A DNA stretch of 64,000 nucleotides from positions 124,001-188,000 of the IMG/VR virus record IMGVR_UViG_3300032116_000001; one strand, written 5' to 3'. Within the stretch, counting starts at the first letter, position 1. Each line of letters begins with the position of its first letter. Shown here one piece after another: positions 1-64,000 of the stretch. The notes beneath the pieces were generated by a model that had not been told where the DNA came from, did not search any database, and saw only the letters and a program-made list of their open reading frames with translations. The translations under genes were made by a program, and so were the position numbers.

Positions 1-2
1 CA

Positions 3-722
3 ATGTTTACAAGACACAAAGATGTGCTTTTGCAAATGCTAGAAAGTTTCTTTTTAAACAAAAACAACAAACCATCTGATGAAAAAGTAAAAGAAATGAT
101 CGAAAACCTTGATGCTCATACACGAATGGCCTCTTATGAGTGGGCTAGACATCAGTTAATGGGCGGTGATGGTGAACCGAAAGCATGGGCAGATTTAAGC
201 CCTGATGAACTCAAGGCCATTGCTGTGAAGGCCTGGGAATCTTTATACGCTGATGGTTTTAGACTTTTTAGAATTCAAGAAATTAATGAACGTGGCGAGC
301 CACATAGAAAAGGCCCTGTTATGCCATTGAGCAGATGGGTTAAGCCCGATGTCTTTTTGCCAATTATGGAAGAGGAAGTAAACAATATACAACGCATGCA
401 GGCCAACAAAGCGGCAGTTAAAAAGGGTTATAGCCCCATTGCACAACGAAGCCGACTTGACCCCAGTATTAATCTTCAGAATATTGGTCAAAAAAGGCGT
501 GAGATTTTGGACATTGCTAGAAATAATCAGGAAGTTCAGCAAAGCGATGTGCCTAAAACCTTTATCGAAGACAACTCTGTTGAGGATTCTAAAGATGCGT
601 TGCAGTCACATGCAAGTGTGCTAGATAGAATGCTTCTCAAAATTAGTTCCATGGAGCAATCTGGTGATTACAAAAATGCAGACATTGAAATGTCAAGGCT
701 AGAATCTATTTTAAGAGGATAA
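3..722 (+). CDS. Hypothetical protein, possibly 5'-truncated; C-terminus carries the helical tag-like motif (LDRMLLKISSMEQSGDYKNADIEM)
   Basis: 239-aa ORF at the window edge, followed 5 nt later by the next gene; no family recognised. Confidence 0.7.
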   Translation: MFTRHKDVLLQMLESFFLNKNNKPSDEKVKEMIENLDAHTRMASYEWARHQLMGGDGEPKAWADLSPDELKAIAVKAWESLYADGFRLFRIQEINERGEPHRKGPVMPLSRWVKPDVFLPIMEEEVNNIQRMQANKAAVKKGYSPIAQRSRLDPSINLQNIGQKRREILDIARNNQEVQQSDVPKTFIEDNSVEDSKDALQSHASVLDRMLLKISSMEQSGDYKNADIEMSRLESILRG

Positions 723-727
723 AAATC

Positions 728-1222
728 ATGACAGAGGGCACAAAATTTAGAATAAGATTTGTTGCTGACAATGATGAAAAAAGAACCAAGGGGCTCATGC
801 ATGCAGAGCCCCTTGAAGATGATGAAGTTGTTCTTTTTATATTCCCTCATCCAGATAGATATGGTTTTTGGAATAAGAATGTTTCTTTTGGATTAAGTCT
901 GGCATTTTGTGACGCCAATGGTAAAATTGTACATTTTTCAGACATGAAGCCTAATGACCCAACAAAAGTTGGACCAGAAAACGATAATGTAATGTTTGTG
1001 GTTGAGGCTAAAGAAGGGGCTTTTTCAAAGATCGGCGCGAAGAAAGGTGATCTAATCAATTACTCTAATAATTTACTCACTGTGCACAAGACATCATCAA
1101 GGCATGCTCAAAATAATGAAAAAAATAATTTTCAAAAAAATGGCATTAAAAAAACAGGTATAGACATTAACAAGTTGGAAGTTAATCTTTTAGCAGGGTC
1201 TCTTAAGGAGGACTATAAATAA
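728..1222 (+). CDS. DUF192 family protein
   Basis: Motifs KRTKGLM, LFIFP, FWNKNVSFGLSLAFCDANGKIV and FVVEAKEG match the DUF192 pattern. Confidence 0.85.
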   Translation: MTEGTKFRIRFVADNDEKRTKGLMHAEPLEDDEVVLFIFPHPDRYGFWNKNVSFGLSLAFCDANGKIVHFSDMKPNDPTKVGPENDNVMFVVEAKEGAFSKIGAKKGDLINYSNNLLTVHKTSSRHAQNNEKNNFQKNGIKKTGIDINKLEVNLLAGSLKEDYK

Positions 1223-1223
1223 T

Positions 1224-2213
1224 ATGGCAGATCGAATTTTCCCCACACAAATCCAAGGCGATGGCCTTGATTCGGAAAAAGTTTTCACTGGTATCAACTG
1301 GGACGATTTTGGTTCACGTCTTGCGCAAGTTCGCGAAGCCGAAGGTACCGAAATGTCTCCTGAAGTGAGAGAATATCTTGATTCACTCAAAAACGATGAA
1401 TCTGATTTTGCTTACGAAGATGATGTAACAGCTGAAAACGAAAGCTCCAATGTCACGACCGCAAAGCGTGAACTTCCCGAAGCACTGGTAGAGCACCAAT
1501 TTAAGTCCAAGGACGAAGACGAAAATGACGAGCAAGAAGAGTCTAAAATTGTAAGAGGCAAAGAGGCTTCTGCTCAAAACAGAAGAGTAGTCTTCTCTAG
1601 CGCCAAGCAGCTGACTGCCGAGGCTATTGAAGAGGCTAAGGCCAAGGGTGATCAGGGGCTGGTTAATGCAATTTTGGCTGCCAGAAATGATCGAAGAACC
1701 GCTCTTGCGGCCAAGATCGCGGAAGCCGCCAAAGAGCAGGTAGACAAGAATGTTCGCATTGCTGAGCGAAATGCTTATCGTATGTCGATTGTGAATTCTG
1801 TTGAAGAAACCTCTAAAAAAATTACAGAAGCTGCGGCAAGTAACAACACCAAGGTTGCCTCTGACAATGATGGTTTTGTGAAAATTTCTGACCTCAAGGG
1901 GCAAGAAAGACAGGCATTTATTAAGAAGTGCGCCAGCCAGGGCTTCCCCGAGGAATATGTTTCTGCAATGCTTGGTGAAACACTGCAGGCAAATGCTGAT
2001 TTTTCTGCCGAGGCCGACAACATTAGACAAGTTATGTCAGCTGATCTTGACAAAAATATCAAGAAATCTGCCGTAGAGGGAATGGTCAAGGTTTCCTCAC
2101 TTGACAAGGCTGAATATGATCGACTCAAGAGATATTGGAAAGAAGAGCTTGGCTATGGTGATGAAGAATGGATTGATGATCTTTTCTCATCAAAATATGA
2201 TAGCAAAAAGTAA
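1224..2213 (+). CDS. Hypothetical acidic/helical protein, probably head-associated
   Basis: 329-aa ORF tightly packed upstream of the portal; E/A/K-rich coiled-coil composition. Confidence 0.75.
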   Translation: MADRIFPTQIQGDGLDSEKVFTGINWDDFGSRLAQVREAEGTEMSPEVREYLDSLKNDESDFAYEDDVTAENESSNVTTAKRELPEALVEHQFKSKDEDENDEQEESKIVRGKEASAQNRRVVFSSAKQLTAEAIEEAKAKGDQGLVNAILAARNDRRTALAAKIAEAAKEQVDKNVRIAERNAYRMSIVNSVEETSKKITEAAASNNTKVASDNDGFVKISDLKGQERQAFIKKCASQGFPEEYVSAMLGETLQANADFSAEADNIRQVMSADLDKNIKKSAVEGMVKVSSLDKAEYDRLKRYWKEELGYGDEEWIDDLFSSKYDSKK

Positions 2214-2226
2214 CCGCCAATAAATA

Positions 2227-2264
2227 TTTTCTTCCCTCTTTATTATAAGAAAGAGGGAAGAAAA
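2227..2264. terminator. 15-bp perfect inverted repeat (terminator-like hairpin)
   Basis: ttttcttccctcttt / attataag / aaagagggaagaaaa just after the 2213 stop. Confidence 0.5.
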
Positions 2265-2277
2265 GGTAAAAAACAAC

Positions 2278-2496
2278 ATGAGTGAAATTCGACGATTAAG
2301 TGAAGACAGCGCTGAACATTATATTTCTTTCTTAGAAAATAATGGTTTGGGTAACATAGGCAATAAAGCAAAAATGATTTTGCCAACTGATACAAAACAG
2401 TCGAACGTGGCAGGAGATGGCGTAGGCCTTCCTGTAATTCATAGCAATTTTATTTCGCTTACTAATCTTGTTAAGAAAACAGATGAAAGTGAGTAA
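2278..2496 (+). CDS. Small hypothetical protein
   Basis: 72-aa ORF filling the gap, aagg upstream. Confidence 0.55.
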   Translation: MSEIRRLSEDSAEHYISFLENNGLGNIGNKAKMILPTDTKQSNVAGDGVGLPVIHSNFISLTNLVKKTDESE

Positions 2497-2521
2497 ATAT
2501 CAATCATTAAGGTAAAAAAAC

Positions 2522-3382
2522 ATGAGCAAATTTCTTCGTAAAGTTTCTGATACAGAAAAGCTGCCTTCATCTGTGCAGCAGGCGTTTATTGGTGCGTCCT
2601 CAAATCAGGACGACCCATATGCACATTTGCGCATGGCCTCAAGAGACAATCAACTTAGTATAGCTAAGCAGTCTATGGGATATGATGAAGATGATGCTGA
2701 CATCGATGACCGATCCTGGGAGAGAGTTCAGGGCGCAAGCATTTACGAAGATAGACGCGCATCTAATATGACAGAAAGAATGAATAATCTTTCAATAGAA
2801 GATTTTTCTCCGCACGCCGTAAGGCGCTCGGATTATGGTATAGATGCAGGCGAGTCTTACAGAGAGACAACAAGCTCTCTTCAGGCATATACCCCTGAAG
2901 ATTATATGGCAGCTATGCTTAGGGGGGCTAGCATTTGGGACCCTGATATGGAAGTTATTGCTGATGCATTCCATAACAGTCAAGAAACTCAATCAGAACA
3001 GGTTATAGCCGAAGCTAAAATTCGCAGGGAAGCAAGACAAAACAGGCATCAGCAATGGGAAGAAGAAACCTCAAGTCATTTAGATTCTATTCGCCCATCA
3101 CGTGTTCTGTCGGCTCGCGCCGCACCTATATTACGAACAGCTGCTGAGAACGAAGCTGCAGGAAACTTTGGAATGATTGATTTTGATTCATTAGACAATC
3201 ATGAAGCACAACGGCTTGCCATGCAGGAAGAAAAACGTAATAGTCGGCTTGCCTTAAAACGCAATGGGATCAAGGATCGCGACGAAAGACATAATGACTG
3301 GCAAGAGCATGTTCAGACTCATGCAAGCACTATTCAAGATATTTATAATTATCAAAAGTACAACTTAAGCAGTGAGGATTAA
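2522..3382 (+). CDS. Hypothetical protein, probably head-associated
   Basis: 286-aa ORF co-oriented with the head module; no family recognised. Confidence 0.75.
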   Translation: MSKFLRKVSDTEKLPSSVQQAFIGASSNQDDPYAHLRMASRDNQLSIAKQSMGYDEDDADIDDRSWERVQGASIYEDRRASNMTERMNNLSIEDFSPHAVRRSDYGIDAGESYRETTSSLQAYTPEDYMAAMLRGASIWDPDMEVIADAFHNSQETQSEQVIAEAKIRREARQNRHQQWEEETSSHLDSIRPSRVLSARAAPILRTAAENEAAGNFGMIDFDSLDNHEAQRLAMQEEKRNSRLALKRNGIKDRDERHNDWQEHVQTHASTIQDIYNYQKYNLSSED

Positions 3383-3387
3383 TTTTT

Positions 3388-4374
3388 ATGAAAGGGCTTC
3401 GAACCGCGCAAGAGTTTGGTGGTGGGTTGGCCTCTAATCCCGCAAACGGAATAGCTAATATCCCACTCAATTCAACAGAGGATTCATCTGGTGTTAAGCC
3501 AGATGAATTACTTTCTATTTTGTCAAAGTTTATAAATTCTGATAGCGCAAGTGCTGTTCAATTTAAAGCAAAATTTGAAGATATTTTGCTTCGGTTAACT
3601 AGGCCAGATATGATAGATGCAATCCAAAAAATCATAAAAGCTATTGATATGGCTCAAGACCCTAAAAAAAGAACAAAAGACCCAAATACAGGCAAGTTTG
3701 ACCCAACAGCACAGGAACTTGCGCAAAAACTTTCCGACAAGGTGAAAATGATGGAAAAATCAAGCAGTAATCAAAATTCAAATGTTCTCAAATTTAATTT
3801 ACGAGAAGCCCAAGCCAAAAAGCCAAAGAAAAAAACAAGAGGCAACCCATTTAGGGTTTTAATGGGTAAAGTTGGCAAATTGCTTGACCATGGACTTGAA
3901 AAAAGTGAAATCAGAAGATATCTTGTTAAGCTGGGTATGTGGAATGAAGAAACAATTGAAAGAGCTATTGACATTGTTAGAGATTACAATAAAAAGAAAA
4001 GACGCGACGATGCCGATGGAAACAAAAAGGAATCTCAAATGTCTTCTGAATTAATGAGATTAGCAGAATCTAAGTTGGCATCAATGACTGATGAAGAATT
4101 TGATAATTTTTTAAATTCCAGAATTGCAGCCAAGGTTTTAGATAATTCAATCTATGATATTCCTGCTGATTTTTCAAAAAGATCAACAACGGAGTTAATG
4201 GCAAGGGCAACGTGGTTAATGTCGCTAATGAATTATAGTAAAGACATGCCACAAGGAGACGGCAAAAAACCTGCTGACACCAAGGGGGCGTCGGCAGAGC
4301 TGAAGTCAATTAAAAAGGCTCTGGAAGATCGTGGTTTTAATGCAGATGACTTGTCTGAAATGGGAATTAAGTAA
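3388..4374 (+). CDS. Hypothetical protein, probably head-associated
   Basis: 328-aa ORF, gagga SD upstream; basic segment KKPKKKTRGNPFRVLMGKVGKLLDHG. Confidence 0.75.
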   Translation: MKGLRTAQEFGGGLASNPANGIANIPLNSTEDSSGVKPDELLSILSKFINSDSASAVQFKAKFEDILLRLTRPDMIDAIQKIIKAIDMAQDPKKRTKDPNTGKFDPTAQELAQKLSDKVKMMEKSSSNQNSNVLKFNLREAQAKKPKKKTRGNPFRVLMGKVGKLLDHGLEKSEIRRYLVKLGMWNEETIERAIDIVRDYNKKKRRDDADGNKKESQMSSELMRLAESKLASMTDEEFDNFLNSRIAAKVLDNSIYDIPADFSKRSTTELMARATWLMSLMNYSKDMPQGDGKKPADTKGASAELKSIKKALEDRGFNADDLSEMGIK

Positions 4375-4397
4375 TTCGATTAAAGCGAATTGATTGG

Positions 4398-5957
4398 GTG
4401 AAAAAAATGTGTGAACATGTAAAAGAAGAAGAAACAAAATTTGAAGGCAAGCATGATCTTCAGATGGGTGGTGGGGGCTTGATTGAAATGATATTAAGCA
4501 CCATGGAGCAAATTAGCGAAGCTGTTAAATCAGCAGTTAAGGAAAATTCACACAATAAAGAATCTCCCATGGACTTAATCGAAGATTCAGACCTTGATGA
4601 TTCTGATCCCGTTGTTCAAGAGTTCTTTAATGACGGCGGGTGTAAAGGTGTATTAAAAATTATAAGATTAAACAAGCCCGAAGTTGCTCTTGAAAAGCTG
4701 TCTGAAATTTCAGTCAAGTTGCAAAAAGTTCGAATGGCAAATCGCCGTTTAATTTTAAGACAAATTTTTGCAGCAGCACAAATTGCGCGGGGAATTGATA
4801 ACGAAGCTGTAAATCTGGAGAGAGTCGCTCACAAAATGACTTCTCATAGCAAGGGATTTTATCAAGCAGAGTCTATTATGGCTATTGACAGCCTTGTTGC
4901 TGATACTTACAATCAGAGCGAGAAGCGCGTATTGGCTTCGGCCAGGGATTTAATTCTTTCTGGTGAATTCGAGAAAGGCGCACTGAAGCTAAAAGAAATT
5001 TATGCCTCAGCATTACCGCAATCACAAAATATCAGAACGGCTTACACAACGCTAAGAACCCAAGGTGGAGAGCCCTATTTGTTATGTCCAAAAGGCATTC
5101 ACGTAATGGGACATGCGGTGCCTATGGAAGTGAGCAAATGTAGAGAAAATTGCATTGATAGCAAGGTTGATGAAAGCGGGGCAGTATCATGCCAATATCA
5201 ATCTTGGCTCAAGCATGCTGATACTCACGAAAAAGCCATGGCAAGACTTGAAGTACATCGTCACCCAGATAATGCAGAAAACGCATTGGCGTATGATGAA
5301 GGTTCAAGAGGGCTACCATATAAGCTTAGTGATCTGCCTGTAGAGAAAAGATTTGAAGACAGCAATCAGGGATCAAATAAAGTGCGTGACAAAAAAGTAA
5401 GCGACGAAAGTATTGAGGCCAGACTGGAAAAAGCAAAATCTGGGCAGCCAGGACAGCGCCCAGGGCATTCTTCATCTATTTCAGATATGAACATAAAGGC
5501 ATCAAGTTTTAATAATAAAAGACATGCAATTGCTCAGAATGTGGGCATTAAATCAATGGAACAACAGCTGCGATCAGAATCCTCTGCAGAGCCTGCAAAT
5601 ATTACAATTGAAAAGCAGCTAGAAACAACAAATGGGTATAATGGCCACAGGGGCGAAATGGAACAAAGTTATGCCCACCAACTGGCCAATCAAGAATCCA
5701 ATTCAGAATCAATAACTGAACAGCTTTTGGACCAAGAAGAAATTGGTGGGGTGCGGGTCACAGAAAGACTTGCGTCAGATGTCGCAGAAATCAATCCAGA
5801 GTCTAAAGATACTTTAGGTAGCCAAATTTCTGAAGATCACACAAATGAACAATTGGATGATTTCACAATTGAAGAACTTCTTGCTGATGAAAGACGTGGG
5901 TTGTCGGAAGACGAAATCGATATGCTTTTAGAGCAATTGCTTGAAGAAACAAGATAG
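4398..5957 (+). CDS. Hypothetical head-module protein with Cys-rich domain and C-terminal T-x-E-x-x-L repeats
   Basis: 519-aa ORF; LCPKG..CRENC..SCQY cluster; repeats such as TIEKQLETT and TIEELLADERRG. Confidence 0.75.
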   Translation: MKKMCEHVKEEETKFEGKHDLQMGGGGLIEMILSTMEQISEAVKSAVKENSHNKESPMDLIEDSDLDDSDPVVQEFFNDGGCKGVLKIIRLNKPEVALEKLSEISVKLQKVRMANRRLILRQIFAAAQIARGIDNEAVNLERVAHKMTSHSKGFYQAESIMAIDSLVADTYNQSEKRVLASARDLILSGEFEKGALKLKEIYASALPQSQNIRTAYTTLRTQGGEPYLLCPKGIHVMGHAVPMEVSKCRENCIDSKVDESGAVSCQYQSWLKHADTHEKAMARLEVHRHPDNAENALAYDEGSRGLPYKLSDLPVEKRFEDSNQGSNKVRDKKVSDESIEARLEKAKSGQPGQRPGHSSSISDMNIKASSFNNKRHAIAQNVGIKSMEQQLRSESSAEPANITIEKQLETTNGYNGHRGEMEQSYAHQLANQESNSESITEQLLDQEEIGGVRVTERLASDVAEINPESKDTLGSQISEDHTNEQLDDFTIEELLADERRGLSEDEIDMLLEQLLEETR

Positions 5958-5976
5958 TGCAAAAGGTGTGTGCAAG

Positions 5977-6417
5977 GTGTGGTATCGACTTTCGCAAAAA
6001 ACTTTAGGTATTGGCGGCGGGGCATTAAAGTCCTCGCCGTCAAATGATTCTGTATTGCCAGCAGAACAACATGCCAAAATGTGGGATGTATTGGTTAATC
6101 AAACAGATCATATCGGAAACAGAAAGGGCGAGCCAAATGAAACCACTGGTGATCAAGGTGCCATAAACGAGGGGCAAGCAACTCAAGGCACAGAAATGAG
6201 AAGAGTTTCGCCTTATCATAGCAATCCTGAACACACAACTCTTGAAGAGCAACTTGAAACCGCAAGGCAACAAAACGTAAATAACGATCCGATAGCAATG
6301 ACGCAAAACAATTTCGGAACTGGAGAAATGCTAATAAGAGGAGTGCCCCAGTATAGTTCTGGCAAAGGGTGGGTAGGCTTTCAAGGAAATAACCCGTCTG
6401 CGATAACCCTGGTTTAA
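5977..6417 (+). CDS. Hypothetical protein beginning MWYRLSQ (start re-assigned from 5941 to GTG 5977)
   Basis: GTG at 5977 follows aaaggtg, removes the overlap with the upstream gene and gives the shared N-terminal tag. Confidence 0.7.
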   Translation: MWYRLSQKTLGIGGGALKSSPSNDSVLPAEQHAKMWDVLVNQTDHIGNRKGEPNETTGDQGAINEGQATQGTEMRRVSPYHSNPEHTTLEEQLETARQQNVNNDPIAMTQNNFGTGEMLIRGVPQYSSGKGWVGFQGNNPSAITLV

Positions 6418-6438
6418 AGGTTTTTTTCTTTTATGCAG

Positions 6439-6472
6439 ACAATATCTTAAGGAAAGAGTCTTAAGATATTGT
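6439..6472. promoter_or_regulatory. 13-bp perfect inverted repeat directly followed by TATAAT, upstream of the portal
   Basis: acaatatcttaag / gaaagagt / cttaagatattgt, overlapping the start of tataat; could be a terminator or an operator. Confidence 0.4.
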
Positions 6473-6538
6473 ATAATTGTGCAATATGTCTTTAAAGACA
6501 TAAGTGAGGTTTTGCTTTTGGCCAATCAAGAATCAATA

Positions 6539-8941
6539 ATGGAAGCCCCAACATTAGCCAGTGTTATGAGGGTTGCCGCGCAAACTGTGTCTGGCGAGAG
6601 AGTGATCGGTGCAACAACAAAAAGAGACACAGGCCAGCAACATGTTGCGTCAAGAATTACGTCTGGGATCGGAGCCAGCGTACACAAAGGCGTGCGGGAA
6701 GCGCAGGTTTCACCCAACAGCATTACTACGGCACCCAACTTTTATAGCCCGTTTTTAACACCAAGGGCTTATCAAGTTCCAAACGCACGCAAAGAAGTGT
6801 ATCTTTGGGCAAACTGGTGGCGAAATAATGAACCAAAAGTTGCCGCGGCTATAAATTTTTACAAACTTTTTCCTTTTTCTGGATGGAAACTTGAATGTTC
6901 AAGTTCATATGTCAAAGACTATTTTGAGAAATTAATCCAAAAGCTTAATTTCCAAAAATGGCTTCCAGAAATCAGTGGCGTATATCATCTTTTTGGAGAC
7001 TGCTTTGTACTTGCAACTCTTGAGTGCGAACACTGTGAGGGAAGCATGATTGATAAAAACACGGGAGAAGCCTGCAGCCATGATGGGGCAACATGGGCCA
7101 GCCTGACTATTTTAAACCCCGACAGTATTCAGATTAGGCCTGGTATATCTGGTCAGGAAAATTCATATTTTTATCAACCAACCGAAAGAGACATTCGATT
7201 AATCAATGAACGTCAATCACAACAATTCTATCATCAAATACCAGATAATGTAAAGAGACTTATCAAAAAGGGAGAGCCATTCCTTCTTAATTCCATATGC
7301 ATAGAGCACTTTAAATTTGGCTCTAGCCCTTGGGAAGATTACGGAACGCCAATGATTAGGTCGCTCTTTCCGACACTGGCTTATAAAGATAAATTAAGAA
7401 ATGCTCAATGGCTTATTGCTGAACGACATATTCTTCCCGTTAAAGTTGTAAAAGTTGGATCAGACAACAGGCCAGCAAGCCAATCTGATATTGATAGCGT
7501 GCAAGAAGAATTGGCCGCTGTTGCAAATGACCCCAATTTGACTTTAGTCACTCATAATGCATTCGATTTTGATTATGTGGGAGCATCAGGAAAAGTTCTG
7601 CAGCTTACAAATGAATTTGAGCTTATAGATCAAGAGATTCTTGATGGCGTAATGCTAAATAAGGCACTATTAAATGGTGAAGGCCCAACATATGGAAATG
7701 CCCAGGTTGGCCTCTTGGCAATGAAACAGCGCTTAGAAACATTCCGAAATGAAGTTGCAAGATGGATTGAAGAAAAATTATTTAAACCAGTCGCAGAATG
7801 GAACGGCTTTGTCATTGAGGGCGAAAGAGGACAAGATGAATTAGTTTATCCCAAAATTGTTTTTAGTGATTTAGAGCTTAAGGACAAAACTGGGATTTTG
7901 CAAATGTTTGTCACTGCTAATAGCAATGGTGTTATTTCAAATCAGTCATTAATTGAAGAATTTGGCCTTAATCCAGACCAAGAAATTGAAAGACTCCGTG
8001 AGGAGCAGGGCGCTAACTTTGTGCAAAACCCAGCAATAGGAAACACAGACCTTGGTAATGGTTTTGCAGGCGGCATGGGTGGAGGATTCGGCGGGATGGC
8101 CCCATCAATGCCTGCGCCAGGCGGAATGCCAGCGGCTCCTGGTATTGATGGTATGGGTGGAATGCCGCCTATTGGAGCAAGAGATTACCGAGAAAATTAT
8201 CGCCTGGCATCTGGTATAATGAACGACATTTATCGTGAAAAAATTGGCATTCATACTGCAGAAATTCAGACGAGAACAGCATCAAAAACAATTAAGTCTC
8301 AGGCTCATTACGAATTTTTAAGCACAATAAAACCTGTTTCTGGTCGGGGATTGGCTGGGGAACTTCCAGAGGAATATGATGGCTTTGGCAATGTCCTAGA
8401 GCCACAGTTGTTAGGAGGACCATTCTGTTTTCCTCTTAATTCATCGGCAATTCATGAGCTAAGAAACATAATCGCAGAAGCCTCTAATGATCCTGCAGGC
8501 AAAATTGCTTTAGCCTCGGCTGAAGAAGCAAAAAATAGAATAACCATTGGCAAGAAGGGTGGCAGAAATGAAGAGAAACAAGTTAATTTGTTCACAAGCA
8601 TTGAGAAGAAACTTTACTATCTTTTGACATCTTTAAACTTACCTTTTGCGATTTATGCTCAATATAGTATGGGGCAAACAAGTGATTACACCCTGGATGC
8701 CGCAATACCATCGTTGAGGCTAGGCTTTGAGGCAGATGGTGAAATTTGGCACAATAGTCCAGATAAAATTGCAAGAGATAAAAGAAGAGATATGGAGCTA
8801 GCAGCAAATGGCTGGACAATTCTTCGCTTTACAGACAAAGAGTTAAATGATCGCCAAAACGAAGTTGCCCAGGTAATTTTACAAGCTATCCGAAAAGTTG
8901 CAGCACCAGGTCAAGATAATCAAGGGAATATCATTCTCTAG
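6539..8941 (+). CDS. Portal protein with C-terminal DUF559/Vsr-like endonuclease domain (ORF open from GTG 6479; ATG 6539 preferred)
   Basis: Portal-like core (EPKVAAAINFYKLFPFSGWKL, GTPMIRSLFPTLAYKDKLR, ILPVKVVKVG), position before the protease, C-terminal YTLDAAIP..FEADGEIWH..RD..L..NGWTILRF. Confidence 0.85.
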   Translation: MEAPTLASVMRVAAQTVSGERVIGATTKRDTGQQHVASRITSGIGASVHKGVREAQVSPNSITTAPNFYSPFLTPRAYQVPNARKEVYLWANWWRNNEPKVAAAINFYKLFPFSGWKLECSSSYVKDYFEKLIQKLNFQKWLPEISGVYHLFGDCFVLATLECEHCEGSMIDKNTGEACSHDGATWASLTILNPDSIQIRPGISGQENSYFYQPTERDIRLINERQSQQFYHQIPDNVKRLIKKGEPFLLNSICIEHFKFGSSPWEDYGTPMIRSLFPTLAYKDKLRNAQWLIAERHILPVKVVKVGSDNRPASQSDIDSVQEELAAVANDPNLTLVTHNAFDFDYVGASGKVLQLTNEFELIDQEILDGVMLNKALLNGEGPTYGNAQVGLLAMKQRLETFRNEVARWIEEKLFKPVAEWNGFVIEGERGQDELVYPKIVFSDLELKDKTGILQMFVTANSNGVISNQSLIEEFGLNPDQEIERLREEQGANFVQNPAIGNTDLGNGFAGGMGGGFGGMAPSMPAPGGMPAAPGIDGMGGMPPIGARDYRENYRLASGIMNDIYREKIGIHTAEIQTRTASKTIKSQAHYEFLSTIKPVSGRGLAGELPEEYDGFGNVLEPQLLGGPFCFPLNSSAIHELRNIIAEASNDPAGKIALASAEEAKNRITIGKKGGRNEEKQVNLFTSIEKKLYYLLTSLNLPFAIYAQYSMGQTSDYTLDAAIPSLRLGFEADGEIWHNSPDKIARDKRRDMELAANGWTILRFTDKELNDRQNEVAQVILQAIRKVAAPGQDNQGNIIL

Positions 8942-8990
8942 TGTTGAGTAATTTTTAGCATATTTTCTGTTATTTTTTTGAAAATGTTAC

Positions 8991-9015
8991 AGGTGCAAGC
9001 CTGAAAATAACAGAA
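8991..9015 (+). promoter_or_regulatory. AGG-N19-GAA late-promoter-like motif, first of a tandem pair before the protease
   Basis: AGG tgcaagcctgaaaataaca GAA. Confidence 0.65.
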
Positions 9016-9040
9016 AGGCATATAAAGCGTTGGTTTTGAA
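9016..9040 (+). promoter_or_regulatory. AGG-N19-GAA motif, second of the tandem pair
   Basis: AGG catataaagcgttggtttt GAA, directly abutting the first copy. Confidence 0.65.
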
Positions 9041-9086
9041 AGTTTTCAAAAAATCAACATAACTAATTTTAGGAGAAAGAATCACC

Positions 9087-12000
9087 TTGATGGAGCGGCG
9101 AGCCAAGTGCGGCATCATAAATATTCATAGCTTTCTCAACGAGGAAGATCGCAATGCGGCTCGTGATCACATGATGCGAACTGCTTCTGTTCAATTAAGA
9201 GAAGCAGCTAAAATTGGTTTGCAGTCTTTATATGCTGATCCAGAAGAAGTTTTAAAGAAATACAAAGACTTTGACATAGTTAAAGCAATGCAGGCAAGAA
9301 AAGGTGCCAAGCTTCTGTGGGTCAGGGCCAGGGCGATTGACGCTGATACAGTAAATGCCAATGGCGATTATTTCTCAAGGGCCGAGTTACTTAAGGAAGT
9401 TGAAGTTAAGGGCGAAAAGATACCTGCGTATAAAACATTTGAAGGTGTCCCGATTTATACAAATCACAAAAACGATGACATCGAGCAGGCAAAGGGTATG
9501 GTCGTTTATGCAGAATGGGACGAGGAACAAAATTGTGTATTCTGTACATTCTTCGTTGACGAAGAAGCGTACCCTGATATAGCAAGAAATATTCGAACTG
9601 GTGTAATCCATGATGTTTCTATGGGCTGTCAGGTGCAAAGTGGCGAGTGCTCTAAATGCGGCAATATAGCCACTATTGAAAAAGAATATTGTGATTGTCT
9701 CAAGAAATACAAAGGCAAAAAACACCCTGTAACAGGTGAAAAAATTTATGAAAAAAACTTTGGATTAAAGTTTATTGAATTAAGTTGTGTTGGTGACGGG
9801 GCATTTGAAACCTGCGAAATAGAAGAGCTTTATGACGTTGATGAAATTCTTGATGCTGCTATGAGCACAGAAAGACGTGCAAATTCTATTTATTCAAGCA
9901 TAGTTCTTGCCAGCACATTAATGCCAGACAACACTGTTGATAAGCATTATTTTGAGGAATCTTTAAGAGAAATTTCTGCCGCTGCTCAATCTGCAGTACG
10001 ATTAGCCCAATCTGCAGGCACCCTGGTTGGTGGGCAGTTGATGGCAGGCGAGGGCGCGGACCAAAATGCAACAGTTTCGGCAGTATTAAACGCTCTGGGA
10101 ATTGATCCAAGGTCAGGGTTAAATATTCTTGATTTACTTAATCTTGCCTTAAACTTTTTAGAAGTTGCGGTTATGAATCTTTTTGCAAGAAAAGATAATG
10201 TTGACTTGACTCATGTTGGAAAAATTACAAAAAGCATGGCCGATCTTCAAAACACCATGCAAGACATGATTGATGATGGCGTAGATACTGGTGTAAGAAA
10301 TCAACAGCCAATTAATCAAGGTCAAATTGCAAATCAGCCACCAATGGCAGCTCCACAAATGCCCCAGGGTGGTCAACAAATTAATCCTGGCGCTGGGCAG
10401 CAACCCATGAATTGGAATAACTTGGGAGATGTTGGAAGATCAATAAGCCCAATGTCTATGCCTGGGGGAATTGGTGGTGGCGTTGTGCTTTCATCTTCTG
10501 ATCCACAAATGATAATGTGGGCGTCAAAGGATGGAAGTCGCGAAGTTTACGCCAGCGTAAAAGCTTCGCAAAACAATCAATCTAGTAGATTGACAAACAA
10601 TATAGTAGAATTTGGACAAGCTCTTGTTGGCTTTAAAAATTCGCTTGGCATAGACCAAAAATCAATTGCCAATTTTAACAAAAACAATCAATTCGTGCGT
10701 GCTGCCCAAGGGCGCAACACAAATCAAAAGACCAACGCGCCTGTTACTGCAGGGGCGGGAGAATACCAAACTATGGATCATTTCGCAAAAATCGCTCAAG
10801 AGCAGCGCAAGAAATACGCTTTTACCGCCCATGTAGATGTTACTATGGAGGATGCCAGCGGCAACCGCGTTGTTCTTTCAACTGACGGAAATATTTCTGG
10901 ATTTGTCAAGGGTGTTAAAGCCCAGTGGGAGCCAGAACTTACTGAATCTCAAATCGCTCGCATGGAAAATGGCGAGGGCACAAGAGTTGCATCTGAGTTG
11001 CTTGCAAGTTTTGCAAAGCAAGTTAAAACAGCTGGATGGAAGCCTTATACCGAAACAGATGTCAAGGAAAACGAACTTGAGCCACATCGCAACGGGACAA
11101 AGATTGAAACAAGAGAAGAATCTTTGGAAAAAATGAGGTCCAACAACAAGGGTGAAAAAACCATGCAAGAAGCACTTGGTGGTGATTATTACTCCAATAG
11201 AAGAGACGCCGACGACGATGTTAAAGAAAACATGCTTGATGAAAGCGCAGGACTTTACGGCAGGGCCGTAAATGAGTCATTTAATGAAGTAAAGGATCGC
11301 TTGCTTGAAGATGCACGGCGTGGACATCCCGAAAATACACTTGAAGAACAACTTTCTGAGTGCAGAGAAAATCATGGAACCGCAGAAGTTGAAGTGGTAA
11401 TGACAATGGTGAAAGAAGCAATGGCCAAGGCCGTTGTTGCTTCAAGAGTTTTGCCAGAAGAAATTGTTTCCGTGGCTGAAACGCTGGCTTCGCGCAATGA
11501 TCTGGAAGAACTCGTTGCTCTTGCAAGCTTGGGTATGAATACCAGAAAGGCTTATGCTAATCGAAGAGCATTCCATAAAATTTCTGCTGTATTAATGGCA
11601 CCTGATGCTGCTCTGTTGCATTCGCTTGGTGAGATTGTGAGCCGTGAAATAACTGCATCTGATGTAAGTGAGGCAATTCGAGTTGCTGCATCTATGAAAG
11701 ACGTGGCAACTACTGCTGTCGCAAACATGGTTGAAGCCATGAGAGACGGCGAAATGGTTGAGGCAGCGCCTGTAAACATTAAGGTTAGCAGAGAAGAAAG
11801 ACTCAAAACAGCTCTTGCCTCTTCTGGGCACGAATCATTTAATAAAGAGCACTTAAAGGCTGTTATTTCAGCAATGGTGATGGCAAGTGAAGAAACACAA
11901 GCTACACCCGAAGAGGTTGTTGATTCACTCAAGGGACTTAATTTGGCCTCAAAAATCAACGAAGCCCGAACAGCTTCGGCGACGGATGGAAGATTGACTG

Positions 12001-13367
12001 CAAGAGCAAGAAAACAATTCTGGGGTAATGAAAGATTCGCATCTAAGTCAACGGTCTCTGATGCAACTGTTGGATGGATTGCTGATTACGCAACCAACTT
12101 TGATTACAGTACGCAGGCGGTGGCTCAGGCTGTGGAAAAACTTACCAATGATCCCAGGGTGGCAACGCACTTGATTACTAAGGCCATTGATGCCAAGCTC
12201 CAAGGCGAAAGAATGGCAGGTGTTACGGTTACAGAAGAAAAGTCAGAAATCATTCGCTTTGTGTGCAGGGCAGAAGACCTCGGAGGTATTGACCCCAAGG
12301 ACGAAGCTTTTGAAGACACTTTTAGACAAAAGGCTATTGAAATTCTAACCGCTCAAGGATTTACAGTTGATCCAGGAACATTTAGCTTTACTGATCTTTC
12401 AGTAACAGAAAACGGGGACATTACTGCGTCGGTTCAAACCAGAGTCACAAAGACTTTTAAAGCAGACGCCGAATTACCTGCTCAGCCCCTGGAAAATATG
12501 GACACAATGTCCGTGGCCCCAGAAGTTATTGAGCCAACAGTAGTAATGTCTGAAGCAGCAAGAGAAGCCAGACTTGCAAGGCGGCAGCAAATTTTAAGCA
12601 AGATTGCACAAGCCGCCCCTGGCATGATGCCACCAGCTCAAGAGATGGGCACGCCAGGCATGGATGCTTCGGGTATGGGAATGGCAGGCGCTGAAGGTCT
12701 TGGCGTTGCCGCCTTGTCGGTGCCGACGGCAGCGGGTGACAATCCTGTTGAAGAACCCGCTGATACTGATGCAATGCCAGAACCTGGCAATCCAAAGCCA
12801 ATTGGTACTATCTGCCCCATATGTGGCAGCGATGATGTTGATCTTGCTAACAGCGAGGGTGAGTGCAACTCGTGTGGCACGCGCTATAAAGTTATGCAAA
12901 GTATTGAAATCATTAGCATTGGTGGTGGTGAGCCCGTTAATAATGATTCGCCTGAGGCAGAAATGGATGGCATGGCGTCACCCGATACCATGGGTCTTGG
13001 AGAGGACACTGGTCTGGGCGCTGCCACTGCGCCCGCTCCTATGGGTTCACCCGACATGAACAACCCAGGAGGCATGCCGCCTGCTCAAGGAATGGGAGCC
13101 ATGGCCAGCGCAGGCGCAGCTTTGTATCGAATTGCTGCCACAGTTGACTCTGATGTGTATCTCAAAACAACTATGCCAAACTTTAGCCGAACTGCTGAAA
13201 AGCAATTGCCCATCGGCATGGTATGTCCAAAGTGCGGCAGCAGAGAGGCTCAAAAAGTCAAGAACTCTACGTTCTGTTATGATTGTGGAAACTATGCTAT
13301 TAGCAGCGTGAAGCCAAATGATTCTGATCCCACAAAGATCGATGTTTCAATAACCTGGTTGGCATAA
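9087..13367 (+). CDS. Prohead (capsid maturation) serine protease with long scaffold-like C-terminal region and zinc ribbons
   Basis: NANGDYF, PIYTNH (His), DVSMGC (Ser), FIELSCV motifs of HK97/assemblin-fold prohead proteases; CSKC, CPIC..CNSC, CPKC..CYDC; located between portal and capsid. Confidence 0.85.
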   Translation: MMERRAKCGIINIHSFLNEEDRNAARDHMMRTASVQLREAAKIGLQSLYADPEEVLKKYKDFDIVKAMQARKGAKLLWVRARAIDADTVNANGDYFSRAELLKEVEVKGEKIPAYKTFEGVPIYTNHKNDDIEQAKGMVVYAEWDEEQNCVFCTFFVDEEAYPDIARNIRTGVIHDVSMGCQVQSGECSKCGNIATIEKEYCDCLKKYKGKKHPVTGEKIYEKNFGLKFIELSCVGDGAFETCEIEELYDVDEILDAAMSTERRANSIYSSIVLASTLMPDNTVDKHYFEESLREISAAAQSAVRLAQSAGTLVGGQLMAGEGADQNATVSAVLNALGIDPRSGLNILDLLNLALNFLEVAVMNLFARKDNVDLTHVGKITKSMADLQNTMQDMIDDGVDTGVRNQQPINQGQIANQPPMAAPQMPQGGQQINPGAGQQPMNWNNLGDVGRSISPMSMPGGIGGGVVLSSSDPQMIMWASKDGSREVYASVKASQNNQSSRLTNNIVEFGQALVGFKNSLGIDQKSIANFNKNNQFVRAAQGRNTNQKTNAPVTAGAGEYQTMDHFAKIAQEQRKKYAFTAHVDVTMEDASGNRVVLSTDGNISGFVKGVKAQWEPELTESQIARMENGEGTRVASELLASFAKQVKTAGWKPYTETDVKENELEPHRNGTKIETREESLEKMRSNNKGEKTMQEALGGDYYSNRRDADDDVKENMLDESAGLYGRAVNESFNEVKDRLLEDARRGHPENTLEEQLSECRENHGTAEVEVVMTMVKEAMAKAVVASRVLPEEIVSVAETLASRNDLEELVALASLGMNTRKAYANRRAFHKISAVLMAPDAALLHSLGEIVSREITASDVSEAIRVAASMKDVATTAVANMVEAMRDGEMVEAAPVNIKVSREERLKTALASSGHESFNKEHLKAVISAMVMASEETQATPEEVVDSLKGLNLASKINEARTASATDGRLTARARKQFWGNERFASKSTVSDATVGWIADYATNFDYSTQAVAQAVEKLTNDPRVATHLITKAIDAKLQGERMAGVTVTEEKSEIIRFVCRAEDLGGIDPKDEAFEDTFRQKAIEILTAQGFTVDPGTFSFTDLSVTENGDITASVQTRVTKTFKADAELPAQPLENMDTMSVAPEVIEPTVVMSEAAREARLARRQQILSKIAQAAPGMMPPAQEMGTPGMDASGMGMAGAEGLGVAALSVPTAAGDNPVEEPADTDAMPEPGNPKPIGTICPICGSDDVDLANSEGECNSCGTRYKVMQSIEIISIGGGEPVNNDSPEAEMDGMASPDTMGLGEDTGLGAATAPAPMGSPDMNNPGGMPPAQGMGAMASAGAALYRIAATVDSDVYLKTTMPNFSRTAEKQLPIGMVCPKCGSREAQKVKNSTFCYDCGNYAISSVKPNDSDPTKIDVSITWLA

Positions 13368-13382
13368 TTAAGCAAGAGTAGG

Positions 13383-13433
13383 AAACAAAACGAGACATGA
13401 TTGGTTAAATTCTAATCATGTCTCGTTTTGTTT
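13383..13433 (+). terminator. Rho-independent terminator-like hairpin
   Basis: 20-bp perfect stem aaacaaaacgagacatgatt / aatcatgtctcgttttgttt ending in a T-run. Confidence 0.7.
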
Positions 13434-13488
13434 TTTCATTTATTATTCCTTTTTATTGAATAATAAATGAAAAAAAATATTTTTTTGC

Positions 13489-13513
13489 AGGTGTTAAAGC
13501 TATTTTTAGTGAA
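13489..13513 (+). promoter_or_regulatory. AGG-N19-GAA motif before the scaffold-decoration-capsid genes
   Basis: AGG tgttaaagctatttttagt GAA. Confidence 0.65.
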
Positions 13514-13568
13514 GTCTTTAAGCAGACACTCACTTGTTAATGCAAAACATAATCAAGTGAGGAGCCTA

Positions 13569-15305
13569 ATGGCTCTTAAACAGAGGGAAGCAGCAATTAT
13601 GAATAAGAATAACGAAACTCCCCTCCAGACTGATAGACTGAAACAAGTTCTTAGAATCGCAGAAATCAAAGCTACGGATAAAGAAGATATGGAAAATTGT
13701 GTAAACGACATGCAAAGAAGTGCTTCGCTTGATGAAAGTGAAGCACGCATTGTCGCCAAGGCCGTTAGGGCAAAGCATCTTCCTAATATTCTCCGTGAAG
13801 CGGGTGCTGAAGAAATGATTAAAGAGGATTTGTTAACGCCAGTTGGAGTGGCCTCGGAAACTGCTGACTTCGCTAAAGATAAAAATGACGACGATCACGA
13901 TGAAGATAATTCAGAATTTGTTGAAAACGAAGATTTTGATTTATTGAATTCTGAAGAAGATTTAAACGACGATATGGGCGAAGCAAACGACGAAACAAAC
14001 ATCGCCACTTTTGAAATCGACGTTCCCGCAGACAAGGTTGAGGAAGCGCAGAAAGCTGTGCAAGAAGCTCTTGACAAGATTTTTAGCGGAGACGCATCTG
14101 ACGATGAGTTAGATGAAGAAGACCATGACACAGCACTTGAAGGCCTTGCCGACGAAGACGTTGAGGAAGTGGATGATCTTGAAGGTGACATGGACATTGA
14201 TATGTCCACTGACGTAGAGGAGGCCGATGATGCCCCCTTGCAGCACACAGCAAGCACGGTGAATAAAATTATGACCCCAGAAGAAAGAACCAAGCGCCAA
14301 GCAGAGCGCGAAGCTATTCTCCAGCGCGTGGTCGTTGCTGAGGAAGCATCCAAGCCAAAAGACAGAGGTCTTGGCAAGGATACAACTGAAGGCACTTATG
14401 GTGGACAAAAGGCAAAGCCTTTCCAGCATAATGATGCCGCGCAATACCACGGCGAAGAAGCCTTCCCAACAATGTCCCTTAAGGGCGGTGAAGGTAATTC
14501 CCAGCGCGGAGACAATCCTAACTATGCCGATCAACCAATCCCGACTATGAATCCCGAAAACCTTCAGTTGAAGGGTGCCGTGGATGCGGTGAAGCTGGAC
14601 GGTCAGCCTGACGGAACTATCGAATATGTAATTGATTTCAATCATCTTGATGATGTTCCATCTGCGGAGCCTGAACGTGGCACCGCGTTTGAAATTCCAA
14701 CGCAAATGGAAAATCTTCCTCGCAAGACAACCGTTGCTTCTCAAAATGACACTGAGGAAAGACTGGCTGAAGTTGAAGATGTTGTTTACAATTACCTCGT
14801 TGAGGCTGGTGTAGACGGCGAAGAAGTTGGTAAAATGACAGTTGCCGAAGGTGTGAATCTTCTTATGAAGATTGCATCTGAAAAGAGTAAGGACACCGAG
14901 GCAAACGACCTTAACGTTGAAATCAATGCAGAAGATGCAAAAGATGAGCGCAAGGCCGCGATTCAAGAATCACGGATCAAAACTGCTTACTCTTGCGCAT
15001 TTAAGCTTGCTTTGAACAATGTCCTCGCACAAAATGAAGTTGATGGATACGCTGAAACTATGCTGAACGACAGGTTACCTGTTGACAGCATGATCAGACA
15101 AACAACGCTTCTGATGCGCTCTGCTAACAGTAGCGCTCAACGTGTCGCTCAGGCAGCCGCTGAGAACTTTGGCACTGCTCGCTCGGCTTCAAGCCAAGCC
15201 GTTTCGTCATCCCCTGCACTTTCTGGTGATTTTAACACCAATAGTGCTTCGACAGATATACAAGAGGCTCTTAGAGGTGTGTTTACCATGCCCCGTGAGA
15301 ACTAA
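13569..15305 (+). CDS. Putative capsid scaffolding/assembly protein (start 13569 or 13599; ORF open from 13467)
   Basis: Very acidic, helical protein immediately before decoration and capsid genes; gaggag SD before ATG 13569; the 13467 start lies upstream of the promoter motif. Confidence 0.65.
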   Translation: MALKQREAAIMNKNNETPLQTDRLKQVLRIAEIKATDKEDMENCVNDMQRSASLDESEARIVAKAVRAKHLPNILREAGAEEMIKEDLLTPVGVASETADFAKDKNDDDHDEDNSEFVENEDFDLLNSEEDLNDDMGEANDETNIATFEIDVPADKVEEAQKAVQEALDKIFSGDASDDELDEEDHDTALEGLADEDVEEVDDLEGDMDIDMSTDVEEADDAPLQHTASTVNKIMTPEERTKRQAEREAILQRVVVAEEASKPKDRGLGKDTTEGTYGGQKAKPFQHNDAAQYHGEEAFPTMSLKGGEGNSQRGDNPNYADQPIPTMNPENLQLKGAVDAVKLDGQPDGTIEYVIDFNHLDDVPSAEPERGTAFEIPTQMENLPRKTTVASQNDTEERLAEVEDVVYNYLVEAGVDGEEVGKMTVAEGVNLLMKIASEKSKDTEANDLNVEINAEDAKDERKAAIQESRIKTAYSCAFKLALNNVLAQNEVDGYAETMLNDRLPVDSMIRQTTLLMRSANSSAQRVAQAAAENFGTARSASSQAVSSSPALSGDFNTNSASTDIQEALRGVFTMPREN

Positions 15306-15334
15306 TCTCTTCCATTTCAGGAGAAAATCAACAA

Positions 15335-15961
15335 ATGGCAATTCACATTATCAACGCTGTGATCGTAGCAAACTACGACACAAAGAAAAACACTGATTTC
15401 ACCCAGGGCGCTGCTCTGGCCCGTGATCTCTCTGGTGCCGATGCTGGTCTTGTTCGCAAGGCTGACCGCGCCTCTGACACTGCCGCTAACTGGGTTGGCC
15501 TTGCCGCTGACAACAACCAGAGAAGTGGCAACACGATCATTCTGAACGACCCCGTTGGTTCAACTTACGTTGACGGCAGCGGAAACCTGGTTAGCAATGC
15601 TAATGGTTTCTACGTCGGCGAAAAGCGTGCTATCGGCGACTTCCAAGACGAAACCGTCAACAATGTGACCAACCTCACGGCGGGCGCTGGCGGATTTGAA
15701 GGACCGCGCAGAGGAGTTGGTGTTTACACAACCCCATCTGGCCAATTCATCACTGACCAATTCGTGGCCGTAGCCACCTCTTCTGCCACTGCTGACAGTG
15801 GCTCTGCTATCACTTTCGCCATCGGTGATTCACTGACGTTTGGTGCTGGTGCCAATGCTGGTAAGCTCGTGAGACTTGCTAACGCGGCCCATGGACGAGC
15901 AGTTGCTGTGGTTGAAAAGTATGATGCTGCAGCTGGCCTTTTGTGGATTCAACAGGTCTAA
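15335..15961 (+). CDS. Capsid decoration/cement protein (putative)
   Basis: 208 aa, Gly/Ala-rich beta composition, directly upstream of the major capsid gene, strongly biased codon usage, aggag SD. Confidence 0.7.
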   Translation: MAIHIINAVIVANYDTKKNTDFTQGAALARDLSGADAGLVRKADRASDTAANWVGLAADNNQRSGNTIILNDPVGSTYVDGSGNLVSNANGFYVGEKRAIGDFQDETVNNVTNLTAGAGGFEGPRRGVGVYTTPSGQFITDQFVAVATSSATADSGSAITFAIGDSLTFGAGANAGKLVRLANAAHGRAVAVVEKYDAAAGLLWIQQV

Positions 15962-15985
15962 GATAATAAGGAGATCAACAAATAA

Positions 15986-16840
15986 ATGAGCATGATCAAG
16001 AGAAATACAAACGAGCAGCGCGAAGCCATTATTGCAATGGCTATGGAAACCCCCGAGGGTAGAACTGCGCTTGCACAAGCGATGGTTGAGCCAATCAAAA
16101 CATCGTTGATGTACCAAGCCATCGGGCGAAAGCTTCTGATGGTTGACGAGCTGCCAAACGGCGCTCTGGCCCGATACGAGCGCGACGTAGCTGTTAAGAG
16201 CTACGTGATTCCGAAGCGTGGTTCCGTGCCCGACGCCCTCGTGGAAGCTGAAGAGCTGATCGTTCCTACGATTGAGCTTGCTGCCCACCCCACGATCAGA
16301 CTGAACGAAATCCGCGCCCGCCGATTCTACATCGTGGACCGCGCACAAGTTCGTGCCAAGGACTCGCTCCAGCGACAGGAAGACGTTGAAGTCTTTAAGG
16401 TCATCAACGCTGCAATCCCAACTGACCACAGCATCTCCGTTTCAGGTACCCTGCAGGCTGAAAACATCAACCTGGCCCTTACCCTGATCGAAGAGCACGA
16501 ACTGATCGGTGCCAAGATTGTTCTCGCTCCACAGCGATACAAGGACATTCGGGGCTGGGGCAAGGAAGTGTACGATGAGGCAACTCAGCGCGACATCCTG
16601 ATGACTGGTCTGTACGGCCACATCTACAGTGCTGACATTCACGTTAGCACCATGGTTCCTAAGAACGCGGTCTACGTGCTTGCACCTGCCCAGTTCGTTG
16701 GTGCCATGCCAGTGAAGCAAGACATCACTGTTCTGCCCGCAGACGATCCTAAGCGACTCCGCCTCGGCTGGGTGGTCTATGAAGAAATCGGCTTTGCTGT
16801 CATCAATGATTACGCTTTGAGCCGCGTGACTGTTGCTTAA
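15986..16840 (+). CDS. Major capsid protein, HK97 fold, short form without a delta domain
   Basis: 284 aa; E-loop and P-domain-like pattern (RKLLMVDELPNGALARYERD, IVDRAQVRAKDSLQRQED, GWVVYEEIGFAV); aaggag SD; strongest codon bias in the window; followed by a terminator. Confidence 0.88.
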   Translation: MSMIKRNTNEQREAIIAMAMETPEGRTALAQAMVEPIKTSLMYQAIGRKLLMVDELPNGALARYERDVAVKSYVIPKRGSVPDALVEAEELIVPTIELAAHPTIRLNEIRARRFYIVDRAQVRAKDSLQRQEDVEVFKVINAAIPTDHSISVSGTLQAENINLALTLIEEHELIGAKIVLAPQRYKDIRGWGKEVYDEATQRDILMTGLYGHIYSADIHVSTMVPKNAVYVLAPAQFVGAMPVKQDITVLPADDPKRLRLGWVVYEEIGFAVINDYALSRVTVA

Positions 16841-16856
16841 AAAGCAACCCGATAAT

Positions 16857-16892
16857 AAAAATCCCCACGAAATTAGTTTCGTGGGGATTTTT
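16857..16892 (+). terminator. Rho-independent terminator after the capsid gene
   Basis: aaaaatccccacgaaa / ttag / tttcgtggggattttt, then further T residues. Confidence 0.85.
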
Positions 16893-17043
16893 TGGCTTAT
16901 TTTGAACTTGTTTTATTTAATTTTTAAAAATCTATCGCTAAATTTCCCAAAATAAGAAAAAACAATTTTTAATAAAATCGTAAAATTTAATATTTAATTT
17001 CTATAAATTTAGTATGCATCAGCCAATTATAAAATGAGTTCAT

Positions 17044-18378
17044 ATGCCTAAAACACATATTTTTTCCAACGAATCAGAAAGTATTTTTCGATCAGGTCTT
17101 TATTCAGCTAAAGACTTGGCTGCGATGTTTAATTGTCACAGTCAAACTATTTATAGCACTGCTAAAAGACTTGGTGTTGTTTTGCCCCGATCAGATATGC
17201 GGCGGTACAAACCAAACGATCATTATTTTAAAACATGGTCTAATGAGATGGCATATGTTTTGGGTCTTCTTGCTGCTGATGGACATGTCGCAGTAACAAA
17301 AACTGGGCAACACATAGTAATGATTAATTTGAAAGAGTCAGATAAGGAGCTTGTAGAGAGAATAAAAAAATTTGTCGATTACAGTGGTCCAATTTATTCT
17401 CAGAGAAAATCAAACGGCGAAACTCAAGCAGTTCTAACAATGACGTCAAAAGAAATGGTAAATGATCTTAGAGTTCTTGGACTGGGGCAGAATAAAACCC
17501 ATTCTTTGGTGTGGCCTAATTCAATCTCTGATGAATTTGTTCCGCATTTCGTGAGGGGATATTTTGATGGAGATGGATGTATTTTTTATGAAAACAGCGC
17601 TAACAAAGACAATCTTTTAACAGTAAATATTATAGGCACACCATCATTTATTGATTATTTAAAGAATCAATATCATATTATGTCAGGCAATGCGCATGGA
17701 TATATAGCCAAAAAGGGAGTAGTTAATTCTATGGTTATTAATGGTAAATTTGCCGCTCGATCATTTTTGGATTGGATTTATAAAGACAGCACTGAAGAAA
17801 CCCGTTTGTCAAGAAAATACAATATATATCAAAAGTTTCTTTTGGATTATGGCACTGATAAAAAATTACCAAATAATAGCAAAATTAATTTTGAAATAGC
17901 TAAAGTTATAAGAGATAGACACGCCAATGGCGAAACCGTGTCTTTTATTGCTTCTGAGTTAAACATTGGGGAGGCACTGGTTCATGATGTGGTTGGAAAT
18001 CGATCATGGGTGGATAATAATTATTTACCAGTGCGAAAAAAATCAAAAACCATTGTTTTCGATCATGATGGTCGCAGTGGAACTTTAAAGCAATGGGCTG
18101 AGTGGACAGGTGTGGCTAAATCAACAATAGATAGGCGATTAAGAGAGGGCAAGTCTTTCGCAGATGCTATTTCAACCAATAAATTTAAAACTGCAAAACC
18201 AGAAGTTAATATTGGTCGAAGCGGAATGACAAGAAGTAAAGCCACTGAAATTCGAAAAGCATATTCAAATGGCATTAAGGGAAAAGAGTCAATGTCTTGT
18301 TTTAATATTAGCAAAAGTCAATATATTGATATTATCGGCAATAGAGTATGGAAAGAAGAAGATTTGTGGTGGAAGTAA
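17044..18378 (+). CDS. Free-standing LAGLIDADG (DOD-type) homing endonuclease with extra HTH modules
   Basis: YVLGLLAADG and FVRGYFDGDG motifs; HTH-like segments at the N-terminus and three at the C-terminus. Confidence 0.85.
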   Translation: MPKTHIFSNESESIFRSGLYSAKDLAAMFNCHSQTIYSTAKRLGVVLPRSDMRRYKPNDHYFKTWSNEMAYVLGLLAADGHVAVTKTGQHIVMINLKESDKELVERIKKFVDYSGPIYSQRKSNGETQAVLTMTSKEMVNDLRVLGLGQNKTHSLVWPNSISDEFVPHFVRGYFDGDGCIFYENSANKDNLLTVNIIGTPSFIDYLKNQYHIMSGNAHGYIAKKGVVNSMVINGKFAARSFLDWIYKDSTEETRLSRKYNIYQKFLLDYGTDKKLPNNSKINFEIAKVIRDRHANGETVSFIASELNIGEALVHDVVGNRSWVDNNYLPVRKKSKTIVFDHDGRSGTLKQWAEWTGVAKSTIDRRLREGKSFADAISTNKFKTAKPEVNIGRSGMTRSKATEIRKAYSNGIKGKESMSCFNISKSQYIDIIGNRVWKEEDLWWK

Positions 18379-18404
18379 ATTGATGCTTCGGGCGGATGTG
18401 AGCA

Positions 18405-18971
18405 ATGGTCATTAATCTTGATAATCTATACGTGACTCAGAGCAGTATTAGGAATTGGGAGCGAGTGGTTCGAATGATTGATTTTGTTCGGAATGGGGGA
18501 ATTTTCACGAATGAATTCATTCAGCAATATCACAATGATGAGTCTTCAATAAATCATCAGCCGATGAAAATTAAAATCATGCCCGATGATAAGCATTTTC
18601 TACACGATGGGCATCACAGGGCTATTGCCTTGTGGATTGCTGGCCGAAAAGAGCTGTATCCCGAAGAATACACAACGCACAATTGGCCGTCGTATGAATC
18701 TTTTTCGGAAGTTAATTTAAGTGTTGGGTGGGTGACTCCTTTGGATATAAGAGAAGAAATTAGATATCCAGATGTTGTTCCTTTTAAGGAAAGGGTTTTA
18801 ATGCTGCCATGTGAAGATCAATTAGATTATATTATGGCTCACAAATCAGAATATTGCCATCCCCGAAATGGCATAAATTATGTTAGTGATTTGGTCAAGT
18901 GTGTTCTTGATGGGCAATGTTGCACTAGTTCCGAAGGATGCCCTTGTAAAACAGATGAATTAATAAATTAA
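18405..18971 (+). CDS. ParB/Srx-like N-terminal domain protein
   Basis: KHFLHDGHHRAIAL matches the ParB-like DGHHR motif. Confidence 0.6.
   Translation: MVINLDNLYVTQSSIRNWERVVRMIDFVRNGGIFTNEFIQQYHNDESSINHQPMKIKIMPDDKHFLHDGHHRAIALWIAGRKELYPEEYTTHNWPSYESFSEVNLSVGWVTPLDIREEIRYPDVVPFKERVLMLPCEDQLDYIMAHKSEYCHPRNGINYVSDLVKCVLDGQCCTSSEGCPCKTDELIN
18935..18959 (+). promoter_or_regulatory. AGG-N19-GAA motif 11 nt before the ART-like gene start
   Basis: AGG atgcccttgtaaaacagat GAA. Confidence 0.55.
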
Positions 18972-20182
18972 TGCCTTTTTTCCGCAGAATATCTCAAAAT
19001 GATAAAGCCCAACCGAGTTTATTTTTTGATGCATGGGCAAACAATGATCTGGTGACAGATGATTTTAATCCTGAATACCCCAAGGTGCTTTATCATGGGA
19101 CCACGCATGGGTTTAATGCCTTTGACCCCCAAAGCCCGCACTTAAGCCCAGAGGGTTTCTGGGGCAAGGGATTTTATTTTAGCGATGATTACCAAGATGT
19201 AAATACTAATTATGCAACATTTGATAGCCCAGATGCAACAAATAAAATGGAAAACATGGCAGAAAGAATCGTTGCAAATGAAAATTTTTCAAGCTTTGAT
19301 TTAGATAAATACAAAAAATCTCATCCTCAGTTTTTTGATCAAAATGGCAACATAACGGATGAATATGAATTGGCAAAAGTAATTGCAAGTGAAAAAACTT
19401 TTGGGGCGGGGCCGCAAGTTATGCCAGTTTATCTTAAGATGAAAAATCCCCTAAACACAACTGAAGAAAATCCTACAGTCTTTGATATTCATTATGAATA
19501 TGATGAATACGGTGACCCAATTGGGGAGCCAAGTGGAAATTTTTTCGATCTTAAGGATGCCGTTATAGACACTGCGAATGACTATGGGCTGAACGGTGAT
19601 GAATTTTGGGAGTCAATGGAACATTTTTTAGCAATCAAGGCATATGATGGCTATCTCACGGCAAATGATGTTGTGCAAACACTAAAGGAACAAGATATGC
19701 TTTATTATCTTGACTCTGATGAAAACGGAAACAACATGGCAAGCGAGTTTATTAAGGCTATTTTTCAGAGACTTGGTTATGATGGTGTAATAATGAGTGC
19801 ATGGCAGCATTTTGGAGGCGATAAAAACGCTATGCGCGGCATCAATCCTGATACTAAGCATTATATAACATGGGAACCAACAAACATTAAGTCGGCGATT
19901 GGAAACAATGGTCTTTACGACCCCGAAAACCCAGTAATTACAGCAAATATGCATTTAGATAGCGAAAAAATTGTTAAATATGCCTCGTATTTAGATTTGC
20001 AAGAAAGATTTTGTGAGGCCGATGAGATGGATTTGAAGATTTTAAGAATCTCAAAATCTCTAAATGGAGTAAACGCAAAGGCAGATAAAATTTCCCGAAA
20101 GTTCCTTGGCATGTACACAATACATAATATATCTGGCTCAAGCCCGAGAGCGGCAGTATTGGTTTATAGGAGGGAGCGGTGA
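18971..20182 (+). CDS. ADP-ribosyltransferase-like (ART-PolyVal type) protein; native C-terminus replaced by IS sequence
   Basis: VLYHGT..FNAF, GFYFS, VMPVYLKMKNP, GYDGVI, IKSAIGNNGLYDPENP; the last ~16-18 codons are read from the IS left end. Confidence 0.7.
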   Translation: MPFFRRISQNDKAQPSLFFDAWANNDLVTDDFNPEYPKVLYHGTTHGFNAFDPQSPHLSPEGFWGKGFYFSDDYQDVNTNYATFDSPDATNKMENMAERIVANENFSSFDLDKYKKSHPQFFDQNGNITDEYELAKVIASEKTFGAGPQVMPVYLKMKNPLNTTEENPTVFDIHYEYDEYGDPIGEPSGNFFDLKDAVIDTANDYGLNGDEFWESMEHFLAIKAYDGYLTANDVVQTLKEQDMLYYLDSDENGNNMASEFIKAIFQRLGYDGVIMSAWQHFGGDKNAMRGINPDTKHYITWEPTNIKSAIGNNGLYDPENPVITANMHLDSEKIVKYASYLDLQERFCEADEMDLKILRISKSLNGVNAKADKISRKFLGMYTIHNISGSSPRAAVLVYRRER

Positions 20183-20251
20183 AACCCCGCGCCTTGTGGG
20201 CGGGGATGAGAGCGACATTGCATAATTATCTAAATATTTACGAATCAAAGC

Positions 20252-20276
20252 AGGTGTTCGTAAGAAGGCTGTAGAA
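20252..20276 (+). promoter_or_regulatory. AGG-N19-GAA motif inside the IS, 10 nt before the tnpB start
   Basis: AGG tgttcgtaagaaggctgta GAA. Confidence 0.5.
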
Positions 20277-20286
20277 AGAAGATATT

Positions 20287-21456
20287 ATGCTCAGGGCATA
20301 CAAGTATCGAATCTATCCTAACAAGGAGCAAGCCGAAATGTTCGTTGAACATTTCGGCGCTTGTCGGTTCGTATACAATTGGGGACTGCAACTCAAGACG
20401 GAAACGTATCAACAGGCGTCGAAGACGCTTTCTTACTACGACTTGAACAATCTGCTTCCGAAGCTAAAAACAGAGCATGTTTGGTTGAAGAATGTTAATT
20501 CTCAATCTATTCAGTCTGCTTTGAAGAATCTGGAAAGTGCATATACCAAGTTCTTCCGAGAAAAGAAGGGATTCCCAAAGTTCAAATCAAAACACAATCC
20601 GAAACAGTCTTTCCAGTGTCCTCAGCATTGTTCTGTGAATTGGGAGAGCGGAACACTCTCCATACCAAAAATTAAAGGAATCAAGGCGAAGTTTCATCGC
20701 AAGTTTGATGGAGAGATTAAGACTGTCACTGTCAGCAGGAATGCTGTCGGACATTTCTATGTCTCAATCCTTGTTGAAAACAGTCAACCTCTGCCACCGA
20801 AGGCAGCTCTAAGTGCTGATGATGCCGTAGGCATCGACGTAGGATTGTCAAGATTTCTTACAGCATCAGACGGAATGATTGTCGCGAATCCGAAGTTCCT
20901 TCGGAAGTCTGAGAAGAGACTTGCATATGAGCAATATCGACTTAGTAAGATGAAGAAAGACTCTGCAAGCAGAGCAAAACAAAAGAAACGAATTGCTCGT
21001 ATTCACGAGCATATATCCAATCAAAGACGAGACTTCCTGCACAAAGTGACGAGCAGACTTGTTGGCGAGAGCCAAGCAACAACGTTCTGTGTCGAAGACC
21101 TTTCAGTTAAGAACATGCAGAAGAATCGTTGTCTTGCAAAATCCATCGCTGATGTATCTTGGGGAATGTTCTTTGACTTTCTCAAGTACAAGTGCGAATG
21201 GACAGGAAAGAATCTTCTCGACATCGGAAGATTCGAGCCAAGCTCCAAGATGTGCAGCGCTTGCGGTGCTGTGAATAAAGAACTAAAGCTATCTAACAGA
21301 GAATGGCTTTGCTCCTGCGGAGCCAAGCATGATAGAGATGTCAATGCTGCTGAGAACATCAAAAGAATGGCATTTCAGAAGCAAAACTTAATTAGATGTA
21401 TAGGGCTGGAACAGCCCGAATCAACGCCTTTGGACACTGTAGCGATAGATACGTGA
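20287..21456 (+). CDS. tnpB: TnpB RNA-guided endonuclease
   Basis: RAYKYRIYP HTH start, RuvC motifs GIDVG, VEDL, DRDVNAA, zinc finger CSACG..CSCG. Confidence 0.95.
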   Translation: MLRAYKYRIYPNKEQAEMFVEHFGACRFVYNWGLQLKTETYQQASKTLSYYDLNNLLPKLKTEHVWLKNVNSQSIQSALKNLESAYTKFFREKKGFPKFKSKHNPKQSFQCPQHCSVNWESGTLSIPKIKGIKAKFHRKFDGEIKTVTVSRNAVGHFYVSILVENSQPLPPKAALSADDAVGIDVGLSRFLTASDGMIVANPKFLRKSEKRLAYEQYRLSKMKKDSASRAKQKKRIARIHEHISNQRRDFLHKVTSRLVGESQATTFCVEDLSVKNMQKNRCLAKSIADVSWGMFFDFLKYKCEWTGKNLLDIGRFEPSSKMCSACGAVNKELKLSNREWLCSCGAKHDRDVNAAENIKRMAFQKQNLIRCIGLEQPESTPLDTVAIDT

Positions 21457-21498
21457 TTGAAGAAGGAAGCCCCACCCCTTGTGGGTTGGGCAGTTCAC

Positions 21499-21630
21499 GC
21501 GGATGATTTGGAAGAAATACCTGGTAGCGTCAAGAAAGAAATGAGAAAGATAGCAAAGCCATATGACGTGAGATTCGAAAGATCAGAAGACAAAAGCGAT
21601 TCATCCAATCGCCTTGATGAAATTATTTAA
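21499..21630 (+). pseudogene. Orphaned 3' end of the ART-like gene (ADDLEEIPGSVKKEMRK...LDEII stop)
   Basis: 43 sense codons plus TAA begin exactly after the IS right end and would join the upstream gene in frame. Confidence 0.65.
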
Positions 21631-22029
21631 TTAGTCCCAATCATAAGTTTCTTTTTCTGATTCCGTATATGAAATTCTCGTTAGAGCCTCACCGTACCGA
21701 TTGGGTCCTGGCAAAAACCTAACAGAAGCATATTCAACATATTTGTTGTTGTCGTCGGGTATTATTTCTGCTTTCACGAGTGCGTCAATGATCGGCTTGC
21801 AAACATTGTCAACGTCTTGTTGTTTTGACCATCCGCGGCCCCCAAGAACAAAAATTTCAATTCTAATTGGGAATGCCTCTGCGGGCGAAAGCTTTTCTTG
21901 AATTTCTGGAACTACTTTTTCCAACCATTGTCTGTATTTTTTTGATTTGGACATTCGACCGCGGGCAGTCGGCACATACATATTATTGGCCGAAAACGGG
22001 GGACCAATGCTACACGAAACATTTCGCAT
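21631..22029 (-). CDS. rusA: RusA-like Holliday junction resolvase
   Basis: PPFSANNMY and DVDNVCKPIIDALVKAEIIPDD match the RusA DxDNxxKxxxDAL motif. Confidence 0.9.
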   Translation of the reverse strand: MRNVSCSIGPPFSANNMYVPTARGRMSKSKKYRQWLEKVVPEIQEKLSPAEAFPIRIEIFVLGGRGWSKQQDVDNVCKPIIDALVKAEIIPDDNNKYVEYASVRFLPGPNRYGEALTRISYTESEKETYDWD

Positions 22030-22047
22030 ATTGTTTTTTGTACAATT

Positions 22048-22293
22048 TTAATCTCGTATTGTAGTGTAGTTAAGTTTTTCTTCGCCAGCTTTTTCGCAAA
22101 TAAATTTTACAAATTGCTCTCCATATGGTAAGCATGTTGGCTTAAGTTCAGCACAATGTTCTTCTAAAAATGATTTTCCTTTTTTGCTTCTACTCCAGAA
22201 TCTGACTTGAATTACATCATCACCGTCCTGATACTCTCTGATTTCAAAATCAATTTTTGCATCTTTTGGCCGATTGGAAAATCTATACCACAT
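22048..22293 (-). CDS. Small hypothetical protein beginning MWYRFSN (start re-assigned from 22473)
   Basis: ATG at 22293 lies 1 nt after the upstream stop and removes a ~180-nt same-strand overlap. Confidence 0.7.
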   Translation of the reverse strand: MWYRFSNRPKDAKIDFEIREYQDGDDVIQVRFWSRSKKGKSFLEEHCAELKPTCLPYGEQFVKFICEKAGEEKLNYTTIRD

Positions 22294-22294
22294 A

Positions 22295-22807
22295 TTACAT
22301 AATTCCCTTTTGTTCTTTGACGTAAAGCATTCCATTTTTAAACAAAATTGTAATTTGTTTTTGTGAATTACCCCATCTGTACCAAGTGAAATCAGTTCCC
22401 GCCTCAATAGAACGAGATGTGTATTGCCGAAGTACATTGGTTGGTGCTCCAAGAATTTGTACCACTTCGTCAAAGCTCATACCGACCTCCAGTTGTGCAA
22501 ATTGCGAAAGACTTGGCGCAACTTCAGTTGACAATGAAGAGAATTCGCCCTCGGCATCGGCGTTGAGATTTTCTTCTTGGTTTTTCTGAGCGTTTTCTTT
22601 CTGTTCCATGATTGGTGGCAAATTACCATTCTTGTCTGGTTTTATGGTGCCGATGAAGAACCCGCCAACTCCAATAGATGTGTTTTTGGCATTAGATGAT
22701 TGGCCAATTTGAAAAGCCAGATATCCAAATACAAGAAAAATAATTACCACAATCCAGAGTGAACACCCAAAACGATTATTGAGCCTTTGGCCAAGGCTGG
22801 TGTCCAT
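22295..22807 (-). CDS. Membrane-anchored protein with BamE/BLIP-like C-terminal domain (ORF open from 22927)
   Basis: One hydrophobic helix LWIVVIIFLVFGYLAF; QLEVGMSFDEVVQILGAP..WYRW..ITILFKNG..KEQKG. Confidence 0.6.
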   Translation of the reverse strand: MDTSLGQRLNNRFGCSLWIVVIIFLVFGYLAFQIGQSSNAKNTSIGVGGFFIGTIKPDKNGNLPPIMEQKENAQKNQEENLNADAEGEFSSLSTEVAPSLSQFAQLEVGMSFDEVVQILGAPTNVLRQYTSRSIEAGTDFTWYRWGNSQKQITILFKNGMLYVKEQKGIM

Positions 22808-22862
22808 TTTTTCAAATATTGTTTGTTTATTGTCAGAAAGTGATGAAACTTTCAGGTTCTTT

Positions 22863-23516
22863 TCATTTTGCTTGCTGCATTCGCAGGTCTCGCCACAGGT
22901 TGAGCACATGATTTGTAAAGTCCTCACTTTGATTATTATTCAAATGTTTAAACATTGCCTGCTCACCATGTTTGACTCCATAGGCCAAATATCTTCGAGC
23001 AAGTATGTTGTACTTTAGCTCTTCCTTTTCTTTAGTTGCGTTTTCTTTCAATTGATCATTTTGTGATTGTATGACCTGAGAATTGGCCAAGTGCAATAAC
23101 TCTTGTACTTTGGGCGCGACAAAGGCTGCTGGACCTGATAAATTGTTTTGTGCCATTTGAATTAATTGTTTAATCTTGCTGCTAATGTATGTTACTTCGC
23201 CAAATGCGGCTGTTTTTTGAAATTGAGTTTTTTTAGATAACTCAAGCGCATTGTTTCTTTCATTTTGTTGTGCCTGATTAGAAAAAGGCAAAATTATTTC
23301 TCTAGCCTGTCTTAGATAAAGCAAAACAGCTTCTTTTGTTGGGCTCGCAACTAAGCTGTTATAAACATAATTAATAAGCGAATTAATTTCAACGAAGAAT
23401 AAGTCAGCGTCAGGGTTATTTACAAAGCCTTCCATAATGCTATCTGCTTTTCTAAATTGACCAGATTCATCATAATATCTCGCCAATTTAAGCATTTTAA
23501 TTAATTGGTTTTTCAA
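22863..23516 (-). CDS. Hypothetical helical protein with N-terminal helical tag
   Basis: TTG start with caggag SD; N-terminus LLKLARYYDESGQFRKADSI-like (MKNQLIKMLKLARYYDESGQFRKADSI). Confidence 0.7.
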   Translation of the reverse strand: MKNQLIKMLKLARYYDESGQFRKADSIMEGFVNNPDADLFFVEINSLINYVYNSLVASPTKEAVLLYLRQAREIILPFSNQAQQNERNNALELSKKTQFQKTAAFGEVTYISSKIKQLIQMAQNNLSGPAAFVAPKVQELLHLANSQVIQSQNDQLKENATKEKEELKYNILARRYLAYGVKHGEQAMFKHLNNNQSEDFTNHVLNLWRDLRMQQAK

Positions 23517-23550
23517 TTGGGTCTCCTGCGCTTAAATTTAACTTAAATTA

Positions 23551-23575
23551 TTCCATTTAAGACTGAGGAAAACCT
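23551..23575 (-). promoter_or_regulatory. AGG-N19-GAA motif before 23516
   Basis: - strand AGG ttttcctcagtcttaaatg GAA. Confidence 0.6.
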
Positions 23576-23631
23576 GTTTTATGTTTAATAAAGAGTATTT
23601 AAATCTTAACAAAATTAATCATATTTTTCCA

Positions 23632-23656
23632 AGGCTCTCAAGGTTTTAAATAAGAA
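23632..23656 (+). promoter_or_regulatory. AGG-N19-GAA motif before the pyruvyltransferase gene
   Basis: AGG ctctcaaggttttaaataa GAA. Confidence 0.6.
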
Positions 23657-23692
23657 GTATTTAAAATGGATGTTATTGCCAGGGGGAACTAA

Positions 23693-24745
23693 ATGGAAAT
23701 AGCTTTGTGTGGATTTTATGGTAAAAGCAACTTTGGCGATGATCTTATGGCAGATTGTTTGCCAGAGGTTCTTAGTCTTGGTGGAAGGCATAATGTTACG
23801 GTATTTTCTGATTGTGAATCTCATGGTGTCAAGAGCGCTAAAAATGAACTAAACTATTTTAATTATGATGTTGTTGTTATCGGTGGCGGCGGAATTATAA
23901 ATCCTAAGTTTTGGGCTTTTAAAAAAGCTGAATTAGAAAAATTAATTCAAAGCCAAGCACCAATATTTTTTCTTAATGTAAATGTAACTGAGGATTTTAA
24001 TTTAGAACAAGGATTTCCTGAACAAATTGCAAGGCTTAATGCTCGTTGGTGGGTTAGAGATGATTTTTCGCACACTATTTTAGCAAAGCATGGTATACAA
24101 AGCAAGGTTCTTCCTGATATATCTTTTAGGATTACGAATCACTCAATGCCAAAAGATCAAAAAAAACTTTTGTTCTTTCCTAATGCTTACTTATTAAATA
24201 AGCTTTTCTGCAAAAACAACACACTAGATTATATAAAGGCGCACGAATCTGCTTTTACAATTGCGAATTTTTTAGATTGGATGGCTCATTTTGGATGGAA
24301 AATAGAATTTATTCCATCTCAGACTGGGAAAGATTTTGATGACAGAATTGTTGGGGGATTGATATATAGTCTTATGCAAAGAAAAGATGTTGCTTTTTGG
24401 CAATCAAATTCTTTGCCATGGGTAAATATAATTCATAAAATTTGTGAATCTGATCTTGTAATTTCTATGAGATATCATGCATCCACAGTGTCCATTGCTT
24501 CTGGAGTGTCATTAATTGATATTACTCATCATGCCAAGAACAAAAATTTGATGCGCGATTTAAATTTAGAGTCTGTCTCTGTAGATTATGATGCACTGTC
24601 TCATAATGCCTTAGTGTCTGCTGCCAACAACTCTCATATGATAAAATCTTCAGAAATTAATTTGTTTAATCAAATGGCCAAAAAATCATGGGATGAATTT
24701 ATTGTTGAGTGGAGTTTAATAATGGCAAATTTGGAAAAGCGGTGA
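23693..24745 (+). CDS. Polysaccharide pyruvyl transferase family (WcaK-like) protein
   Basis: GFYGKSNFGDDLM, VIGGGG, VRD..S, PDISF, SMRYHA motifs. Confidence 0.85.
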   Translation: MEIALCGFYGKSNFGDDLMADCLPEVLSLGGRHNVTVFSDCESHGVKSAKNELNYFNYDVVVIGGGGIINPKFWAFKKAELEKLIQSQAPIFFLNVNVTEDFNLEQGFPEQIARLNARWWVRDDFSHTILAKHGIQSKVLPDISFRITNHSMPKDQKKLLFFPNAYLLNKLFCKNNTLDYIKAHESAFTIANFLDWMAHFGWKIEFIPSQTGKDFDDRIVGGLIYSLMQRKDVAFWQSNSLPWVNIIHKICESDLVISMRYHASTVSIASGVSLIDITHHAKNKNLMRDLNLESVSVDYDALSHNALVSAANNSHMIKSSEINLFNQMAKKSWDEFIVEWSLIMANLEKR

Positions 24746-24752
24746 TATAAAA

Positions 24753-26270
24753 ATGGACTTTAAACCAGTGAAATGCAAAGGATGTACACTGTTTGAGTGC
24801 TCAGTTGACCTTAATCAGCAAAGATTTTGTGACAAAATTCGCCCTTTAAGGCATGTTAAAATATCAAGAAGAAAAAAAGAATATATTTCATGCAATGACA
24901 ATATAGAAAAAAATACAATGAAAACTATCTGGCAAAAAATTTATCTTAGCTTTGTGTCTTTGTGGAAAATAATTTTTGGACGAAAATGCACATCCATCGT
25001 GCCTCATTGCGGCTGTGCGCCTCATTGTGGCTATTCGCCATGTGATTGTAATGGCGGATTAGACCGTATTGCCAATTGGTGGAACAATCTAATTTGGGTG
25101 TCTAAAATCAAAAGACGAAAACACCTTAAAAAATGTACAAACAAGCCAAGGGTTGCTTTTATAAGCGTGTACAACACATCATGTGGAATAGCTACCTATA
25201 ATCAAGAGCTGATCGACGAATTAATGCATTACGCTGATGTTCATGTTTTTGCCGAATATGCGAATGAAAAAAGAGAAGTCTCTGTGCCTGGTGATCCTCA
25301 TTTTGTCACGAGATGCTGGGACAGAAAAACTCATCCAAAGAAAAAATTACTTAATGAAATAGATAATTTCCAGCCAGACATTATCCACATTGGTCATGAA
25401 TATGGCTTTTTCCCGAAAAGCTATTTGTTTACAAATTTAGTTAGCGCACTAAAAATGAGAGGATACCCTGTAGTGGCGACCATGCATTCCATTTATGATC
25501 ACAGGGATAAAGTTGTTCAAGAGGCAAGTGGGCAACATATTATTGCTCACACACTGCCAGGTAAGGCCACTTTAGTAAAAAAAGGTGTTAATGAAAAGAA
25601 CATCACGGTTATTCCTCACGGCACATCAATTTTTGCTGGCACCACCGACAACCCCGATCTTTTAACACCTTTGTGGAACACATGGGGCAATGAACATACA
25701 ATATTCCATCCTGGATTTTTATTCGGCTACAAAGGTCACATGAGAATGTTAGATGTGGTCAGCAAGTTAAAAGAAGATTTTAGCGATGTGCACTATATTA
25801 TTCAAGCAAGTGAAAATCCTCATACCATGGCTGAGCACGATGCAATATATCAAAGCTTAGTGTCTCGAATTAAGGAGCTAGGAATTGAAGGCAATGTGAC
25901 TATTAGCAGAGGTTTTGTTGCTAAGGAGGTTTTGATGAGTTATATTCGCACGGTTAAGTGTGTTGTGCTGCCATATGCAAATCATCCAGATCATGACGTG
26001 CGAGCAACATCTGGAATTGCTAGATTAGTTATGGGAACAGAAACACCCATGGTAGTCACAAATGTTCATTTATTTGACGACGTTGAAGGAGTTGTACCTA
26101 GAGCAAACAATGATCAAGAGCTTTACGAGTATATTAAGAATATATTCAACTCTGATAATGAAAAGAATAGGCAAATAGGATATAGAAAAAATTTCCTGAG
26201 AAAAACTGGCTGGGCAACAGTTGCTTTTTCGACTGCTGCTTTGTACCAAAAAATATTGGATAATATTTAA
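24753..26270 (+). CDS. GT4-type (GT-B) glycosyltransferase with Cys-rich N-terminal extension
   Basis: SCGIATY, IIHIGHEY, TMHS, VIPHG, GFLFGYKG, VVLPY..TSG motifs. Confidence 0.8.
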   Translation: MDFKPVKCKGCTLFECSVDLNQQRFCDKIRPLRHVKISRRKKEYISCNDNIEKNTMKTIWQKIYLSFVSLWKIIFGRKCTSIVPHCGCAPHCGYSPCDCNGGLDRIANWWNNLIWVSKIKRRKHLKKCTNKPRVAFISVYNTSCGIATYNQELIDELMHYADVHVFAEYANEKREVSVPGDPHFVTRCWDRKTHPKKKLLNEIDNFQPDIIHIGHEYGFFPKSYLFTNLVSALKMRGYPVVATMHSIYDHRDKVVQEASGQHIIAHTLPGKATLVKKGVNEKNITVIPHGTSIFAGTTDNPDLLTPLWNTWGNEHTIFHPGFLFGYKGHMRMLDVVSKLKEDFSDVHYIIQASENPHTMAEHDAIYQSLVSRIKELGIEGNVTISRGFVAKEVLMSYIRTVKCVVLPYANHPDHDVRATSGIARLVMGTETPMVVTNVHLFDDVEGVVPRANNDQELYEYIKNIFNSDNEKNRQIGYRKNFLRKTGWATVAFSTAALYQKILDNI

Positions 26271-26300
26271 ATGATCGGGGCTTGCCCCGATCATTTAAAT
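26265..26300. terminator. Bidirectional terminator-like hairpin between convergent genes
   Basis: 16-bp perfect stem atttaaatgatcgggg / cttg / ccccgatcatttaaat overlapping both stop codons. Confidence 0.7.
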
Positions 26301-27275
26301 CGCCTTCTGCTTGGTGTTAAAAACAAGATTTTCGTTTTTGGAATAGTACTGTCCTCCACCGAGATTTATCATTGCGGTGGTGTCACCATTAAGTGCCAAT
26401 TTAAGTTCGGCTAGATCACTATCACTTGGTAAAATAATCTTCCCCGATTTATACGCGCCAGAGTCTATCGGGACTGGCAAAGACATAATATGGTGCATTG
26501 AGTCTGTGTAAATCTTTGGCATTAAATTTGATTTTATGGATGCGTTTCTGTTTGATCTCCTGCTTTTGAGATATACTGCTAATCCCACCACGCCCATTTT
26601 TTCAAATTTGTCTGGCACTACAATCGCATCGCATTTGCAAACAGTATCCCATAGCGGATGCCAAAACACCCTCATACCTTCGCCATGATGATTTGCTTCC
26701 CCCAAAGACAACAAGACGTACATTTCTCTCACAAAAGCCGCATAGTTTCTTTTACATCTGTACTGAGCACCCTCTACGATTAGTTCTTTAGCCTCCGATT
26801 GCGTGATTTTTTCTTCTCTCATCAGGGCGCTTGTTGGCGATGTCTGATTTATTGAGGTGTTAAAATTCATTGACTTTTCGTTGCACTCCATCCATGTTTT
26901 CCAAAATAGATCAGGTGATCCAAGGCTTTGGTATTGATCAATCATTTTGAAGAAAGCCATTACATATTTTGTGTCCCATTGAAAAAGCAAATCATCTTCA
27001 ACTTGTTTACACTCTCGCAATTTGCCAAAAAAATTCATTCCATCTGCCTTTTCCACATGTGCCTTGATATCGTTTGTATTTAGGTGTAAAAAAACATATT
27101 CAAGGTTGTCTTCATTTATTTTAAGGTTATTCCAAATTTTAGTATTTGGATTTTTTTTAATGTAAGACCATACATCGGGAAAGAATTGTCCAGATTTGAT
27201 CATGCGAACTCCTGTTCCAGGGGCAATTTTGAGCATAGATTGCAATGGAGCTGTAATTATAGCTTTTTTAGCCAT
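26295..27275 (-). CDS. Hypothetical protein
   Basis: 326-aa ORF; no family recognised. Confidence 0.7.
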   Translation of the reverse strand: MAKKAIITAPLQSMLKIAPGTGVRMIKSGQFFPDVWSYIKKNPNTKIWNNLKINEDNLEYVFLHLNTNDIKAHVEKADGMNFFGKLRECKQVEDDLLFQWDTKYVMAFFKMIDQYQSLGSPDLFWKTWMECNEKSMNFNTSINQTSPTSALMREEKITQSEAKELIVEGAQYRCKRNYAAFVREMYVLLSLGEANHHGEGMRVFWHPLWDTVCKCDAIVVPDKFEKMGVVGLAVYLKSRRSNRNASIKSNLMPKIYTDSMHHIMSLPVPIDSGAYKSGKIILPSDSDLAELKLALNGDTTAMINLGGGQYYSKNENLVFNTKQKAI

Positions 27276-27326
27276 GTTTATTTATCGTTGATTTTCATTA
27301 AAGAAATTAAGATTCCATCTGTTTAC

Positions 27327-27351
27327 AGGGAGAATTTTAAAAAACAATGAA
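27327..27351 (+). promoter_or_regulatory. AGG-N19-GAA motif before 27406
   Basis: AGG gagaattttaaaaaacaat GAA. Confidence 0.6.
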
Positions 27352-27405
27352 GTAAACAATACAGAAGGGTATTTTTCAATACTCCGAAAACAATTAGGAC
27401 CTATC

Positions 27406-27837
27406 ATGAATAACCGCACCGTTGTCGCCAGATTAATTGAAATTGCAAATATACTAGATTCCCATAATTTAGTAAATGAATCCGATGAAATTACACGAAT
27501 TGCTCAAGATTTTTCATCTTCTCCGTCTTTTGATTATTTGCCAGGCACTAACTCTTACGACATTGAGGGTCCAGATGATTATCGAGCAGATGACATGATG
27601 ATTCGCGGCGATCAATTTGAGTCAGAAAATGAACTTATGATGGAGCTTGCAAGAGCCGAAGCTTTTGATCGAATAAATCAAATTGTAAATAATCCCAACC
27701 CAAGTGAAAAAGAAATCGAAGAATATAATAGACTGCTTCAATTGTTGGATGGAAGTCGATCCGAAGAAGATTTTAAACAAAATATTCTTGATAGCGGTGC
27801 AAATATTATTGATGATGAAGACATTTTTAATAATTAA
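27406..27837 (+). CDS. Acidic hypothetical protein with N-terminal helical tag
   Basis: MNNRTVVARLIEIANILDSHNLVNESDEITRIAQ; agga SD. Confidence 0.75.
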   Translation: MNNRTVVARLIEIANILDSHNLVNESDEITRIAQDFSSSPSFDYLPGTNSYDIEGPDDYRADDMMIRGDQFESENELMMELARAEAFDRINQIVNNPNPSEKEIEEYNRLLQLLDGSRSEEDFKQNILDSGANIIDDEDIFNN

Positions 27838-28157
27838 TCTATATCAGAATCATCTGGTTTCATAAAAAAATCAAGATCAAATGGGGGCAAAATTAACCTA
27901 TGAGGATCAAGGCTTTGTTCTTGGTCCTCATCTTTGGTTTTAATATCTAATGAAAAATCAAAATGGCTGCCAAGCGATGATATAATGTCGGCCATATTAT
28001 TCAGCGACGCTGCATATAAGTCCATGATTGTTGCCCACCAATACAAAGCCTCTTCTTGACTTATGTCTTTTGTGCCATATTGATGTATTTTTTTAGCACA
28101 TTCTGACAGCATTATCGCTTTGTTTCTAAACATTTCAGCCGACTCTTCTGGCGTCAT
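27834..28157 (-). CDS. Hypothetical protein at the end of the tail operon (ORF open from 28202)
   Basis: agagga SD 9 nt before ATG 28157. Confidence 0.6.
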   Translation of the reverse strand: MTPEESAEMFRNKAIMLSECAKKIHQYGTKDISQEEALYWWATIMDLYAASLNNMADIISSLGSHFDFSLDIKTKDEDQEQSLDPHRLILPPFDLDFFMKPDDSDID

Positions 28158-28177
28158 AGCTATTTTTCCTCTGTTGA

Positions 28178-28921
28178 TTATTGTTTTTTGTTTTTGCCCC
28201 ATATATTTTGAGGCAGTGTTGACATGAAAGATTCTTCTATCCCTTGTGGTCTTTCCTTATTTGTCTGATTGTTTGGGGAAGTTATTCCCAAAACATCACT
28301 TCTTGCTGTTAAGATTAATTGTATTCTTTCTAAATCAGATGCGCTAATACTTCTAAATTCTTCTTTTGTCCACTGCACTCCCTTTAGCCAAAAGTCAACT
28401 TCTATAACAATCGGGGGCACTGGATGGCCACTTTGGGCCTTGCCTTCAAAATAAGATTGTGCAGCTGAATATAAAAATGCTGCCTCTGAAGAGCCCAGTG
28501 TAGTATAAGACTGATATTTCCCCCAAAGATCATTAATAATATCGTCTTGTATAATCTTTACAATATTACCGCTTGAATCATTTAAGAAATATTTTGCTTC
28601 TGGTTCGATTTGACACACCCAGATTATTGCTTTTTTTAAAATTTCTCTTTTTTCAAATTCTCCAGAAAAATAATTACTGTCTTTTCCATTTGCCCTAAAG
28701 GCTTTAAGTTCTATTTCTTGAGCTTCAAACCAACTTAACTCTCTTGCACAAAAAACAGCAATGTTATTGTTTTGTTTAACAGTTATTAAAAACTGGCCAT
28801 CTTCAACGCTTGGAAGTTGGCTTTGGATATCATTAATTTTATTAATGTATTCTGTATTATTTTCTGATGATTCGATCATTTGTTGTGTTAATTTAATAAC
28901 TTCTTCGGAATTATAATTCAT
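28178..28921 (-). CDS. Putative tail assembly chaperone
   Basis: Follows the tube-like genes; ARELSWFEAQEIE..KREILKKAIIW pattern; assignment mainly positional. Confidence 0.45.
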   Translation of the reverse strand: MNYNSEEVIKLTQQMIESSENNTEYINKINDIQSQLPSVEDGQFLITVKQNNNIAVFCARELSWFEAQEIELKAFRANGKDSNYFSGEFEKREILKKAIIWVCQIEPEAKYFLNDSSGNIVKIIQDDIINDLWGKYQSYTTLGSSEAAFLYSAAQSYFEGKAQSGHPVPPIVIEVDFWLKGVQWTKEEFRSISASDLERIQLILTARSDVLGITSPNNQTNKERPQGIEESFMSTLPQNIWGKNKKQ

Positions 28922-30279
28922 GCTTCTTCATCGTCTCCAATTTCTTCTTCTTTTTCTTCTTTTTTGCCTGGAGTTGCTTGCAAATCGTTACTGCTTAGCC
29001 AAAACTCTGATATTGGATAGTCCAACGCACTTGTCGTAAAGCCTTTTTGTATTGACAATGGGGCAGCGCGAGCTAAGAATTCAAACGTGTAGAAAAACCC
29101 AGATTTCAAATTACCTTCGACTTTCACGGGCTGAAACTCTACGTTTGGCATTGGAAAAAACCAAATTGAACCAAAATACAAAGTAAGAGCACTGGTGTTG
29201 GGTATTTCAAAATCATTTGATCGAGACCAGAACACCAACGAGCCCTTAACTGATCTTTTTGTAAGCGAAGCAAACCTTGGGCCATTTTGATCTGTTCGTG
29301 ATAAATTTAGCGCCGTAAAAGCAAATTCCCAGTTTTGGTTTAATGATATATCAGCTGTCACAAGTCGTTGTTCTGCGTTTAACGCTTCAGTGGAAATCAC
29401 TGTGTCCATCGCCTCGATCATTTCATCGGCGCTATTATATAGCTTAAAGTCAACAAGCGCATCCATCGTTGACGCAACTCTATAGTGTCTATAATCTTCT
29501 GTCGCCTCCTCATCAGAAGCGATAGGGCTTTCTTCAGGATCGGAATCATCTGACTGTATTGTCACCAATTGTGGCTCAATGTCAATAACCTCAGGCGAGA
29601 CACTAATCATTTTTTCAGAAATAATTGATCGCCCCCCAACAATATCAATAGATATGTTTACAGGACTTAATTGACCAGTGCCGCTACAGGATATTCTTAC
29701 TGATTCAACAAAAGAAGGACCAAAATAATACTCATTTGATGGCGTGGACGCAGAAATCATAATTGGGTAGCCTGGATATACAATGGCTTTGTAAAAAACC
29801 AATTCCCCTGGCTCAGTTTCTGCAGCTTGGCGCTCAACTATAATGTTTCCATCTTCATCTGTTTTAATAATTGGGGCTGGAATTAGTGGGGAAAATTTTA
29901 AATTTGCTTTCTGAACATATCCAGTGGCTAATGGCCTTGTAAAAGGAGACACTCCAAACGGCGTGGGAAGATTTTCATAAACAGAGCTTCCTGTTGTAAT
30001 GGTAAACCCCTCCACCCATGCGGGATGCCAATTTGGGTCATCTTTTTTAATTTGCCAATACCCGTTGCCGTCATAAACTTCTTCGCCGATTAGTTCGGCC
30101 ATGCGATATAGGTCCCATACATACGCATCTCTAAAAGTTTTACGCCTTCCTCGACCGCCCACATCCATTCTTAAATGATTTGTATCCGCCCAAATACCCT
30201 TGTTCGCCTCTGTAAATGAGATTACGAACAGGGATTGCTGCGCGACAGCTGAATTTAAGATAATGGTTTTTTGTGTCAT
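28918..30279 (-). CDS. Tail tube-like protein, paralog 2
   Basis: Aligns by eye with 30690..32048 (TKRSVKGSLVFWS vs QGRKISGTLRYKS); acidic insertion. Confidence 0.55.
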   Translation of the reverse strand: MTQKTIILNSAVAQQSLFVISFTEANKGIWADTNHLRMDVGGRGRRKTFRDAYVWDLYRMAELIGEEVYDGNGYWQIKKDDPNWHPAWVEGFTITTGSSVYENLPTPFGVSPFTRPLATGYVQKANLKFSPLIPAPIIKTDEDGNIIVERQAAETEPGELVFYKAIVYPGYPIMISASTPSNEYYFGPSFVESVRISCSGTGQLSPVNISIDIVGGRSIISEKMISVSPEVIDIEPQLVTIQSDDSDPEESPIASDEEATEDYRHYRVASTMDALVDFKLYNSADEMIEAMDTVISTEALNAEQRLVTADISLNQNWEFAFTALNLSRTDQNGPRFASLTKRSVKGSLVFWSRSNDFEIPNTSALTLYFGSIWFFPMPNVEFQPVKVEGNLKSGFFYTFEFLARAAPLSIQKGFTTSALDYPISEFWLSSNDLQATPGKKEEKEEEIGDDEEA

Positions 30280-30282
30280 GTT

Positions 30283-30678
30283 TTAACTCGTGGCTTTTAT
30301 CCACTCTTTTGATATTGCTTTAATTATATCATACTGCATTTGATTAACGGTTTCGCTGCGTATGGGGATTGGATTGCCGTCAATGTCAGTCGCGGTCCAG
30401 TGTTTAACAAATCTTAAAACAATTAATTTACAAAACAAACTATATCTTACCAAAGGTCGCCCCGTTATATGATTAATTATAGTTGATTCCTCCAATACCT
30501 TACTCATGTTGTCATAGTCTCTTCCTGCACAATGGCACACCAAAGAGCGTACTGTTTCACTTTTTTCGACATTGCTTGGGAGTATCTTTACGCCTGTGAT
30601 AACACCATCAGAATTCGCAATGTGTTCATATTTAATCGTTATTTTAAAAGTTATCTTCGGGTCTACAAATATATTCAT
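30283..30678 (-). CDS. Small tail-operon protein, possible chaperone
   Basis: 131 aa between the two tube-like genes; FVKHWTATDIDGNPIP resembles tail chaperone motifs. Confidence 0.5.
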   Translation of the reverse strand: MNIFVDPKITFKITIKYEHIANSDGVITGVKILPSNVEKSETVRSLVCHCAGRDYDNMSKVLEESTIINHITGRPLVRYSLFCKLIVLRFVKHWTATDIDGNPIPIRSETVNQMQYDIIKAISKEWIKATS

Positions 30679-30689
30679 ATTATGCTCTT

Positions 30690-32048
30690 TTAACTAAACT
30701 TAAGCTCTGGGAACTCATCGTAATTTTCTGAAATCATTGTCCATTGAATTTCTCTTGATTGGTCAGACTTAACGTCTCCTTCGCTTGTGGATAATGACCA
30801 CGCTATCTCTGGCAAACTTATTACAAAGTCACTATAATTGATTTCGATTCCTCCGCCATTAATGCTTGATGGCCCAGCTAGTCTCTCCATTAGTGTGAAC
30901 GGGGCTATTGGGCTTTTGTATCTTAAGGTCCCTGAAATTTTTCGACCTTGAGAAACTAGCGCAAATGGATAAGAGTTTTCTAATTGACGTATTGATGGGT
31001 CATTTGATAATGAATGTGCCGCGTAAATTTCTTGAATTTGATTATCAATAGTTATACTGATTCCTGTAACAGTTGAAGAATAATCAAGGCCTTGAAAGCC
31101 CGCAAATAATGGATGATTCTGAGGTGTGGCCAATCCAAAATTGCCTATATTTGCTGATTTTGGATTGATAGTAATCAACATAGGGTCTATTTTTCTTGTG
31201 GGAGGAAGTGTAGAAAAAGCAGTTAATATATTTTTTTGTTGTGTTCTTAAGTCAATTTGTTTGTCTCGCCAAAGCCTTAGTGAGGCAAATTCAACTGTGA
31301 CATAAACTCCTGATTCTATGTCTGCGTCTATTGTTATTTTATTAACTAAGCATGGCGAAAAAAGACCTTCGCGCAAAGATAGCAAAGAAAATGCAGGTTC
31401 GCGAACGGGGGCGGAGCCAGTGGTTATGCGTGCGCTTAAAATTGTGTTGTTCGGCGTATGCGGATGGGCAGTTGGCGAGGAAAAAGTAAGCGTTCTATTC
31501 GTTTTATTTACTCCTGAAACCAAGACTGTTTCTGATGTTTGTCCAGAGCCCGCGGCAGCCAAAATACTCATCTGAAAAGGTGTTGGAATTGCCAAAAAAT
31601 CAGATATATTATCAACAACAAAACTTGAAGCCCCTGAAGAAACTGCAACAGATGGGGTGTTAGTTACTATTCTACTCATTGCGGCTGTGGCGGTGCCCCA
31701 CCTAGCCAAAAGCGCAGCATCCCACAAGGCTGCAAACGCCCAGTCTATATATCCAGTCACGCTTGCCCTTATTGGCATTTTAATTGTAGCCCTAATAGTA
31801 ACAGGGCTTGTCACAAATGCATTGGGGTCGGCTCCCTCGCCTGCTCGTCGGTTTTTGGGATCAGAACTTTGATCAATTCTTAATGATAATGATTCTGCAG
31901 CTATTAAATACTCTTTTGCAATACTTCCTGCATTCGCATCTATGTCTGACTCTCGCGGAGCATCTCTTATAATGGCCAATAAATCAGAATAACCTGGTTG
32001 AAAACCAATGGCAGCATATGTGCTTGACATTGTATTAAGCCAACTCAT
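30690..32048 (-). CDS. Tail tube-like protein, paralog 1, with inserted beta-rich segment
   Basis: Tube-like pattern (LIAAESLSL, SPVTIRATIKMP, ISITIDNQIQE, RKISGTL); position in the tail operon. Confidence 0.6.
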   Translation of the reverse strand: MSWLNTMSSTYAAIGFQPGYSDLLAIIRDAPRESDIDANAGSIAKEYLIAAESLSLRIDQSSDPKNRRAGEGADPNAFVTSPVTIRATIKMPIRASVTGYIDWAFAALWDAALLARWGTATAAMSRIVTNTPSVAVSSGASSFVVDNISDFLAIPTPFQMSILAAAGSGQTSETVLVSGVNKTNRTLTFSSPTAHPHTPNNTILSARITTGSAPVREPAFSLLSLREGLFSPCLVNKITIDADIESGVYVTVEFASLRLWRDKQIDLRTQQKNILTAFSTLPPTRKIDPMLITINPKSANIGNFGLATPQNHPLFAGFQGLDYSSTVTGISITIDNQIQEIYAAHSLSNDPSIRQLENSYPFALVSQGRKISGTLRYKSPIAPFTLMERLAGPSSINGGGIEINYSDFVISLPEIAWSLSTSEGDVKSDQSREIQWTMISENYDEFPELKFS

Positions 32049-32049
32049 T

Positions 32050-34431
32050 TTACGGGGCAGTCTCCACTGTTATAAAATCATAAATACTCCAGTCTATCTG
32101 CCCATTGGGGCTGACTGTAAGGTTTGATCCTGGTCGAACACTAACATCATCAACTCTGTCAAAAAGCTGATTGGAAGTTCCCAAAAGAAATCTTCTTCCT
32201 CTTGGTGTTCCCTTGGGAATAACTGTCGATAAAACAGTCGGTGTTCCTGAAGAGCCATTTCTAGCGGTCACTGTGACAATAAGTTCATTTTTCGTTTCAG
32301 CAGATTCAACTTCGTTTAATAGTGGATTCCCGTCTAAGCCATATCGTGGCCCAGTTGATGGAATCTCTTCGATTTCTGGTACAAGCACAGAAAGTCTGCG
32401 CGGGATTCGGGATATTCTTCCCGTTATTTTGATTCCTCTTTTTAAAGGAAATTGCGCAGACAGGCCATTATCTAGCCATCCCCTTAGCTTAAAATATGCT
32501 GTTCTACTAGACACAGGGCTCCATGTTGTATTATCTGCAGAAGTTGATATTTGGTTTGTTCCAGAAGTTGCCACAGCAATTTTTACAGAGCCTCCCACTG
32601 GGGCTGCTGTGCGTCCAATTTTAAGCCAATAGGTTGCAGACGGTGTTACAGCAACATTAAATTTCGCTGTAAATTCCTGGGGCTCGGTGGTTAGGCTGCC
32701 GAAAGATATATTTTCAGCTGTCGCTAACAATGTCCCTGGATTACCTGCGGTATCAGAATGTAAAGTAACTACAAGGCCTTGCGAAGTGTTTGTAATTGCC
32801 GCGGTGGCGGAAAGAAGAATGCTTATGCCCCCTAAATAAGAGCCACTTTGTGGCACAATCTTGATTGCATAATAAGCAGATGATATTGTGTCATGCTGAC
32901 TTACTGCTACGGGTGTGTTTGTAAATTTAGGCACACCTGTGATTTCGTTTACATTTGTCAGCCTAAACTCATTAAGTTCACCGACCAGATTTGATCGTTT
33001 ATATACATGATAAAAAAGCGCCCCAGACACAGAATTCCAAGACAACTCATTTAAAAAATAATCAGGAACTGAACTTTCCGACAAGACTGAGGTATATGTT
33101 GGTGGTGTTTCGCCCGCTGGTAAAACTGCAGAAACTCCATAGACATGTGTTCCTCTGCCAAGAGCCGAATCCTCGTCTTTTGCTAAAACAGAATTTGAAA
33201 CAACACCACTCACAGACGACAATCCCAAAACAACATTTGTTTGTGAAACAAGGTCGCCCCTAAATAAAGCAAAAGTGTGTTGTATGTCGTCATTATAAAG
33301 ATCATAATAAGCTCGCGCAAAAGAGCTTGGAAATTCTATTCTTTCTAGCCCAGCAAATGATATGCCCTTGCCAAAATAGCTTGTTGGCCTAAACGGTTGC
33401 TGGCTCCAGAATTGACGAAAACTTGTTTGTGGACTGTCGGCTTTCCTGCTTGTATACTTTTTTATAGCCTGAATTAACCCAGCAGTGCTCGCATTATCTC
33501 TTATAGCTCGTAAAGCCTGTCTTGTTGCTGCACATGTGCTAGAAATTAGTGCGCCATCACTAGCCGAAAACACTGTGTTATTTGATCCTGGGGCGGGCCA
33601 GTAAATAGCAGTGCTTCTGACAGACCAGTTCGGGTCGGTGCCTGAAAGTCTTGGGTCGTTTGGGTTTATAATTAAAATATCGGCAATAGGAAGCCAGCTT
33701 GAGGGCATGGGTGGATAATAATTAAAATCATCTGGATCGCTTCCAGCCCCTGCCTGAGGCAGTCCGCACACAGCTCTTATTTTGGGTTCATAAATAAATC
33801 TTACAGGGGTGCCGACATGAATCGTAGATGCCAAAGTCCCATAGCCCGAGCCATTATAAAATCCTGGATCAATAATCAATGCTGTTTTGTCTTCATTGAT
33901 TCCAGAAAAAATCATAAATGTTGTCCCTACATGAGCCTGTATCGGGAAACCAAGTTCTTCAATCACGGTGGCATCTGCTACAAATAGTTGTGACGTCCCC
34001 GAAAGAGAAGACGACGATACATTTGTGCTATAAATTCTTGTAGCTCTGCGTGCTTCTTCAATTGGGAAGCCGAGTCTTATGCCATATTGATCGGTGTTGC
34101 CGTAAGATTGCGCAAAGTCTCTTCTTATAGGTATCCTTTGAGACAATATTGAAAGCCTTGACCCATTAAATCCAATTTCGCCTGGCCCAATAGTAATAAA
34201 GTAAGGATCATTAGACTCATCATAAGTAATTTGGAAGCCCTGCGGATCGGTTTCAATTATTCCAAAATAAGGCAAAGAATTATTGGCGAGTCTTTCTAAA
34301 TTTCTTATCTCAAAGAGAGCAGTATTAGGAATTGTCTCGCTGCCTATACCATCGTTTAATGCTTCATGAATTTCGCCAATGGCTCGTGCCACTTCAAAAA
34401 TAATTTCTTCACTTTTTGCTGTTATTGCCAT
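32050..34431 (-). CDS. Virion structural protein (tail/baseplate-associated)
   Basis: 793 aa, beta-rich; carries a beta-sandwich segment related to one in 35331..39305. Confidence 0.6.
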   Translation of the reverse strand: MAITAKSEEIIFEVARAIGEIHEALNDGIGSETIPNTALFEIRNLERLANNSLPYFGIIETDPQGFQITYDESNDPYFITIGPGEIGFNGSRLSILSQRIPIRRDFAQSYGNTDQYGIRLGFPIEEARRATRIYSTNVSSSSLSGTSQLFVADATVIEELGFPIQAHVGTTFMIFSGINEDKTALIIDPGFYNGSGYGTLASTIHVGTPVRFIYEPKIRAVCGLPQAGAGSDPDDFNYYPPMPSSWLPIADILIINPNDPRLSGTDPNWSVRSTAIYWPAPGSNNTVFSASDGALISSTCAATRQALRAIRDNASTAGLIQAIKKYTSRKADSPQTSFRQFWSQQPFRPTSYFGKGISFAGLERIEFPSSFARAYYDLYNDDIQHTFALFRGDLVSQTNVVLGLSSVSGVVSNSVLAKDEDSALGRGTHVYGVSAVLPAGETPPTYTSVLSESSVPDYFLNELSWNSVSGALFYHVYKRSNLVGELNEFRLTNVNEITGVPKFTNTPVAVSQHDTISSAYYAIKIVPQSGSYLGGISILLSATAAITNTSQGLVVTLHSDTAGNPGTLLATAENISFGSLTTEPQEFTAKFNVAVTPSATYWLKIGRTAAPVGGSVKIAVATSGTNQISTSADNTTWSPVSSRTAYFKLRGWLDNGLSAQFPLKRGIKITGRISRIPRRLSVLVPEIEEIPSTGPRYGLDGNPLLNEVESAETKNELIVTVTARNGSSGTPTVLSTVIPKGTPRGRRFLLGTSNQLFDRVDDVSVRPGSNLTVSPNGQIDWSIYDFITVETAP

Positions 34432-34436
34432 TATAA

Positions 34437-35324
34437 TTACACCACATATCCAAGTTCTGTTTCTAAATATTCACGCAATCGTGAAGGCATTTCCACAATA
34501 GATGTTTGCCAATAACTCAAGAAATTTGGTTCCCATGAATCCAATTGCACCCATTGATCCACCATGACCTTTATTGATTCATTTACCTGGTTGTATTGTT
34601 CTTGATTTATAGGAGCTGATTGTATTAGTGCTGGTACTAAAAACGCTCCAAGCGCTTCCTCGGCGAAGCCCAATGCGCCTCGGGGCTTTCTTTTATCGAC
34701 TGGAATTACATTTATTCTATTTTTAGAACTATTATTGGCATCAAAATAATCTATATCTATCAAAAACTTTATAATTTCAACAGTTTTATATTCTGTCGCC
34801 CATCCTGGGGGAGCGGGAACTGTGGTCTGGCCGATTATGTTTTGGCTAATCCAACTAATCGCTTCTGATTGTGAAACATCCTTGAACATTAACAATGGAT
34901 TTCCGCCACCACTGCCGCGTAAAACTTCCACCTGTACATCAAAACTCGAAACTCCCATGTTTTTCCATGCCCTTAGGAAAACACCACCAAATGCATACGC
35001 ATTTTGAATAACCGTAGAGCCCAGCAAGCTCGTGGGATTAAAGGCTTGTTCAGGCGGTGATGATGTATGTATTTTGTTTGGTACTTCATCATTTAAGTAT
35101 CTGGCAAGACCAGCGCCGATGATCAACTCAGCATTAGCATTGATTGCCGATCTTGTTTCTACAGTTGCTAATCCATAACATAAATCTAAATCTCTTTCTT
35201 CCAGCGGAGCGCCTAACCCGTACTCTTCGATTGCCAATGACGTATCAACCATGGTCGCAACCCTGTCAAGGCTGCGAATTACAGAGTCAAGTATGTATGC
35301 TGTATATGGGTTCGGAGATGACAT
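34437..35324 (-). CDS. Hypothetical protein in the tail operon
   Basis: 295-aa ORF tightly packed between structural genes. Confidence 0.7.
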   Translation of the reverse strand: MSSPNPYTAYILDSVIRSLDRVATMVDTSLAIEEYGLGAPLEERDLDLCYGLATVETRSAINANAELIIGAGLARYLNDEVPNKIHTSSPPEQAFNPTSLLGSTVIQNAYAFGGVFLRAWKNMGVSSFDVQVEVLRGSGGGNPLLMFKDVSQSEAISWISQNIIGQTTVPAPPGWATEYKTVEIIKFLIDIDYFDANNSSKNRINVIPVDKRKPRGALGFAEEALGAFLVPALIQSAPINQEQYNQVNESIKVMVDQWVQLDSWEPNFLSYWQTSIVEMPSRLREYLETELGYVV

Positions 35325-35330
35325 ATGTAT

Positions 35331-38300
35331 TTAAACACTCCTTATAACTATTTTGTCACCAGGTGGTGCGCCATTTGTGGGGGTGGTTATATCTGGCATT
35401 TCTTTACCCACTGATAAATATGTTATTCTTTGAATTTTATCGGAATCAATAATTAAAGGCGCTGGTGTTGGGTCCACAGACGTTGATGGTCCAATTTCGG
35501 CCAAAGTCTGCGAAGATGATTGCCAGCGAATTTGCAATCTTTGTGATCCTGTAGAATGGAAATGTTCCACAACAATTCTTTGTGGAGTGGTATTAGAAAG
35601 AAGCCCCATCACATAATTAAATGTATTAAGAGAGTCATTTAGCCACTCATCTAAGACCAAAACATCATTAATATACACTCTAACCCCCTGGCTAGATGTA
35701 ACACTCAGTGTATAACTTTCGTTATAAATTGGAGTGAAAACTCCCTCTATTCTGGTGTTTATGTTTTCATTCTGTCCATCTAAAGTGAAATTTGTGTAAT
35801 TAATCGATGTTATAATTTCGTCTGTTGTGGGCGAAATGGATGTGTCTAGGTTATTGTAATCAAGAGATGATTTTTTCCACCATTGTGCACGCCATGATGG
35901 TGATGAATTAAAGGTGTGCAAAAGTGTTTTTATGATTCCATCCACAGAATATTTAACACAAACATGTATATCATTTGAAAACTTAGCATACCTCCATTGT
36001 GTCCCATCGTGGAAGGCACGAGGATAGATGGATAGTTGTGATGGCGGGTTTATATCTTTGCATGTGTAAGCCCAATGACCTTCGACTTTATAGACAGGGT
36101 TCGACTCTCTTTCTTTGTTTGGCGGGGGGAGATATGCTGTTATATTTGGAGTATCTCTATTAAAAGCGCCATAAACTTCATTAGATGTTTGGTAAAACTT
36201 AATCCAAACTTCTCCAGCCTCATTTATCCAATTATTGTCTACATCGGGTTTTGAAATATTTTCATTTACACTTGTTACATAATCAAACTCAATGGTGCCT
36301 CCAATTTCCAAAGATGTCTTTTCAAGCACAATCCAGTATGTATTGTTGTTAGAGAACGTATACGGAAGTGAAAAAGTTATTTCCGTAAATCCTGAAGTTG
36401 ATAACTCGCCAAATGAAACTCCATCACCAGAGATTATCCTTTGGCCTGGAAGGTCATTGTTATTGGCATAAATATGCGGTATCAATTTTGAAGAGCTGGA
36501 ATTAAGCAGTTCTGTAAATCCCGAGTCTAAATCTACTTGCAATCGAAGCGAAAAACTTGATGCGAATGTCTTTTCTGTTGTTTCAATCTTAAATGCGATA
36601 TATTTACTAAAATTCCCCGTAGAACCCCCAGATGTTTGGTTTAAAGATGGGTCAAGAACCTCAACAGATTGTGTTCCGTACTGTTCTAAGTCTCCTGCTG
36701 ACAAGCCCGTTGGCGCTATGGTAAATGAGTCGGCTCTAACCTCCTCGACAGATGGATTGGGGTCGTCCTTAACCGCATTTGCAATGCCAAAATAAGGATT
36801 TAAATTAATTTTCCAATAAGGAACGTCAGAAAATGTATATTTCGATACAGAAACGCCAAGGTTTCTTAAGCCTACCCACAATTCTGGATACTGATTAAGA
36901 TCAATTATTAGAAACTCTCCGCCATCATTAAGAAAATCTTGAACCTCTTCATCAATCTCATCCTCAGTGTAACCCTGATTTGCTAGTCTTTTTCTAAACT
37001 GCTCTTCCGTTTCTCTGGTTTCGTCTGGAGGAGATACAACCTTGGTGCGAATCAATCTGGAGTCTCCCATGGTTAAATCAGGTATAATACCAGCGTAGCC
37101 ATGAAGCCTCCATGAATCAATGGTTTCTAGCGTGCCTGGTGCTCGATTGGCCTGGTCTTCACTTGTTCCTCTTCGATAATATCCCGTTGTACTTTGTCCT
37201 TTTAATTCTCTATTGGCGTATTCTCCATCTGTTAAAAAGAACATGCTCGCCATAACAAAAAGGTCTTTTTGAAGAACGTTTTCATCACTGTCTTCAAGCT
37301 CAAACCTAATTGTGTAATCTTGGCCAAGGGCAATTCCTGATTTATTGGGATCAATTGCTTCGCATTGGCTAGATGGTTCCATATAGATTTCAAAATTATT
37401 GGCTATATTTATTTTTTGTTTTGTTAATGAGAGAGCATTAGAATTTAATCGACCCATTTCCGTTGATGGCGGTGCCGCTGATAAGTCTTCTATTATAGCA
37501 ATCCCAGGGCTATTGAACGGTATTGCTCTAGGAGGGGCATTATCGGGGTTTTGAAGGTCTGTGTCAAAGGGGTTTTTTAATAATCCCCTGAATATCTTTG
37601 ACTGCAAAGATGCAGAGTCTAGTAGTTGGTTTTGCTTTGGCGTTATGGTTTCTGGAAACCTTGATGCTGGTAATAATACATCAAAGGCGGCTGATCTTGT
37701 AGCACCTTTGATATCCAAGTTCCTAAAAGTTTGTAACAAATTGTAAACCTCAGGAAGAATTATGGATGCAAGGAGGGGGTCTCCATGAGGTTTTTGTGCA
37801 AATGTTTTTATCTCTTGGTCTGCCCATATTATAGAAAGGCCAGCTAAAATATTTCTCTCACTTCCCGTTTCTAAGTCGGCTCTCATAATTGTACCTGATC
37901 CGCTCGATGAAGTGCCCGCGACTAAATTACTTATACTTCCTGGTGCCTTTGCGAGAACCAATCTTGAAATTAAAACATAATCTCTTGGAACTCGTGGAAA
38001 ATATTTGCAAATATCCCAATTAGCTGGCCAAAGCTCGCTGGGCACTGGAGGAGAAGATATGATTAAATATTCAGCTATGGGGCCGTCACTTGGTGTGCCC
38101 TGTGGCGTGGCGCAAATGATGACAGGCACGGCTTCTGCATCACGCGGGGCTGAATATCCGATCATGCTATTGCTTAGCCCAATGACTGGCACTTTCGGAA
38201 AATCTTCAAGAAGTTCGTATTTGGGCGGAATTTCTGGATTAGAATATTCTCCGTCTTTAAAAAGAAAATGCGTCCTGTTGCTGGCCACTAAATACTTGTT

Positions 38301-39305
38301 ATCATCATTGATACTTGTTGGTTTCCATGAAAGACTTTCATAAATTCTAGTGTTAAAGAAATTTTTTCGTGGCCAAAATATAATATCGTCAAGGTCGGGG
38401 TTTATAGTTGTCCCTGATGTGTAAGTATATGTTGGTAAATCGTCTTGACTCCCCCAATACATTGCTATATGCCACCAAGAATCAGGCCCCCAGGTGAAAC
38501 TTGGGTCATTGACAGTTCTTAAAGTTACATTATAGCCATTTGTAGTTTTTTGAATTGTATATGCCAAGACGCTTAGTTCTTCATATAAACTAGGCTCGGC
38601 ATCAAGTTCTTGCCAGTCTGATCCAGATTTCTCTTGAACTAGGCCAATGTGTGAATAAAACCTGACGTCTAACGGGGCGTCATTTAAGTGGTTGGAATGT
38701 TTGTGTCCGTCTACAGCATCATTAGGAATAAAAAATTCAATTTGATATGTGTGGTCATATGTGGTTATCCCTGGGTTGTAAAAAGATACCCACGTCGCAC
38801 TTTCGTAAAATGGAACTTCCTCATAATCGGTGCCATCCCAGCGCACTGGGTGGTTTTTGGTTAGTCTTTGTGAACCTCCTGAAGGCTCACCGCCGTTGGT
38901 TGTGTAAATGGGGTTACCGTCATCATCTCTGGGAATCCACCCAGACCAAGCATTATATTTCCAGACCCCCCAGCCCTCTGGAGATGGCGGACCATAATAA
39001 TAAGGGCTCCAGAACTCACCCGAAGGTATTTCTGGGAAATCAGATGCAAAATTTAATTTAACATCAATCTCACCACCTTGTATTCCAAGGCCAACGGGGT
39101 CTTTTTCTCCGAAAAGCAGCAATCCCTCAGCAGAATCTTCGTCATGAAATAGCGTTGCTGTTCTGAGTCTGCAAAAGATAGTTTCCAGGGCCAGAAGAGC
39201 GCCTGGATTTTTCGAAGTGTCTCCTATTTTTGACACTATCCTTTCTCTTGCTCGCCCCAAAGTTTCGGCTATAATCTGCAATCCCTCGCGATTAATCTCG
39301 CTCAT
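35331..39305 (-). CDS. Large tail-associated protein with C-terminal PA14 domain
   Basis: 1324 aa; RIEGVFTP..YTLSVTSSQGVRVYINDVLVLDEW..IVVEHF..GSQRLQIRW is PA14-like. Confidence 0.7.
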   Translation of the reverse strand: MSEINREGLQIIAETLGRARERIVSKIGDTSKNPGALLALETIFCRLRTATLFHDEDSAEGLLLFGEKDPVGLGIQGGEIDVKLNFASDFPEIPSGEFWSPYYYGPPSPEGWGVWKYNAWSGWIPRDDDGNPIYTTNGGEPSGGSQRLTKNHPVRWDGTDYEEVPFYESATWVSFYNPGITTYDHTYQIEFFIPNDAVDGHKHSNHLNDAPLDVRFYSHIGLVQEKSGSDWQELDAEPSLYEELSVLAYTIQKTTNGYNVTLRTVNDPSFTWGPDSWWHIAMYWGSQDDLPTYTYTSGTTINPDLDDIIFWPRKNFFNTRIYESLSWKPTSINDDNKYLVASNRTHFLFKDGEYSNPEIPPKYELLEDFPKVPVIGLSNSMIGYSAPRDAEAVPVIICATPQGTPSDGPIAEYLIISSPPVPSELWPANWDICKYFPRVPRDYVLISRLVLAKAPGSISNLVAGTSSSGSGTIMRADLETGSERNILAGLSIIWADQEIKTFAQKPHGDPLLASIILPEVYNLLQTFRNLDIKGATRSAAFDVLLPASRFPETITPKQNQLLDSASLQSKIFRGLLKNPFDTDLQNPDNAPPRAIPFNSPGIAIIEDLSAAPPSTEMGRLNSNALSLTKQKINIANNFEIYMEPSSQCEAIDPNKSGIALGQDYTIRFELEDSDENVLQKDLFVMASMFFLTDGEYANRELKGQSTTGYYRRGTSEDQANRAPGTLETIDSWRLHGYAGIIPDLTMGDSRLIRTKVVSPPDETRETEEQFRKRLANQGYTEDEIDEEVQDFLNDGGEFLIIDLNQYPELWVGLRNLGVSVSKYTFSDVPYWKINLNPYFGIANAVKDDPNPSVEEVRADSFTIAPTGLSAGDLEQYGTQSVEVLDPSLNQTSGGSTGNFSKYIAFKIETTEKTFASSFSLRLQVDLDSGFTELLNSSSSKLIPHIYANNNDLPGQRIISGDGVSFGELSTSGFTEITFSLPYTFSNNNTYWIVLEKTSLEIGGTIEFDYVTSVNENISKPDVDNNWINEAGEVWIKFYQTSNEVYGAFNRDTPNITAYLPPPNKERESNPVYKVEGHWAYTCKDINPPSQLSIYPRAFHDGTQWRYAKFSNDIHVCVKYSVDGIIKTLLHTFNSSPSWRAQWWKKSSLDYNNLDTSISPTTDEIITSINYTNFTLDGQNENINTRIEGVFTPIYNESYTLSVTSSQGVRVYINDVLVLDEWLNDSLNTFNYVMGLLSNTTPQRIVVEHFHSTGSQRLQIRWQSSSQTLAEIGPSTSVDPTPAPLIIDSDKIQRITYLSVGKEMPDITTPTNGAPPGDKIVIRSV

Positions 39306-39309
39306 CGTA

Positions 39310-40080
39310 TTACACCGCCTCTATCGGAACTGAATCAGGTCCTGCATTAACAATGGGCACCAGCTCCCTGGCGGTCAGGGTAAATTGACCTTGTTTGAGT
39401 AGTTGTTGCCCGCGGCCATCGTCTGATGGCTTGGCCTCAGATATTTTAACCCCATAAATCAATCGTATTGGCGAAAGCAAGTCTTTTTGCATTTGCTTAA
39501 TGTTAAGTCTTGCTTCTTCGGTTAAATTTGTTACAGACGTGTCGTTTCTGACTGCCTCGTACATTCTCAGAAAGGCATCGGCAGCAATACCAGACGCGAG
39601 CGGGGCTGGAGACGGTGAAGAGTGTGTTTCAGCCCAAAGAGTTGAAAATGCACTTTGGGCCGCTGTAACAAAAGGAGAAAGTATTGTATTGTGCTGATTT
39701 GTAAAATGCTCGGGTGTAAGTGCCCATTTTTGGCAAATTGGGCACAAATCCATAATCCACATTACTCTATAATCTTTTAGTGAATAATAAACCAATCTTG
39801 CAAGTTCTTGCACTAATTTTTCAGAATTTTCTGTTTGGTTAGAGCCCGCGGATATTCCAATAGTGATTCTGTGCTCAATTTCTTGCATACCAAAAGCCGC
39901 ATCGCCAATATTTTCCGAAGAACCATAAATAATTATAGACAAATTTGACGGCAGAACATCTCTATCGCCTAAATGCCATCCTTCAAGAACATGGTCGTAA
40001 ACAACAACATGCCCTTCTGCGTTTTTTGGCATTTTGTAAAATAAAATGCCCCTTATGGTTTCATAAATTTTTTCCAACAT
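39310..40080 (-). CDS. Putative tail terminator/completion protein with inserted C2H2-like zinc motif
   Basis: Directly after the head-tail adaptor; CPICQKWALTPEHFTNQH insert. Confidence 0.5.
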   Translation of the reverse strand: MLEKIYETIRGILFYKMPKNAEGHVVVYDHVLEGWHLGDRDVLPSNLSIIIYGSSENIGDAAFGMQEIEHRITIGISAGSNQTENSEKLVQELARLVYYSLKDYRVMWIMDLCPICQKWALTPEHFTNQHNTILSPFVTAAQSAFSTLWAETHSSPSPAPLASGIAADAFLRMYEAVRNDTSVTNLTEEARLNIKQMQKDLLSPIRLIYGVKISEAKPSDDGRGQQLLKQGQFTLTARELVPIVNAGPDSVPIEAV

Positions 40081-40107
40081 AATTAAAATGCGATCTTTGT
40101 CTTAAGA

Positions 40108-40602
40108 TTATTGATTTTGACCTTTTGACCGCCCGCCTTCGGCTGGATTTTTTGGTGCGCCACGCAATGTTGATCTCACAAATCTATCACCCTTTGTTGA
40201 TCTTTGTCCCGACAATCTGATTTCTCCATTTTGAATTCTAACAAGCTCATTCATAGCCCAATCAAATCGTGTTTTTTGTGCTTCGCTATATTGTCTATCG
40301 GCACCCTGAAGGGGCTGGTTGTAATACATTTGAGCTGACAAAATAGCACAAATAACAGGTATTGGGTGAGGGTAGCTAATCTCGCCTCCATTGTTTTTTT
40401 GCACTAAAGGAACGTCATAAATAACCCCTATGTTTGCATCTATCTGACTAGACGCTTCTTCAATAAAAAAATCCAAATCAATGTTTTTGGCCGACTCTGG
40501 TGATGGATTTCTAAAATTAGGAATAGGGTTGTCGCCCTCCAGTGTAATATTCGGCGGGAGATATTGTTTTACATCGTTTATTGTGCAGTAGCGTCTTGCC
40601 AT
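40108..40602 (-). CDS. Head-tail adaptor (Mu gp36/DUF1320-like)
   Basis: YCTINDV..FIEEASSQID..YDVPL..ICAILSA..RFDWAMNELVRIQNGEI. Confidence 0.75.
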   Translation of the reverse strand: MARRYCTINDVKQYLPPNITLEGDNPIPNFRNPSPESAKNIDLDFFIEEASSQIDANIGVIYDVPLVQKNNGGEISYPHPIPVICAILSAQMYYNQPLQGADRQYSEAQKTRFDWAMNELVRIQNGEIRLSGQRSTKGDRFVRSTLRGAPKNPAEGGRSKGQNQ

Positions 40603-41297
40603 TATTTATTTACCCCTTGCTGATTCGCATCATCTCGTCTTAGGTATTCAGGAGTGTATTCTACCCCCTGTCCAGTGGGCAGCAGCCCCATGGCTTCTAT
40701 GTCTTTTCTTCCAATCATAGTAAATGCATTAATTTTTTCAAGATCGGTGCCTGAAGCCGCTCCCGACGTTATAAATCTATGAAAGTCAACATCTATGTCT
40801 TGGAAGCCCCCTGATTTGGCGCAGTAGATTTCCACAGCATCGGGAATTGATGTCCCTTTTGCTAATTTGTTGATTTCTTGAGCCTGTCGCTTACCCACAT
40901 TCGCAATCATAACAAGCCCATTATTTTTGTGCGCAATTTCACACGCTTGGCTAAGGGAAAGATTTGGAGGCAATGAATCTTTAATATTAAAAGCAATAAT
41001 ATGAGCCTTGTCTGTGCATGTGTATTCTTGGCCTGGGACCACATGCAAATCTAAGTTCTGCTCTCTGCATAGTTGCTGAGCACGCCAGCCAGCTTGCGGG
41101 CCATAATTATTCACCACGCCGATGACATCAAGTCCCTTGACTATAGCGGCTGTTAAAATAGATTTTATGGATGAATCCAAGTCATTTTGATTGGTAAAAT
41201 TTTCAACACGATCAATATACACGCGCAAATCCACCCGCAACACATGTTTGCGGAGGGCTATACACTCTCGTGCGGTGGAATACCATCTATTAAACAC
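40602..41297 (-). CDS. PHP-fold protein lacking most metal-binding histidines
   Basis: VDLRVY, GLDVIGVVNN, VVPGQE, HIIAFN, DAVEI follow the PHP motif order; N-terminus MFNRWYSTAR. Confidence 0.65.
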   Translation of the reverse strand: MFNRWYSTARECIALRKHVLRVDLRVYIDRVENFTNQNDLDSSIKSILTAAIVKGLDVIGVVNNYGPQAGWRAQQLCREQNLDLHVVPGQEYTCTDKAHIIAFNIKDSLPPNLSLSQACEIAHKNNGLVMIANVGKRQAQEINKLAKGTSIPDAVEIYCAKSGGFQDIDVDFHRFITSGAASGTDLEKINAFTMIGRKDIEAMGLLPTGQGVEYTPEYLRRDDANQQGVNK

Positions 41298-41319
41298 TTC
41301 AGAAACTCCTATTGGTATT

Positions 41320-41344
41320 TTCTGAAGAAAATTAACTTAAACCT
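41320..41344 (-). promoter_or_regulatory. AGG-N19-GAA motif heading the neck/tail operon
   Basis: - strand AGG tttaagttaattttcttca GAA. Confidence 0.65.
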
Positions 41345-41930
41345 ATCGCCGCTCACCACAGTCGGGGCAGAATTTTTCTGCCCCCGAAAACTTATAACCA
41401 CATTGATAGCAAAATTTTATCAATGACACTCCACAATGAGGGCAGAATTTTGCATTTTTAGGATAATCATTGCCACAAGAAGCACACCCAATATTAATAG
41501 AATCTTTTGCGATTTGAACGGGCGGGGTGGTTTTTTTGGCAATTTCTTTTGAGATATTTACCACAGAATCTTCCATAAATTCGGACAATGTTGTTGGTAT
41601 ATTGTCGAATATGGATTTGTTTTCAGCGTGGTTATATTGATCTTCATTAATAAATTCCGATTCATCAGCTTCTGGCTCTTCGCTTGGAAAAACATGGTCT
41701 GATATAAATTTTTGCATAGCTGGGTGGTCAATGAGGCTTTGTGAATCAGAAGCATTTATATTGCCACTTTCATCTATAATGACTTTCATTCGATCATGAG
41801 GAAGCACATTGTTATTTGAATCCTGCCCCAAAACTGTGTGCCCAAACCTATTTAATCCAAAAGAAGATTGAGCCGCTTTTTCTGGATCGACAAAAGAATG
41901 CCTATGTATTGGTTTTTCGTCTTCGGTCAC
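41343..41930 (-). CDS. Double zinc ribbon protein
   Basis: C-terminal CASCG..CPHCG..CYQCG..CPDCG. Confidence 0.75.
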   Translation of the reverse strand: MTEDEKPIHRHSFVDPEKAAQSSFGLNRFGHTVLGQDSNNNVLPHDRMKVIIDESGNINASDSQSLIDHPAMQKFISDHVFPSEEPEADESEFINEDQYNHAENKSIFDNIPTTLSEFMEDSVVNISKEIAKKTTPPVQIAKDSINIGCASCGNDYPKNAKFCPHCGVSLIKFCYQCGYKFSGAEKFCPDCGERR

Positions 41931-41973
41931 TTTTTCCTATCGTGGCGCATTAGCCATTAATGTTTATACAGAA

Positions 41974-42324
41974 TTAGTTTTTACCTTTGGTTTCGCTTTT
42001 CTTCCAGCTAAAGCCATCAATATCAACCCCAAGGTCTTTAACTGAGTTCATTATAGCGTGCATAATTTCTGCCTCGGAAACCCCCTCGGGCACCTTAAAA
42101 GTTACACTTGTTGTATGAGTTTCGCGATCATCTTTAGGCGGAGCTTCTGTGATTTTTGCAAAGGGTTGTATCATCGGATTGTAAGGCATGTCATGCATGA
42201 TGTTGTCATCGCCACTTGATAAATACTGAGCTATTCGGTGAAGCTCCTTAGACATCGGGCTTCCTTTTTTATCCAGTGAATCGGCGACGTTTGTAATTCT
42301 ATTTGCAATATTTTTGTTGCTCAT
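41974..42324 (-). CDS. Small hypothetical protein with N-terminal helical tag
   Basis: MSNKNIANRITNVADSLDKKGSPMSKELHRIAQ; aaagga SD. Confidence 0.75.
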   Translation of the reverse strand: MSNKNIANRITNVADSLDKKGSPMSKELHRIAQYLSSGDDNIMHDMPYNPMIQPFAKITEAPPKDDRETHTTSVTFKVPEGVSEAEIMHAIMNSVKDLGVDIDGFSWKKSETKGKN

Positions 42325-42446
42325 AATTCCTTTCCCAAGGTTGTTTTTTGTCCGTTTTTTTACACCCTACTATAAGGCATATTAATTATGATCATTATTA
42401 TGATTAGTATTATGATCATAATAATGAAATTTCTTCAATTGATAAT

Positions 42447-42471
42447 TTCTGATGTATTTTGGGATATTCCT
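42447..42471 (-). promoter_or_regulatory. AGG-N19-GAA motif upstream of 42324
   Basis: - strand AGG aatatcccaaaatacatca GAA. Confidence 0.6.
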
Positions 42472-42480
42472 TTAAGGATA

Positions 42481-43698
42481 TCAGTTGTCCTTAACCTCTT
42501 CGTCGAATCGCTTTAGTGCATTGACTTGGTCTTCTTCTGTTGTTTTGTTAAGAATGTCTGACATGGCATATCCTTGATCAAGTAATGCAATGGCTTCTGG
42601 CCATACGGACATTACGGGGTGACCTTGCCTTTCTTCTGGAGATAAGTCCCTAATCTGATCGTAGCTTTCAGAAACCCACTTTGCTACATATAGAATTCGA
42701 TTAATTACACTTCTTAGAACAGATTGAGAAGACTGTTGAATTCTTGCCTCTCCAGTTGATTCTCCTCCAAGCGGCGCTGTGTCAGGATCATTACCGCCAC
42801 TGCCTGTACTTGTGCCTGTATCTATCGTTGAACTCATTAGGAAAACTGATCGAAGCTCTCGCAATGCATTTATCTCGTCACTCATATCATGAGTTCTCAT
42901 AATTTCAGTGTATCTTGGATTTCTTATTTTCAATCTATTGAAGGACGAATCCACCACTACAAAGCCCTCATATTCTAGTGGATCATAGTATTGATTCAAA
43001 AGCTCTTCGCAATCACTTATTGAATTCACTGGAAATTTCTGTGGCAAAAACCCATTAAACTCGTTTTTAAATGGTTTCATGGAGAATATATCAATTTCTT
43101 CTAAGGAATCGTTATTTACCGCCGCAACAAGCCATAAATGGCGTTCTTTATAAATGCAAACAACTCTGTTTTCTGGTGTGCATAATTCAAATATATAAGT
43201 TGTGTTTTTATCAAGGCTTTTTGTAAATGCATCAAATGATGTCCCCATGTCATTTAGGGTTTGCTCAAAAAGCTCTCGCCAGGTGATTTTATTGTTGTTA
43301 CTATTTGGAGTATAAACAGGCCATGATCCATCGGCCACAAATCTTGTACCCACATGCCACTCGTTTTTGTAAAAGTATAAGCTGACCATTGCTCCGTCAT
43401 ATTTTGATAGCGCGTATGCTTCGTGCCATTTGAAATTATTCAAAATATCTTTGCCATAAGGGTTGTTTGGCTCAAAAAAAGCATCAATTGGCTTACTGAC
43501 AACATTCCATGTGTCTAACTCAAGGATCAGCCCTCTTGTTTCTCTAACCAATGGGTTGTCAAGAGGGCTAAGAACTCTATAATTAAAAACAACTACGCCA
43601 AGATTTTCACATATGTTGAATTGAATGTCGAATCTCTGGAAAAGATTATGAAGTGTTTTCCCAGAGCGTAAATATTCTTGTGTCAACAGGGTTTTCAT
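42481..43698 (-). CDS. RNA ligase, T4 Rnl1-like
   Basis: Nucleotidyltransferase motifs KYDG, FELCTPENRVV, EGFVVVD, RLKIRN; ETRGLILE N-terminal motif. Confidence 0.88.
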   Translation of the reverse strand: MKTLLTQEYLRSGKTLHNLFQRFDIQFNICENLGVVVFNYRVLSPLDNPLVRETRGLILELDTWNVVSKPIDAFFEPNNPYGKDILNNFKWHEAYALSKYDGAMVSLYFYKNEWHVGTRFVADGSWPVYTPNSNNNKITWRELFEQTLNDMGTSFDAFTKSLDKNTTYIFELCTPENRVVCIYKERHLWLVAAVNNDSLEEIDIFSMKPFKNEFNGFLPQKFPVNSISDCEELLNQYYDPLEYEGFVVVDSSFNRLKIRNPRYTEIMRTHDMSDEINALRELRSVFLMSSTIDTGTSTGSGGNDPDTAPLGGESTGEARIQQSSQSVLRSVINRILYVAKWVSESYDQIRDLSPEERQGHPVMSVWPEAIALLDQGYAMSDILNKTTEEDQVNALKRFDEEVKDN

Positions 43699-43708
43699 GC
43701 AGTTTGAA

Positions 43709-43733
43709 TTCTTGTTTTTATCAATTTTGGCCT
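43709..43733 (-). promoter_or_regulatory. AGG-N19-GAA motif 10 nt before the RNA ligase start
   Basis: - strand AGG ccaaaattgataaaaacaa GAA. Confidence 0.6.
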
Positions 43734-43776
43734 ATTTTTGCCACAGGAATAGGGCTTTAAATTTTCTGTTTTTGAT

Positions 43777-44640
43777 TTATGATGGCCAAATACCCCATCT
43801 TTCATGCATAGCAAAACATACTCTTTGTAAAGATGCATAGTAGGTGAAATTTTGTACATTATCTCCTTGAATTACTTTGTTGAAGAAATAAGTAGGATCA
43901 CTGCTTATAGTGTTCATAATAATCGTGGCTGGTATATTTTGACTAACACACCAGTGTGCAAGACTATTGCTTGTGCTAAAAACTCCTTTGGCCTTTTGTG
44001 ATAATGCAAAAAGGTGACATATTGTGGGAAATTTATCAACCATGTTGTACACATTAGATAAATTTGAATACAATTTTGAATCCCATCTTATTCCCGATAA
44101 GATATATCTTTTTTCCAGGTCTCCAGAAATCCATTGAATAAATTCATGCCAATGGGGCCAATGAGCCGCGTATGTTGTCGTATTTATGCTGAATGGTTGA
44201 ATAATATAAAAATCTGATTCTATTTTGGCAGCAATATCATCTGCCCATTCGTGACATTCTTGTGGAAGATTGAGATTTTTTGCTATTTCTATATTTCTAT
44301 CCCATGACCTGTTTTTATCCATTACCGTTGTGGTCGGATAAAAGTCATCGGGGCTTATGTCTTTGTTTTTTATTATTTTTTTCAAACCTTCTAAAAAGGT
44401 CCGTTCATACATTAACAAACTGTTTTTTGCCTTGAAATCATCTATATCGGCGGGCTTCACGAGAATCAGATTGTCTACAAAGTCTTGGCATTTTAAAAAA
44501 GACTCCATAGCGGGATTTTCGGGACCAAAATAAACTAAGTTTTTTGCTCCCGATGATTTTACATAACCAAGCTCACAGATGACATCACCCCACGCCCCAG
44601 AAACTATAGCCCATTGTTTTTTTGAATCTGCATTCATCAT
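43777..44640 (-). CDS. GT9-like (GT-B) glycosyltransferase-related protein
   Basis: GAWGDV near the N-terminus, YIIQPFS, FSTSNSLAHW..NIPA. Confidence 0.55.
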   Translation of the reverse strand: MMNADSKKQWAIVSGAWGDVICELGYVKSSGAKNLVYFGPENPAMESFLKCQDFVDNLILVKPADIDDFKAKNSLLMYERTFLEGLKKIIKNKDISPDDFYPTTTVMDKNRSWDRNIEIAKNLNLPQECHEWADDIAAKIESDFYIIQPFSINTTTYAAHWPHWHEFIQWISGDLEKRYILSGIRWDSKLYSNLSNVYNMVDKFPTICHLFALSQKAKGVFSTSNSLAHWCVSQNIPATIIMNTISSDPTYFFNKVIQGDNVQNFTYYASLQRVCFAMHERWGIWPS

Positions 44641-46568
44641 TACATTCTCTCGATAGTGTGAACTTTATGAGCATCAAAAGATGATCTGTAGTCATTATTG
44701 CTTGATATTTTTAAATTATTTATTCTCAGTTTTCTTGCCACAGAATCCATATTGCACAACGGGTTGTTTTTGTCATGAACAAGAATAATACCATTGTCAT
44801 TTAACATATTTGAAGCTAACAAAATTAGCACAGAGGTGTTTTTGTCATTTTCTGAAGTGTCCATTATAATTATATCATACTTTTTATTTAAATCATTTAT
44901 CTTTTTGCACTCAACAAAAACATTTTCTATACAATCGTTTTTGTATTTTTTGCTTAATTTTGCAATTAGCTGACTGCCTGAACTTTGAATTCTTTGATAT
45001 TCAGTATTGTTTATTTCGGAATATTTCAGACAAACTCCACCAACTGCTCCATGATAAGTATTTATATCAAGTATATTCAATGGCTGAAGCCTAGATATTT
45101 CTGATGCAACGTGTCTAATTGAGCTGTCTGAATCCAATATGTTTTTAAATATATGAGCATTAAATACATTTTCTTCTTGATCGAATTCACGCGCATAATC
45201 AACAACAAACTCAATATATTCTTCAACCCATTTTTCAGACACGTTTCCAAATTTTCCAAGATCAAGATTTGAAAATAATGATGAAAATTTATTGTATTTT
45301 TCTTTTCCTTCTTTGCCGTTAAAATGAAGAACATTTATTGTCTTTTTATCAATTGATGCGATTAAATTCGATTCTGACACATGTATTTGCAGATTTTCTG
45401 GTTCTTTCAGAAGTTGCATATTATATTTTTCATCAATTTCATTAACGCATCCCATTTTTGCAATAGCAGCATTAAGAAGGGCTTGCTCTCTCCATGGCAA
45501 ATCTATTCTTTGGTCCATCCATACAATACCCATTGGGGCCATTGATCTCATCATATTATCAAGAGCAAGCATTGATTTTCTACTTCCCCCAAAAACCCCA
45601 CCATTAATAATGAACTTTAAACTTTTGTCTTTTTGGCTTAAATTTAAAAAGTCTGAAGCTCCTTGTTGTCCCCCGTAGGGCTCGCTTAAGTTATCAAGTA
45701 TATCTTCTACCGATGTTTGTTTACTAATCCAATTTTCTCTTCCAGCTAATATAGCAAGATCATTGCATGAATCCATTGTATTAAAAAGATTTCTTACATC
45801 GCCTATAACAAGAATGTCAGTGTCGAATACTAAATACTGATCTGCGCACACAACATGCGCAATGCTATAAACAGCAGTTTTTATCCATATATTTACATCA
45901 TCGACGACCCTTTTAATTTCAATGGTGTCTGCTCCAAATTTTCGACAAATTTTAGGAACAATAACGCTGTTTTCCTCAGTCATGACAACTACGTGGCAAT
46001 CCCTGACATTTCCATATTTGTAAAGAGACGCAAGAAAATTACTAAGCATGTCTGCCATGCTATCATCCGCAACTGCGCAGATGCATCTTTTCACCTTTTT
46101 AATTTTTCGAGGAACTAAAATATGAACTCTATTTAAGGCTGCCATCATTACATTAGGCGCGGAAGCATGCAATACGGGGTCAATCCATACTGCATGACAT
46201 CCATGTGGATTATCTGACTCAATAATTAATTCTATTTTCTTGGGATTGTAAATTCTAGCCTCAATAAATCTTGGATCACAATTTTTCCTTACATTTGTTG
46301 CTGCGCCAACTAATATACCATCAGCGTAAATAAAGAAATTAGCCTCGCTGTCTTCAACAGAGCTATCATTCAATGCAACGTGACAGCTTAGTAAATTAAA
46401 GCCTTCATGAATCTCAAACTTCAATTTACTATTTGGGTGAGCTGATATACTATGTTCAAAAAAAGATTTATTTACCGATAAAAGAATCGGATATCCCATG
46501 CCACCACGGCTGCCAATACCTCCGTGGCCAACTTTATATTCTGATGGTATTAATGTGTCTAAATACAT
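44640..46568 (-). CDS. Fusion of NPCBM/NEW2 carbohydrate-binding domain, GT8 glycosyltransferase and SAM-methyltransferase-like domain
   Basis: ISAHPNS..VALND..IYADG..HAVWIDP; FDTDIL, INGGVF, EQALLN, LHFNG; YDIIIMD..LNDNGIILVHD. Confidence 0.75.
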   Translation of the reverse strand: MYLDTLIPSEYKVGHGGIGSRGGMGYPILLSVNKSFFEHSISAHPNSKLKFEIHEGFNLLSCHVALNDSSVEDSEANFFIYADGILVGAATNVRKNCDPRFIEARIYNPKKIELIIESDNPHGCHAVWIDPVLHASAPNVMMAALNRVHILVPRKIKKVKRCICAVADDSMADMLSNFLASLYKYGNVRDCHVVVMTEENSVIVPKICRKFGADTIEIKRVVDDVNIWIKTAVYSIAHVVCADQYLVFDTDILVIGDVRNLFNTMDSCNDLAILAGRENWISKQTSVEDILDNLSEPYGGQQGASDFLNLSQKDKSLKFIINGGVFGGSRKSMLALDNMMRSMAPMGIVWMDQRIDLPWREQALLNAAIAKMGCVNEIDEKYNMQLLKEPENLQIHVSESNLIASIDKKTINVLHFNGKEGKEKYNKFSSLFSNLDLGKFGNVSEKWVEEYIEFVVDYAREFDQEENVFNAHIFKNILDSDSSIRHVASEISRLQPLNILDINTYHGAVGGVCLKYSEINNTEYQRIQSSGSQLIAKLSKKYKNDCIENVFVECKKINDLNKKYDIIIMDTSENDKNTSVLILLASNMLNDNGIILVHDKNNPLCNMDSVARKLRINNLKISSNNDYRSSFDAHKVHTIERM

Positions 46569-46575
46569 GCTTCAC

Positions 46576-47247
46576 TTACATTGAAGTCGATAGATAGTTT
46601 TTGGGTCCTAGTTCTTGACTTCTTAAATATTCAAGAGTTTCTTTCTTTTCTATATAAAAGCTTTGATATTTATACAAATCTATTTCTGGATAATATATTA
46701 CTCTCCTTATCACCCCATCTCCATAAACATCTCTGTGAGCTAGAAAACTAAATCCATGCCTTCCACAATAACTTGAACTCTCTGTTAATTTTGGATACAC
46801 TCTCTCGCTTAATATTGCCCTAAGTTTACTACAATTTTTTAAAGAAAGTATGTAGTTTTTACATTCTGTGATAAATTTCAAAGAAAAAAGACCCATATTA
46901 AGCCAACCTTCATCTCCGATTGCTATATGATCATGGGTGCATCCTCTTTTTGCAATTAGATTCAAGAAATTGCTTCCAACCTCAGTTGTGTCATGCAATA
47001 CCCACCACCACGGGTTAGTATTATTCGACTCTAGTAAATAAATTAACCCAGTGTGATCATAGGAATTATGATTAACATAAGCGTAGGTTATGTTGTTTTT
47101 GCGTATTGTTTGTTCAAATTCGGCCCCACCAACAACGACTAGTATTTGGTCATTTTTAACGCCGCATTTCAGAAGACTTTTTATAAGCTTTTCTGCATGT
47201 TTTTTATGCGAGCTTATGTGCGAAGATACTAAAAAATTTATCATCAT
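46576..47247 (-). CDS. GT-A-like glycosyltransferase-related protein
   Basis: ILVVVGG, HNSYDHTGL, WVLHDT; located in the glycosyltransferase cluster. Confidence 0.5.
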   Translation of the reverse strand: MMINFLVSSHISSHKKHAEKLIKSLLKCGVKNDQILVVVGGAEFEQTIRKNNITYAYVNHNSYDHTGLIYLLESNNTNPWWWVLHDTTEVGSNFLNLIAKRGCTHDHIAIGDEGWLNMGLFSLKFITECKNYILSLKNCSKLRAILSERVYPKLTESSSYCGRHGFSFLAHRDVYGDGVIRRVIYYPEIDLYKYQSFYIEKKETLEYLRSQELGPKNYLSTSM

Positions 47248-48038
47248 GTTTGGCCTCCGATCAGCAAATATCTGTTTTTAAATTCAGATGTTTTTGGCTC
47301 ATCTGCTGCACACCATGCATTTCCAATAATTGCATTCTTTTTACTCGGGTCACTTAAAGCCACCTCTGAAACTTGGGAAACCAGTTCTTCTATATTATTT
47401 ATTTTGGAAGTTTTGATAAAAAAAAGATTTGACTTCATCAAGTTACCATCAAAGCAAAATGCTCCACAATAATAATCGTAGTAATTATCAAAAAGCCATC
47501 TGCCGTAATTAATATTGCCTAAACTGTTCGTTTCAGATAGAAAAATAATTTTTTCATGCAATTCTTGTATCATTGCAGGGTGATCTAGCTTGTATGAAAA
47601 AATGTAGTCGGCATGCCATCGATGAATTAAAACATCTGGCAAAAGCCCCATAACTTGCATTAAATATCCACTAAAATCTGATGCCGCAAGAGTCATAAAA
47701 GACAAAAAATGCGACTTGTGATTTAAATGACTTTCTATTAAATTACTTATTGAATTCTTTGACGCCCAAAAAACCAAGCCACTCATCACAACATAAATTG
47801 TATTGTTTTTTTTACATTGCTTTAAAATATGAGTGTGTAAATGATCCTCAAGAATTAAAACTTTTTTATCTTTCTGATCGAAATTTAATAAATAGTCGGT
47901 TTTAAGAAAATTTCTATTTTTTATCAAAAATCTTATTTCATCAGCATACTCGCATTTTTTTAGCTCATTTAGAATAGACATGGTGTACTGAAGATTATCA
48001 ACCTCAACAACAATAACTACATTTTTTTTATCTATCAT
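47244..48038 (-). CDS. Degenerate paralog of the adjacent GT-A protein, lacking the acidic DxD motif
   Basis: TIYVVMSGLVFWASKNSISNLI aligns with TIYIRFDDDICWIDNNAVSNLI of 48040..48876. Confidence 0.55.
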   Translation of the reverse strand: MIDKKNVVIVVEVDNLQYTMSILNELKKCEYADEIRFLIKNRNFLKTDYLLNFDQKDKKVLILEDHLHTHILKQCKKNNTIYVVMSGLVFWASKNSISNLIESHLNHKSHFLSFMTLAASDFSGYLMQVMGLLPDVLIHRWHADYIFSYKLDHPAMIQELHEKIIFLSETNSLGNINYGRWLFDNYYDYYCGAFCFDGNLMKSNLFFIKTSKINNIEELVSQVSEVALSDPSKKNAIIGNAWCAADEPKTSEFKNRYLLIGGQT

Positions 48039-48039
48039 T

Positions 48040-48876
48040 TTAGGCTCCCGACACTGACAGATATTGGCTTAATACATCAGTGTCGTCTATGTGCGATCTT
48101 TGAGGAAAATACGCATAATGCGCTACAAGAGAATTGCCAGAAATTAGCAAGCCACGCTTTAATTCTTTTGGTTTATATATTGAAAGCCAATCTTCTTCCT
48201 TTTCTCCCACTTCGCCATCAAAATCAGCCATGTCTTCTCCAAACCAGCAGATACAATTTATTGCTACTCGATTACCGCAATCATAAGGAATTTCCACATC
48301 GGGAAAATAAAATTCATTATGATTACCATTTTTTACATGCTCTAAAAACACTCTATGAACGTGTTCTCCAAACTCTCCGCTTCGCCACCCAATGTCGCAC
48401 AATCCGTCTCCACTAGCCCTGCCTTTATCAAAGGACATTAAACCTAACTCTTGATGAATTTTTGAACAAAATGGATGATTTATTGTATTTGCATAAACCA
48501 AAAAAGCATTTGGATTATTGATTCTCGCGGTTATAAGATTTGAAACAGCATTATTGTCTATCCAGCATATATCATCGTCAAATCTTATATAAATTGTATC
48601 ATTTTCACAACAATTTTTAAAAAACTTGTGAATAGTAAAAATGCCGTCTGGCTCTTCATTTAAATAAATGGCTTTGAAAAAATTAGGATGGCTTTTACAC
48701 AGTGATTCAATGCATTCTATATCTTCATCTTGGGTCGTATTTACCCAGAAGTGATGTTCATCGATCACGTTGCTATTATCTAAAAGATATTTAGCTAGGA
48801 TAATAAGATGATCTTTACGCCCCGATGGGGTAACGCTTATTATCTTTTTACCATATAACACAATGTAATTATACAA
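48040..48876 (-). CDS. GT-A (GT2-like) glycosyltransferase
   Basis: VTPSGRK, IYIRFDDDICWI, INCICW, VAHYAY. Confidence 0.65.
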   Translation of the reverse strand: MYNYIVLYGKKIISVTPSGRKDHLIILAKYLLDNSNVIDEHHFWVNTTQDEDIECIESLCKSHPNFFKAIYLNEEPDGIFTIHKFFKNCCENDTIYIRFDDDICWIDNNAVSNLITARINNPNAFLVYANTINHPFCSKIHQELGLMSFDKGRASGDGLCDIGWRSGEFGEHVHRVFLEHVKNGNHNEFYFPDVEIPYDCGNRVAINCICWFGEDMADFDGEVGEKEEDWLSIYKPKELKRGLLISGNSLVAHYAYFPQRSHIDDTDVLSQYLSVSGA

Positions 48877-48879
48877 GTA

Positions 48880-49977
48880 TTACTGGCCTTTGCCCCAGAT
48901 ATATCTGAAGAATCGGCTGCGCCCACCAGGCATATTGAATTCGGGAACAGTAATAGAGCCAATTTTGGGAAATTGAGCAATGGGAAGTTTTTTAAGAAGA
49001 TCATCAAAGTCTTCTTTGTACATTTTTGCAGTGTCTCTTAGGCTATTTATCGCATCATAAGTGCCAGAATCTGGGTCTTGAAGCAATAATCTTTGCTGTC
49101 TTTGATTAAGACCAACAAGCAAGCTTCTTATCAGAAAATATGTTGCACCGTAAATAATTGCTGGCTCATAATAATAAGGCGCACTAATAATTGTAGGATA
49201 TTTATTCGCGCCTGGCTGGGCATTAACAATTTGTAATGCATGGTGCATAGCATCATTCATTTGTGATCCAGTAAATAATCTTACATTATAGCTTACCATC
49301 ACTGTATCATAAGGGTGAATTTCCACTGGATCGTCATTTTCGTCAATAAAGTAAATAGTGCCCTTATAATCAAGTTTAATTTTTAATCCGTCGGGATAAT
49401 TTGGGTTAGGACCATTGATAGTTTGATTAATAGTTTCGTATTCAGAAAGTATAATCATGGGCTCTCTATTCCCATCGCTACTATACCCTGTAATTCTTAC
49501 TTGCGGTCGTGGGGTATAATTCCAGAAAGAAAATGCTACAGTGGCCTTGGTTCTGTCTTTGTTAAAAATGACTTCTTCGTCGTAGATAGGGACATTAAGC
49601 AAATGCAATAATTCGTGCCTTAGACTTGATTTTATTAGAAGCTCGTCACCATTTATAGGCTGACTGGTTGTAATAACCACGTCACTGGCGTTTACTTCTT
49701 GTATTTTGTAATAACTACTTGCTAACCCGTCTTCATCTACGTAGTCATTTTGCGGGAAGTCAACGCTGCCTACCAGTGAATATGGACCATCTATGTGGCT
49801 TGATCTTAGAATGTTATATTTAGAAACACCAGTCAAAGTGTATCTTTCCCATTCTATGTAAATGCCCTGGGCTTCCGAGGAGTTTGAATAATAAATAAGC
49901 GGACTTTCACTATATGTTTGGGATTCAAATCCCCCAAGCATATTAATCTCATTTGTTTGCTGTGTTTCTTCGGACAT
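48880..49977 (-). CDS. Putative neck/head-tail connector with N-terminal FN3-like domain
   Basis: IEWE..YNILRS..YVD..YYKI; C-terminal adaptor-like FTGSQMNDAMHHALQIVN..AIIYGATYFLIRSL. Confidence 0.5.
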   Translation of the reverse strand: MSEETQQTNEINMLGGFESQTYSESPLIYYSNSSEAQGIYIEWERYTLTGVSKYNILRSSHIDGPYSLVGSVDFPQNDYVDEDGLASSYYKIQEVNASDVVITTSQPINGDELLIKSSLRHELLHLLNVPIYDEEVIFNKDRTKATVAFSFWNYTPRPQVRITGYSSDGNREPMIILSEYETINQTINGPNPNYPDGLKIKLDYKGTIYFIDENDDPVEIHPYDTVMVSYNVRLFTGSQMNDAMHHALQIVNAQPGANKYPTIISAPYYYEPAIIYGATYFLIRSLLVGLNQRQQRLLLQDPDSGTYDAINSLRDTAKMYKEDFDDLLKKLPIAQFPKIGSITVPEFNMPGGRSRFFRYIWGKGQ

Positions 49978-50006
49978 GATTAGTGCAAGCCTCTCTTTGC
50001 TTTTAA

Positions 50007-50042
50007 AAAGCGGCTTGCATATATTTCAATGCAAGCCGCTTT
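50007..50042 (-). terminator. Terminator-like hairpin after 50068..50895
   Basis: 14-bp stem aaagcggcttgcat / atgcaagccgcttt with a T-run on the - strand. Confidence 0.65.
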
Positions 50043-50067
50043 AGGCATTTGTTTTCAATGCGGCTGA

Positions 50068-50895
50068 TTATTTCTTTCTTTTCACTGAACCCTTTGCCCT
50101 TGTGTTTGTCTCAGATGCTTCATCTTCTGACAAGTCAATTTCATGGGCAACAGCAACTTCGTCGCTTCCTTCCAGGTCTACATCCACACTATTATATCTT
50201 CGGTCACCAGCCATATAACCATCATTATTGAAATTGGTCATTTGTTCACTTCTGGTACTTGTACCGTCATAAGGGTTGGCAGGCGGCTCAGCAAATACGG
50301 CTCGGCCTTTTCGGGGATCGCCCGAGGTGGAGCTGTTGCTAGAATTAACATATCGCCCAATTAATGAAGGGTCATTCTCAACAAGCTCAGCAAAAGCTTC
50401 AACAGTTAGTTCTCTTCCTTGTGCCGCTGCCTCAACCTGAGCAGCGTTTAAAGCAGTGACATAAGTAAGTGAGTCATTGGCATAACCACTTGTTGATACT
50501 TCTGATTTTTTATTGTACGAGTTTTGTGCATCGAAGGTTTCTGCAACAATTTGTTTTCCGTCAGCATCGGTAACTACATTCATTTTGCGACTTGCTTGCG
50601 CTCGGCCTAATGAATCTTTTTCTTTTTGAATTCTGGCATCTTCAATTCTTTCAAATTCCTCCCGAGTAATTCTTCGCAAAATGCCAGATTTTAAAGAATA
50701 TTTAAGATTATTGCTACTCTTAACATACAGGGGATTTTCCCATGTAAGGTCCACGATACCAAAAGGCTCAATTGCGAGCTTAATGTCAGATACGTAATGT
50801 GGTCCAAGCGTGACGTTCTGGATAATGAAGTCTTCTCTAGGCTGCATGTCAGAGTATGCTTCAATTTTTTCAGCAAGGCTGCGGTTTCTATTCAT
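50068..50895 (-). CDS. Hypothetical protein
   Basis: 275-aa ORF with aaaggag SD. Confidence 0.75.
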   Translation of the reverse strand: MNRNRSLAEKIEAYSDMQPREDFIIQNVTLGPHYVSDIKLAIEPFGIVDLTWENPLYVKSSNNLKYSLKSGILRRITREEFERIEDARIQKEKDSLGRAQASRKMNVVTDADGKQIVAETFDAQNSYNKKSEVSTSGYANDSLTYVTALNAAQVEAAAQGRELTVEAFAELVENDPSLIGRYVNSSNSSTSGDPRKGRAVFAEPPANPYDGTSTRSEQMTNFNNDGYMAGDRRYNSVDVDLEGSDEVAVAHEIDLSEDEASETNTRAKGSVKRKK

Positions 50896-50970
50896 TATTT
50901 TTAACTCCTTTTTGTTTTTTTGAGTTTTAAGACTTATTATAGTCTTAAAAAATTAATTATATATTTAAGA

Positions 50971-51333
50971 CTATTTTACCTTCTTTGCAGAAGATGCATC
51001 TATTGGAAGGCTTGTTACGCCGTCAATTCCTTCTTTTCCAGTCCAGATTTCATTAGATTTTCCTTCTCTGGTGTCAGGCCCATAAGTTTTTTTTCTTACA
51101 TCTCTTTGATCCTTCATAAATTTGCCCATTTCTTTGCGGGTTTTTGTGGTCCCTATGCGTTTTTCTTCTGCTGTGAGCCCATGATGGACGCTAACTGACG
51201 AGTCAAAAACACGTTTTCCAAATCCATTTCCGCATGGGCAAGGCATTTCTTCCTTGTATTCAGAAATAGAAATTCTGAGAACGAATGTTTTTCGCTCTCC
51301 ATTACAATTGCATTCATATTCATATCGTGGCAC
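50971..51333 (-). CDS. FmdB-family zinc ribbon protein
   Basis: MPRYEYEC..CPCG..KRVF. Confidence 0.75.
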   Translation of the reverse strand: MPRYEYECNCNGERKTFVLRISISEYKEEMPCPCGNGFGKRVFDSSVSVHHGLTAEEKRIGTTKTRKEMGKFMKDQRDVRKKTYGPDTREGKSNEIWTGKEGIDGVTSLPIDASSAKKVK

Positions 51334-51414
51334 TAGTCCTACACCTTAGGGATAATTTGGCTTTTGCTTGCCTTAATTGAATTTTGTACAACAAAAGGTG
51401 AAAAACATAATATC

Positions 51415-51606
51415 ATGAGCGTAAAAAATATTATTGATCCTACAATGACGGTTACTATGTATTGTGTCAAATGTCGCACAATGGTGGCGGTAACTGGTTT
51501 GGAAAGGACTGTATTGAAAAATGATCGACATGCCTTACGAGGTCAATGCCCTCATTGCTCAACTTTTGTTTATAAAATTGTCTCCAAGGACGAAGTCTTT
51601 AATTAA
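51415..51606 (+). CDS. Small DUF5679-like zinc ribbon protein (ORF open from 51364)
   Basis: MYCVKCR..KNDRHALRGQCPHCSTFVYKI. Confidence 0.75.
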   Translation: MSVKNIIDPTMTVTMYCVKCRTMVAVTGLERTVLKNDRHALRGQCPHCSTFVYKIVSKDEVFN

Positions 51607-51621
51607 TTAGGTGAAAATACT

Positions 51622-53730
51622 GTGGATAAAATTCAAAAAATAACCCTGGCACAAGCAGCAGAAATGGCTTTGCTTGAAGGTGGTGTTCAGGCTGTTCAAC
51701 AGTTAAACAAAGGAATTCAAAATGAAGAAAATAAGCAACAAGTTAATCCCGACGGAACTTCAAATTTAGACAAGCCAATTACAGATGAGCTGGAGCGCAT
51801 CCGCGCTGAGCAATTAGTCACAGAATCGCTTGGGACATTTGGTATTGACAGGGCCGCTGCAGAAAACTATATGAAGGTGATCGCTGAAAAAACTGGCGCT
51901 CCTTTCACGCACCAGGTTCAAATTTTACAAATGATTGGCCAGAAAGCGGGTGAAATGGGAACAACACCACAAGATATTTTCCCTTTAGTGCTTGCTATTT
52001 ATATCAGAAATAAGGATGTTCAGTTAACACAGGGCATACTGTCTATATTGGCAAAATATGAAAGCCAAGCGCCAGGCATTGGGGTATTAGATGTTGCTAA
52101 AAAAACAGCCATGGGACAACCCACTGGTCACGAATTGATGCAAATTAGAATTGCTCTTATGGCAGCAGGTGGTGAATTTAATAGTAAGGGACTAACTTCA
52201 ACAAAAGATTTGGAAAAGGCTATTTACAGCATTGTGGCCCCGCAAAGCGAGTCTGGAGCCGCGATTATGAAGTGGCAAGAACAAAGACTAAAAACACAAA
52301 GTGGCATAGAAGATTGGCTGAGATCACTTGGGAGATTTCAGGCTAATTACTCTACACAAAGACTTAAGAAAGTTGAAGAGGCTTATGAATTTTTGATAAA
52401 AACATTTCCTAACATTGCCACCACAGCCCCTATGGATTGGTGGATGAAGGTTTTAAATGGTGTTGCCGCAGCTTCGACGGTTAAGGAATATGGTATGATT
52501 GCTATCAATCCCACCATTCAGGGTGAAACACCTGTCCAAAAAATTCAACAGATGAGCCAGATGCCGCTTATAAACCGAGGAGCAAATAATCAATCTAAAA
52601 TTATAACGGCACAATCTGCTCCTCAAGATTTAAGGAGCCAAGACCCTGTTGCAACAACCTCGGCAGGGCAAAACCAGCAATCAATACCAAACTCAGGCGA
52701 AGTTGATATCGCTACCCAAGTGGCCAATCAAGCTAATAATGCGCAATTGCCCGCTTCCGTGGAGCCTATGCTGGGGCAGTTTTTAAACAGCACTCAGATG
52801 GGCAAAGAGCTTTTGGTTGCAATTGACGTTTTTGAACGAGGGCAGCTAATTCTTGACACTGAAATGAAGACTTTGCAAGACATTATTGCAAAGTCGGGAG
52901 CAACTGATTACATGGCAGACGGTAGGCCAAATAATGCCGTTTTCATGACTCCTGAACAATTTCAACAAGCTGCCACACGAGTATACAACTTAGCCACGCA
53001 GCAACAAACAGTACTGGTTAAAATTCTTAATTTATTCAGCTCCATGGTGAATCAAATAGAAAACAGGCCCCAGTTATTAAGTTTAATTCAAAAAGCTATT
53101 AGCGAGTGGAGAGCAAGGCATGCAAAGGTTGAGTCAAATTTAATTACCGCATTTGAGCTTCAGCTAGTTGGACCAATTGAGCAATCTATAGCTATGCTTA
53201 TTCCACAAAAAGAATATTTACAAAACGGTATTCAAATGGCCGCAATGATCAACAATATCGGCGCGGACCAATATGTTGGCCCATTTAGCGCCCTGTGTAT
53301 GCAGATTAGCAATTTGCGCGAAGAGGCTTCAAAGCGATATATGAAAGTCGCCTCTAATGCTAAAGTTCTCCCTCAGTTTAAAAACTATGCCTTACAAAGA
53401 GCAAGACAGCAAATGCAGCAAGCGCTTGCTGTTAGAAACGAGGGCGTCATGGCGGTAATGAAAATGTCACAAGGTATTTTTGGTGGACAATCCCTCTTGC
53501 CAACTGCAGACACAAAGGCATGGGTGAAGTTATCTTCAGAAAGATTCCCAGACGATGATATAGAGAAATTGGCAGACGCTAAGCTCGAAGAATACTGGAA
53601 TGAACTTTATGAAGATTCTCCTGGCGCTGAAGGCTATGGCACAGCCATAGAGCACGCTGTTGAACTACACGGAGTTCCAACAAAGGAAATATCACAAAAA
53701 AGCAAAATGAAAAGAAACCAAGACTGCTAA
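51622..53730 (+). CDS. Large Q/A-rich helical hypothetical protein
   Basis: 702-aa ORF, aggtg SD; internal KIITAQ and AWVKLSS motifs. Confidence 0.75.
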   Translation: MDKIQKITLAQAAEMALLEGGVQAVQQLNKGIQNEENKQQVNPDGTSNLDKPITDELERIRAEQLVTESLGTFGIDRAAAENYMKVIAEKTGAPFTHQVQILQMIGQKAGEMGTTPQDIFPLVLAIYIRNKDVQLTQGILSILAKYESQAPGIGVLDVAKKTAMGQPTGHELMQIRIALMAAGGEFNSKGLTSTKDLEKAIYSIVAPQSESGAAIMKWQEQRLKTQSGIEDWLRSLGRFQANYSTQRLKKVEEAYEFLIKTFPNIATTAPMDWWMKVLNGVAAASTVKEYGMIAINPTIQGETPVQKIQQMSQMPLINRGANNQSKIITAQSAPQDLRSQDPVATTSAGQNQQSIPNSGEVDIATQVANQANNAQLPASVEPMLGQFLNSTQMGKELLVAIDVFERGQLILDTEMKTLQDIIAKSGATDYMADGRPNNAVFMTPEQFQQAATRVYNLATQQQTVLVKILNLFSSMVNQIENRPQLLSLIQKAISEWRARHAKVESNLITAFELQLVGPIEQSIAMLIPQKEYLQNGIQMAAMINNIGADQYVGPFSALCMQISNLREEASKRYMKVASNAKVLPQFKNYALQRARQQMQQALAVRNEGVMAVMKMSQGIFGGQSLLPTADTKAWVKLSSERFPDDDIEKLADAKLEEYWNELYEDSPGAEGYGTAIEHAVELHGVPTKEISQKSKMKRNQDC

Positions 53731-53806
53731 TATTGAATTGACGCAATAATACTTGGCAGTTACGCTCTTTCATTTATAATGAAAGTAAAAAAAATGGAGA
53801 GATACA

Positions 53807-54949
53807 ATGTCATTGCAAAATTTAATTGATTCTTTGGTCTTTGACAACAATTGTGGTGATTTTATTGAGTCAACTCAGATATGTAAATGTCTTGTGCCTG
53901 CGTATATTGGCGCTTTTTCGGGATATGATAAAATCAGATCAAAAGCATTGCCAGTGGATAAATACACGGCAGGGGATACAAATAATTTTGGATTTCAAAC
54001 ACTTGATACTCCTCAACTTTCAAAAAATCCTTCAAGAATATCCAGAAGATATTCGCCCATTGTAAGACAAGAATTTTCTGGACATCGATCTGATGATCCA
54101 ACATTTTTAAAAATTGAATCAAATAATAAAAATCAATACTATCCTGGGGCACTAGAGCGAACAACAAGTTTGATTACTTTATTTAGTGATCAGTCTGATT
54201 TAATCTTTGATCAAGGAGACCAATTGCATGATGGGCTTGAAGATGATCCAGATGTTATTCGACTACTAAGGGCCATGAATAATGAATTAGAACTTAAAAC
54301 GTCTTTCTCGGAAGACATGGCTGGACCAGATGATATTGACTTCTTTACTGATACTTTGATATTTTCAGAAACACCCAAAGAAAATTTGATTTTAGATTCT
54401 AGTAAAAATACAAATATTACCAACAATACCACAAATAATAATTATTTAAATAATGTTTATAGCAAATTAGAGACTGTTATTAATTCTATAGCCACGGAGA
54501 ATCAGCCACAATATGTCAATGATTCCTATGCTGGAGCCGAATCTAAGGTCAACACTTTTGAAAAATTGGAAAAAGAAAGTGAAAAGATAGCTATGAAAAG
54601 AGCAGAAAATCGCATTAAAGACAGAGTTCATAATGATCTTCCTAGTGTAATAGAAGTCACGAATTCAATTGCTCGCGAAATTACAAAACAACCAACTCAT
54701 GCGGTAAGCAATATATCTCAAGGTAATAATCCTGTATCATTAACAACAGGCCTTGACACCCCTGTGACAACTAAACAAATTCAAGCCATGCATGAAAATC
54801 AAAATAATAAAGCAGAAATTATTAAAAGAGAAATAAGCAAAGAAATTCGTGAAGAATCTGCAAACACTATACAGAAGAAATTTAAACAGTCTGAGGAAGA
54901 TAGTGTTAAAAGAATGAGAACTGCACTTAACAGGATATTAAATTCGTAA
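53807..54949 (+). CDS. Hypothetical protein
   Basis: 380-aa ORF, ggag SD, ttggca-N16-tataat upstream; stop overlaps the next start. Confidence 0.75.
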   Translation: MSLQNLIDSLVFDNNCGDFIESTQICKCLVPAYIGAFSGYDKIRSKALPVDKYTAGDTNNFGFQTLDTPQLSKNPSRISRRYSPIVRQEFSGHRSDDPTFLKIESNNKNQYYPGALERTTSLITLFSDQSDLIFDQGDQLHDGLEDDPDVIRLLRAMNNELELKTSFSEDMAGPDDIDFFTDTLIFSETPKENLILDSSKNTNITNNTTNNNYLNNVYSKLETVINSIATENQPQYVNDSYAGAESKVNTFEKLEKESEKIAMKRAENRIKDRVHNDLPSVIEVTNSIAREITKQPTHAVSNISQGNNPVSLTTGLDTPVTTKQIQAMHENQNNKAEIIKREISKEIREESANTIQKKFKQSEEDSVKRMRTALNRILNS

Positions 54950-57900
54950 TGCCTGACCCGTATGTAAACCCTAATAAAACCATTCCATCTGGAGGATATT
55001 TGTGGGTGCCTAATGTCACCCCAAACGGCGGCGCAACGCCAATAGGATTTCGTCCGACGATTGTGGGCCGAGGTCAGTTTCGAAATGATTTACCAGTACA
55101 GACTGATTATCCCAACGGCAGTGTTGTAGTTACTTATGATGGTGAATTAATTTCTTTGGAAAATTCTGAAAATTGGCCATTCTTAAATGCTTTTAGACCT
55201 CTTCAAAGACCATCTGCGGTCAGAGGGGCAGCCCCCAATAGTCCCTTTATTGTCTCGGGCACTGATTGGAAGTGGCAAGTGGATTTAAAAACTCCCACGC
55301 GGCTTTCCGCAGCCACGTTTACATACTCTTTAACAGTGGATGTTCAAGATGACTCTGTATTCAATCTTATAGATCGAGAAAGTGATGATGGCAGAGCTAT
55401 ATTGGCTTATCGATCCAATCCATCACAATCACTTGACATTGACTGGTCTAAATATATTTGGGGGCGTGTTGATGTTGATGACATTGAGTTTCCGCCATTG
55501 GTGGAAGATAAGCCATCACAAATAGCAGTTACGGGTATCCAATCAACTACCGATAATCAAGCTGAGCCGACAACAACTGTTACTATAAAATTTGGAACAG
55601 GATTAAATGCAGAGGATTATCAAATAAGGCAAAAATTAACCATTAAAAATAGGCACGAAATTTCTGCTCTTAAATTCTCTCTTCATGAAATACTTTTATT
55701 TGACGCAGCGCGAGTTAACCTAATCGAAGAACAGCTTCCATGCGCCCTTCTGTCTTATGCCTTTCCAGTGGCATTTAATTACAGCCCTTCACGCGGTTCA
55801 TTAGTGCATCCAAATAATTTATCAACCCCTAATTTTCACGTAAAGCTTTTTCATCCAGAATCCAATACTAATAGTCCTGGGTTTGCCCACTCAATGTCAG
55901 TGAGATTTTTACTTTTTTCAATGCCGATTTCTGGCATCGATCCATTTTCTTTTTTTGGTGTAGCCAATCCATTTTCTTTGTACTTTGTTGTGTTTATTGG
56001 CCCCGTTCCTGGTAAACGAACCCTCAGATATGGCATGATTGGCAAATATTCGAAAGCCACGGCTGGCCGCGTAGTTCCAGTAGATTATTTTACTCTACAA
56101 CAAAATGCAAGAATATTCAAAATTCAAAAAACAGAATCAGAAGGAAGACCAAGTGATAATGCAACATGGACCGATGTTGACAATGGTGAATATGACCCAC
56201 AAAATATTCCCGCATTTGATCCGATTCGAGGTCCGTGGCTAAGGCATTTTACGTATTTTGATGACAATGGTGATAATAAATCTTGGTATAGAGTTATTCA
56301 GACATTAAGCACGGGCAATCAATTTATTGGTCCGAGTTTTCAGGGAAGTCTTTTTTCTGAAAGATTGCCACTCAGAATGGTTGATAGTCCATCAACCACC
56401 ACAGCGATTGACTCAACAACTTTGATAAGAAGAATTCAAGTTGATTCAGGTAACAACCCATTAAACTCTAATCCATTGGCCTTGTTTGTTGCAGTCAATG
56501 AAGACCGTCCACCCGCCGATCCCGTAAATTTTGTTAAAGGTTCATGGAAGCTATCACTTCGGGCAGCATGCCCCGATCCGAATTATCTCTCGTACTCTCA
56601 CTTATATGCAAGAATTTGGTTTGTTCCAGAAGACCATAATATTTCAGAAACAAATATACATGAATACCGAGACAAAACTGAAATATGTTTTGAAACATCA
56701 GATGGGCAAACCAAACTAGTTCGTCGTGCACCAAGGTCATTGTCTGAGCTAATGGTTTCTCCACCATTGCCACAATCGATATCTGATTTAGAGATAGCAA
56801 GATACATAGATGTTGACACTAGCTTTAATTTTAATCTTGGCTCTAGAGCCAAGATGGTAGCAGGGCTATACGAAGTCACTGCTTTGAGCGAGGACGGCAT
56901 AAGTTCTGATCTTTCTAATAATGACTATGATTTACCTAAAATCAACATTGAAATAAACGCAGAATCAACGGCGGTTGATACTACGCTGCAACAAACACTG
57001 TCGCAGGTGTTGTATCCACAGAGAGCATCTAATTTTGATTCCTCAAGATATATTATCTATCCAAAACCATTGGTTGTATCAACAAAATTGGTCGGGGGAA
57101 GTGAAATACCATCGGGTAATGATGTTTATACTGAGTACAATAAAACCTTTGCTTCAAAAACAGACAATAATTCAAATATAACCAATGCCTTTGACCAACT
57201 TTTAACATTTGTTAAATCTGGCCAAGATAATAATATTGGAAAAGTTGGAATCCCATTTGAAAATGTCCCACAACAAAGAGACCCAAACCTTTTTGTTGTG
57301 GCCGACTTTGTCACAAATGATCTTTCATTACAGGCAGGCAAAATAGATACGGGACCATGGAGTATTGTATTGCGATCACATAGGTCCATTGACAATGAAC
57401 GCATAGCTATTGACATAAGACTTGAGGCCATGCTTGTAACAACTGATGGCCGCGTGTCAGAAAGAATTTTTAGGTCACCTTATATAAAGGATCGCGGCCA
57501 AGAAGAAGCTGATTATGTTTATGACGTTGACTTACAAATTCCGTTTCTTATAGGAAACTCTGACACTCAAATGGTTTTAAGAGTATACGCTTATCCTTAT
57601 TCCAGAAGTGGCCAGTTGCTTGATATCAATGCCATTAAATCTAGTTTAAATAACTTATCAGGTATAATACCTTTCGGCTTAAGAATTCAAGAACTCACAA
57701 TTATTGATCATACTATTAATAGGCTTGAAATTGATCAAATAGATTCGGTTTTGGGATCGCCAGCTTTTTATGAAGACTTGCCATTGGTGCCCAATCGAAC
57801 AATTGGTGATCAAGAATTTTGGTTTATCGCTGCTAATGATTTATTGACAACAAGGGTTGTTGATGGCTTGCGTGGCCTTGATGTTACTGGTTGTATTTAT

Positions 57901-59247
57901 AGTCCAACATGGTTTGTGAATTTACCAAAAGACATTGAGGTACGATCAGGTGCCCAAGGCTTTAGAGACAGACTGGTTTGGTTTAGAACCGTGCCTGCTG
58001 AGGGGGATAATTTGGGAGAGTTTGCAGTTTCAGCACTTGAAAATCCAACAAGCGGCAGAATTCATGTTGTTCAAGACGGCGACCCTGAGATTTCAAGCCA
58101 GTCATTTAACTCTATGAATGCGACTGGAAAAATAATCAAACAATATAGTTTTGACGCACCTTATTTACCACTGCTTGACAAAGGAACTGTGCAGGGGCCA
58201 AATGGCAATGGGTTTAGAGACTTTGAAGGAAAAAACCCAAGTATTGTAATGATGCCTACAACTATGAGTGGAGAAAATCCATCTCTTATTGCATTGGTTG
58301 CCCAAGCTGATGATAGTGAATCTTCTTTCAATGTCGCACTTAATGCTCGCAGCGGTTTAGTGGGAAGCTGGATCGGTCCAAATAGAGAACTTGGTGAGTC
58401 TGAGTTCGGAAAAATAAGAAAAGTTGCACAAGGCATGTTCAATCCATCTGTTGCGATATCTAATAATGGCGTCAGCGCATATGTTGCTGGCTGGGTCAAT
58501 CCTGGAACTATAGTACTTAAGCAGACAAATTTATTTGATGCTCGTAAATCAACCACAATCGCAGAGGGCTTAAATTTCATTATTGATGGCGACCCTAATC
58601 CATCATTGGGCTCTGGACAAAGATCAATTATTCCAAGGGGCAGTTTATCGGGGAAAGCTACGCAAACATTTCCAGCAATTATGATTGATGATCGAGAAAT
58701 TGTAACAATTGCTTATGCAATTGATGGTGAATCAGGAAAACTATTTGCACGAAGATTTGACGGATATAATGTGAGCAACAAGTTTCTTCTAGCTGATTTA
58801 AGGGCTCAGGGCACCGCTGGAAATGATACAATTTCTATTTTTGGACCCGCGCTAGCCTGGAACAAAAAAACACATTCAGCATTTATGGCTTGGTGGTGCG
58901 GAGGTAAAATTTTTGCAGGATCGTTTTCTCTGCTAACTTCTGACTCTTCACAAAGTCTGCTCACTCCTATTCAATTAGTTGCTGGAAACAGAGACTTTAC
59001 GTCCTCGGGGAACTCAGCACATGCATCATTTATAGCATTGAAATCCAATGGCTCATTAAGAGTTGATCAATTGGGCACACCAGAGCAAGACGTCCCAAGA
59101 CAAAGAGTGGGCCTGTTTGTTAGTCAAAAATTCCCCCACCAAGGCAATTTATTCATTTGGTATCGAGACTCCGAGGGCAATTTGAGAATGCGCGAGGTGA
59201 TGATTGGCGGAGTGGTCGGAGCCCCAACTATATACTCGCAAGATTAA
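54949..59247 (+). CDS. Large beta-rich virion (tail/baseplate-associated) protein
   Basis: 1432 aa, P/S/N-rich beta composition with propeller-like repeats (NPSIV, NPSVA, FPAIM, GPALA). Confidence 0.55.
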   Translation: MPDPYVNPNKTIPSGGYLWVPNVTPNGGATPIGFRPTIVGRGQFRNDLPVQTDYPNGSVVVTYDGELISLENSENWPFLNAFRPLQRPSAVRGAAPNSPFIVSGTDWKWQVDLKTPTRLSAATFTYSLTVDVQDDSVFNLIDRESDDGRAILAYRSNPSQSLDIDWSKYIWGRVDVDDIEFPPLVEDKPSQIAVTGIQSTTDNQAEPTTTVTIKFGTGLNAEDYQIRQKLTIKNRHEISALKFSLHEILLFDAARVNLIEEQLPCALLSYAFPVAFNYSPSRGSLVHPNNLSTPNFHVKLFHPESNTNSPGFAHSMSVRFLLFSMPISGIDPFSFFGVANPFSLYFVVFIGPVPGKRTLRYGMIGKYSKATAGRVVPVDYFTLQQNARIFKIQKTESEGRPSDNATWTDVDNGEYDPQNIPAFDPIRGPWLRHFTYFDDNGDNKSWYRVIQTLSTGNQFIGPSFQGSLFSERLPLRMVDSPSTTTAIDSTTLIRRIQVDSGNNPLNSNPLALFVAVNEDRPPADPVNFVKGSWKLSLRAACPDPNYLSYSHLYARIWFVPEDHNISETNIHEYRDKTEICFETSDGQTKLVRRAPRSLSELMVSPPLPQSISDLEIARYIDVDTSFNFNLGSRAKMVAGLYEVTALSEDGISSDLSNNDYDLPKINIEINAESTAVDTTLQQTLSQVLYPQRASNFDSSRYIIYPKPLVVSTKLVGGSEIPSGNDVYTEYNKTFASKTDNNSNITNAFDQLLTFVKSGQDNNIGKVGIPFENVPQQRDPNLFVVADFVTNDLSLQAGKIDTGPWSIVLRSHRSIDNERIAIDIRLEAMLVTTDGRVSERIFRSPYIKDRGQEEADYVYDVDLQIPFLIGNSDTQMVLRVYAYPYSRSGQLLDINAIKSSLNNLSGIIPFGLRIQELTIIDHTINRLEIDQIDSVLGSPAFYEDLPLVPNRTIGDQEFWFIAANDLLTTRVVDGLRGLDVTGCIYSPTWFVNLPKDIEVRSGAQGFRDRLVWFRTVPAEGDNLGEFAVSALENPTSGRIHVVQDGDPEISSQSFNSMNATGKIIKQYSFDAPYLPLLDKGTVQGPNGNGFRDFEGKNPSIVMMPTTMSGENPSLIALVAQADDSESSFNVALNARSGLVGSWIGPNRELGESEFGKIRKVAQGMFNPSVAISNNGVSAYVAGWVNPGTIVLKQTNLFDARKSTTIAEGLNFIIDGDPNPSLGSGQRSIIPRGSLSGKATQTFPAIMIDDREIVTIAYAIDGESGKLFARRFDGYNVSNKFLLADLRAQGTAGNDTISIFGPALAWNKKTHSAFMAWWCGGKIFAGSFSLLTSDSSQSLLTPIQLVAGNRDFTSSGNSAHASFIALKSNGSLRVDQLGTPEQDVPRQRVGLFVSQKFPHQGNLFIWYRDSEGNLRMREVMIGGVVGAPTIYSQD

Positions 59248-59283
59248 CACAATTCGCTTCGCGCAGACGTATTAGAATTGTCC

Positions 59284-59308
59284 AGGTAAAATTTTGGAAT
59301 ATATGGAA
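59284..59308 (+). promoter_or_regulatory. AGG-N19-GAA motif 11 nt before the cca start
   Basis: AGG taaaattttggaatatatg GAA. Confidence 0.65.
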
Positions 59309-59319
59309 AAATAAAATTC

Positions 59320-61488
59320 ATGTGGTATCGATTTGCTCAAAAAAAATCAAAAAACGAAGGCGTATTTTATCACCCTTTGGACATTTCTTTTAGTTCAACA
59401 CTAAGGGGAATATTTGATTTTCTGAGACAAAAAAATTACAAAGCATTAATTGTTGGCGGATCGGTAAGAGATGCTTTGCAAGGCATAAGCCCCAAAGATA
59501 TCGACATTGAGGTTTATGGAATATCATATGATGAATTGGCAAAACTTTTGTCTAACTTTGGCAAAATAGACATTGTTGGGAAAACATTTGGTGTAATTAA
59601 GCTTTCAGACAATGAAGGCAATGACTTTGATTTTTCTATTCCCCGAAGAGAAAATAAAACAGGAGTGGGCCATAAAGACTTTTCTGTAATTTTTGACCCC
59701 AGTATTAATCCCAAGGAGGCCGCGGCTCGCAGAGATTTTACAATTAATTCGCTGGCTTACGACCCATTAACAGAAGAAGTGCATGATTACTTTGGTGGCA
59801 TTGAAGACCTTCAAAACAAAGTTCTGCGACATACAAGCAATGCATTCGCAGAGGACCCACTTAGGGTTTTGCGCGGAATGCAATTTGCCACAAGATTTAA
59901 TATGAATTTGGCCCCTGAAACTGCGAATATTATTAGGGAAGAAGTTTCGGATGATGAGCACTACCATTCTTTGGCTAAAGAAAGAATCTCAGAAGAATTT
60001 ATGAAAATGGCCACAAAAGGCAAATATCCTGGCAGGGCGATTCAATATTTAAAGGACACGGGATGGATTAGATTTTTTCCTCAGCTTGAGGCAATAATTG
60101 GCGTGCCACAAGAATATGAGTGGCACCCAGAAGGCTGGTCTCATTCATTAATTTCTAAAAAAAGCATTAATAACCAAGGTCAGAAACTTCCAATTGAAAA
60201 TTTGACTCGCGAATTTCTTAATAGTGCCATTCGTGAATATCGGGCCAATCAACAAAAAACATTCAGAAGAAATTCCTCTTCACGTCAATCAAGAAGTATT
60301 TTGGCAGATAGCACCTTAAAAGAAAAACAAAACATTGCTTTTGAGATTCCAATAACAACCTTGATGTCAGTGATGGGGGATTCATTGGAAGAACACGCTG
60401 TTGTTCAAAATATGATTTACTCTGTTGCATCTTATGCGGCGGGCTCAATTTTGGGAGATCACAATAGCGCAAATGTGGGGTTTGCTAATCGCTCTAGCGA
60501 TAACGCGCTTGATGCTGTTATAGATAATGCTGTATTTTCTGTTGATAATGACAGAATTTTATTCAATTTTGATTTGATATTTCGCACAAATAAAATTAAT
60601 GATGCACAAACATTGAGCACAAAAGATGTGCATTTTATCACAATCGGTGACGTTGGCACTCATACTTCACACGTTATGGACGCGGCTGCTGAAATTGCGG
60701 ACAGAGATGGTTTACAAGGGGATGAACGTGCCGCCCTGATTTTTGCTGCCCTTGGGCATGACCTTGCGAAAGCCACTACCACCGAACAAAGAGAAAAAGG
60801 TGGAAAAATCAGATGGACGGCTCATGGCCACGAGGAAGCATCTGTTCCAGTGGCAGAAGAACTTTTGCAATCAATAGGCATTAAGCAAGATATTATCAAG
60901 CGCGTACTACCGATTATTGAGCGGCATCTTGAACACATTAGGTTTAATCCAGCGACATCGTCTATTGCTCAAATTAGGCAATTAGCAAATAGCCTACACC
61001 CTGCTAATATTGAAGATTTGGCAAGATTAATGGAAGCAGACTCTAGTGGCCGACCACCATTGCCCAAGGGCCTCCCAGATCAAGCCAGACTAATGCTCAA
61101 TTTGGCCCGAGAAGACGGCTCCAATGCTGGCCGACCAAATCCCCTAATACAGGGCAGAGATGTGATGCCTTATTATCAAAACAGGGGCGGCAAGCATATT
61201 GGCGAAGTGGTGCAAGATGCTTATAACGCGCAAATTAAAGGAAGAATTTCCACTGTGGAACAAGCAAGGGAGTGGTTAGATAACTATCTTCGTGGTCGCA
61301 CATCTTTACTAAGAGGAGACGATATACTACCATATTTTAACAACAATGGCGGCCCACATATTGCTGAAATTCTAAAGCAGGCCTGGACCGCGCAACAAGC
61401 TGGGGAATTTGATACTCAAGAATCCGCAAGAAGCTGGCTGTCTAATTACATGCAAAACAAATCAAATAAGCCAGATGCGACTGTATAA
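59320..61488 (+). CDS. cca: CCA-adding tRNA nucleotidyltransferase with HD domain, 171-aa insertion and duplicated tail domain
   Basis: VGGSVRD, DIDIEV, RRDFTIN, EDPLRVLR, ERISEE, HPEG..DVGTHT, ALGHDLAK. Confidence 0.92.
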   Translation: MWYRFAQKKSKNEGVFYHPLDISFSSTLRGIFDFLRQKNYKALIVGGSVRDALQGISPKDIDIEVYGISYDELAKLLSNFGKIDIVGKTFGVIKLSDNEGNDFDFSIPRRENKTGVGHKDFSVIFDPSINPKEAAARRDFTINSLAYDPLTEEVHDYFGGIEDLQNKVLRHTSNAFAEDPLRVLRGMQFATRFNMNLAPETANIIREEVSDDEHYHSLAKERISEEFMKMATKGKYPGRAIQYLKDTGWIRFFPQLEAIIGVPQEYEWHPEGWSHSLISKKSINNQGQKLPIENLTREFLNSAIREYRANQQKTFRRNSSSRQSRSILADSTLKEKQNIAFEIPITTLMSVMGDSLEEHAVVQNMIYSVASYAAGSILGDHNSANVGFANRSSDNALDAVIDNAVFSVDNDRILFNFDLIFRTNKINDAQTLSTKDVHFITIGDVGTHTSHVMDAAAEIADRDGLQGDERAALIFAALGHDLAKATTTEQREKGGKIRWTAHGHEEASVPVAEELLQSIGIKQDIIKRVLPIIERHLEHIRFNPATSSIAQIRQLANSLHPANIEDLARLMEADSSGRPPLPKGLPDQARLMLNLAREDGSNAGRPNPLIQGRDVMPYYQNRGGKHIGEVVQDAYNAQIKGRISTVEQAREWLDNYLRGRTSLLRGDDILPYFNNNGGPHIAEILKQAWTAQQAGEFDTQESARSWLSNYMQNKSNKPDATV

Positions 61489-61522
61489 AAGAATACATTA
61501 GGCTCATCACAACACCACTGAT

Positions 61523-61547
61523 AGGATGATGATCTTGAAAAACAGAA
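61523..61547 (+). promoter_or_regulatory. AGG-N19-GAA motif 12 nt before ATG 61560
   Basis: AGG atgatgatcttgaaaaaca GAA. Confidence 0.6.
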
Positions 61548-61559
61548 AAATATACGCAG

Positions 61560-64000
61560 ATGGCTGATATAAGAGAATTAAATGCGACTTGCATAATCGG
61601 GGCGATATTCGTTCCATCTGGTGGTTACATCGGAGGGACATATTCTCGCACAAGGGTGCAAAAAGACCCCGCTAATTTAGCACCATCTACATTTAATTAT
61701 AATTCTAACAGGCCCAGTGATGTTTCGCCAAGGCTTCAGCCAATAGCACAAAATGCTGGTTCATTAATGGCAATTCCCAATAAATTTGTGGGAGCATCGC
61801 TTTGTACATTTGTTTTTGGGGGCATAGCACCTGATGATAACAAAAGCGGTAATGCAAAGCATCCATTGTTTAATCTTATTAAAGGTCCAAAAACATCTGT
61901 GGCCTATGATGATGACCCCAACACAATTTTAAAATATGACCCGACTTTTGATGGGGAAGCCAATGTCGGCACAACGGGAGATACAGAGGATGATTTTCCA
62001 GACTATACACCAGTAATACCCCCAGTGCCATCCTCGCAATTTCCTTTTATACCCTCAGTATCTAGCTCAAGGTTTCAAAATGCTCAAATACTACCAACTT
62101 ATAATATTTGGAAACTAAGCAACATTGATGAATCTCAACTGACTTATAAGAAGTATTATGGTCCAGTTTTTCCCGATGGTTATCAAGGGCCACACATACG
62201 TCAAGTTTTTAACTCGGACGGTTCTTGCTCCGTTGAGGTTAGCGCACAAAATGTTGCGGCTGACATTAAAAGAATTTTCCCAATATCGAGAGATTTGATG
62301 TATGAAGATGGAGCAAAGTTATATTATCCAACATCTTCTGAGCAAACTTTTTCAAGAGAAATTAAAGCCCGCGGTGGAAAAAATTGCGGATTCCAAATAC
62401 ATTTTAACCACTCAACTGTGTCTTCAATGACTAATCCAAAATCAAGCGATAGTACAGGAAGCATTAGAATAACATGGGGGAACAATGCGCCTTTAAAAAA
62501 AGGCGACTATATAACAAACTATATGCTGACGTTAGTTCCTGGAAAATCTCCAGAACTTACGTTTTATCACCCAGGCAAGGGAGAGTGGACAACATTCCCT
62601 CTAAATGGCCCAACTTTTGGCGGAGGGGACGGCAATTATTCAGTTTATGTGCATTATTCTGGCCCATCAATGCTTGTAGGTTTTGATTCTGATATGAATC
62701 AGTGGAACACATTTTCTCCACTTGATGATAGACAGGGTGGAGATTATGCCAGAATTTACGAACATCTTATCGATGAAACAGCATCTATAAGCATGATATT
62801 AACCAATATAACCACTTCGTTTCAGTATGGCGGGATTGCTTTTAGTAATTACAATCCTGAACAGCGCATTCCTGATGCCAATGGCAATATTGATCCAGAT
62901 AGTGATTATGGCTTCAATAAAGTTAGTTTTTCGGCCCCTAAAGACAAAGAATCAACAATAACACCATCTGCTATTCAAAAAAACCTAGATAAGCATAGAT
63001 ATTTATCAAAGTCTCAGCAAGATTTTGAAAATGATTTTGAAAGCAATGCTTCGTATTACGGCGACTGGAGGTCTCCTGGCCCCGAGCTTATTTATATTGA
63101 AAAAACAAGAGCTTCTGATTCTATCAGCACTCAAGTTGAGGGAATTATACAGTTTAGAACAACAATCGAGGGTGTGGGATTCTTGCATGTTCGAAACTCT
63201 GATGAGGGCACATCAACTGCGTCGCAAGGCCAGACACTCGGAGATTCGGCTGCTGGAAGTTTTTTCTCCGAAACATCAATTGCCTCAGAAGCCGAAACCC
63301 CTTCTTCTGCGGTTAGAAGCAAGGTTGTTCAGGAACTTCCTTGGGGTGATATTTCACAATGGCTTACTGGATGGTCTATTAACTATTCTCTTAACGGAAA
63401 TAATCGCACATCTGTTGAAGGTCGCGCAAACATCACGCTTGTAAACATGGCGTTAACGGAAGAAGGAAGCCAAATTTTAGATGTTCTTGAGAACAACACA
63501 CTTGCCGTGACATTATCTGCTGGCTACGGCGACACACCTGTGTATTTTCAGGGAATAATAGAGTCTCAGAAAACCACAAGAGAGGGCAACAAGATGGTTA
63601 CGGTTTTGACAGCGACAGATGTCGCGACGAAGTGTCTATCAGATATACCATTCAGAAGCGTATTGTATTTCGGAGGCATGCGATACGGAAGAATTCTTGA
63701 TTATTGTATTGCTTGTTCTGGATTCGGGGATCATTACATTAGGCAATCCGACTCGACTGATGAAAGATTTTCTATTTTTCAGAATAATATGAATTTCAGA
63801 CTTTCAAACTCGCCAATTTCTGAAAGTTTGGCCAACGATGTTCTTAGTGCTAATTTTAAGAAAGTTATCATGGACGTAATTCGTCCCACTTTAGACTTAA
63901 TATCTAGTAGAGAGGCTCTCCCTGTGTTGTTCTGGGACTATGACAACCAAATCATTCGCATAGGATGGAGGTATGAACCAGATTATCAAGATTCATTAAA
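61560..64000 (+). CDS. Baseplate hub/tail-associated protein, runs off the window end (missing from the ORF track)
   Basis: Manual translation MADIRELNATCII... stays open to position 64000; distal DISQWLTGWSINY..RANITLVN..VTLSAGY..YFQGII..LTATD is hub (gp27/gpD)-like. Confidence 0.7.
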   Translation, partial: MADIRELNATCIIGAIFVPSGGYIGGTYSRTRVQKDPANLAPSTFNYNSNRPSDVSPRLQPIAQNAGSLMAIPNKFVGASLCTFVFGGIAPDDNKSGNAKHPLFNLIKGPKTSVAYDDDPNTILKYDPTFDGEANVGTTGDTEDDFPDYTPVIPPVPSSQFPFIPSVSSSRFQNAQILPTYNIWKLSNIDESQLTYKKYYGPVFPDGYQGPHIRQVFNSDGSCSVEVSAQNVAADIKRIFPISRDLMYEDGAKLYYPTSSEQTFSREIKARGGKNCGFQIHFNHSTVSSMTNPKSSDSTGSIRITWGNNAPLKKGDYITNYMLTLVPGKSPELTFYHPGKGEWTTFPLNGPTFGGGDGNYSVYVHYSGPSMLVGFDSDMNQWNTFSPLDDRQGGDYARIYEHLIDETASISMILTNITTSFQYGGIAFSNYNPEQRIPDANGNIDPDSDYGFNKVSFSAPKDKESTITPSAIQKNLDKHRYLSKSQQDFENDFESNASYYGDWRSPGPELIYIEKTRASDSISTQVEGIIQFRTTIEGVGFLHVRNSDEGTSTASQGQTLGDSAAGSFFSETSIASEAETPSSAVRSKVVQELPWGDISQWLTGWSINYSLNGNNRTSVEGRANITLVNMALTEEGSQILDVLENNTLAVTLSAGYGDTPVYFQGIIESQKTTREGNKMVTVLTATDVATKCLSDIPFRSVLYFGGMRYGRILDYCIACSGFGDHYIRQSDSTDERFSIFQNNMNFRLSNSPISESLANDVLSANFKKVIMDVIRPTLDLISSREALPVLFWDYDNQIIRIGWRYEPDYQDSL

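What the first reader, a model, noticed from the sequence alone, without database searches (positions are those of the whole stretch)
1224..15305. Dense [K/R]-x-A-[S/Q/A] motifs in head-module proteins suggest an Ala-specific, assemblin-like maturation protease
Seen: KVAS, RMAS, RTAA, RTAQ, REAQ, RLAS, RTAS (portal and protease), RLAQ, KIAQ (twice), RVAS, RFAS, KIAS and RVAQ recur through the pre-portal proteins, portal, protease and scaffold. They are not evident in the major capsid protein. The protease also contains VYASVKASQ. Established: herpesvirus assemblins share a fold with phage prohead proteases and cut Ala-Ser bonds (HCMV release site YVKA/S), whereas T4 gp21 and phiKZ gp175 cut after Glu. 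Inference: these are processing sites for a protease with herpes-like P1 specificity.
Basis: partly seen in the sequence, partly recalled or inferred. Interest (0 to 1): 0.6.

Follow-up and report, generated by a model that had tools for sequence, protein, structure and literature searches.

The report
Candidate Arg-x-Ala protease sites, phage head
In this 379-kb relative of Bacillus phage G, the proteins that build and fill the head carry about four times more [Arg/Lys]-x-Ala-[Ser/Gln/Ala] motifs than chance predicts. Most likely these are cutting sites for the phage's own head-maturation protease, a specificity not described for phages in the papers I could search, but no cleavage has been shown.

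Summary
In the eight head-module proteins (1224-15305), [KR]-x-A-[SQA] occurs 41 times against 11.3 expected (z about 9). The rest of the window shows 22 against 20.5, and the major capsid and decoration proteins have none.

- **Unbiased check:** a scan of all residue pairs puts R-x-A first (z 8.0) and A-S second.
- **Controls:** reversed, shifted and Glu-based motifs are not enriched. Codons at the sites are diverse.
- **Replication:** all 48 related metagenomic loci repeat the enrichment (2.5-6x), and so do phage G and Tunturi_5.
- **Conservation:** many sites are conserved with K/R swaps inside poorly conserved flanks.
- **Placement:** sites bracket the protease domain in three distant relatives, and they lie in the flexible N-terminus and C-terminal linker of the portal.

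The protease domain (residues 67-250 of a 1426-aa fusion, His127/Ser178) has the T4 gp21/assemblin fold. The same scan on T4 recovers its known I/L-x-E motif.

The best reading is a set of prohead-protease sites with P3 = Arg/Lys (some Val), P1 = Ala and P1' = Ser/Gln/Ala. The scissile bond is inferred, not shown. The resemblance to herpesvirus proteases is limited to P1/P1' and the protease-extension architecture. This is a new variant of a known kind, testable in cultivable phage G.

The parts
9087..13367 (+). 1426-aa protease fusion protein. It has an N-terminal propeptide, a prohead-protease domain, and an extension of about 1150 aa that carries many motif sites and two C-terminal zinc ribbons. 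The true start is probably the ATG at 9090.
   Evidence: phrog_18299 head maturation protease E 1e-16 and phrog_2774. [KR].A[SQA] 13 observed against 3.8 expected. Orthologs found in 29 loci.
9285..9836 (+). Protease catalytic domain (residues 67-250). The candidate catalytic residues are His127 (9465-9467) and Ser178 (9618-9620). A Cys-rich zinc-ribbon insertion follows Ser178.
   Evidence: The AF2 model matches T4 gp21 5jbl at Z 9.5, 129 aa, 24% identity, and VZV/HSV-2/HCMV proteases at Z 6.5-8.4. H127 is invariant and S178 nearly invariant. Both are aligned in phage G gp19, Tunturi_5 gp331 and E3 gp77. Inteins are inserted right after DVSMG in L049 and L003.
9177..9209 (+). N-terminal candidate autoprocessing sites RTA|S (residues 31-34) and REA|A (38-41), upstream of the protease domain.
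   Evidence: Kept in 21/24 and 24/24 orthologs. [KR]-[TI]-A sites align in phage G gp19 and Tunturi_5 gp331.
9873..10010 (+). Candidate release sites just after the protease domain: RRA|N (263-266) and RLA|Q (305-308).
   Evidence: The motif column is present in 24/25 and 25/25 sequences. The first site aligns with EKVA|S of phage G gp19 and THVA|S of Tunturi_5 gp331.
10698..12611 (+). Conserved candidate sites in the extension: RAA|Q 538, KIA|Q 568, RVA|S 633, RTA|S 961, RFA|S 983, RMA|G 1042, KIA|Q 1172.
   Evidence: Each motif column is occupied in 18-25 of 25 sequences, with K/R swaps at P3, invariant or near-invariant Ala, and flank identity of only 0.27-0.54.
6479..8941 (+). Portal protein (820 aa). 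The Mu-like portal core spans about residues 74-514, followed by a flexible linker and a C-terminal DUF559/Vsr-like nuclease-fold domain (residues ~700-806, nt 8576-8896).
   Evidence: phrog_16240 E 1.6e-32, PF06074, PF04480. Motif 8 observed against 1.3 expected. AF2 model.
6569..6706 (+). Portal N-terminal candidate sites RVA|A (31-34) and REA|Q (73-76), in a low-confidence N-terminal region.
   Evidence: Site 31 is kept in 23/33 orthologs with flank identity 0.37. A motif column near residue 72 is occupied in 21/34 sequences. pLDDT is below 50 for residues 1-124.
8201..8284 (+). Portal C-terminal candidate sites RLA|S (575-578) and RTA|S (599-602). They lie between the portal core and the nuclease-like domain, so cutting here would detach about 220 C-terminal residues.
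   Evidence: Kept in 32/33 and 22/33 orthologs (31/34 if Gly is allowed at P1'), with flank identity 0.29-0.35. They lie in the low-pLDDT stretch 484-654.
13467..15305 (+). 612-aa protein in the scaffold position, between the protease and the decoration/MCP genes. Conserved sites: RSA|S 84, REA|G 110, RSA|N 551, RVA|Q 559, RSA|S 572.
   Evidence: 6 observed against 1.5 expected. Motif columns are occupied in 18-21 of 22 sequences. No family hit. The Atlas model has pLDDT 0.42. It is syntenic with phage G gp21 and Tunturi_5 gp332, and the latter has 7 against 1.9.
1224..5957 (+). Four pre-portal proteins of unknown function (1224-2213, 2522-3382, 3388-4374, 4398-5957), candidate internal or core head proteins carrying motif sites.
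   Evidence: Window counts are 4/1.4, 4/1.0, 5/1.0 and 1/1.1. Orthologs in 48 loci average 2.3-5.6 times expectation. Motif columns occupied in most orthologs are often not the window's own positions, which indicates turnover.
15335..16840 (+). Decoration-position protein (15335-15961) and major capsid protein (15986-16840). Both are free of the motif.
   Evidence: The MCP is 46.5% identical to phage G gp27 and matches phrog_2522 at E 7e-66. No motifs in the window. Across the orthologs, 6 observed against 21.9 expected.

Best explanation
The motif [R>K, some V]-[L/T/V/x]-A-[S/Q/A, in relatives also N/G/T] is the recognition signal of the phage's own prohead (head-maturation) serine protease. 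That protease is the N-terminal domain (residues ~67-250, His127/Ser178) of the 1426-aa protein at 9087-13367. I propose the following sequence of events inside the assembled procapsid.

1. The protease frees itself by cutting at sites on both sides of its catalytic domain (A33/A40, then A265 and A307).
2. It dices its own ~1150-aa extension, the 612-aa scaffold-position protein and the four pre-portal proteins.
3. It trims the portal at its flexible N-terminus and in the linker after the core, which detaches a C-terminal nuclease-fold domain.

The shell proteins (MCP and decoration protein) have no sites and stay intact.

What is shown: the enrichment, its restriction to head-module proteins, selection at the protein level, conservation across a clade that reaches phage G and Tunturi_5, and the protease fold.

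What is inferred: that the sites are cut at all; that the bond cut is Ala|Ser/Gln/Ala (P3 = Arg/Lys, P1 = Ala), by analogy with the P3-x-P1 signatures of T4 gp21, phiKZ gp175 and the herpesvirus proteases; and the order of events.
For: - **Enrichment:** [KR].A[SQA] 41 against 11.3 (z 9), R.A[SQA] 31 against 5.25 (z 11). Block shuffles keep z near 9.
- **Not post hoc:** the unbiased pair scan ranks R.A first and AS second. P1 in [KR].X[SQ] is Ala only (30 against 6.2). P1' after [KR].A is S (z 7.4) or Q (z 6.2).
- **Controls not enriched:** reversed motif, spacing +/-1, D/E at P3, E/S/G/LIVM at P1, [LI].E, [SAG].E, K[SA].
- **Head-specific:** the four most enriched of 407 genome ORFs are head-module proteins.
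- **Protein-level signal:** 8 different P3 codons and all 4 Ala codons are used.
- **Replication:** all 48 related loci show 2.5-6.0x, 1322 against 369 in total, while decoration protein plus MCP show 6 against 21.9. Phage G: gp7 7/1.7, portal 4/0.9, protease 3/0.5. Tunturi_5: gp328 11/3.2, gp332 7/1.9, with K.A the top unbiased pair at z 5.2.
- **Conservation:** many sites are kept with K/R swaps in weakly conserved flanks. Motif Ala and K/R residues are more conserved than other Ala and K/R residues of the same proteins (P 0.01-0.02).
- **Placement:** sites flank the protease domain in the same alignment columns in the window, phage G and Tunturi_5. The portal sites lie in low-pLDDT termini and linker.
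- **Fold:** T4 gp21 Z 9.5, assemblins Z 6.5-8.4.
- **Positive control:** the same scan on T4 gp67/68/21/22 returns I.E and L.E, the established gp21 motif, as the top two pairs.
Against: - There is no proteomic or biochemical evidence for cleavage in this phage or in any relative I could read. The phage G virion papers that are held give no termini, and Gonzalez 2020 is not held.
- Some motif copies lie in the conserved, presumably folded portal core (K120, R307, R331) and are probably not cut, so not every copy is a site.
- Many of the window's copies in the pre-portal proteins are not positionally conserved.
- Several sites fall in predicted helices.
- The closest solved structure, T4 gp21, cuts after Glu, so the fold does not predict Ala specificity.
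- The signal is weak in Rhodococcus phage E3.
- The scissile bond cannot be read from sequence.
Confidence: 0.65

Rival explanations
1. The motif is the protease's recognition signal, but the bond cut is not after Ala. For example, the cut could fall directly after the Arg/Lys (trypsin-like, or like the Lys|Ser cut of HK97 gp4), with Ala and Ser/Gln read on the prime side.
For: Arg/Lys is the most strongly enriched position (P3 R: 22 against 3.0). From my own knowledge, HK97 gp4 cuts gp5 after a Lys. Sequence alone cannot place the scissile bond.
Against: [KR][SA] and K[SA] are not enriched (z -2.8 and -1.7). Strict specificity at P2' and P3' with a free P1' would be unusual. The characterised members of this fold class all show a P3-x-P1 signature, and the T4 control recovers exactly that geometry. 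Val also occurs at the Arg position (11 against 3.0), which fits a P3 pocket better than a basic P1 pocket.
Confidence: 0.12
2. The motif is a short linear docking or targeting motif rather than a cleavage site. For example, it could tether internal and scaffold proteins to the inner capsid surface, to the portal, or to a protease exosite.
For: The restriction to head-interior proteins and the conservation fit any head-specific linear motif equally well. No cleavage data exist.
Against: Sites bracket the catalytic domain of the protease itself in three distant relatives. They mark domain boundaries in the portal. They turn over in position while their density is maintained. Shell proteins avoid them. 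This pattern is typical of cleavage motifs, as in T4.
Confidence: 0.12
3. The motif is cut by a different protease, either a host enzyme or another phage-encoded one such as a ClpP-type protease.
For: Phage G encodes ClpP/ClpX, which were detected in particles (PMC12484599). From my own knowledge, some Firmicute phages use a host protease for head protein trimming.
Against: The motif is conserved across phages whose isolated representatives have very different hosts: Bacillota for phage G and Acidobacteriota for Tunturi_5. The one component common to all these head modules is the homologous prohead protease. ClpP-type enzymes have no such sequence specificity (my own knowledge).
Confidence: 0.05
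4. The motif is a by-product of composition or secondary structure in Ala-rich, helical, weakly folded proteins, with no specific function.
For: The head-module proteins are Ala-rich (8-12%), and many sites lie in predicted helices.
Against: Per-protein and 15-40 residue block shuffles keep z near 9. Reversed and shifted motifs are at or below expectation. The Ala-rich decoration-position protein (16.8% Ala) has none. Motif residues are more conserved than other Ala and K/R residues. K/R swaps preserve the motif.
Confidence: 0.04

Closest known systems
T4 gp21 prohead protease (MEROPS S77) and its [L/I]-x-E| sites
   Same: - It is the best structural match to the protease domain (5jbl, Z 9.5, 129 aa, 24% identity).
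- The gene lies between the portal and the MCP.
- The motif has P3-x-P1 geometry and is over-represented in core and scaffold proteins. The same scan recovers I.E and L.E in T4.
- Internal and core proteins are diced.
   Different: - P1 here would be Ala, not Glu, and P3 basic, not Leu/Ile. Glu motifs are not enriched.
- There is no Pfam S77 hit.
- The MCP here has no sites, whereas T4 gp23 and gp24 are cut.
- The protease is fused to an extension of about 1150 aa and carries a zinc-ribbon insertion.
Herpesvirus assemblin (MEROPS S21), with release (R) and maturation (M) sites (V/L/I)-x-A|S
   Same: - The fold class is shared (VZV Z 8.4, HSV-2 7.1, HCMV about 6.7).
- The putative P1 is Ala and P1' is Ser.
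- The protease is the N-terminal domain of a longer assembly protein, with a site immediately after the catalytic domain, like the R site.
- V-x-A-S also occurs and is conserved: VWAS and V[YF]AS.
   Different: - P3 is mainly Arg/Lys.
- Gln and Ala, and Asn/Gly in relatives, are accepted at P1'.
- There is no sequence match to Peptidase_S21.
- A Ser-His-His triad was not established.
- The structure is closer to T4 gp21.
- The sites are far more numerous and spread over at least seven proteins.
phiKZ gp175 / SPN3US gp245 jumbo-phage prohead proteases ([S/A/G]-x-E|)
   Same: They are jumbo-phage heads in which many internal proteins are processed at a short P3-x-P1 motif, with multiple motif copies in the propeptides (PMC10052503; PMC13282480).
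   Different: The specificity is different (Glu at P1). The head proteins are unrelated. The phage G-like clade has a small, delta-domain-less MCP of about 284 aa that appears not to be processed.
Bacillus phage G gp19, Tunturi_5 gp331 and Rhodococcus phage E3 gp77 (annotated head maturation / prohead proteases)
   Same: They are homologous catalytic domains (37% identity to gp19). They share the H...DVSMGC...ELS.V motifs and the zinc-ribbon insertion. Phage G and Tunturi_5 show the same [KR]-x-A-[S...] enrichment in neighbouring head proteins. E3 gp77 is also a long fusion (895 aa).
   Different: The phage G and Tunturi_5 proteases are stand-alone proteins of about 290-300 aa. Lys dominates at P3 in those AT-rich genomes. 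The E3 signal is weak. No cleavage sites are reported for any of them in the papers I could read.

Membership tests
Prohead (capsid maturation) serine proteases of the HK97 gp4 / T4 gp21 / assemblin fold | Characteristic beta-barrel protease fold | tested here: met
   The AF2 model (core pLDDT 80-92) matches T4 gp21 at Z 9.5 (rmsd 3.3, 129 aa). VZV, HSV-2 and HCMV proteases match at Z 6.5-8.4 over residues ~70-250. The top Foldseek hits are the same families but weak (E 0.05).
Prohead (capsid maturation) serine proteases of the HK97 gp4 / T4 gp21 / assemblin fold | Conserved catalytic His and Ser | tested here: inconclusive
   H127 is invariant and S178 nearly invariant in 24 sequences. Both are aligned in phage G, Tunturi_5 and E3 homologs, and inteins are inserted next to Ser178 in three relatives. 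I could not check that they superpose on the catalytic residues of T4 gp21, because no coordinates are returned. The third triad residue was not identified.
Prohead (capsid maturation) serine proteases of the HK97 gp4 / T4 gp21 / assemblin fold | Gene located between the portal and the major capsid protein in the head module | tested here: met
   The gene order is portal 6479-8941, protease 9087-13367, MCP 15986-16840. The order is the same in phage G, Tunturi_5 and E3.
Prohead (capsid maturation) serine proteases of the HK97 gp4 / T4 gp21 / assemblin fold | Proteolytic processing of head proteins during maturation | not testable with these tools
   This needs virion proteomics or an enzyme assay.
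Herpesvirus assemblin (Peptidase S21) | Sequence membership (Pfam Peptidase_S21 or a PDB sequence match) | tested here: not met
   There is no Pfam hit for residues 1-320 even at E 10, and no PDB sequence hit.
Herpesvirus assemblin (Peptidase S21) | Cleavage at (V/L/I)-x-A|S | tested here: inconclusive
   A-S and [KR]/V-x-A are strongly over-represented. However, P3 is mostly basic, and cleavage itself is unproven.
Herpesvirus assemblin (Peptidase S21) | Protease fused N-terminally to a scaffold-like protein, with a release site after the catalytic domain | tested here: inconclusive
   The fusion architecture is present, and conserved motif sites lie at residues 263-266 and 305-308. A scaffold function for the extension and actual release are not shown.
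T4 gp21-type (S77) / phiKZ gp175-type Glu-specific prohead proteases | Substrate motif ending in Glu ([LI]-x-E or [SAG]-x-E), enriched in head-core proteins | tested here: not met
   [LI].E 65 against 51.3 (z 2.1). [SAG].E 81 against 97.3 (z -2.0). In T4 itself, I.E and L.E are the top pairs.

The most novel reading that the evidence does not exclude
A whole clade of huge phages (phage G, Tunturi_5, this 379-kb phage and at least 48 metagenomic relatives) uses a prohead protease with Ala at P1 and Ser-like P1', the specificity otherwise known from herpesvirus assemblins, combined with a basic P3. With it the protease frees itself from a giant polyprotein and dices more than 4,000 residues of internal head proteins. 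It also releases a nuclease-fold domain from the portal inside the capsid. This would be the first phage protease to share assemblin's P1/P1' specificity. It would also give a sequence rule for predicting mature virion proteins across this clade.
Probability: 0.5. Interest if true: 0.65.

Novelty: new variant of a known kind. Interest (0 to 1): 0.55.

Why it matters
Prohead proteases are a known kind of enzyme, but experimentally defined specificities exist for only a few phages: T4 and phiKZ/SPN3US cut after Glu, and HK97 after Lys. A well-supported [R/K]-x-A|[S/Q/A] rule for the phage G clade would do four things:

1. It would let mature virion proteins and propeptides be predicted in the largest cultivated phage and in many uncultivated huge phages.
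2. It would show that P1 specificity in this fold class is evolutionarily plastic, and it would link phage and herpesvirus proteases at the level of substrate specificity as well as fold.
3. It would point to unusual biology: a 1426-aa protease polyprotein, and a portal whose nuclease-like C-terminal domain may be clipped off.
4. It is directly testable in phage G, possibly by re-searching existing virion MS data.

The unbiased pair-scan method, validated here on T4, could also be used to read protease motifs from other uncultivated phage genomes.

Tried and rejected
- **Complex prediction** of the protease domain (60-255) with the portal linker (560-625): score 0.00, no verdict, so it is no evidence either way.
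- **Foldseek against PDB** gave only weak E-values (0.05 at best), although the top hits were T4 gp21 and herpesvirus proteases. The claim of a shared fold rests on the VIA-align Z-scores.
- **Pfam and PDB sequence searches** of the protease domain, the extension, the 612-aa protein and the decoration-position protein gave nothing beyond zinc-ribbon hints.
- **The search for homologous proteins** with the protease domain returned only close relatives and fragments, with no diverse homologs.
- **The ESM Atlas** gave no lead for the 612-aa protein.
- **megablast against phages** found nothing.
- **Literature:** no paper in the library describes cleavage sites in phage G or a phage prohead protease that cuts after Ala. 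Gonzalez et al. 2020 (PMC7316594) is not held. The 2025 phage G proteomics paper has no supplements held and reports no termini. The phage G tail paper has nothing on processing.
- **BLAST** of the pre-portal proteins, the extension and the 612-aa protein against phage G head-region proteins found no homologs.
- **Considered and rejected as the cause:**
  - a DNA-level motif, because the codons are diverse;
  - local composition, because block shuffles keep the signal;
  - a kinase-type R-x-x-S motif, because Gln and Ala occupy the last position and Ala at the third position is required.
- **Not used:** the large representative protein search, because the family scans already identified the protease; and the reads tools, because RNA or DNA reads cannot show proteolysis.

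Full report
**Context.** The window is bases 124001-188000 of a 378,848-bp IMG/VR virus record. Its major capsid protein (15986-16840, 284 aa) is 46.5% identical to gp27 of Bacillus phage G. The portal is 30% identical to phage G gp14, and the protease domain is 37% identical to gp19. So this is a huge phage of the phage G lineage.

The flagged region is the head module. It contains:
- four proteins without family hits: 1224-2213, 2522-3382, 3388-4374 and 4398-5957;
- a small ORF at 5941-6417;
- the portal at 6479-8941, 820 aa, with a Mu-like core and a C-terminal DUF559 nuclease-fold domain;
- a 1426-aa protein at 9087-13367 whose residues ~54-243 match head-maturation protease families;
- a 612-aa protein at 13467-15305 without hits;
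- an Ala-rich 208-aa protein in the position of phage G's decoration protein;
- the MCP.

- *Counts.* In the eight head-module proteins (4550 aa), [KR].A[SQA] occurs 41 times against 11.3 expected from per-protein shuffles (z 9.0). R.A[SQA] occurs 31 times against 5.25 (z 11). The other 45 ORFs of the window give 22 against 20.5.
- *Local composition.* Shuffling only within 15-, 25- or 40-residue blocks leaves z at 8.7-9.4, so local composition is not the cause.
- *Negative controls.* The reversed motif (7 against 11.4), the same residues at spacing +1 or -1 (6 and 7 against 11.4), D/E at the first position, and E, S/G or LIVM at the Ala position are all at or below expectation.
- *Post hoc choice.* The motif had been chosen after looking at the data, so I scanned all 1600 residue pairs at spacings 1-4. 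R.A comes first (61 against 22.8, z 8.0) and AS second (z 4.9).
- *Position by position.* The site reads P3 R (22 against 3.0), then V (11 against 3.0) and K. P2 is L/T/V. The third position is Ala only (30 against 6.2). The next residue is S (z 7.4), Q (z 6.2) or, weakly, A.
- *Genome-wide.* Of 407 ORFs, the four most enriched are the portal, the protease fusion, the 612-aa protein and 3388-4374.
- *DNA motif excluded.* Eight different codons are used at P3 and all four Ala codons at P1.
- *Shell proteins.* The MCP and the decoration-position protein have none.

**Replication in relatives.** A scan of viral contigs with the portal found 48 related loci (portal identity 48-75%) with syntenic orthologs of all the head-module genes.
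- Every locus repeats the enrichment. Observed over expected is 2.5-6.0, median 3.5, and the total is 1322 against 369. Decoration protein plus MCP orthologs give 6 against 21.9.
- The signal extends to distant, isolated phages. In phage G, gp7 has 7 against 1.7, portal gp14 has 4 against 0.9 and protease gp19 has 3 against 0.5, with 0 in the MCP.
- In Tunturiibacter phage Tunturi_5 (MCP 30% identical), gp328 has 11 against 3.2 and gp332 has 7 against 1.9. The unbiased scan there puts K.A first (z 5.2) and K..S second.
- In Rhodococcus phage E3 the signal is weak.

**Conservation and placement.** Many sites are kept with K/R exchange at P3, a variable P2, a fixed Ala and S/Q/A (also N/G/T) at the next position, although their flanks are poorly conserved.
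- *Portal:* residues 31, 575 and 599.
- *Protease fusion:* 31, 38, 263, 305, 538, 568, 633, 983, 1042 and 1172.
- *612-aa protein:* 84, 110, 551, 559 and 572.
- *Overall:* motif Ala and K/R residues are more conserved than other Ala and K/R residues of the same proteins (P 0.01-0.02).
- *Pre-portal proteins:* the window's own copies are mostly not positionally conserved. The orthologs nevertheless keep a 2.3-5.6-fold excess at other columns. So density is maintained while positions turn over.

An alignment of the window protease with phage G gp19 and Tunturi_5 gp331 shows two shared features. One is a site column immediately after the last strand of the catalytic domain (ERRA|N, EKVA|S, THVA|S). 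The other is a [KR]-[TI]-A site in the otherwise unconserved N-terminus.

In an AF2 model of the portal, sites 31 and 73 lie in the low-confidence N-terminus. Sites 575 and 599 lie in the low-confidence stretch between the core (which ends near residue 514) and the folded C-terminal nuclease-like domain (707-808). Three further portal copies (120, 307, 331) sit in the conserved core and are probably structural, not sites.

**The enzyme.** An AF2 model of residues 1-320 has a core pLDDT of 80-92. It aligns to T4 gp21 (5jbl) at Z 9.5 (129 aa, 24% identity) and to the VZV, HSV-2 and HCMV proteases at Z 6.5-8.4. Foldseek ranks the same families first, but weakly.
- His127 is invariant and Ser178 (in DVSMGC) nearly invariant. 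Both are aligned in phage G, Tunturi_5 and E3.
- In three relatives (L003, L040, L049) a LAGLIDADG intein sits directly after DVSMG. This is typical of insertion at a functionally critical motif.
- There is no Pfam hit to Peptidase_S77, S78 or S21.

**Positive control.** The same pair scan, applied to T4 gp67, gp68, gp21 and gp22, returns I.E and L.E as the top two patterns. This is the established gp21 motif. So a prohead-protease motif does leave this kind of statistical footprint, and in P3-x-P1 form. In the window, Glu motifs ([LI].E z 2.1, [SAG].E z -2.0) and K[SA] are not enriched.

**Interpretation.** The best explanation is that [R/K(/V)]-x-A followed by S/Q/A marks processing sites of the phage's own prohead protease. 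Under this reading the protease does the following:
- it frees itself at sites on both sides of its domain;
- it dices its ~1150-aa extension, the scaffold-position protein and the pre-portal proteins;
- it trims the portal, which detaches the C-terminal nuclease-fold domain;
- it leaves the site-free shell proteins intact.

Placing the scissile bond after Ala is an inference from the P3-x-P1 rule shared by three groups. T4 and the herpesviruses are from my own knowledge; phiKZ/SPN3US is documented in PMC13282480 and PMC10052503. I put about 0.65 on this overall reading. The main rivals are a different scissile bond within the same signal, a non-proteolytic docking motif, another protease, and a structural or compositional by-product. 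The last is largely excluded by the controls.

**Comparison with known systems.**
- In fold and gene context, the enzyme is an ordinary prohead protease.
- In architecture (an N-terminal protease, a long extension and a site right after the catalytic domain) and in P1/P1', it works like herpesvirus assemblin.
- It is not a sequence member of S21, its P3 is basic, and its nearest solved structure is T4 gp21.
- In the number of substrates, it resembles the phiKZ/SPN3US system, but with a different motif and an apparently unprocessed MCP.

**Novelty.** I found no description of this motif, nor of any phage prohead protease cutting after Ala, in the searchable library. The key phage G structure paper is not held, so prior knowledge cannot be fully excluded. 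I rate the finding a new variant of a known kind. It is moderately interesting and directly testable in cultivable phage G.

**Limits.**
- No proteomic or biochemical evidence is available.
- The complex prediction gave no verdict.
- ORFs were called mechanically. The protease ORF's TTG start at 9087 is probably the ATG at 9090, judging from the orthologs.
- The orthologs are related, so their counts are not independent. The block-shuffle, reversed-motif and distant-relative controls address this only in part.

Noticed in passing
L049:12418-17760, L003:12690-18113, L040:12658-17961 (orthologs of window 9087-13367): Three relatives carry an intein of about 350-400 aa (LAGLIDADG_3 plus an intein splicing domain). 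It is inserted directly after the conserved DVSMG|C motif of the protease, next to the putative catalytic Ser178. The window copy has no intein.
   Followed up: partly
window 8576-8896 (portal residues ~700-806): The portal carries a C-terminal DUF559 / REase_MTES_1575 (Vsr-like endonuclease fold) domain. It is conserved in nearly all 48 relatives and is separated from the portal core by a Gly/Pro/Ala-rich linker that contains two conserved motif sites. Phage G's portal (648 aa) is shorter and probably lacks this domain.
   Followed up: partly
window 9627-9700 and ~12800-13290 (protease fusion residues ~181-204, ~1240-1275, ~1378-1400): A Cys-rich zinc-ribbon-like insertion follows the catalytic Ser motif. 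It is conserved in phage G gp19, Tunturi_5 gp331 and E3 gp77. Two further zinc ribbons lie at the C-terminus of the 1426-aa protein.
   Followed up: partly
window 17044-18378 and 20287-21456: Directly downstream of the MCP lie an endonuclease/HNH protein (phrog_4645, E 4e-51) and a transposase (phrog_506, E 2e-127). These are likely mobile-element insertions inside the structural module. Only 3 of the 48 related loci have a match to the first.
   Followed up: no
window 12001-16000: GC content is 0.47 here, against 0.33-0.42 elsewhere in the window. The stretch covers the end of the protease fusion, the 612-aa protein and the decoration-position gene. The 2025 phage G paper also notes a capsid decoration gene with unusually high GC.
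   Followed up: no
L052:11638-14325 (Rhodococcus phage E3 gp77): E3's annotated prohead protease is also a long fusion (895 aa) with the same H / SVSMGC / zinc-ribbon / ELSYV motifs. So protease-extension fusions recur in the wider family that also includes Mycobacterium, Gordonia and Rhodococcus myophages. The R-x-A signal there is weak.
   Followed up: partly
protein P0008 (homolog of window 9204-9911): A 74%-identical fragment of the protease is labelled in NCBI as coming from a Desulfosporosinus sp. metagenome-assembled genome. This may hint at a Bacillota host, or it may be a binning artefact.
   Followed up: no
window 9087-9092: The mechanical ORF call starts the protease gene at TTG 9087. 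Orthologs begin MY[KR]xAKGG, so the ATG at 9090 is the more likely start.
   Followed up: partly

What the first reader, a model, noticed from the sequence alone, without database searches (positions are those of the whole stretch)
5977..59340. Candidate head-cargo sorting system: shared MWYR(F/L)(A/S) N-terminal tag on unrelated proteins
Seen: three unrelated genes start with almost the same peptide: MWYRLSQ (5977, head operon), MWYRFSN (22293, - strand) and MWYRFAQ (59320, CCA enzyme). Looser versions start the PHP-like protein (MFNRWYSTAR, 41297) and the ART-like protein (MPFFRRISQ, 18971). Codons differ between copies (cga ctt tcg / aga ttt tcc / cga ttt gct), so conservation is at the peptide level. 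Two copies only appear once start codons are re-assigned. All tagged genes outside the head operon lie behind an AGG-N19-GAA motif, directly or through an operon. Established: T4 internal proteins use a short N-terminal capsid-targeting sequence removed by the prohead protease. Inference: this phage addresses enzymes (CCA, ART, PHP-like) into the prohead with a short tag ending at an Ala/Ser-Gln-type cleavage site, for injection at infection. I know of no description of this tag, but cannot check.
Basis: partly seen in the sequence, partly recalled or inferred. Interest (0 to 1): 0.85.

Follow-up and report, generated by a model that had tools for sequence, protein, structure and literature searches.

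The report
Shared N-terminal tag in huge phages
A clade of uncultured huge phages puts the same 7-9-residue peptide (MWY-R/K-hydrophobic-A/S-Q) at the very start of more than twenty unrelated proteins, most likely as an address label that loads enzymes into the phage head for delivery into the host, though no experiment has shown this.

Summary
WYR[FL][SA] occurs three times in all six frames of the window, each time directly after a start codon (0.09 expected). The window is part of a 379-kb IMG/VR phage whose portal is distantly phage-G-like. In relatives, MWY[RK] starts at least 20 unrelated families: the gene upstream of the portal (all 48 other loci), CCA enzymes (31 of 68 long phage-type hits, 0 of 52 cellular-type), ART-PolyVal, GNAT, NUDIX, M23 peptidase, PcfJ-like, AAA_33 kinase, HTH proteins and unknowns. 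They often lie in runs of up to six consecutive tagged genes. Codons vary synonymously, so selection acts on the peptide. Both "looser" copies (ART, PHP-like) are confirmed as variants by their orthologs.

Indirect evidence favours head targeting. Head-operon proteins, including the prohead protease fusion (MY[RK]VAKGG), carry the same core. One relative has its tagged CCA gene directly upstream of the portal. In the AlphaFold model the tag lies outside the confident CCA fold. One cargo domain occurs behind either MWYR[FL]AQ or a 30-residue helical leader ending RIAQ, so the junction falls after A-Q.

Packaging, cleavage and the promoter link remain untested. No description was found in the searched literature.

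The parts
5977..5997 (+). Canonical tag (M)WYRLSQ, GTG start, of the gene just upstream of the portal
   Evidence: Orthologs in all 48 other portal loci start MWY[RK] or MSWYK.
5977..6417 (+). Family-0 gene (146 aa): tag, then a GGG stretch, then a largely low-complexity acidic protein with conserved SPYH / LEEQLE / C-terminal PSNxT motifs. Probably a head-core or scaffold-like protein.
   Evidence: No Pfam or PHROG hit.
22273..22293 (-). Canonical tag MWYRFSN
22048..22293 (-). 81-aa tagged protein of unknown function, next to a RusA gene (21631-22029)
   Evidence: Public gene call P0121 is identical. Homologs P0122 and P0123 are 81-82 aa and start MWYRASG / MWYRVAS. RusA.
59320..59340 (+). 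Canonical tag MWYRFAQ
59320..61488 (+). Tagged CCA-adding enzyme (PolyA_pol head domain 43-170, HD domain 446-560). The tag and about 12 further residues form an N-terminal extension that cellular homologs lack.
   Evidence: AlphaFold2 model has pLDDT 88, but residues 2-9 are below 50.
18971..18997 (+). Variant tag MPFFRRISQ on the ART-PolyVal protein (gene 18971-20182)
   Evidence: Pfam ART-PolyVal 3.8e-19. Closest orthologs start MSVFRRTSQ, MPKFRRVSQ, MSRLRRVSQ; farther ones MWYKRAQ, MWYKFAQ, MWYKLAQQ, all before QPSLFF. 30% identity to the tagged L077 ART.
41268..41297 (-). Offset tag MFNRWYSTAR on the PHP-like protein (gene 40602-41297), next to a head-tail-adaptor-like gene (40108-40602)
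   Evidence: Homologs start MWYTNF, MWYTKF, VWYSGF, MSWYKLGK, MPWYREAK, MVRNWY, MERSWY. Adaptor.
9087..13367 (+). Prohead protease domain (residues 90-247, phage G gp19-like) fused to about 1180 further residues. In relatives its N-terminus is MY[RK]VAKGG, the tag core without W. The window copy is degenerate (MMERRAKCG).
2522..3382 (+). Head-operon protein with a conserved N-terminus MS[KR]F[RK]KVS[ED] (window: MSKFLRKVSD), the same flavour as the ART variant tag
3388..4374 (+). Head-operon protein starting MKGLRTAQEFGGG. Orthologs start MNKLSQ, MKKLSQ, MYRISQ, MRKYSQ: the tag core without the aromatic pair.
27406..27507 (+). Second leader type: a ~34-residue predicted helical module ending ...DEITRIAQ, on a 143-aa protein (27406-27837)
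42226..42324 (-). Second leader type ending ...KELHRIAQ, on a 116-aa protein (41974-42324)
6479..8941 (+). Portal protein (context), with a C-terminal DUF559/REase-like domain
15986..16840 (+). Major capsid protein (context), 48% identical to phage G gp27

Best explanation
MWY-[RK]-hydrophobic-[AS]-Q (7 residues, or 9 as in MWYKQVLAQ) is a modular N-terminal leader peptide used by a large clade of uncultured huge phages. It marks proteins for incorporation into the assembling head.

Proposed mechanism:
1. The leader sits on a flexible stretch outside the folded cargo domain.
2. It docks onto a component of the prohead interior (scaffold/core, protease fusion, portal or the inner capsid face). 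Which one is unknown.
3. Structural core proteins, the prohead protease and a variable arsenal of enzymes are thereby trapped inside the shell. The enzymes include ART, GNAT, NUDIX, CCA/tRNA-repair, kinase, peptidoglycan hydrolases, PcfJ-like and small proteins.
4. These proteins leave with the DNA at infection.
5. The leader may be clipped off after the conserved [AS]-Q by the prohead protease, as the T4 capsid-targeting sequence is clipped after I-A-E.

Shown here: the tag exists; it is selected at the peptide level; it is N-terminal; it lies outside the cargo fold; it is interchangeable with another leader at the A-Q junction; and it is shared between head-module proteins and accessory enzymes.

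Inferred: the destination (head), ejection into the host, and cleavage.
For: 1. Non-random and N-terminal. 3 of 3 WYR[FL][SA] in the window follow a start codon. WY is the commonest dipeptide after a candidate start in the related loci (71 of 1239 ORFs), although its internal frequency is 0.37 per 1000.
2. Peptide-level selection. Tyr is TAT 45 / TAC 22. Position 4 is K (AAA 20, AAG 9) or R (AGA 17, CGA 7, CGG 1).
3. Many unrelated carriers. 26 sequence clusters, about 23 credible, carry it. They include ART-PolyVal, GNAT, NUDIX, M23, PcfJ, AAA_33 and HTH proteins. They often form runs of 3-6 consecutive tagged genes.
4. An add-on, not part of a fold. 0 of 52 cellular-type CCA enzymes have it, against 40 of 68 long phage-type ones. 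AlphaFold2 gives residues 2-9 pLDDT below 50 in an otherwise confident model of pLDDT 88. A profile of family 0 matches the CCA proteins only over residues 1-10.
5. Link to the head.
   - The tagged family-0 gene lies directly upstream of the portal in all portal loci.
   - In L033 the tagged CCA gene occupies that slot.
   - The prohead-protease fusion starts MY[RK]VAKGG across the clade.
   - Other head-operon proteins keep MS[KR]F[RK]KVSE or M.K[LY]SQ N-termini at only about 40% overall identity.
   - The PHP-like gene abuts a head-tail adaptor gene.
6. Modularity and junction. The same cargo domain follows MWYR[FL]AQ in L063 and L089, but a 26-residue helical module plus RIAQ in L077. The alignment starts at R-x-A-Q.
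7. Precedent. The T4 capsid-targeting sequence MKTYQEFIAE is a ~10-residue N-terminal tag that is cleaved once and carries foreign proteins into the head (PMC8442874). SPN3US head and ejection proteins lose N-terminal propeptides to the prohead protease (PMC10052503).
Against: - There is no direct evidence that any tagged protein is in a virion or that the tag is cleaved. No cultured relative or virion proteome was found.
- The runs of tagged genes are more than 10 kb from the portal and are interspersed with replication-type genes.
- A packaged CCA-adding enzyme has no precedent that I know of.
- M23 and GH108 hydrolases could simply be endolysins.
- Phage G, the nearest cultured relative by portal, lacks MWY upstream of its portal.
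- The receptor is unidentified.
- P1 = Gln would be unusual for T4/phiKZ-type prohead proteases, which cut after Glu.
Confidence: 0.55

Rival explanations
1. The tag is a docking peptide for a destination other than the capsid. Candidates are the tail-tube lumen (as for payloads of contractile injection systems), a phage-built intracellular compartment or condensate, or a hub protein that gathers these enzymes in the infected cell.
For: The tag is modular and lies outside the fold. Tagged genes cluster in payload-like runs away from the portal. The PHP-like gene lies in the neck/tail operon. The related helical module also occurs at C-termini of 800-930-aa proteins, as expected for a protein-protein docking unit.
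Against: The same core is on the prohead protease fusion and on several genes of the portal-MCP operon. Family 0, and in one phage the CCA gene, sit directly at the portal.
Confidence: 0.17
2. The tag controls protein fate rather than location. It could be a degron for timed destruction by a Clp/Lon-type protease, perhaps after removal of Met to expose Trp. Or it could be a chaperone-recruiting N-terminus, like the T4 gp23 N-terminus that directs proteins to GroEL.
For: W, Y and R are ideal ClpS N-degron residues (established knowledge). T4 head-protein N-termini are reported to recruit chaperonin (reference 29 in PMC10052503). Accessory takeover enzymes are plausible targets of timed removal.
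Against: Met before Trp is not removed by methionine aminopeptidase (established specificity). Functional-looking variants have 1-4 residues before WY (MFNRWY, MVRNWY, MKRESQWY) or no aromatic pair at all (MNKLSQ, MSKFRKVSE), which does not fit a strict N-end rule. The conserved [AS]-Q end and the swap with a 30-residue helical leader are not explained.
Confidence: 0.12
3. The conservation is at the nucleic-acid level. It would be a translation-initiation or regulatory RNA element (for example an operator for a translational repressor, or a leaderless-mRNA signal), or a recombination cassette that moves genes around.
For: TGG has no synonym, so part of the DNA identity is forced. First genes of some runs lie 5-6 nt after an AGAATA[AT]A promoter-like box and lack a clear Shine-Dalgarno sequence. 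The window copies lie behind AGG-N19-GAA.
Against: Synonymous and conservative changes are frequent: TAT/TAC 45:22, and five codons for R/K. Upstream DNA is not conserved between families. Tagged genes inside operons, with overlapping stop/start codons, keep the tag. Offset variants keep the peptide, not the position relative to AUG.
Confidence: 0.04
4. Chance resemblance or a start-codon artefact.
For: Two of the three window copies need re-assigned starts.
Against. The motif is far above chance and conserved in orthologs, and public gene calls use the same starts.
Confidence: 0.01

Closest known systems
Bacteriophage T4 capsid-targeting sequence (CTS, MKTYQEFIAE) of internal proteins IPI-III (Mullaney and Black 1996, as summarised in PMC8442874)
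   Same: About 10 residues, strictly N-terminal, and shared by otherwise different proteins. It ends in hydrophobic-Ala-Glu/Gln. A prohead protease gene lies in the same head operon. Small tagged proteins such as the 81-aa one recall IPI.
   Different: There is no sequence homology beyond the loose pattern aromatic...hydrophobic-A-[EQ]. Here more than 20 families carry it, including large enzymes such as the CCA enzyme. The putative P1 residue is Gln, not Glu. Packaging and cleavage are untested here. The phages are phage-G-like, not T4-like.
N-terminal propeptides of head and ejection proteins in phiKZ/SPN3US-type giant phages (PMC10052503, PMC5694885)
   Same: Giant phages that load many proteins into the head. 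N-terminal propeptides are removed by the prohead protease at a short motif.
   Different: Those propeptides are 20-254 residues long and not a shared sequence tag. The motif there is A-X-E.
Polyvalent proteins of phages and conjugative elements (Iyer et al. 2017; from my own knowledge, not checked in the paper library)
   Same: The domain repertoire overlaps: ART-PolyVal, M23 peptidase, PcfJ-like, ParB-like nuclease, metallopeptidase-like. In both cases delivery with the DNA is presumed.
   Different: There the domains are fused into one giant polypeptide anchored by a MuF-like head domain. Here each domain is a separate gene with its own short leader.
N-terminal packaging signals of payloads of extracellular contractile injection systems such as PVC (from my own knowledge)
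   Same: An N-terminal loading signal on unrelated effectors, with payload genes clustered in a row.
   Different: Those signals are about 50 disordered residues without a crisp motif, and they load a tail-tube lumen in capsid-less particles.
Encapsulin cargo-loading peptides (from my own knowledge)
   Same: A short linear peptide plus a flexible linker targets unrelated enzymes to the interior of an HK97-fold shell.
   Different: They are usually C-terminal, not cleaved, and belong to cellular nanocompartments rather than virions.

Membership tests
T4-type capsid-targeting sequence system | Short N-terminal peptide shared by otherwise unrelated proteins | tested here: met
T4-type capsid-targeting sequence system | Sequence relatedness to the T4 CTS MKTYQEFIAE | tested here: not met
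   Only a loose pattern resemblance (aromatic, then hydrophobic-A-E/Q). There is no alignable homology. CTS sequence from PMC8442874.
T4-type capsid-targeting sequence system | Prohead protease encoded with the head genes | tested here: met
   Residues 90-247 of 9087-13367 are 37% identical to phage G gp19 (E 3e-32); PHROG head maturation protease.
T4-type capsid-targeting sequence system | Tag removed by the prohead protease at a conserved site | not testable with these tools
   The conserved [AS]-Q boundary and a domain swap at that point are compatible with cleavage, but they are not evidence of it.
T4-type capsid-targeting sequence system | Tagged proteins present in virions; tag sufficient to load a foreign protein | not testable with these tools
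   No cultured relative or proteome was found.
Polyvalent proteins | Many effector domains fused in one very large polypeptide with a head-anchoring (MuF-type) domain | tested here: not met
   ART, M23, PcfJ, GNAT and NUDIX are separate genes of 65-930 aa. The 1426-aa protein has a protease domain, not a recognised MuF domain.
ClpS-type N-degron | Destabilising residue (L/F/W/Y) exposed at position 1 | tested here: not met
   Trp is at position 2 behind a Met that aminopeptidase should retain. Offset variants have 1-4 residues before WY. Later processing cannot be excluded.
Sec/Tat signal peptides | Hydrophobic h-region of at least 10 residues after the N-terminal motif | tested here: not met
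   Tags are followed by polar, Gly-rich or charged linkers.
eCIS/PVC payload signal | About 50-residue N-terminal disordered signal; particle without capsid | tested here: not met
   The tag is 7-9 residues. The locus encodes a portal and MCP.

The most novel reading that the evidence does not exclude
Uncultured huge phages of this clade possess a general, sequence-defined protein-loading code. One short leader (MWY[RK]-x-[AS]-Q) and one about 30 residues long (helical hairpin ending [RK]IAQ) are each sufficient to load arbitrary enzymes into the capsid. The leaders are removed at A-Q by the head protease. This lets the phage inject a swappable arsenal at the moment of DNA entry, including tRNA 3'-end repair (CCA enzyme), ADP-ribosylation, acetylation, Nudix and kinase activities. 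That would be the first case of a packaged tRNA-repair enzyme, and a ready-made tag for engineering cargo-carrying phage heads.
Probability: 0.4. Interest if true: 0.88.

Novelty: new variant of a known kind. Interest (0 to 1): 0.8.

Why it matters
If the tag is a head-loading signal, reading the first seven codons would list the injected proteome of a whole clade of uncultured 100-400-kb phages. That would turn dozens of hypothetical proteins into candidate first-minute host-takeover or counter-defence effectors.

It would show that the T4 targeting-peptide principle has arisen, or diverged beyond recognition, in a distant lineage and on a much larger scale. It would suggest that tRNA repair can be delivered pre-made. 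It would also provide a 7-residue portable tag for packaging foreign proteins.

Even if the destination turns out to be different, a strictly N-terminal, clade-wide peptide shared by more than 20 families is a new handle on huge-phage cell biology. It is directly testable with tag-reporter fusions or viral-fraction metaproteomics.

Tried and rejected
- A scan of IMG/VR with the 1432-aa protein upstream of the CCA gene found only the source contig.
- Phage G, the nearest cultured phage by portal, has no MWY gene at its portal. The phage G multi-omics paper gave no information on gp12/gp13.
- tblastn of a tagged PcfJ-like protein against 50,697 phage records found no close relative, so there is no cultured model.
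- Full-text search for 'MWYR' found nothing about phages. Searches on capsid targeting returned only T4 and SPN3US work.
- Promoter idea. AGG-N19-GAA is enriched in intergenic DNA of the window but absent upstream of tagged genes in relatives. An AGAATA[AT]A box seen before some tagged runs is not specific: 5 tagged against 39 other ORFs. No timing class could be assigned.
- ESM Atlas gave only sub-threshold leads: JAB-like toxin for family 0, LPD28 for the 81-aa protein. The family-0 sequences show no JAB metal motif, so that lead was dropped.
- A PDB sequence search with the protease domain found nothing.
- No tRNA or Rfam family occurs in the window.
- The apparent ORF-free stretch 61.5-64 kb is an ordinary gene that runs off the window, not stop-codon recoding.
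- Fusion of the CCA protein to family-0 sequence was tested and rejected. Only residues 1-10 match.
- A tagged CCA gene in a 1.36-Mb 'Armatimonadetes' contig lies in phage-like context. It was uninformative.
Full report
**What is in the window**

The window is part of IMGVR_UViG_3300032116_000001, a 378,848-bp phage contig.

Its left third is a head operon:
- several proteins of unknown function;
- the 146-aa gene at 5977;
- the portal, 6479-8941 (PHROG portal 1.6e-32; 30% identical to phage G gp14);
- a 1426-aa protein whose residues 90-247 match the phage G gp19 head-maturation protease (37% identity, E 3e-32);
- the major capsid protein, 15986-16840 (48% identical to phage G gp27);
- an HNH endonuclease;
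- a ParB-like nuclease;
- an ART-PolyVal protein at 18971;
- a TnpB gene.

This annotation rests.

A long minus-strand operon holds a head-tail-adaptor-like gene (40108-40602), the PHP-like gene, a T4 Rnl1-like RNA ligase and very large unknown proteins. The CCA-adding enzyme at 59320 has a PolyA_pol head domain and an HD domain.

**Check of the observation**

The three canonical copies are exactly as described.
- WYR[FL][SA] occurs three times in all six reading frames, each time immediately after ATG or GTG.
- 0.09 occurrences are expected, and no start-preceded copy appeared in 200 random sequences.
Its core occurs only twice inside 18,975 residues.
- The re-assigned starts are right. The 81-aa product is called with that start in public data, and its two homologs start MWYRASG and MWYRVAS.

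**The tag is conserved in orthologs and absent from non-phage homologs**

In 48 other IMG/VR loci with a related portal (48-75% identity), the gene directly upstream of the portal always starts MWY[RK]. Examples are MWYRLAQQ, MWYRIKKAQ, MWYKQVLAQ and MWYRVVKAS; two loci have MSWYKLAK. A Gly run usually follows.

Among the 120 best CCA-enzyme hits in a 5.8-billion-protein database:
- 31 of the 68 long (over 500 aa) proteins start [MV]WY, and 40 have WY or WW within the first 25 residues;
- none of the 52 cellular-type enzymes of 459-500 aa has it, and these start directly at the first helix of the fold.

An AlphaFold2 model of the window enzyme is confident overall (pLDDT 88, pTM 0.87), but residues 2-9 score below 50. 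A profile of the portal-upstream family matches the CCA proteins only over residues 1-10. So what is shared is a tag, not a domain.

**The two looser copies are real variants**

ART protein. The closest orthologs start MSVFRRTSQ, MPKFRRVSQ or MSRLRRVSQ. Slightly farther ones start MWYKRAQ, MWYKFAQ or MWYVLAQ. More than 25 others start MWY[KR]LAQQ followed by a 35-residue Pro/Lys/Glu-rich linker. All of these precede the same conserved QPSLFF motif. Unrelated ART-PolyVal proteins have no such start.

PHP-like protein. Homologs start MWYTNF, MWYTKF, VWYSGF, MSWYKLGK, MPWYREAK, MVRNWY or MERSWY. The aromatic pair can therefore sit one to four residues in from the N-terminus.

**How widespread it is**

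Two DNA-pattern scans of IMG/VR were run, for ATG-TGG-TAT followed by R or K, a hydrophobic residue, A/S and Q. Every fetched locus was then scanned for a start codon followed by WY. This gave 117 distinct tagged gene starts in 26 sequence clusters, about 23 of them credible.

Pfam identifies the following among them:
- ART-PolyVal
- GNAT acetyltransferases
- NUDIX
- M23 peptidase
- PcfJ-like
- AAA_33 kinase
- HTH proteins

One 650-aa protein with an HExxH motif had no Pfam match, and many clusters are unknown.

About 20 of the 48 hits of the first pattern scan were chance matches in short ORFs. This shows the scan was not circular.

Tagged genes often stand in runs: six consecutive in L059, five of 17 ORFs in L063, four each in L089 and L100. 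In all related loci together, WY is the commonest dipeptide after a candidate start codon (71 of 1239 ORFs). Yet it is among the rarest inside proteins, at 0.37 per 1000. After removing the genes that defined the loci, roughly 30 remain where about one is expected.

**Peptide or nucleic acid?**

In the copies not selected by the DNA pattern, Tyr is TAT 45 times and TAC 22 times. Position 4 is Lys (AAA 20, AAG 9) or Arg (AGA 17, CGA 7, CGG 1). Later positions vary within a residue class. Upstream DNA differs between families. Tagged genes inside operons keep the tag. Selection therefore acts on the peptide.

The consensus is M-W-Y-[RK]-hydrophobic-[AS]-Q. A longer form is M-W-Y-[RK]-x-hydrophobic-hydrophobic-[AS]-[QS].

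**Evidence on what the tag does**

First, the same core recurs on proteins of the head operon.
- The protease fusion after the portal starts MY[RK]VAKGG in some twenty distinct loci. The window copy is degenerate.
- The 286-aa protein at 2522 keeps MS[KR]F[RK]KVS[ED] at about 43% overall identity.
- The 328-aa protein at 3388 starts MKGLRTAQEFGGG here, and MNKLSQ, MKKLSQ or MYRISQ elsewhere.

A prohead protease must by its function be built into the prohead, so its carrying the core is the strongest pointer to the destination.

Second, in the divergent relative L033 the tagged CCA gene itself lies directly upstream of the portal, in the slot of the small tagged protein.

Third, the leader is a module with a defined end. 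One cargo domain of about 125 residues follows MWYR[FL]AQ in L063 and L089. In L077 it follows a 26-residue segment plus RIAQ. The 52%-identical alignment begins at R-x-A-Q.

That longer leader (consensus LLKIA..LD..G.Y.LADKI.RIAQ) heads other proteins too:
- two in the window (27406 and 41974);
- a ~152-aa head-operon protein in nearly all portal loci;
- the copy just upstream of the window (L012:14-448);
- a GH108 lysozyme (leader only weakly matched, E 2.4 for the L089 homolog).

Fourth, the cargo list (ART, M23, PcfJ-like) overlaps the domains of polyvalent proteins and recalls T4 Alt, which travel with the DNA. This point rests on my own knowledge.

**Comparison with known systems**

The closest precedent is the T4 capsid-targeting sequence MKTYQEFIAE. 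It is a ~10-residue N-terminal tag on internal proteins, is cleaved once by the prohead protease, and can carry foreign proteins into the head (PMC8442874). Giant phages of the SPN3US/phiKZ type remove N-terminal propeptides of 20-254 residues from head and ejection proteins at A-X-E (PMC10052503).

The present tag shares the logic and even the ending (hydrophobic-Ala-Gln against Ile-Ala-Glu). It is not alignable to the T4 tag. It sits in phage-G-like rather than T4-like phages, and it marks far more and far more diverse proteins.

No paper in the searched library mentions it.

**Limits**

- Nothing here demonstrates packaging, ejection or cleavage.
- The tagged runs are not next to the portal and are mixed with replication-type genes.
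- The hydrolases could be ordinary endolysins.
- The receptor is unknown.
- The promoter link could not be established.
- Only ±10-kb pieces of the related genomes could be read, so no complete inventory exists.

My confidences are about 0.99 that the tag is a real, selected N-terminal peptide, 0.55 that it is a head-loading signal, and lower that it is cleaved at A-Q.

Noticed in passing
window 27406-27507 (+), 42226-42324 (-); L012:14-448; window ~630-719 (C-terminus of the protein ending at 722); L092:10170-12971: A second terminal module of about 30 residues (LLKIA..LD..G.Y.LADKI.RIAQ, probably a helical hairpin). It heads many small proteins and a GH108 lysozyme, where the match is weak. 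Without the final AQ, it ends several 800-930-aa proteins. It is interchangeable with the MWY tag on one cargo domain.
   Followed up: partly
window 9087-13367: The prohead protease domain (phage G gp19-like) is fused to about 1180 further residues of unknown function. Relatives have 1200-1800-aa versions.
   Followed up: partly
window 6479-8941 (residues 706-804): The portal protein carries a C-terminal DUF559 / MTES_1575 restriction-endonuclease-like domain. The full length is conserved in relatives.
   Followed up: no
window 17044-18378 and 20287-21456: An HNH endonuclease and a TnpB (IS605 OrfB) gene lie inside the head operon, flanking the ParB-like nuclease and ART genes.
   Followed up: no
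window 40602-41297: The PHP-like protein has R-V-Y where a homolog (P0188) keeps the H-x-H metal motif. The metal site may be lost.
   Followed up: no
window 42481-43698 and 59320-61488; L124:913-1377: An RNA-repair theme: a T4 Rnl1-like RNA ligase, the CCA/HD enzyme and, in a relative, a tagged AAA_33 kinase. No tRNA gene occurs in the window, although tagged runs in relatives often start right after a tRNA gene and terminator.
   Followed up: partly
L051:10001-12802; P0008, P0029, P0030: Some tagged CCA enzymes carry a LAGLIDADG / intein-like insertion of about 300 residues in the nucleotidyltransferase domain.
   Followed up: no
L053 (phage G) 4284-17783: Several phage G head-module proteins start with a basic-hydrophobic motif: gp12 MSRKRRLISQ, gp13 MKRLISK, gp17 LKRLIKK, gp9 LTRLKKI, gp5 LSRIKKI, gp20 MSKKISRLKK. 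These may be an analogue of the tag core in the only cultured megaphage.
   Followed up: no
window 8991-9040, 23551-23656, 27327-27351, 41313-41337, 59284-59308: AGG-N19-GAA is enriched in intergenic DNA: 12 of 32 matches lie in about 4% of the sequence. It may be a phage promoter. It is not seen in that form in relatives.
   Followed up: partly
window 61557-64000: An apparently ORF-free stretch is one large gene that runs off the window end. It is a homolog of L051:13267-16392. The three in-frame TGA codons lie upstream of its start, so there is no recoding.
   Followed up: yes

What the first reader, a model, noticed from the sequence alone, without database searches (positions are those of the whole stretch)
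8080..8941. Portal protein fused to a DUF559/Vsr-like endonuclease domain
Seen: after the portal core and a G/M/P-rich linker, the ORF continues without a stop into a PD-(D/E)xK-type domain that retains the D, E and H residues (TLDAAIP, FEADG, WH, RD, GWTILRF). No intein signatures flank it, and RLAS and RTAS motifs lie in the intervening region. Established: packaging nuclease activity normally resides in the large terminase, not the portal. Inference: a dodecameric portal carrying nuclease domains inside the head, or a domain released by the protease, acting in packaging-end trimming, ejection or as injected cargo.
Basis: partly seen in the sequence, partly recalled or inferred. Interest (0 to 1): 0.65.

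Follow-up and report, generated by a model that had tools for sequence, protein, structure and literature searches.

The report
Portal protein with built-in nuclease
A 379-kb freshwater phage, and a whole clade of uncultivated relatives, make a head portal protein that ends in an intact-looking Vsr-type DNA-cutting domain, so each virion probably carries twelve copies of a nuclease at its DNA gate; I found no description of this arrangement in the literature I could search.

Summary
One 820-codon ORF (window 6479-8941) holds four parts:
- a portal core (residues ~74-520);
- a 50-residue G/P/A/M-rich linker;
- a ~130-residue helical region with no known family;
- a DUF559/Vsr-like nuclease (residues ~701-809).

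The join is not an artefact. Contigs from independent freshwater runs cover it without indels. Of 148 representative relatives, 116 carry the nuclease. The rest are mostly truncated fragments or portals of 35% identity or less.

The nuclease is nearly as conserved as the portal core. It diverges in step with the core (Spearman 0.87). E709, D740, E751, H758 and D767 are invariant. In at least seven relatives an intein sits exactly inside its E|xDG motif.

The phage's large terminase appears to keep its own nuclease region, so the portal domain is an extra activity rather than a replacement.

Best reading: the portal's C-terminus, which faces the capsid interior in solved portals, loads twelve nuclease modules into the head. 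They are possibly freed at R-x-A-S sites, a motif 9-fold enriched in this phage's head proteins. Substrate, timing and processing are untested. I found no paper describing the fusion. I rate it a new variant of a known kind, of moderately high interest.

The parts
6479..8941 (+). Whole portal-nuclease ORF (820 codons from GTG 6479; probable true start ATG 6539, giving 800 aa; stop at 8939-8941)
6698..8038 (+). Portal core, residues ~74-520 (wing, stem and crown helices)
   Evidence: Pfam Portal_Mu and PHROG portal families. 29.6% identity to Bacillus phage G portal gp14 over residues 62-517. The full-length model matches solved portals at Foldseek probability 1.00, E 5e-9, although that model is of low confidence.
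8039..8188 (+). G/P/A/M-rich low-complexity linker, residues 521-570
   Evidence: Composition. Disordered in both models. Variable in length and only 34% mean pairwise identity.
8189..8578 (+). Helical middle region, residues 571-700. It has a long first helix (570-599) and the conserved motifs NYRLAS and PV(S/T)GRG..LPE.YDG. No known family.
   Evidence: No Pfam, NCBIfam or Atlas match.
8201..8212 (+). R-L-A-S (residues 575-578), candidate processing site
   Evidence: Inference only.
8273..8284 (+). R-T-A-S (residues 599-602), candidate processing site. The split relative L003 ends its portal ORF directly after the aligned R-V-A.
   Evidence: Inference only.
8579..8905 (+). DUF559 / Vsr-like (EDxHD-type) nuclease domain, residues 701-809. 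Catalytic candidates: E709 (8603-8605), D740 (8696-8698), E751 and D753 (8729-8737), H758 (8750-8752), D767 (8777-8779).
   Evidence: Pfam. PDB sequence matches 3hrl and 3r3p. AF2 model pLDDT 79.5, pTM 0.79. VIA-align Z 9.1 (3hrl), 8.6 (3r3p), 7.5 (Vsr 1cw0). Residue invariance.
9087..13367 (+). Next gene: 1426-aa protein with a head-maturation protease domain at residues ~87-242, followed by a long scaffold-like tail with G/M/P-rich linkers and paired CxxC motifs
   Evidence: phrog_18299 E 9.8e-17; sequence
15986..16840 (+). Major head protein, which places the portal in a head-assembly module
   Evidence: phrog_2522 E 6.7e-66

Best explanation
The gene encodes a true portal protein. Its C-terminus, which faces the capsid interior in all solved portals, has been extended by a flexible linker, a helical adaptor region and a catalytically competent Vsr/EDxHD-type endonuclease.

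The portal ring has twelve subunits and nucleates head assembly. The fusion therefore acts as a loading device that puts twelve nuclease modules into every head, next to the inner mouth of the DNA channel.

The most likely sequel is that the head-maturation protease, encoded by the next gene, cuts the extension at R-x-A-S sites just after the linker. The module then becomes a free internal head protein that meets DNA at the portal and leaves with the genome at infection. There it would nick or cut DNA of the host, of a competitor, or the incoming genome's own ends.

Shown:
- the architecture;
- its conservation across the clade;
- intact catalytic residues;
- co-divergence of the nuclease with the portal core;
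- a separate large terminase gene whose C-terminal part matches terminase families.

Inferred:
- the location inside the capsid;
- proteolytic release;
- ejection;
- the substrate.
For: - One ORF, with the junction confirmed in independent runs.
- 116 of 148 representatives (50% clusters) that match the portal core carry the nuclease. The others are mostly truncated fragments, two apparent frameshift or short variants, or portals of 35% identity or less.
- Mean pairwise identity is 0.46 for the nuclease and 0.51 for the core, against 0.34 for the linker and 0.24 for the middle region. Core and nuclease pairwise identities correlate at Spearman 0.87.
- E709, D740, E751, H758 and D767 are invariant, and D753 is kept in 36 of 37 sequences. 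They map onto Vsr E25/D51/H69/D97 and I-Bth0305I E170/D196/H213/D222.
- The fold matches 3hrl (Z 9.1, rmsd 1.8), 3r3p (Z 8.6) and Vsr (Z 7.5).
- Class-1-type inteins (C...HN|C) sit between the E and the xDG of the nuclease motif in seven relatives. This marks the motif as a long-conserved site.
- R-x-A-S occurs 13 times in 5,134 aa of head-module proteins against 29 times in the other 107,808 aa of the proteome. Leaving the portal out, the count is 10 against 1.16 expected (p 4e-7). The motif is also enriched in the head modules of relatives L002 and L003, but not in outgroups L008 and L010.
- Two such sites lie between the linker and the nuclease. A natural split variant ends its portal ORF right after the second one.
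[quoted passage not shown] The MuF protein SPP1 Gp7 binds the portal (PMC5576092).
Against: - There is no protein-level evidence of any kind: no virion mass spectrometry, no structure, no assay.
- The R-x-A-S motif was suggested by the portal itself. One copy (RPAS, residues 331-334) lies in the conserved core, where cleavage would be harmful. The serine of the first site is not conserved.
- A DNase sealed in with the genome needs some restraint, and none was found. There was no small immunity-like gene, and ThyA-like, TGT and N6/N4-methylase families gave no hit in the genome.
- A single invariant domain over a deep clade looks more like a core morphogenetic enzyme than like injected weaponry.
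Confidence: 0.45

Rival explanations
1. The nuclease stays covalently tethered to the portal crown and works inside the head during packaging. As a nickase at the inner mouth of the channel, it would introduce single-strand interruptions or relieve torsional strain in a very long genome. Alternatively it would cut DNA that should not be there. It would then be a second DNA-cutting activity of the packaging machine, independent of the terminase.
For: - The fusion itself, and its near-universal retention across the clade.
- The long flexible linker, variable in length but always present, suits a tether with reach.
- Vsr-family enzymes are single-active-site nickases (PMC3239194).
- An invariant domain over a deep clade fits a core morphogenetic role.
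- T4 gp4 is a virion-associated REase-fold nuclease required for morphogenesis, as cited in PMC7824862.
Against: - The L003 lineage encodes the nuclease as a separate polypeptide and keeps its catalytic residues.
- The R-x-A-S enrichment hints at processing.
- Nothing here shows nicks in the packaged genome.
Confidence: 0.25
2. The domain is a homing endonuclease of the EDxHD family that fused to the 3' end of the portal gene. It persists as a selfish or interference element, cutting portal alleles or competitor phages in co-infection.
For: - The closest solved relatives include the I-Bth0305I catalytic domain.
- PHROG homing-endonuclease families match weakly.
- This portal gene is a hot spot for mobile elements: inteins occupy at least five sites in relatives.
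Against: - The distribution is not sporadic. Every full-length representative of 39% identity or more among the 150 best has the domain, in the same place.
- It co-diverges with the core.
- No empty sites are left to home into.
- No NUMOD or HTH DNA-binding region was detected.
- An intein is itself inserted in its active-site motif.
Confidence: 0.1
3. The domain no longer cuts DNA. It serves as a DNA-binding or structural plug, for example holding a genome end at the portal or forming an inner-core-like body.
For: - Vsr-fold domains that bind nucleic acid without clear nuclease activity exist. FASTKD4 RAP-type modules appear among the fold matches (Z 6.6; PMC11879112, listed).
- The middle region and the nuclease are modelled as one compact unit (pTM 0.79).
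Against: All five catalytic-motif residues are invariant over 37-40 sequences spanning 37-79% core identity. That is not expected for a purely structural role.
Confidence: 0.1
4. The join is an assembly or sequencing artefact, and the nuclease is really a separate downstream gene.
For: Two relatives show portal and nuclease as adjacent ORFs (L003; L011).
Against: - In both relatives the second ORF continues the fused frame after a frameshift. In L011 the shift lies inside the G/P-rich linker on a single MAG contig.
- More than 100 representative clusters and hundreds of 90% clusters have the fused ORF.
- Independent runs cover the junction without indels.
Confidence: 0.01

Closest known systems
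MuF (SPP1 gp7 / Mu gpF) polymorphic toxins of temperate phages (PMC5576092)
   Same: A head protein associated with the portal carries a C-terminal enzymatic domain, most often a nuclease. The gene lies in the portal/packaging module. The presumed logic is that virion incorporation delivers an enzyme.
   Different: Here the carrier is the portal itself, giving twelve copies rather than the one or two reported for SPP1 Gp7. No MuF domain is detected. The domain is a single invariant family over a deep clade, not polymorphic. No immunity gene is evident. The phages are huge (about 380-420 kb) and uncultivated, and their lifestyle is unknown.
I-Bth0305I and the EDxHD homing endonucleases (PDB 3r3p; PMC3239194)
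   Same: Vsr-like catalytic fold (Z 8.6, TM by target about 0.8) and the full E-D-x-H-D residue set, encoded in phages.
   Different: No NUMOD or HTH DNA-binding region. Not inside an intron or intein. Fixed and co-diverging with its host gene rather than sporadic.
E. coli Vsr mismatch endonuclease (PDB 1vsr, 1cw0) and bacterial DUF559 proteins (PDB 3hrl)
   Same: Fold and catalytic residues. Even the N-terminal IEK.L..LL helix motif is shared with Vsr (recalled from memory of the Vsr sequence). 3hrl is the best structural match (Z 9.1, 93 of 94 residues aligned).
   Different: The domain contains no cysteine at all. It therefore cannot hold a Vsr-type zinc site; Vsr's zinc-binding motif is described in PMC3239194. 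The Vsr subfamily model scores 23.5 bits against a cut-off of 97.85. The context is a virion structural protein, not a repair enzyme.
T4 gp4 head-completion nuclease, and the recruitment of T4 endonuclease VII to portal gp20
   Same: A nuclease of the restriction-endonuclease fold that is virion- or portal-associated and works alongside the terminase. gp4 is cited in PMC7824862. The endonuclease VII-gp20 association is recalled from memory (Golz and Kemper, 1999).
   Different: Those are separate polypeptides acting on the outer, neck side of the portal or in the cytoplasm. Here the nuclease is covalently joined to the end of the portal that faces the capsid interior.
Portal proteins of other very large phages, for example Bacillus phage G gp14
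   Same: Homologous portal core (29.6% identity over residues 62-517), in a portal-protease-capsid gene module.
   Different: Phage G gp14 (648 aa) and metagenomic portals of 35% identity or less have short, unrelated tails, and the three outgroup loci examined have no DUF559 gene within 6 kb.

Membership tests
Phage portal protein (Portal_Mu, PF06074; portal fold) | Sequence match above the family threshold | tested here: met
   35.3 bits against a cut-off of 23.9. PHROG portal E 1.6e-32.
Phage portal protein (Portal_Mu, PF06074; portal fold) | Portal fold (wing, stem helices, crown) | tested here: met
   The full-length AF2 model is poor overall (pLDDT 57.5). Foldseek nevertheless returns only portals at the top (probability 1.00, E 5e-9 to 1e-5).
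Phage portal protein (Portal_Mu, PF06074; portal fold) | Position in a head-assembly module | tested here: met
   Followed by the maturation protease and the major head protein. A large terminase gene lies about 12 kb upstream.
Phage portal protein (Portal_Mu, PF06074; portal fold) | Dodecameric ring at one capsid vertex | not testable with these tools
   Needs cryo-EM or biochemistry.
DUF559 / Vsr-like PD-(D/E)xK nucleases (PF04480) | Sequence match above the family threshold | tested here: met
   37.1-42 bits against a cut-off of 20.6. NCBIfam DUF559 model E 6.8e-9, below its equivalog cut-off.
DUF559 / Vsr-like PD-(D/E)xK nucleases (PF04480) | Vsr-like fold | tested here: met
   3hrl Z 9.1 with rmsd 1.8 A over 93 residues; 3r3p Z 8.6; 1cw0 Z 7.5.
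DUF559 / Vsr-like PD-(D/E)xK nucleases (PF04480) | Catalytic E, D, H, D residues present and conserved | tested here: met
   E709, D740, H758 and D767 are invariant in 37-40 relatives. Mapping is by the alignments and by PMC3239194.
DUF559 / Vsr-like PD-(D/E)xK nucleases (PF04480) | Nuclease activity | not testable with these tools
   Needs an enzyme assay.
Vsr mismatch-repair endonuclease proper (TIGR00632) | Subfamily score and structural zinc site | tested here: not met
   23.5 bits against a cut-off of 97.85. There is no cysteine in residues 701-820.
EDxHD homing endonucleases (I-Bth0305I type) | EDxHD catalytic domain | tested here: met
EDxHD homing endonucleases (I-Bth0305I type) | N-terminal NUMOD/HTH DNA-binding region | tested here: not met
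   No such Pfam or NCBIfam hit in residues 560-700. Atlas look-alikes are uninformative.
EDxHD homing endonucleases (I-Bth0305I type) | Residence in an intron or intein, or a sporadic mobile distribution | tested here: not met
   Fixed at the portal C-terminus in 116 representatives, and co-diverging with the core.
MuF polymorphic toxins | MuF (PF04233/PF06152) domain upstream of the toxin domain | tested here: not met
   No MuF hit in P0001 at E <= 1.
MuF polymorphic toxins | Variable C-terminal domains with an adjacent immunity gene | tested here: not met
   A single invariant domain family. The next gene is the protease, after a 145-nt spacer.
Intein | Hint splicing blocks flanking the inserted domain, with a C-extein following | tested here: not met
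   No Hint or intein hit in this gene. The domain is terminal.

The most novel reading that the evidence does not exclude
The portal of these huge freshwater phages is itself an enzyme. A ring of twelve tethered Vsr-type nickases at the inner mouth of the channel would act on the genome as it is threaded in or out. It might write site-specific nicks, relieve the twist that builds up while packaging nearly 400 kb, or destroy foreign DNA that enters the head. This would be a second DNA-cutting activity of the packaging machine, independent of the terminase.
Probability: 0.15. Interest if true: 0.85.

Novelty: new variant of a known kind. Interest (0 to 1): 0.68.

Why it matters
Portals are regarded as passive DNA gates and sensors. 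The only DNA-cutting part of the packaging machine is taken to be the large terminase. A deep, abundant clade of huge freshwater phages adds a strictly conserved nuclease to the portal, at the end that faces the capsid interior. This implies a step in head maturation, genome conditioning or early infection that model phages lack or perform with separate proteins.

It also gives a defined and easily testable handle on uncultivated giant phages: a ~25-kDa module with five candidate catalytic residues and two candidate cleavage sites.

Public pipelines currently annotate these portals as 'very-short-patch-repair endonuclease'. That hides the portal gene in hundreds of assemblies.

The intein inside the nuclease motif, and up to five or six inteins per portal gene, make this locus a notable case of intein accumulation.

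Tried and rejected
**Artefact.** Rejected.

**P0122 as a stand-alone 420-aa nuclease gene.** It is only a late start call. The ORF is 738 aa and fused.

**L011, portal 522 aa plus a 260-aa DUF559 gene.** This is a frameshift inside the G/P-rich linker on a single MAG contig, possibly an error.

**Stand-alone close relatives of the C-terminal module.** The word search with residues 560-820 found mostly short proteins on short contigs, consistent with fragments of fused genes, plus the L003 variant. The search only sees proteins of 143-457 aa that share exact words, so distant free-standing kin are not excluded.

**Portal nuclease as a replacement for a missing terminase nuclease.**
- Pfam Terminase_6N, Terminase_6C and TerL_ATPase, and phage G TerL as a query, all found nothing in the genome.
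- PHROGs then identified a 1074-aa TerL at genome 114897-118121.
- Most of its PHROG matches fall on an intein in its P-loop.
- The C-extein still matches TerL families at residues 916-989 and shows HLDPA..SD and KDDICDA motifs, read by eye.
- It gave no PDB sequence hit. 'Retains its nuclease' is therefore likely, not proven.

**Middle region (residues 571-700).** No Pfam, NCBIfam, PHROG or Atlas family.

**Similarity between the C-terminal tails of this portal and phage G gp14.** None.

**DNA-modification genes that could protect the phage's own DNA.** ThyA-like, TGT/DpdA and N6/N4 methylase families gave no hit. This was not an exhaustive search.

**Raw reads of run X21.** None were laid; only 3% of the run was read.

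**RNA evidence.** No RNA run holds the stretch.

**Full-length monomer fold.** Low confidence. It was used only to confirm the portal fold and the disordered linker.

**Literature.** Searches for portal with DUF559, Vsr, endonuclease domain or intein found no description of this fusion. One search was a mistyped query.

Full report
**What is in the sequence**

The window is bases 124001-188000 of a 378,848-bp virus record that CheckV rates as complete. Between 6479 and 8941 on the + strand lies one uninterrupted ORF of 820 codons. Relatives begin at the residue aligned to M21, so the true start is probably the ATG at 6539.

- Pfam places Portal_Mu on residues 240-497, and DUF559 together with the related MTES_1575 on residues 706-804. 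Portal_Mu and DUF559 are both above their curated cut-offs.
- A PHROG portal family covers residues 74-447 at E 1.6e-32.
- Between the two domains lie a 50-residue linker (17 G, 7 P, 6 A, 6 M) and about 130 residues that match no family.
- This gene contains no intein.
- The gene sits in a head module. The next gene is a 1426-aa protein with a head-maturation protease domain, and the major head protein follows.

**Is the join real?**

Yes. The phage occurs in freshwater metagenomes from 12 studies. Contigs from two studies other than the likely source cover the linker and the junction with only three base substitutions, all in the 5' part, and no insertions or deletions.

A word-indexed search of 5.8 billion proteins returned 553 relatives. 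The best 120 are almost all 760-820 aa long and carry both the portal and the DUF559 Pfam domains, at identities down to 49%.

An exhaustive HMMER search of 1.84 billion representatives gave 295 hits at E <= 1e-30. I cut the query into core, middle and nuclease parts and re-scanned the 148 listed relatives.
- 116 contain the nuclease.
- The other 32 are mostly truncated inside or right after the core, or are portals of 30-35% identity and 500-730 aa.
- Three such outgroup loci have no DUF559 gene within 6 kb of the portal.
- Bacillus phage G gp14 is the nearest isolate (29.6% identity in the core). It has an unrelated 130-residue tail.

The nuclease module therefore appears to be a shared derived feature of one large uncultivated clade.

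Two exceptions exist.
- In L003 the portal ORF stops after ...N-T-R-V-A, and a second ORF in the -1 frame continues with TGRALLGPLPE... and an intact nuclease. About 18 residues of the middle region are deleted. The short protein is found on three contigs.
- In L011 the frame slips inside the G/P-rich linker on a single MAG contig, which may be an error.
- P0122, which looked like a separate 420-aa gene, is only a late start call.

**Is the domain a working nuclease?**

Everything that can be computed says it could be.
- A profile of 40 C-terminal regions hits the DUF559 structure 3hrl (E 2.7e-5) and the catalytic domain of the homing endonuclease I-Bth0305I, 3r3p (E 1.4e-4).
- An AlphaFold2 model of residues 560-820 is confident (mean pLDDT 79.5, pTM 0.79).
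- The model superposes on 3hrl (Z 9.1, rmsd 1.8 A, 93 of 94 residues), 3r3p (Z 8.6) and Vsr bound to DNA (Z 7.5).
- The published I-Bth0305I/Vsr correspondence (PMC3239194) and the alignments give the catalytic set. It is E709 (Vsr E25), D740 (Vsr D51), E751 (the extra acidic residue of the EDxHD family), D753 (Vsr H64 position), H758 (Vsr H69) and D767 (Vsr D97).
- E709, D740, E751, H758 and D767 are invariant in 37-40 relatives, and D753 is kept in 36 of 37.
- The domain has no cysteine, so it lacks the Vsr zinc site. It also fails the Vsr subfamily cut-off. It is a Vsr-like nuclease, not Vsr.

**Selection and history**

Mean pairwise identity is 0.51 for the portal core, 0.46 for the nuclease, 0.34 for the linker and 0.24 for the middle region. 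Core and nuclease pairwise identities correlate at Spearman 0.87. The pairs are not independent, so this shows co-divergence rather than giving a meaningful p-value.

Many relatives are 1,100-3,000 aa long because inteins (Pfam Intein_splicing, Hint, LAGLIDADG_3) interrupt the portal at recurrent positions near query residues 111, 131, 186, 370 and 405.

In seven representatives an intein sits inside the nuclease motif itself...G-V-E | C-L-H-P-(D/E)...S-H-N | C-D-G-x-x-W-H. It thus lies between E751 and the next residue, which has become the +1 cysteine. Inteins typically lodge in the most conserved sites of proteins. This marks the ExDG motif as such a site, and it is hard to reconcile with the domain being a decaying selfish element.

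**Does it replace the terminase nuclease?**

Probably not. Pfam terminase models and phage G TerL found nothing in the genome. PHROGs then identified a 1074-aa large terminase at genome 114897-118121.

Its P-loop (GRRSGK|S) is split by a LAGLIDADG intein. That intein accounts for most of the PHROG hits. The C-extein still matches terminase families at residues 916-989. It also shows the acidic motifs usual for the terminase RNase-H-like nuclease (HLDPA..SD and KDDICDA), which I read by eye. There was no match to a solved structure by sequence.

**How it most likely works**

In the solved portals the C-terminal crown faces the capsid interior. This is established structural knowledge. The fold of this protein matches those portals, and its crown helices end at about residue 516, just before the disordered linker. 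The extension should therefore hang inside the head in twelve copies. Fusion to the portal is then a way to load a fixed dose of enzyme at the DNA gate.

Whether the module stays tethered is open.
- R-x-A-S occurs 13 times in the 5,134 residues of the eleven head-module ORFs, against 29 times in the remaining 107,808 residues of the proteome. That is 9.4-fold (p 3e-9).
- Leaving out the portal, from which the idea came, the count is 10 against 1.16 expected (p 4e-7).
- The same enrichment is seen in the head modules of two relatives of the fused clade (5 against 0.85, and 7 against 1.16). Two outgroup modules do not show it (1 against 0.63, and 0 against 0.72). Part of the signal in relatives comes from homologous positions.
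- Sequence motifs enriched in head proteins are how the cleavage sites of T4- and phiKZ-type prohead proteases present themselves (my own knowledge).

So R-x-A-S is a reasonable candidate for the cleavage site of the protease encoded next door. Two copies lie just after the linker (residues 575-578 and 599-602). The L003 split variant ends its portal exactly after the second R-x-A.

I therefore favour loading by fusion followed by proteolytic release of a ~25-kDa nuclease module. The module would then behave as an internal head or ejection protein. The permanent-tether, nickase-in-the-head reading is the main rival.

I cannot say what DNA it cuts. I found no immunity-like gene, and ThyA-like, TGT and N6/N4-methylase families gave no hit. 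How the packaged genome would be spared is unexplained.

**Comparison with what is known**

- The nearest concept is the MuF polymorphic toxins. [quoted passage not shown] Here the carrier is the portal itself, no MuF domain is present, and the domain is invariant rather than polymorphic.
- T4 gp4 is a virion-associated REase-fold nuclease needed for morphogenesis (cited in PMC7824862). It is a separate neck-side protein.
- I-Bth0305I shares the fold and the catalytic residues. It is an intron-borne, sporadically distributed enzyme with NUMOD DNA-binding repeats, and none of those features holds here.
- The ESM Atlas has automatic clusters named 'DUF559/Portal protein of Mu bacteriophage domain-containing protein' (104 and 52 members, viral). 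JGI pipelines label these portals 'very-short-patch-repair endonuclease'. The architecture therefore exists in databases but is uninterpreted.
- Full-text searches found no paper describing it.

**Verdict**

The fusion is ancient within its clade, under purifying selection and catalytically intact by every sequence and fold criterion. It is best classed as a new variant of known kinds (portal proteins, and virion-delivered nucleases). Its mechanism is only partly inferable. Interest 0.68.

Noticed in passing
relatives P0161-P0285 (for example P0205, P0253, P0267, P0270); query positions ~111, ~131, ~186, ~370, ~405 and 751/752: Orthologous portal genes are intein hot spots. There are recurrent insertions at five or more fixed sites, up to 5-6 matched stretches per protein, and lengths up to 3,003 aa. 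Seven representatives have an intein between the E and the xDG of the nuclease motif. The window's own portal has none.
   Followed up: partly
outside the window: genome 114897-118121 (L007:6897-10121): The large terminase (1074 aa) has a LAGLIDADG-bearing intein inserted in its Walker A loop (GRRSGK | C-less 'ALALDT...THN' | S). Standard Pfam terminase models miss the protein entirely.
   Followed up: partly
window 2522-15305 (head-module ORFs): The tetrapeptide R-x-A-S is 9.4-fold enriched in head-module proteins relative to the rest of the proteome. The 286-aa product of 2522-3382 has three copies. It is a candidate prohead-protease site.
   Followed up: partly
window 9087-13367: A 1426-aa protein joins a head-maturation protease domain (residues ~87-242) to a very long tail. 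The tail has G/M/P/Q-rich linkers like the portal's and two pairs of CxxC...CxxC zinc-ribbon-like motifs near the C-terminus. It is conserved in relatives (about 1400 aa in L002 and L003).
   Followed up: no
L003:4175-6468 (ENA ERZ19570027 and two further contigs): A natural split variant. The portal ORF ends at ...T-R-V-A, an ~18-residue stretch of the middle region is deleted, and the nuclease module continues in the -1 frame as a 155-162-aa ORF with its catalytic residues kept.
   Followed up: partly
window 17044-18378 and 20287-21456: A free-standing LAGLIDADG endonuclease ORF (444 aa) lies just downstream of the major head protein gene. A transposase (phrog_506, E 1.7e-127) lies a little further on. 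Both are mobile elements inside the structural module.
   Followed up: no
window 6441-6478 and 8960-9060: A perfect palindrome (AATATCTTAAG...CTTAAGATATT) followed by TGTATAAT lies directly upstream of the portal ORF. Two hairpin-forming inverted repeats lie in the 145-nt spacer before the protease gene. These are possible promoter or terminator elements.
   Followed up: no
window 59320-61488: A 722-aa protein has an N-terminal tRNA nucleotidyltransferase (CCA-adding) domain (phrog_2244, E 1.9e-68).
   Followed up: no
database records of relatives: JGI/IMG automatic annotation names these portals 'very-short-patch-repair endonuclease' after the small C-terminal domain. The portal gene is therefore effectively mislabelled in many assemblies.
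   Followed up: yes
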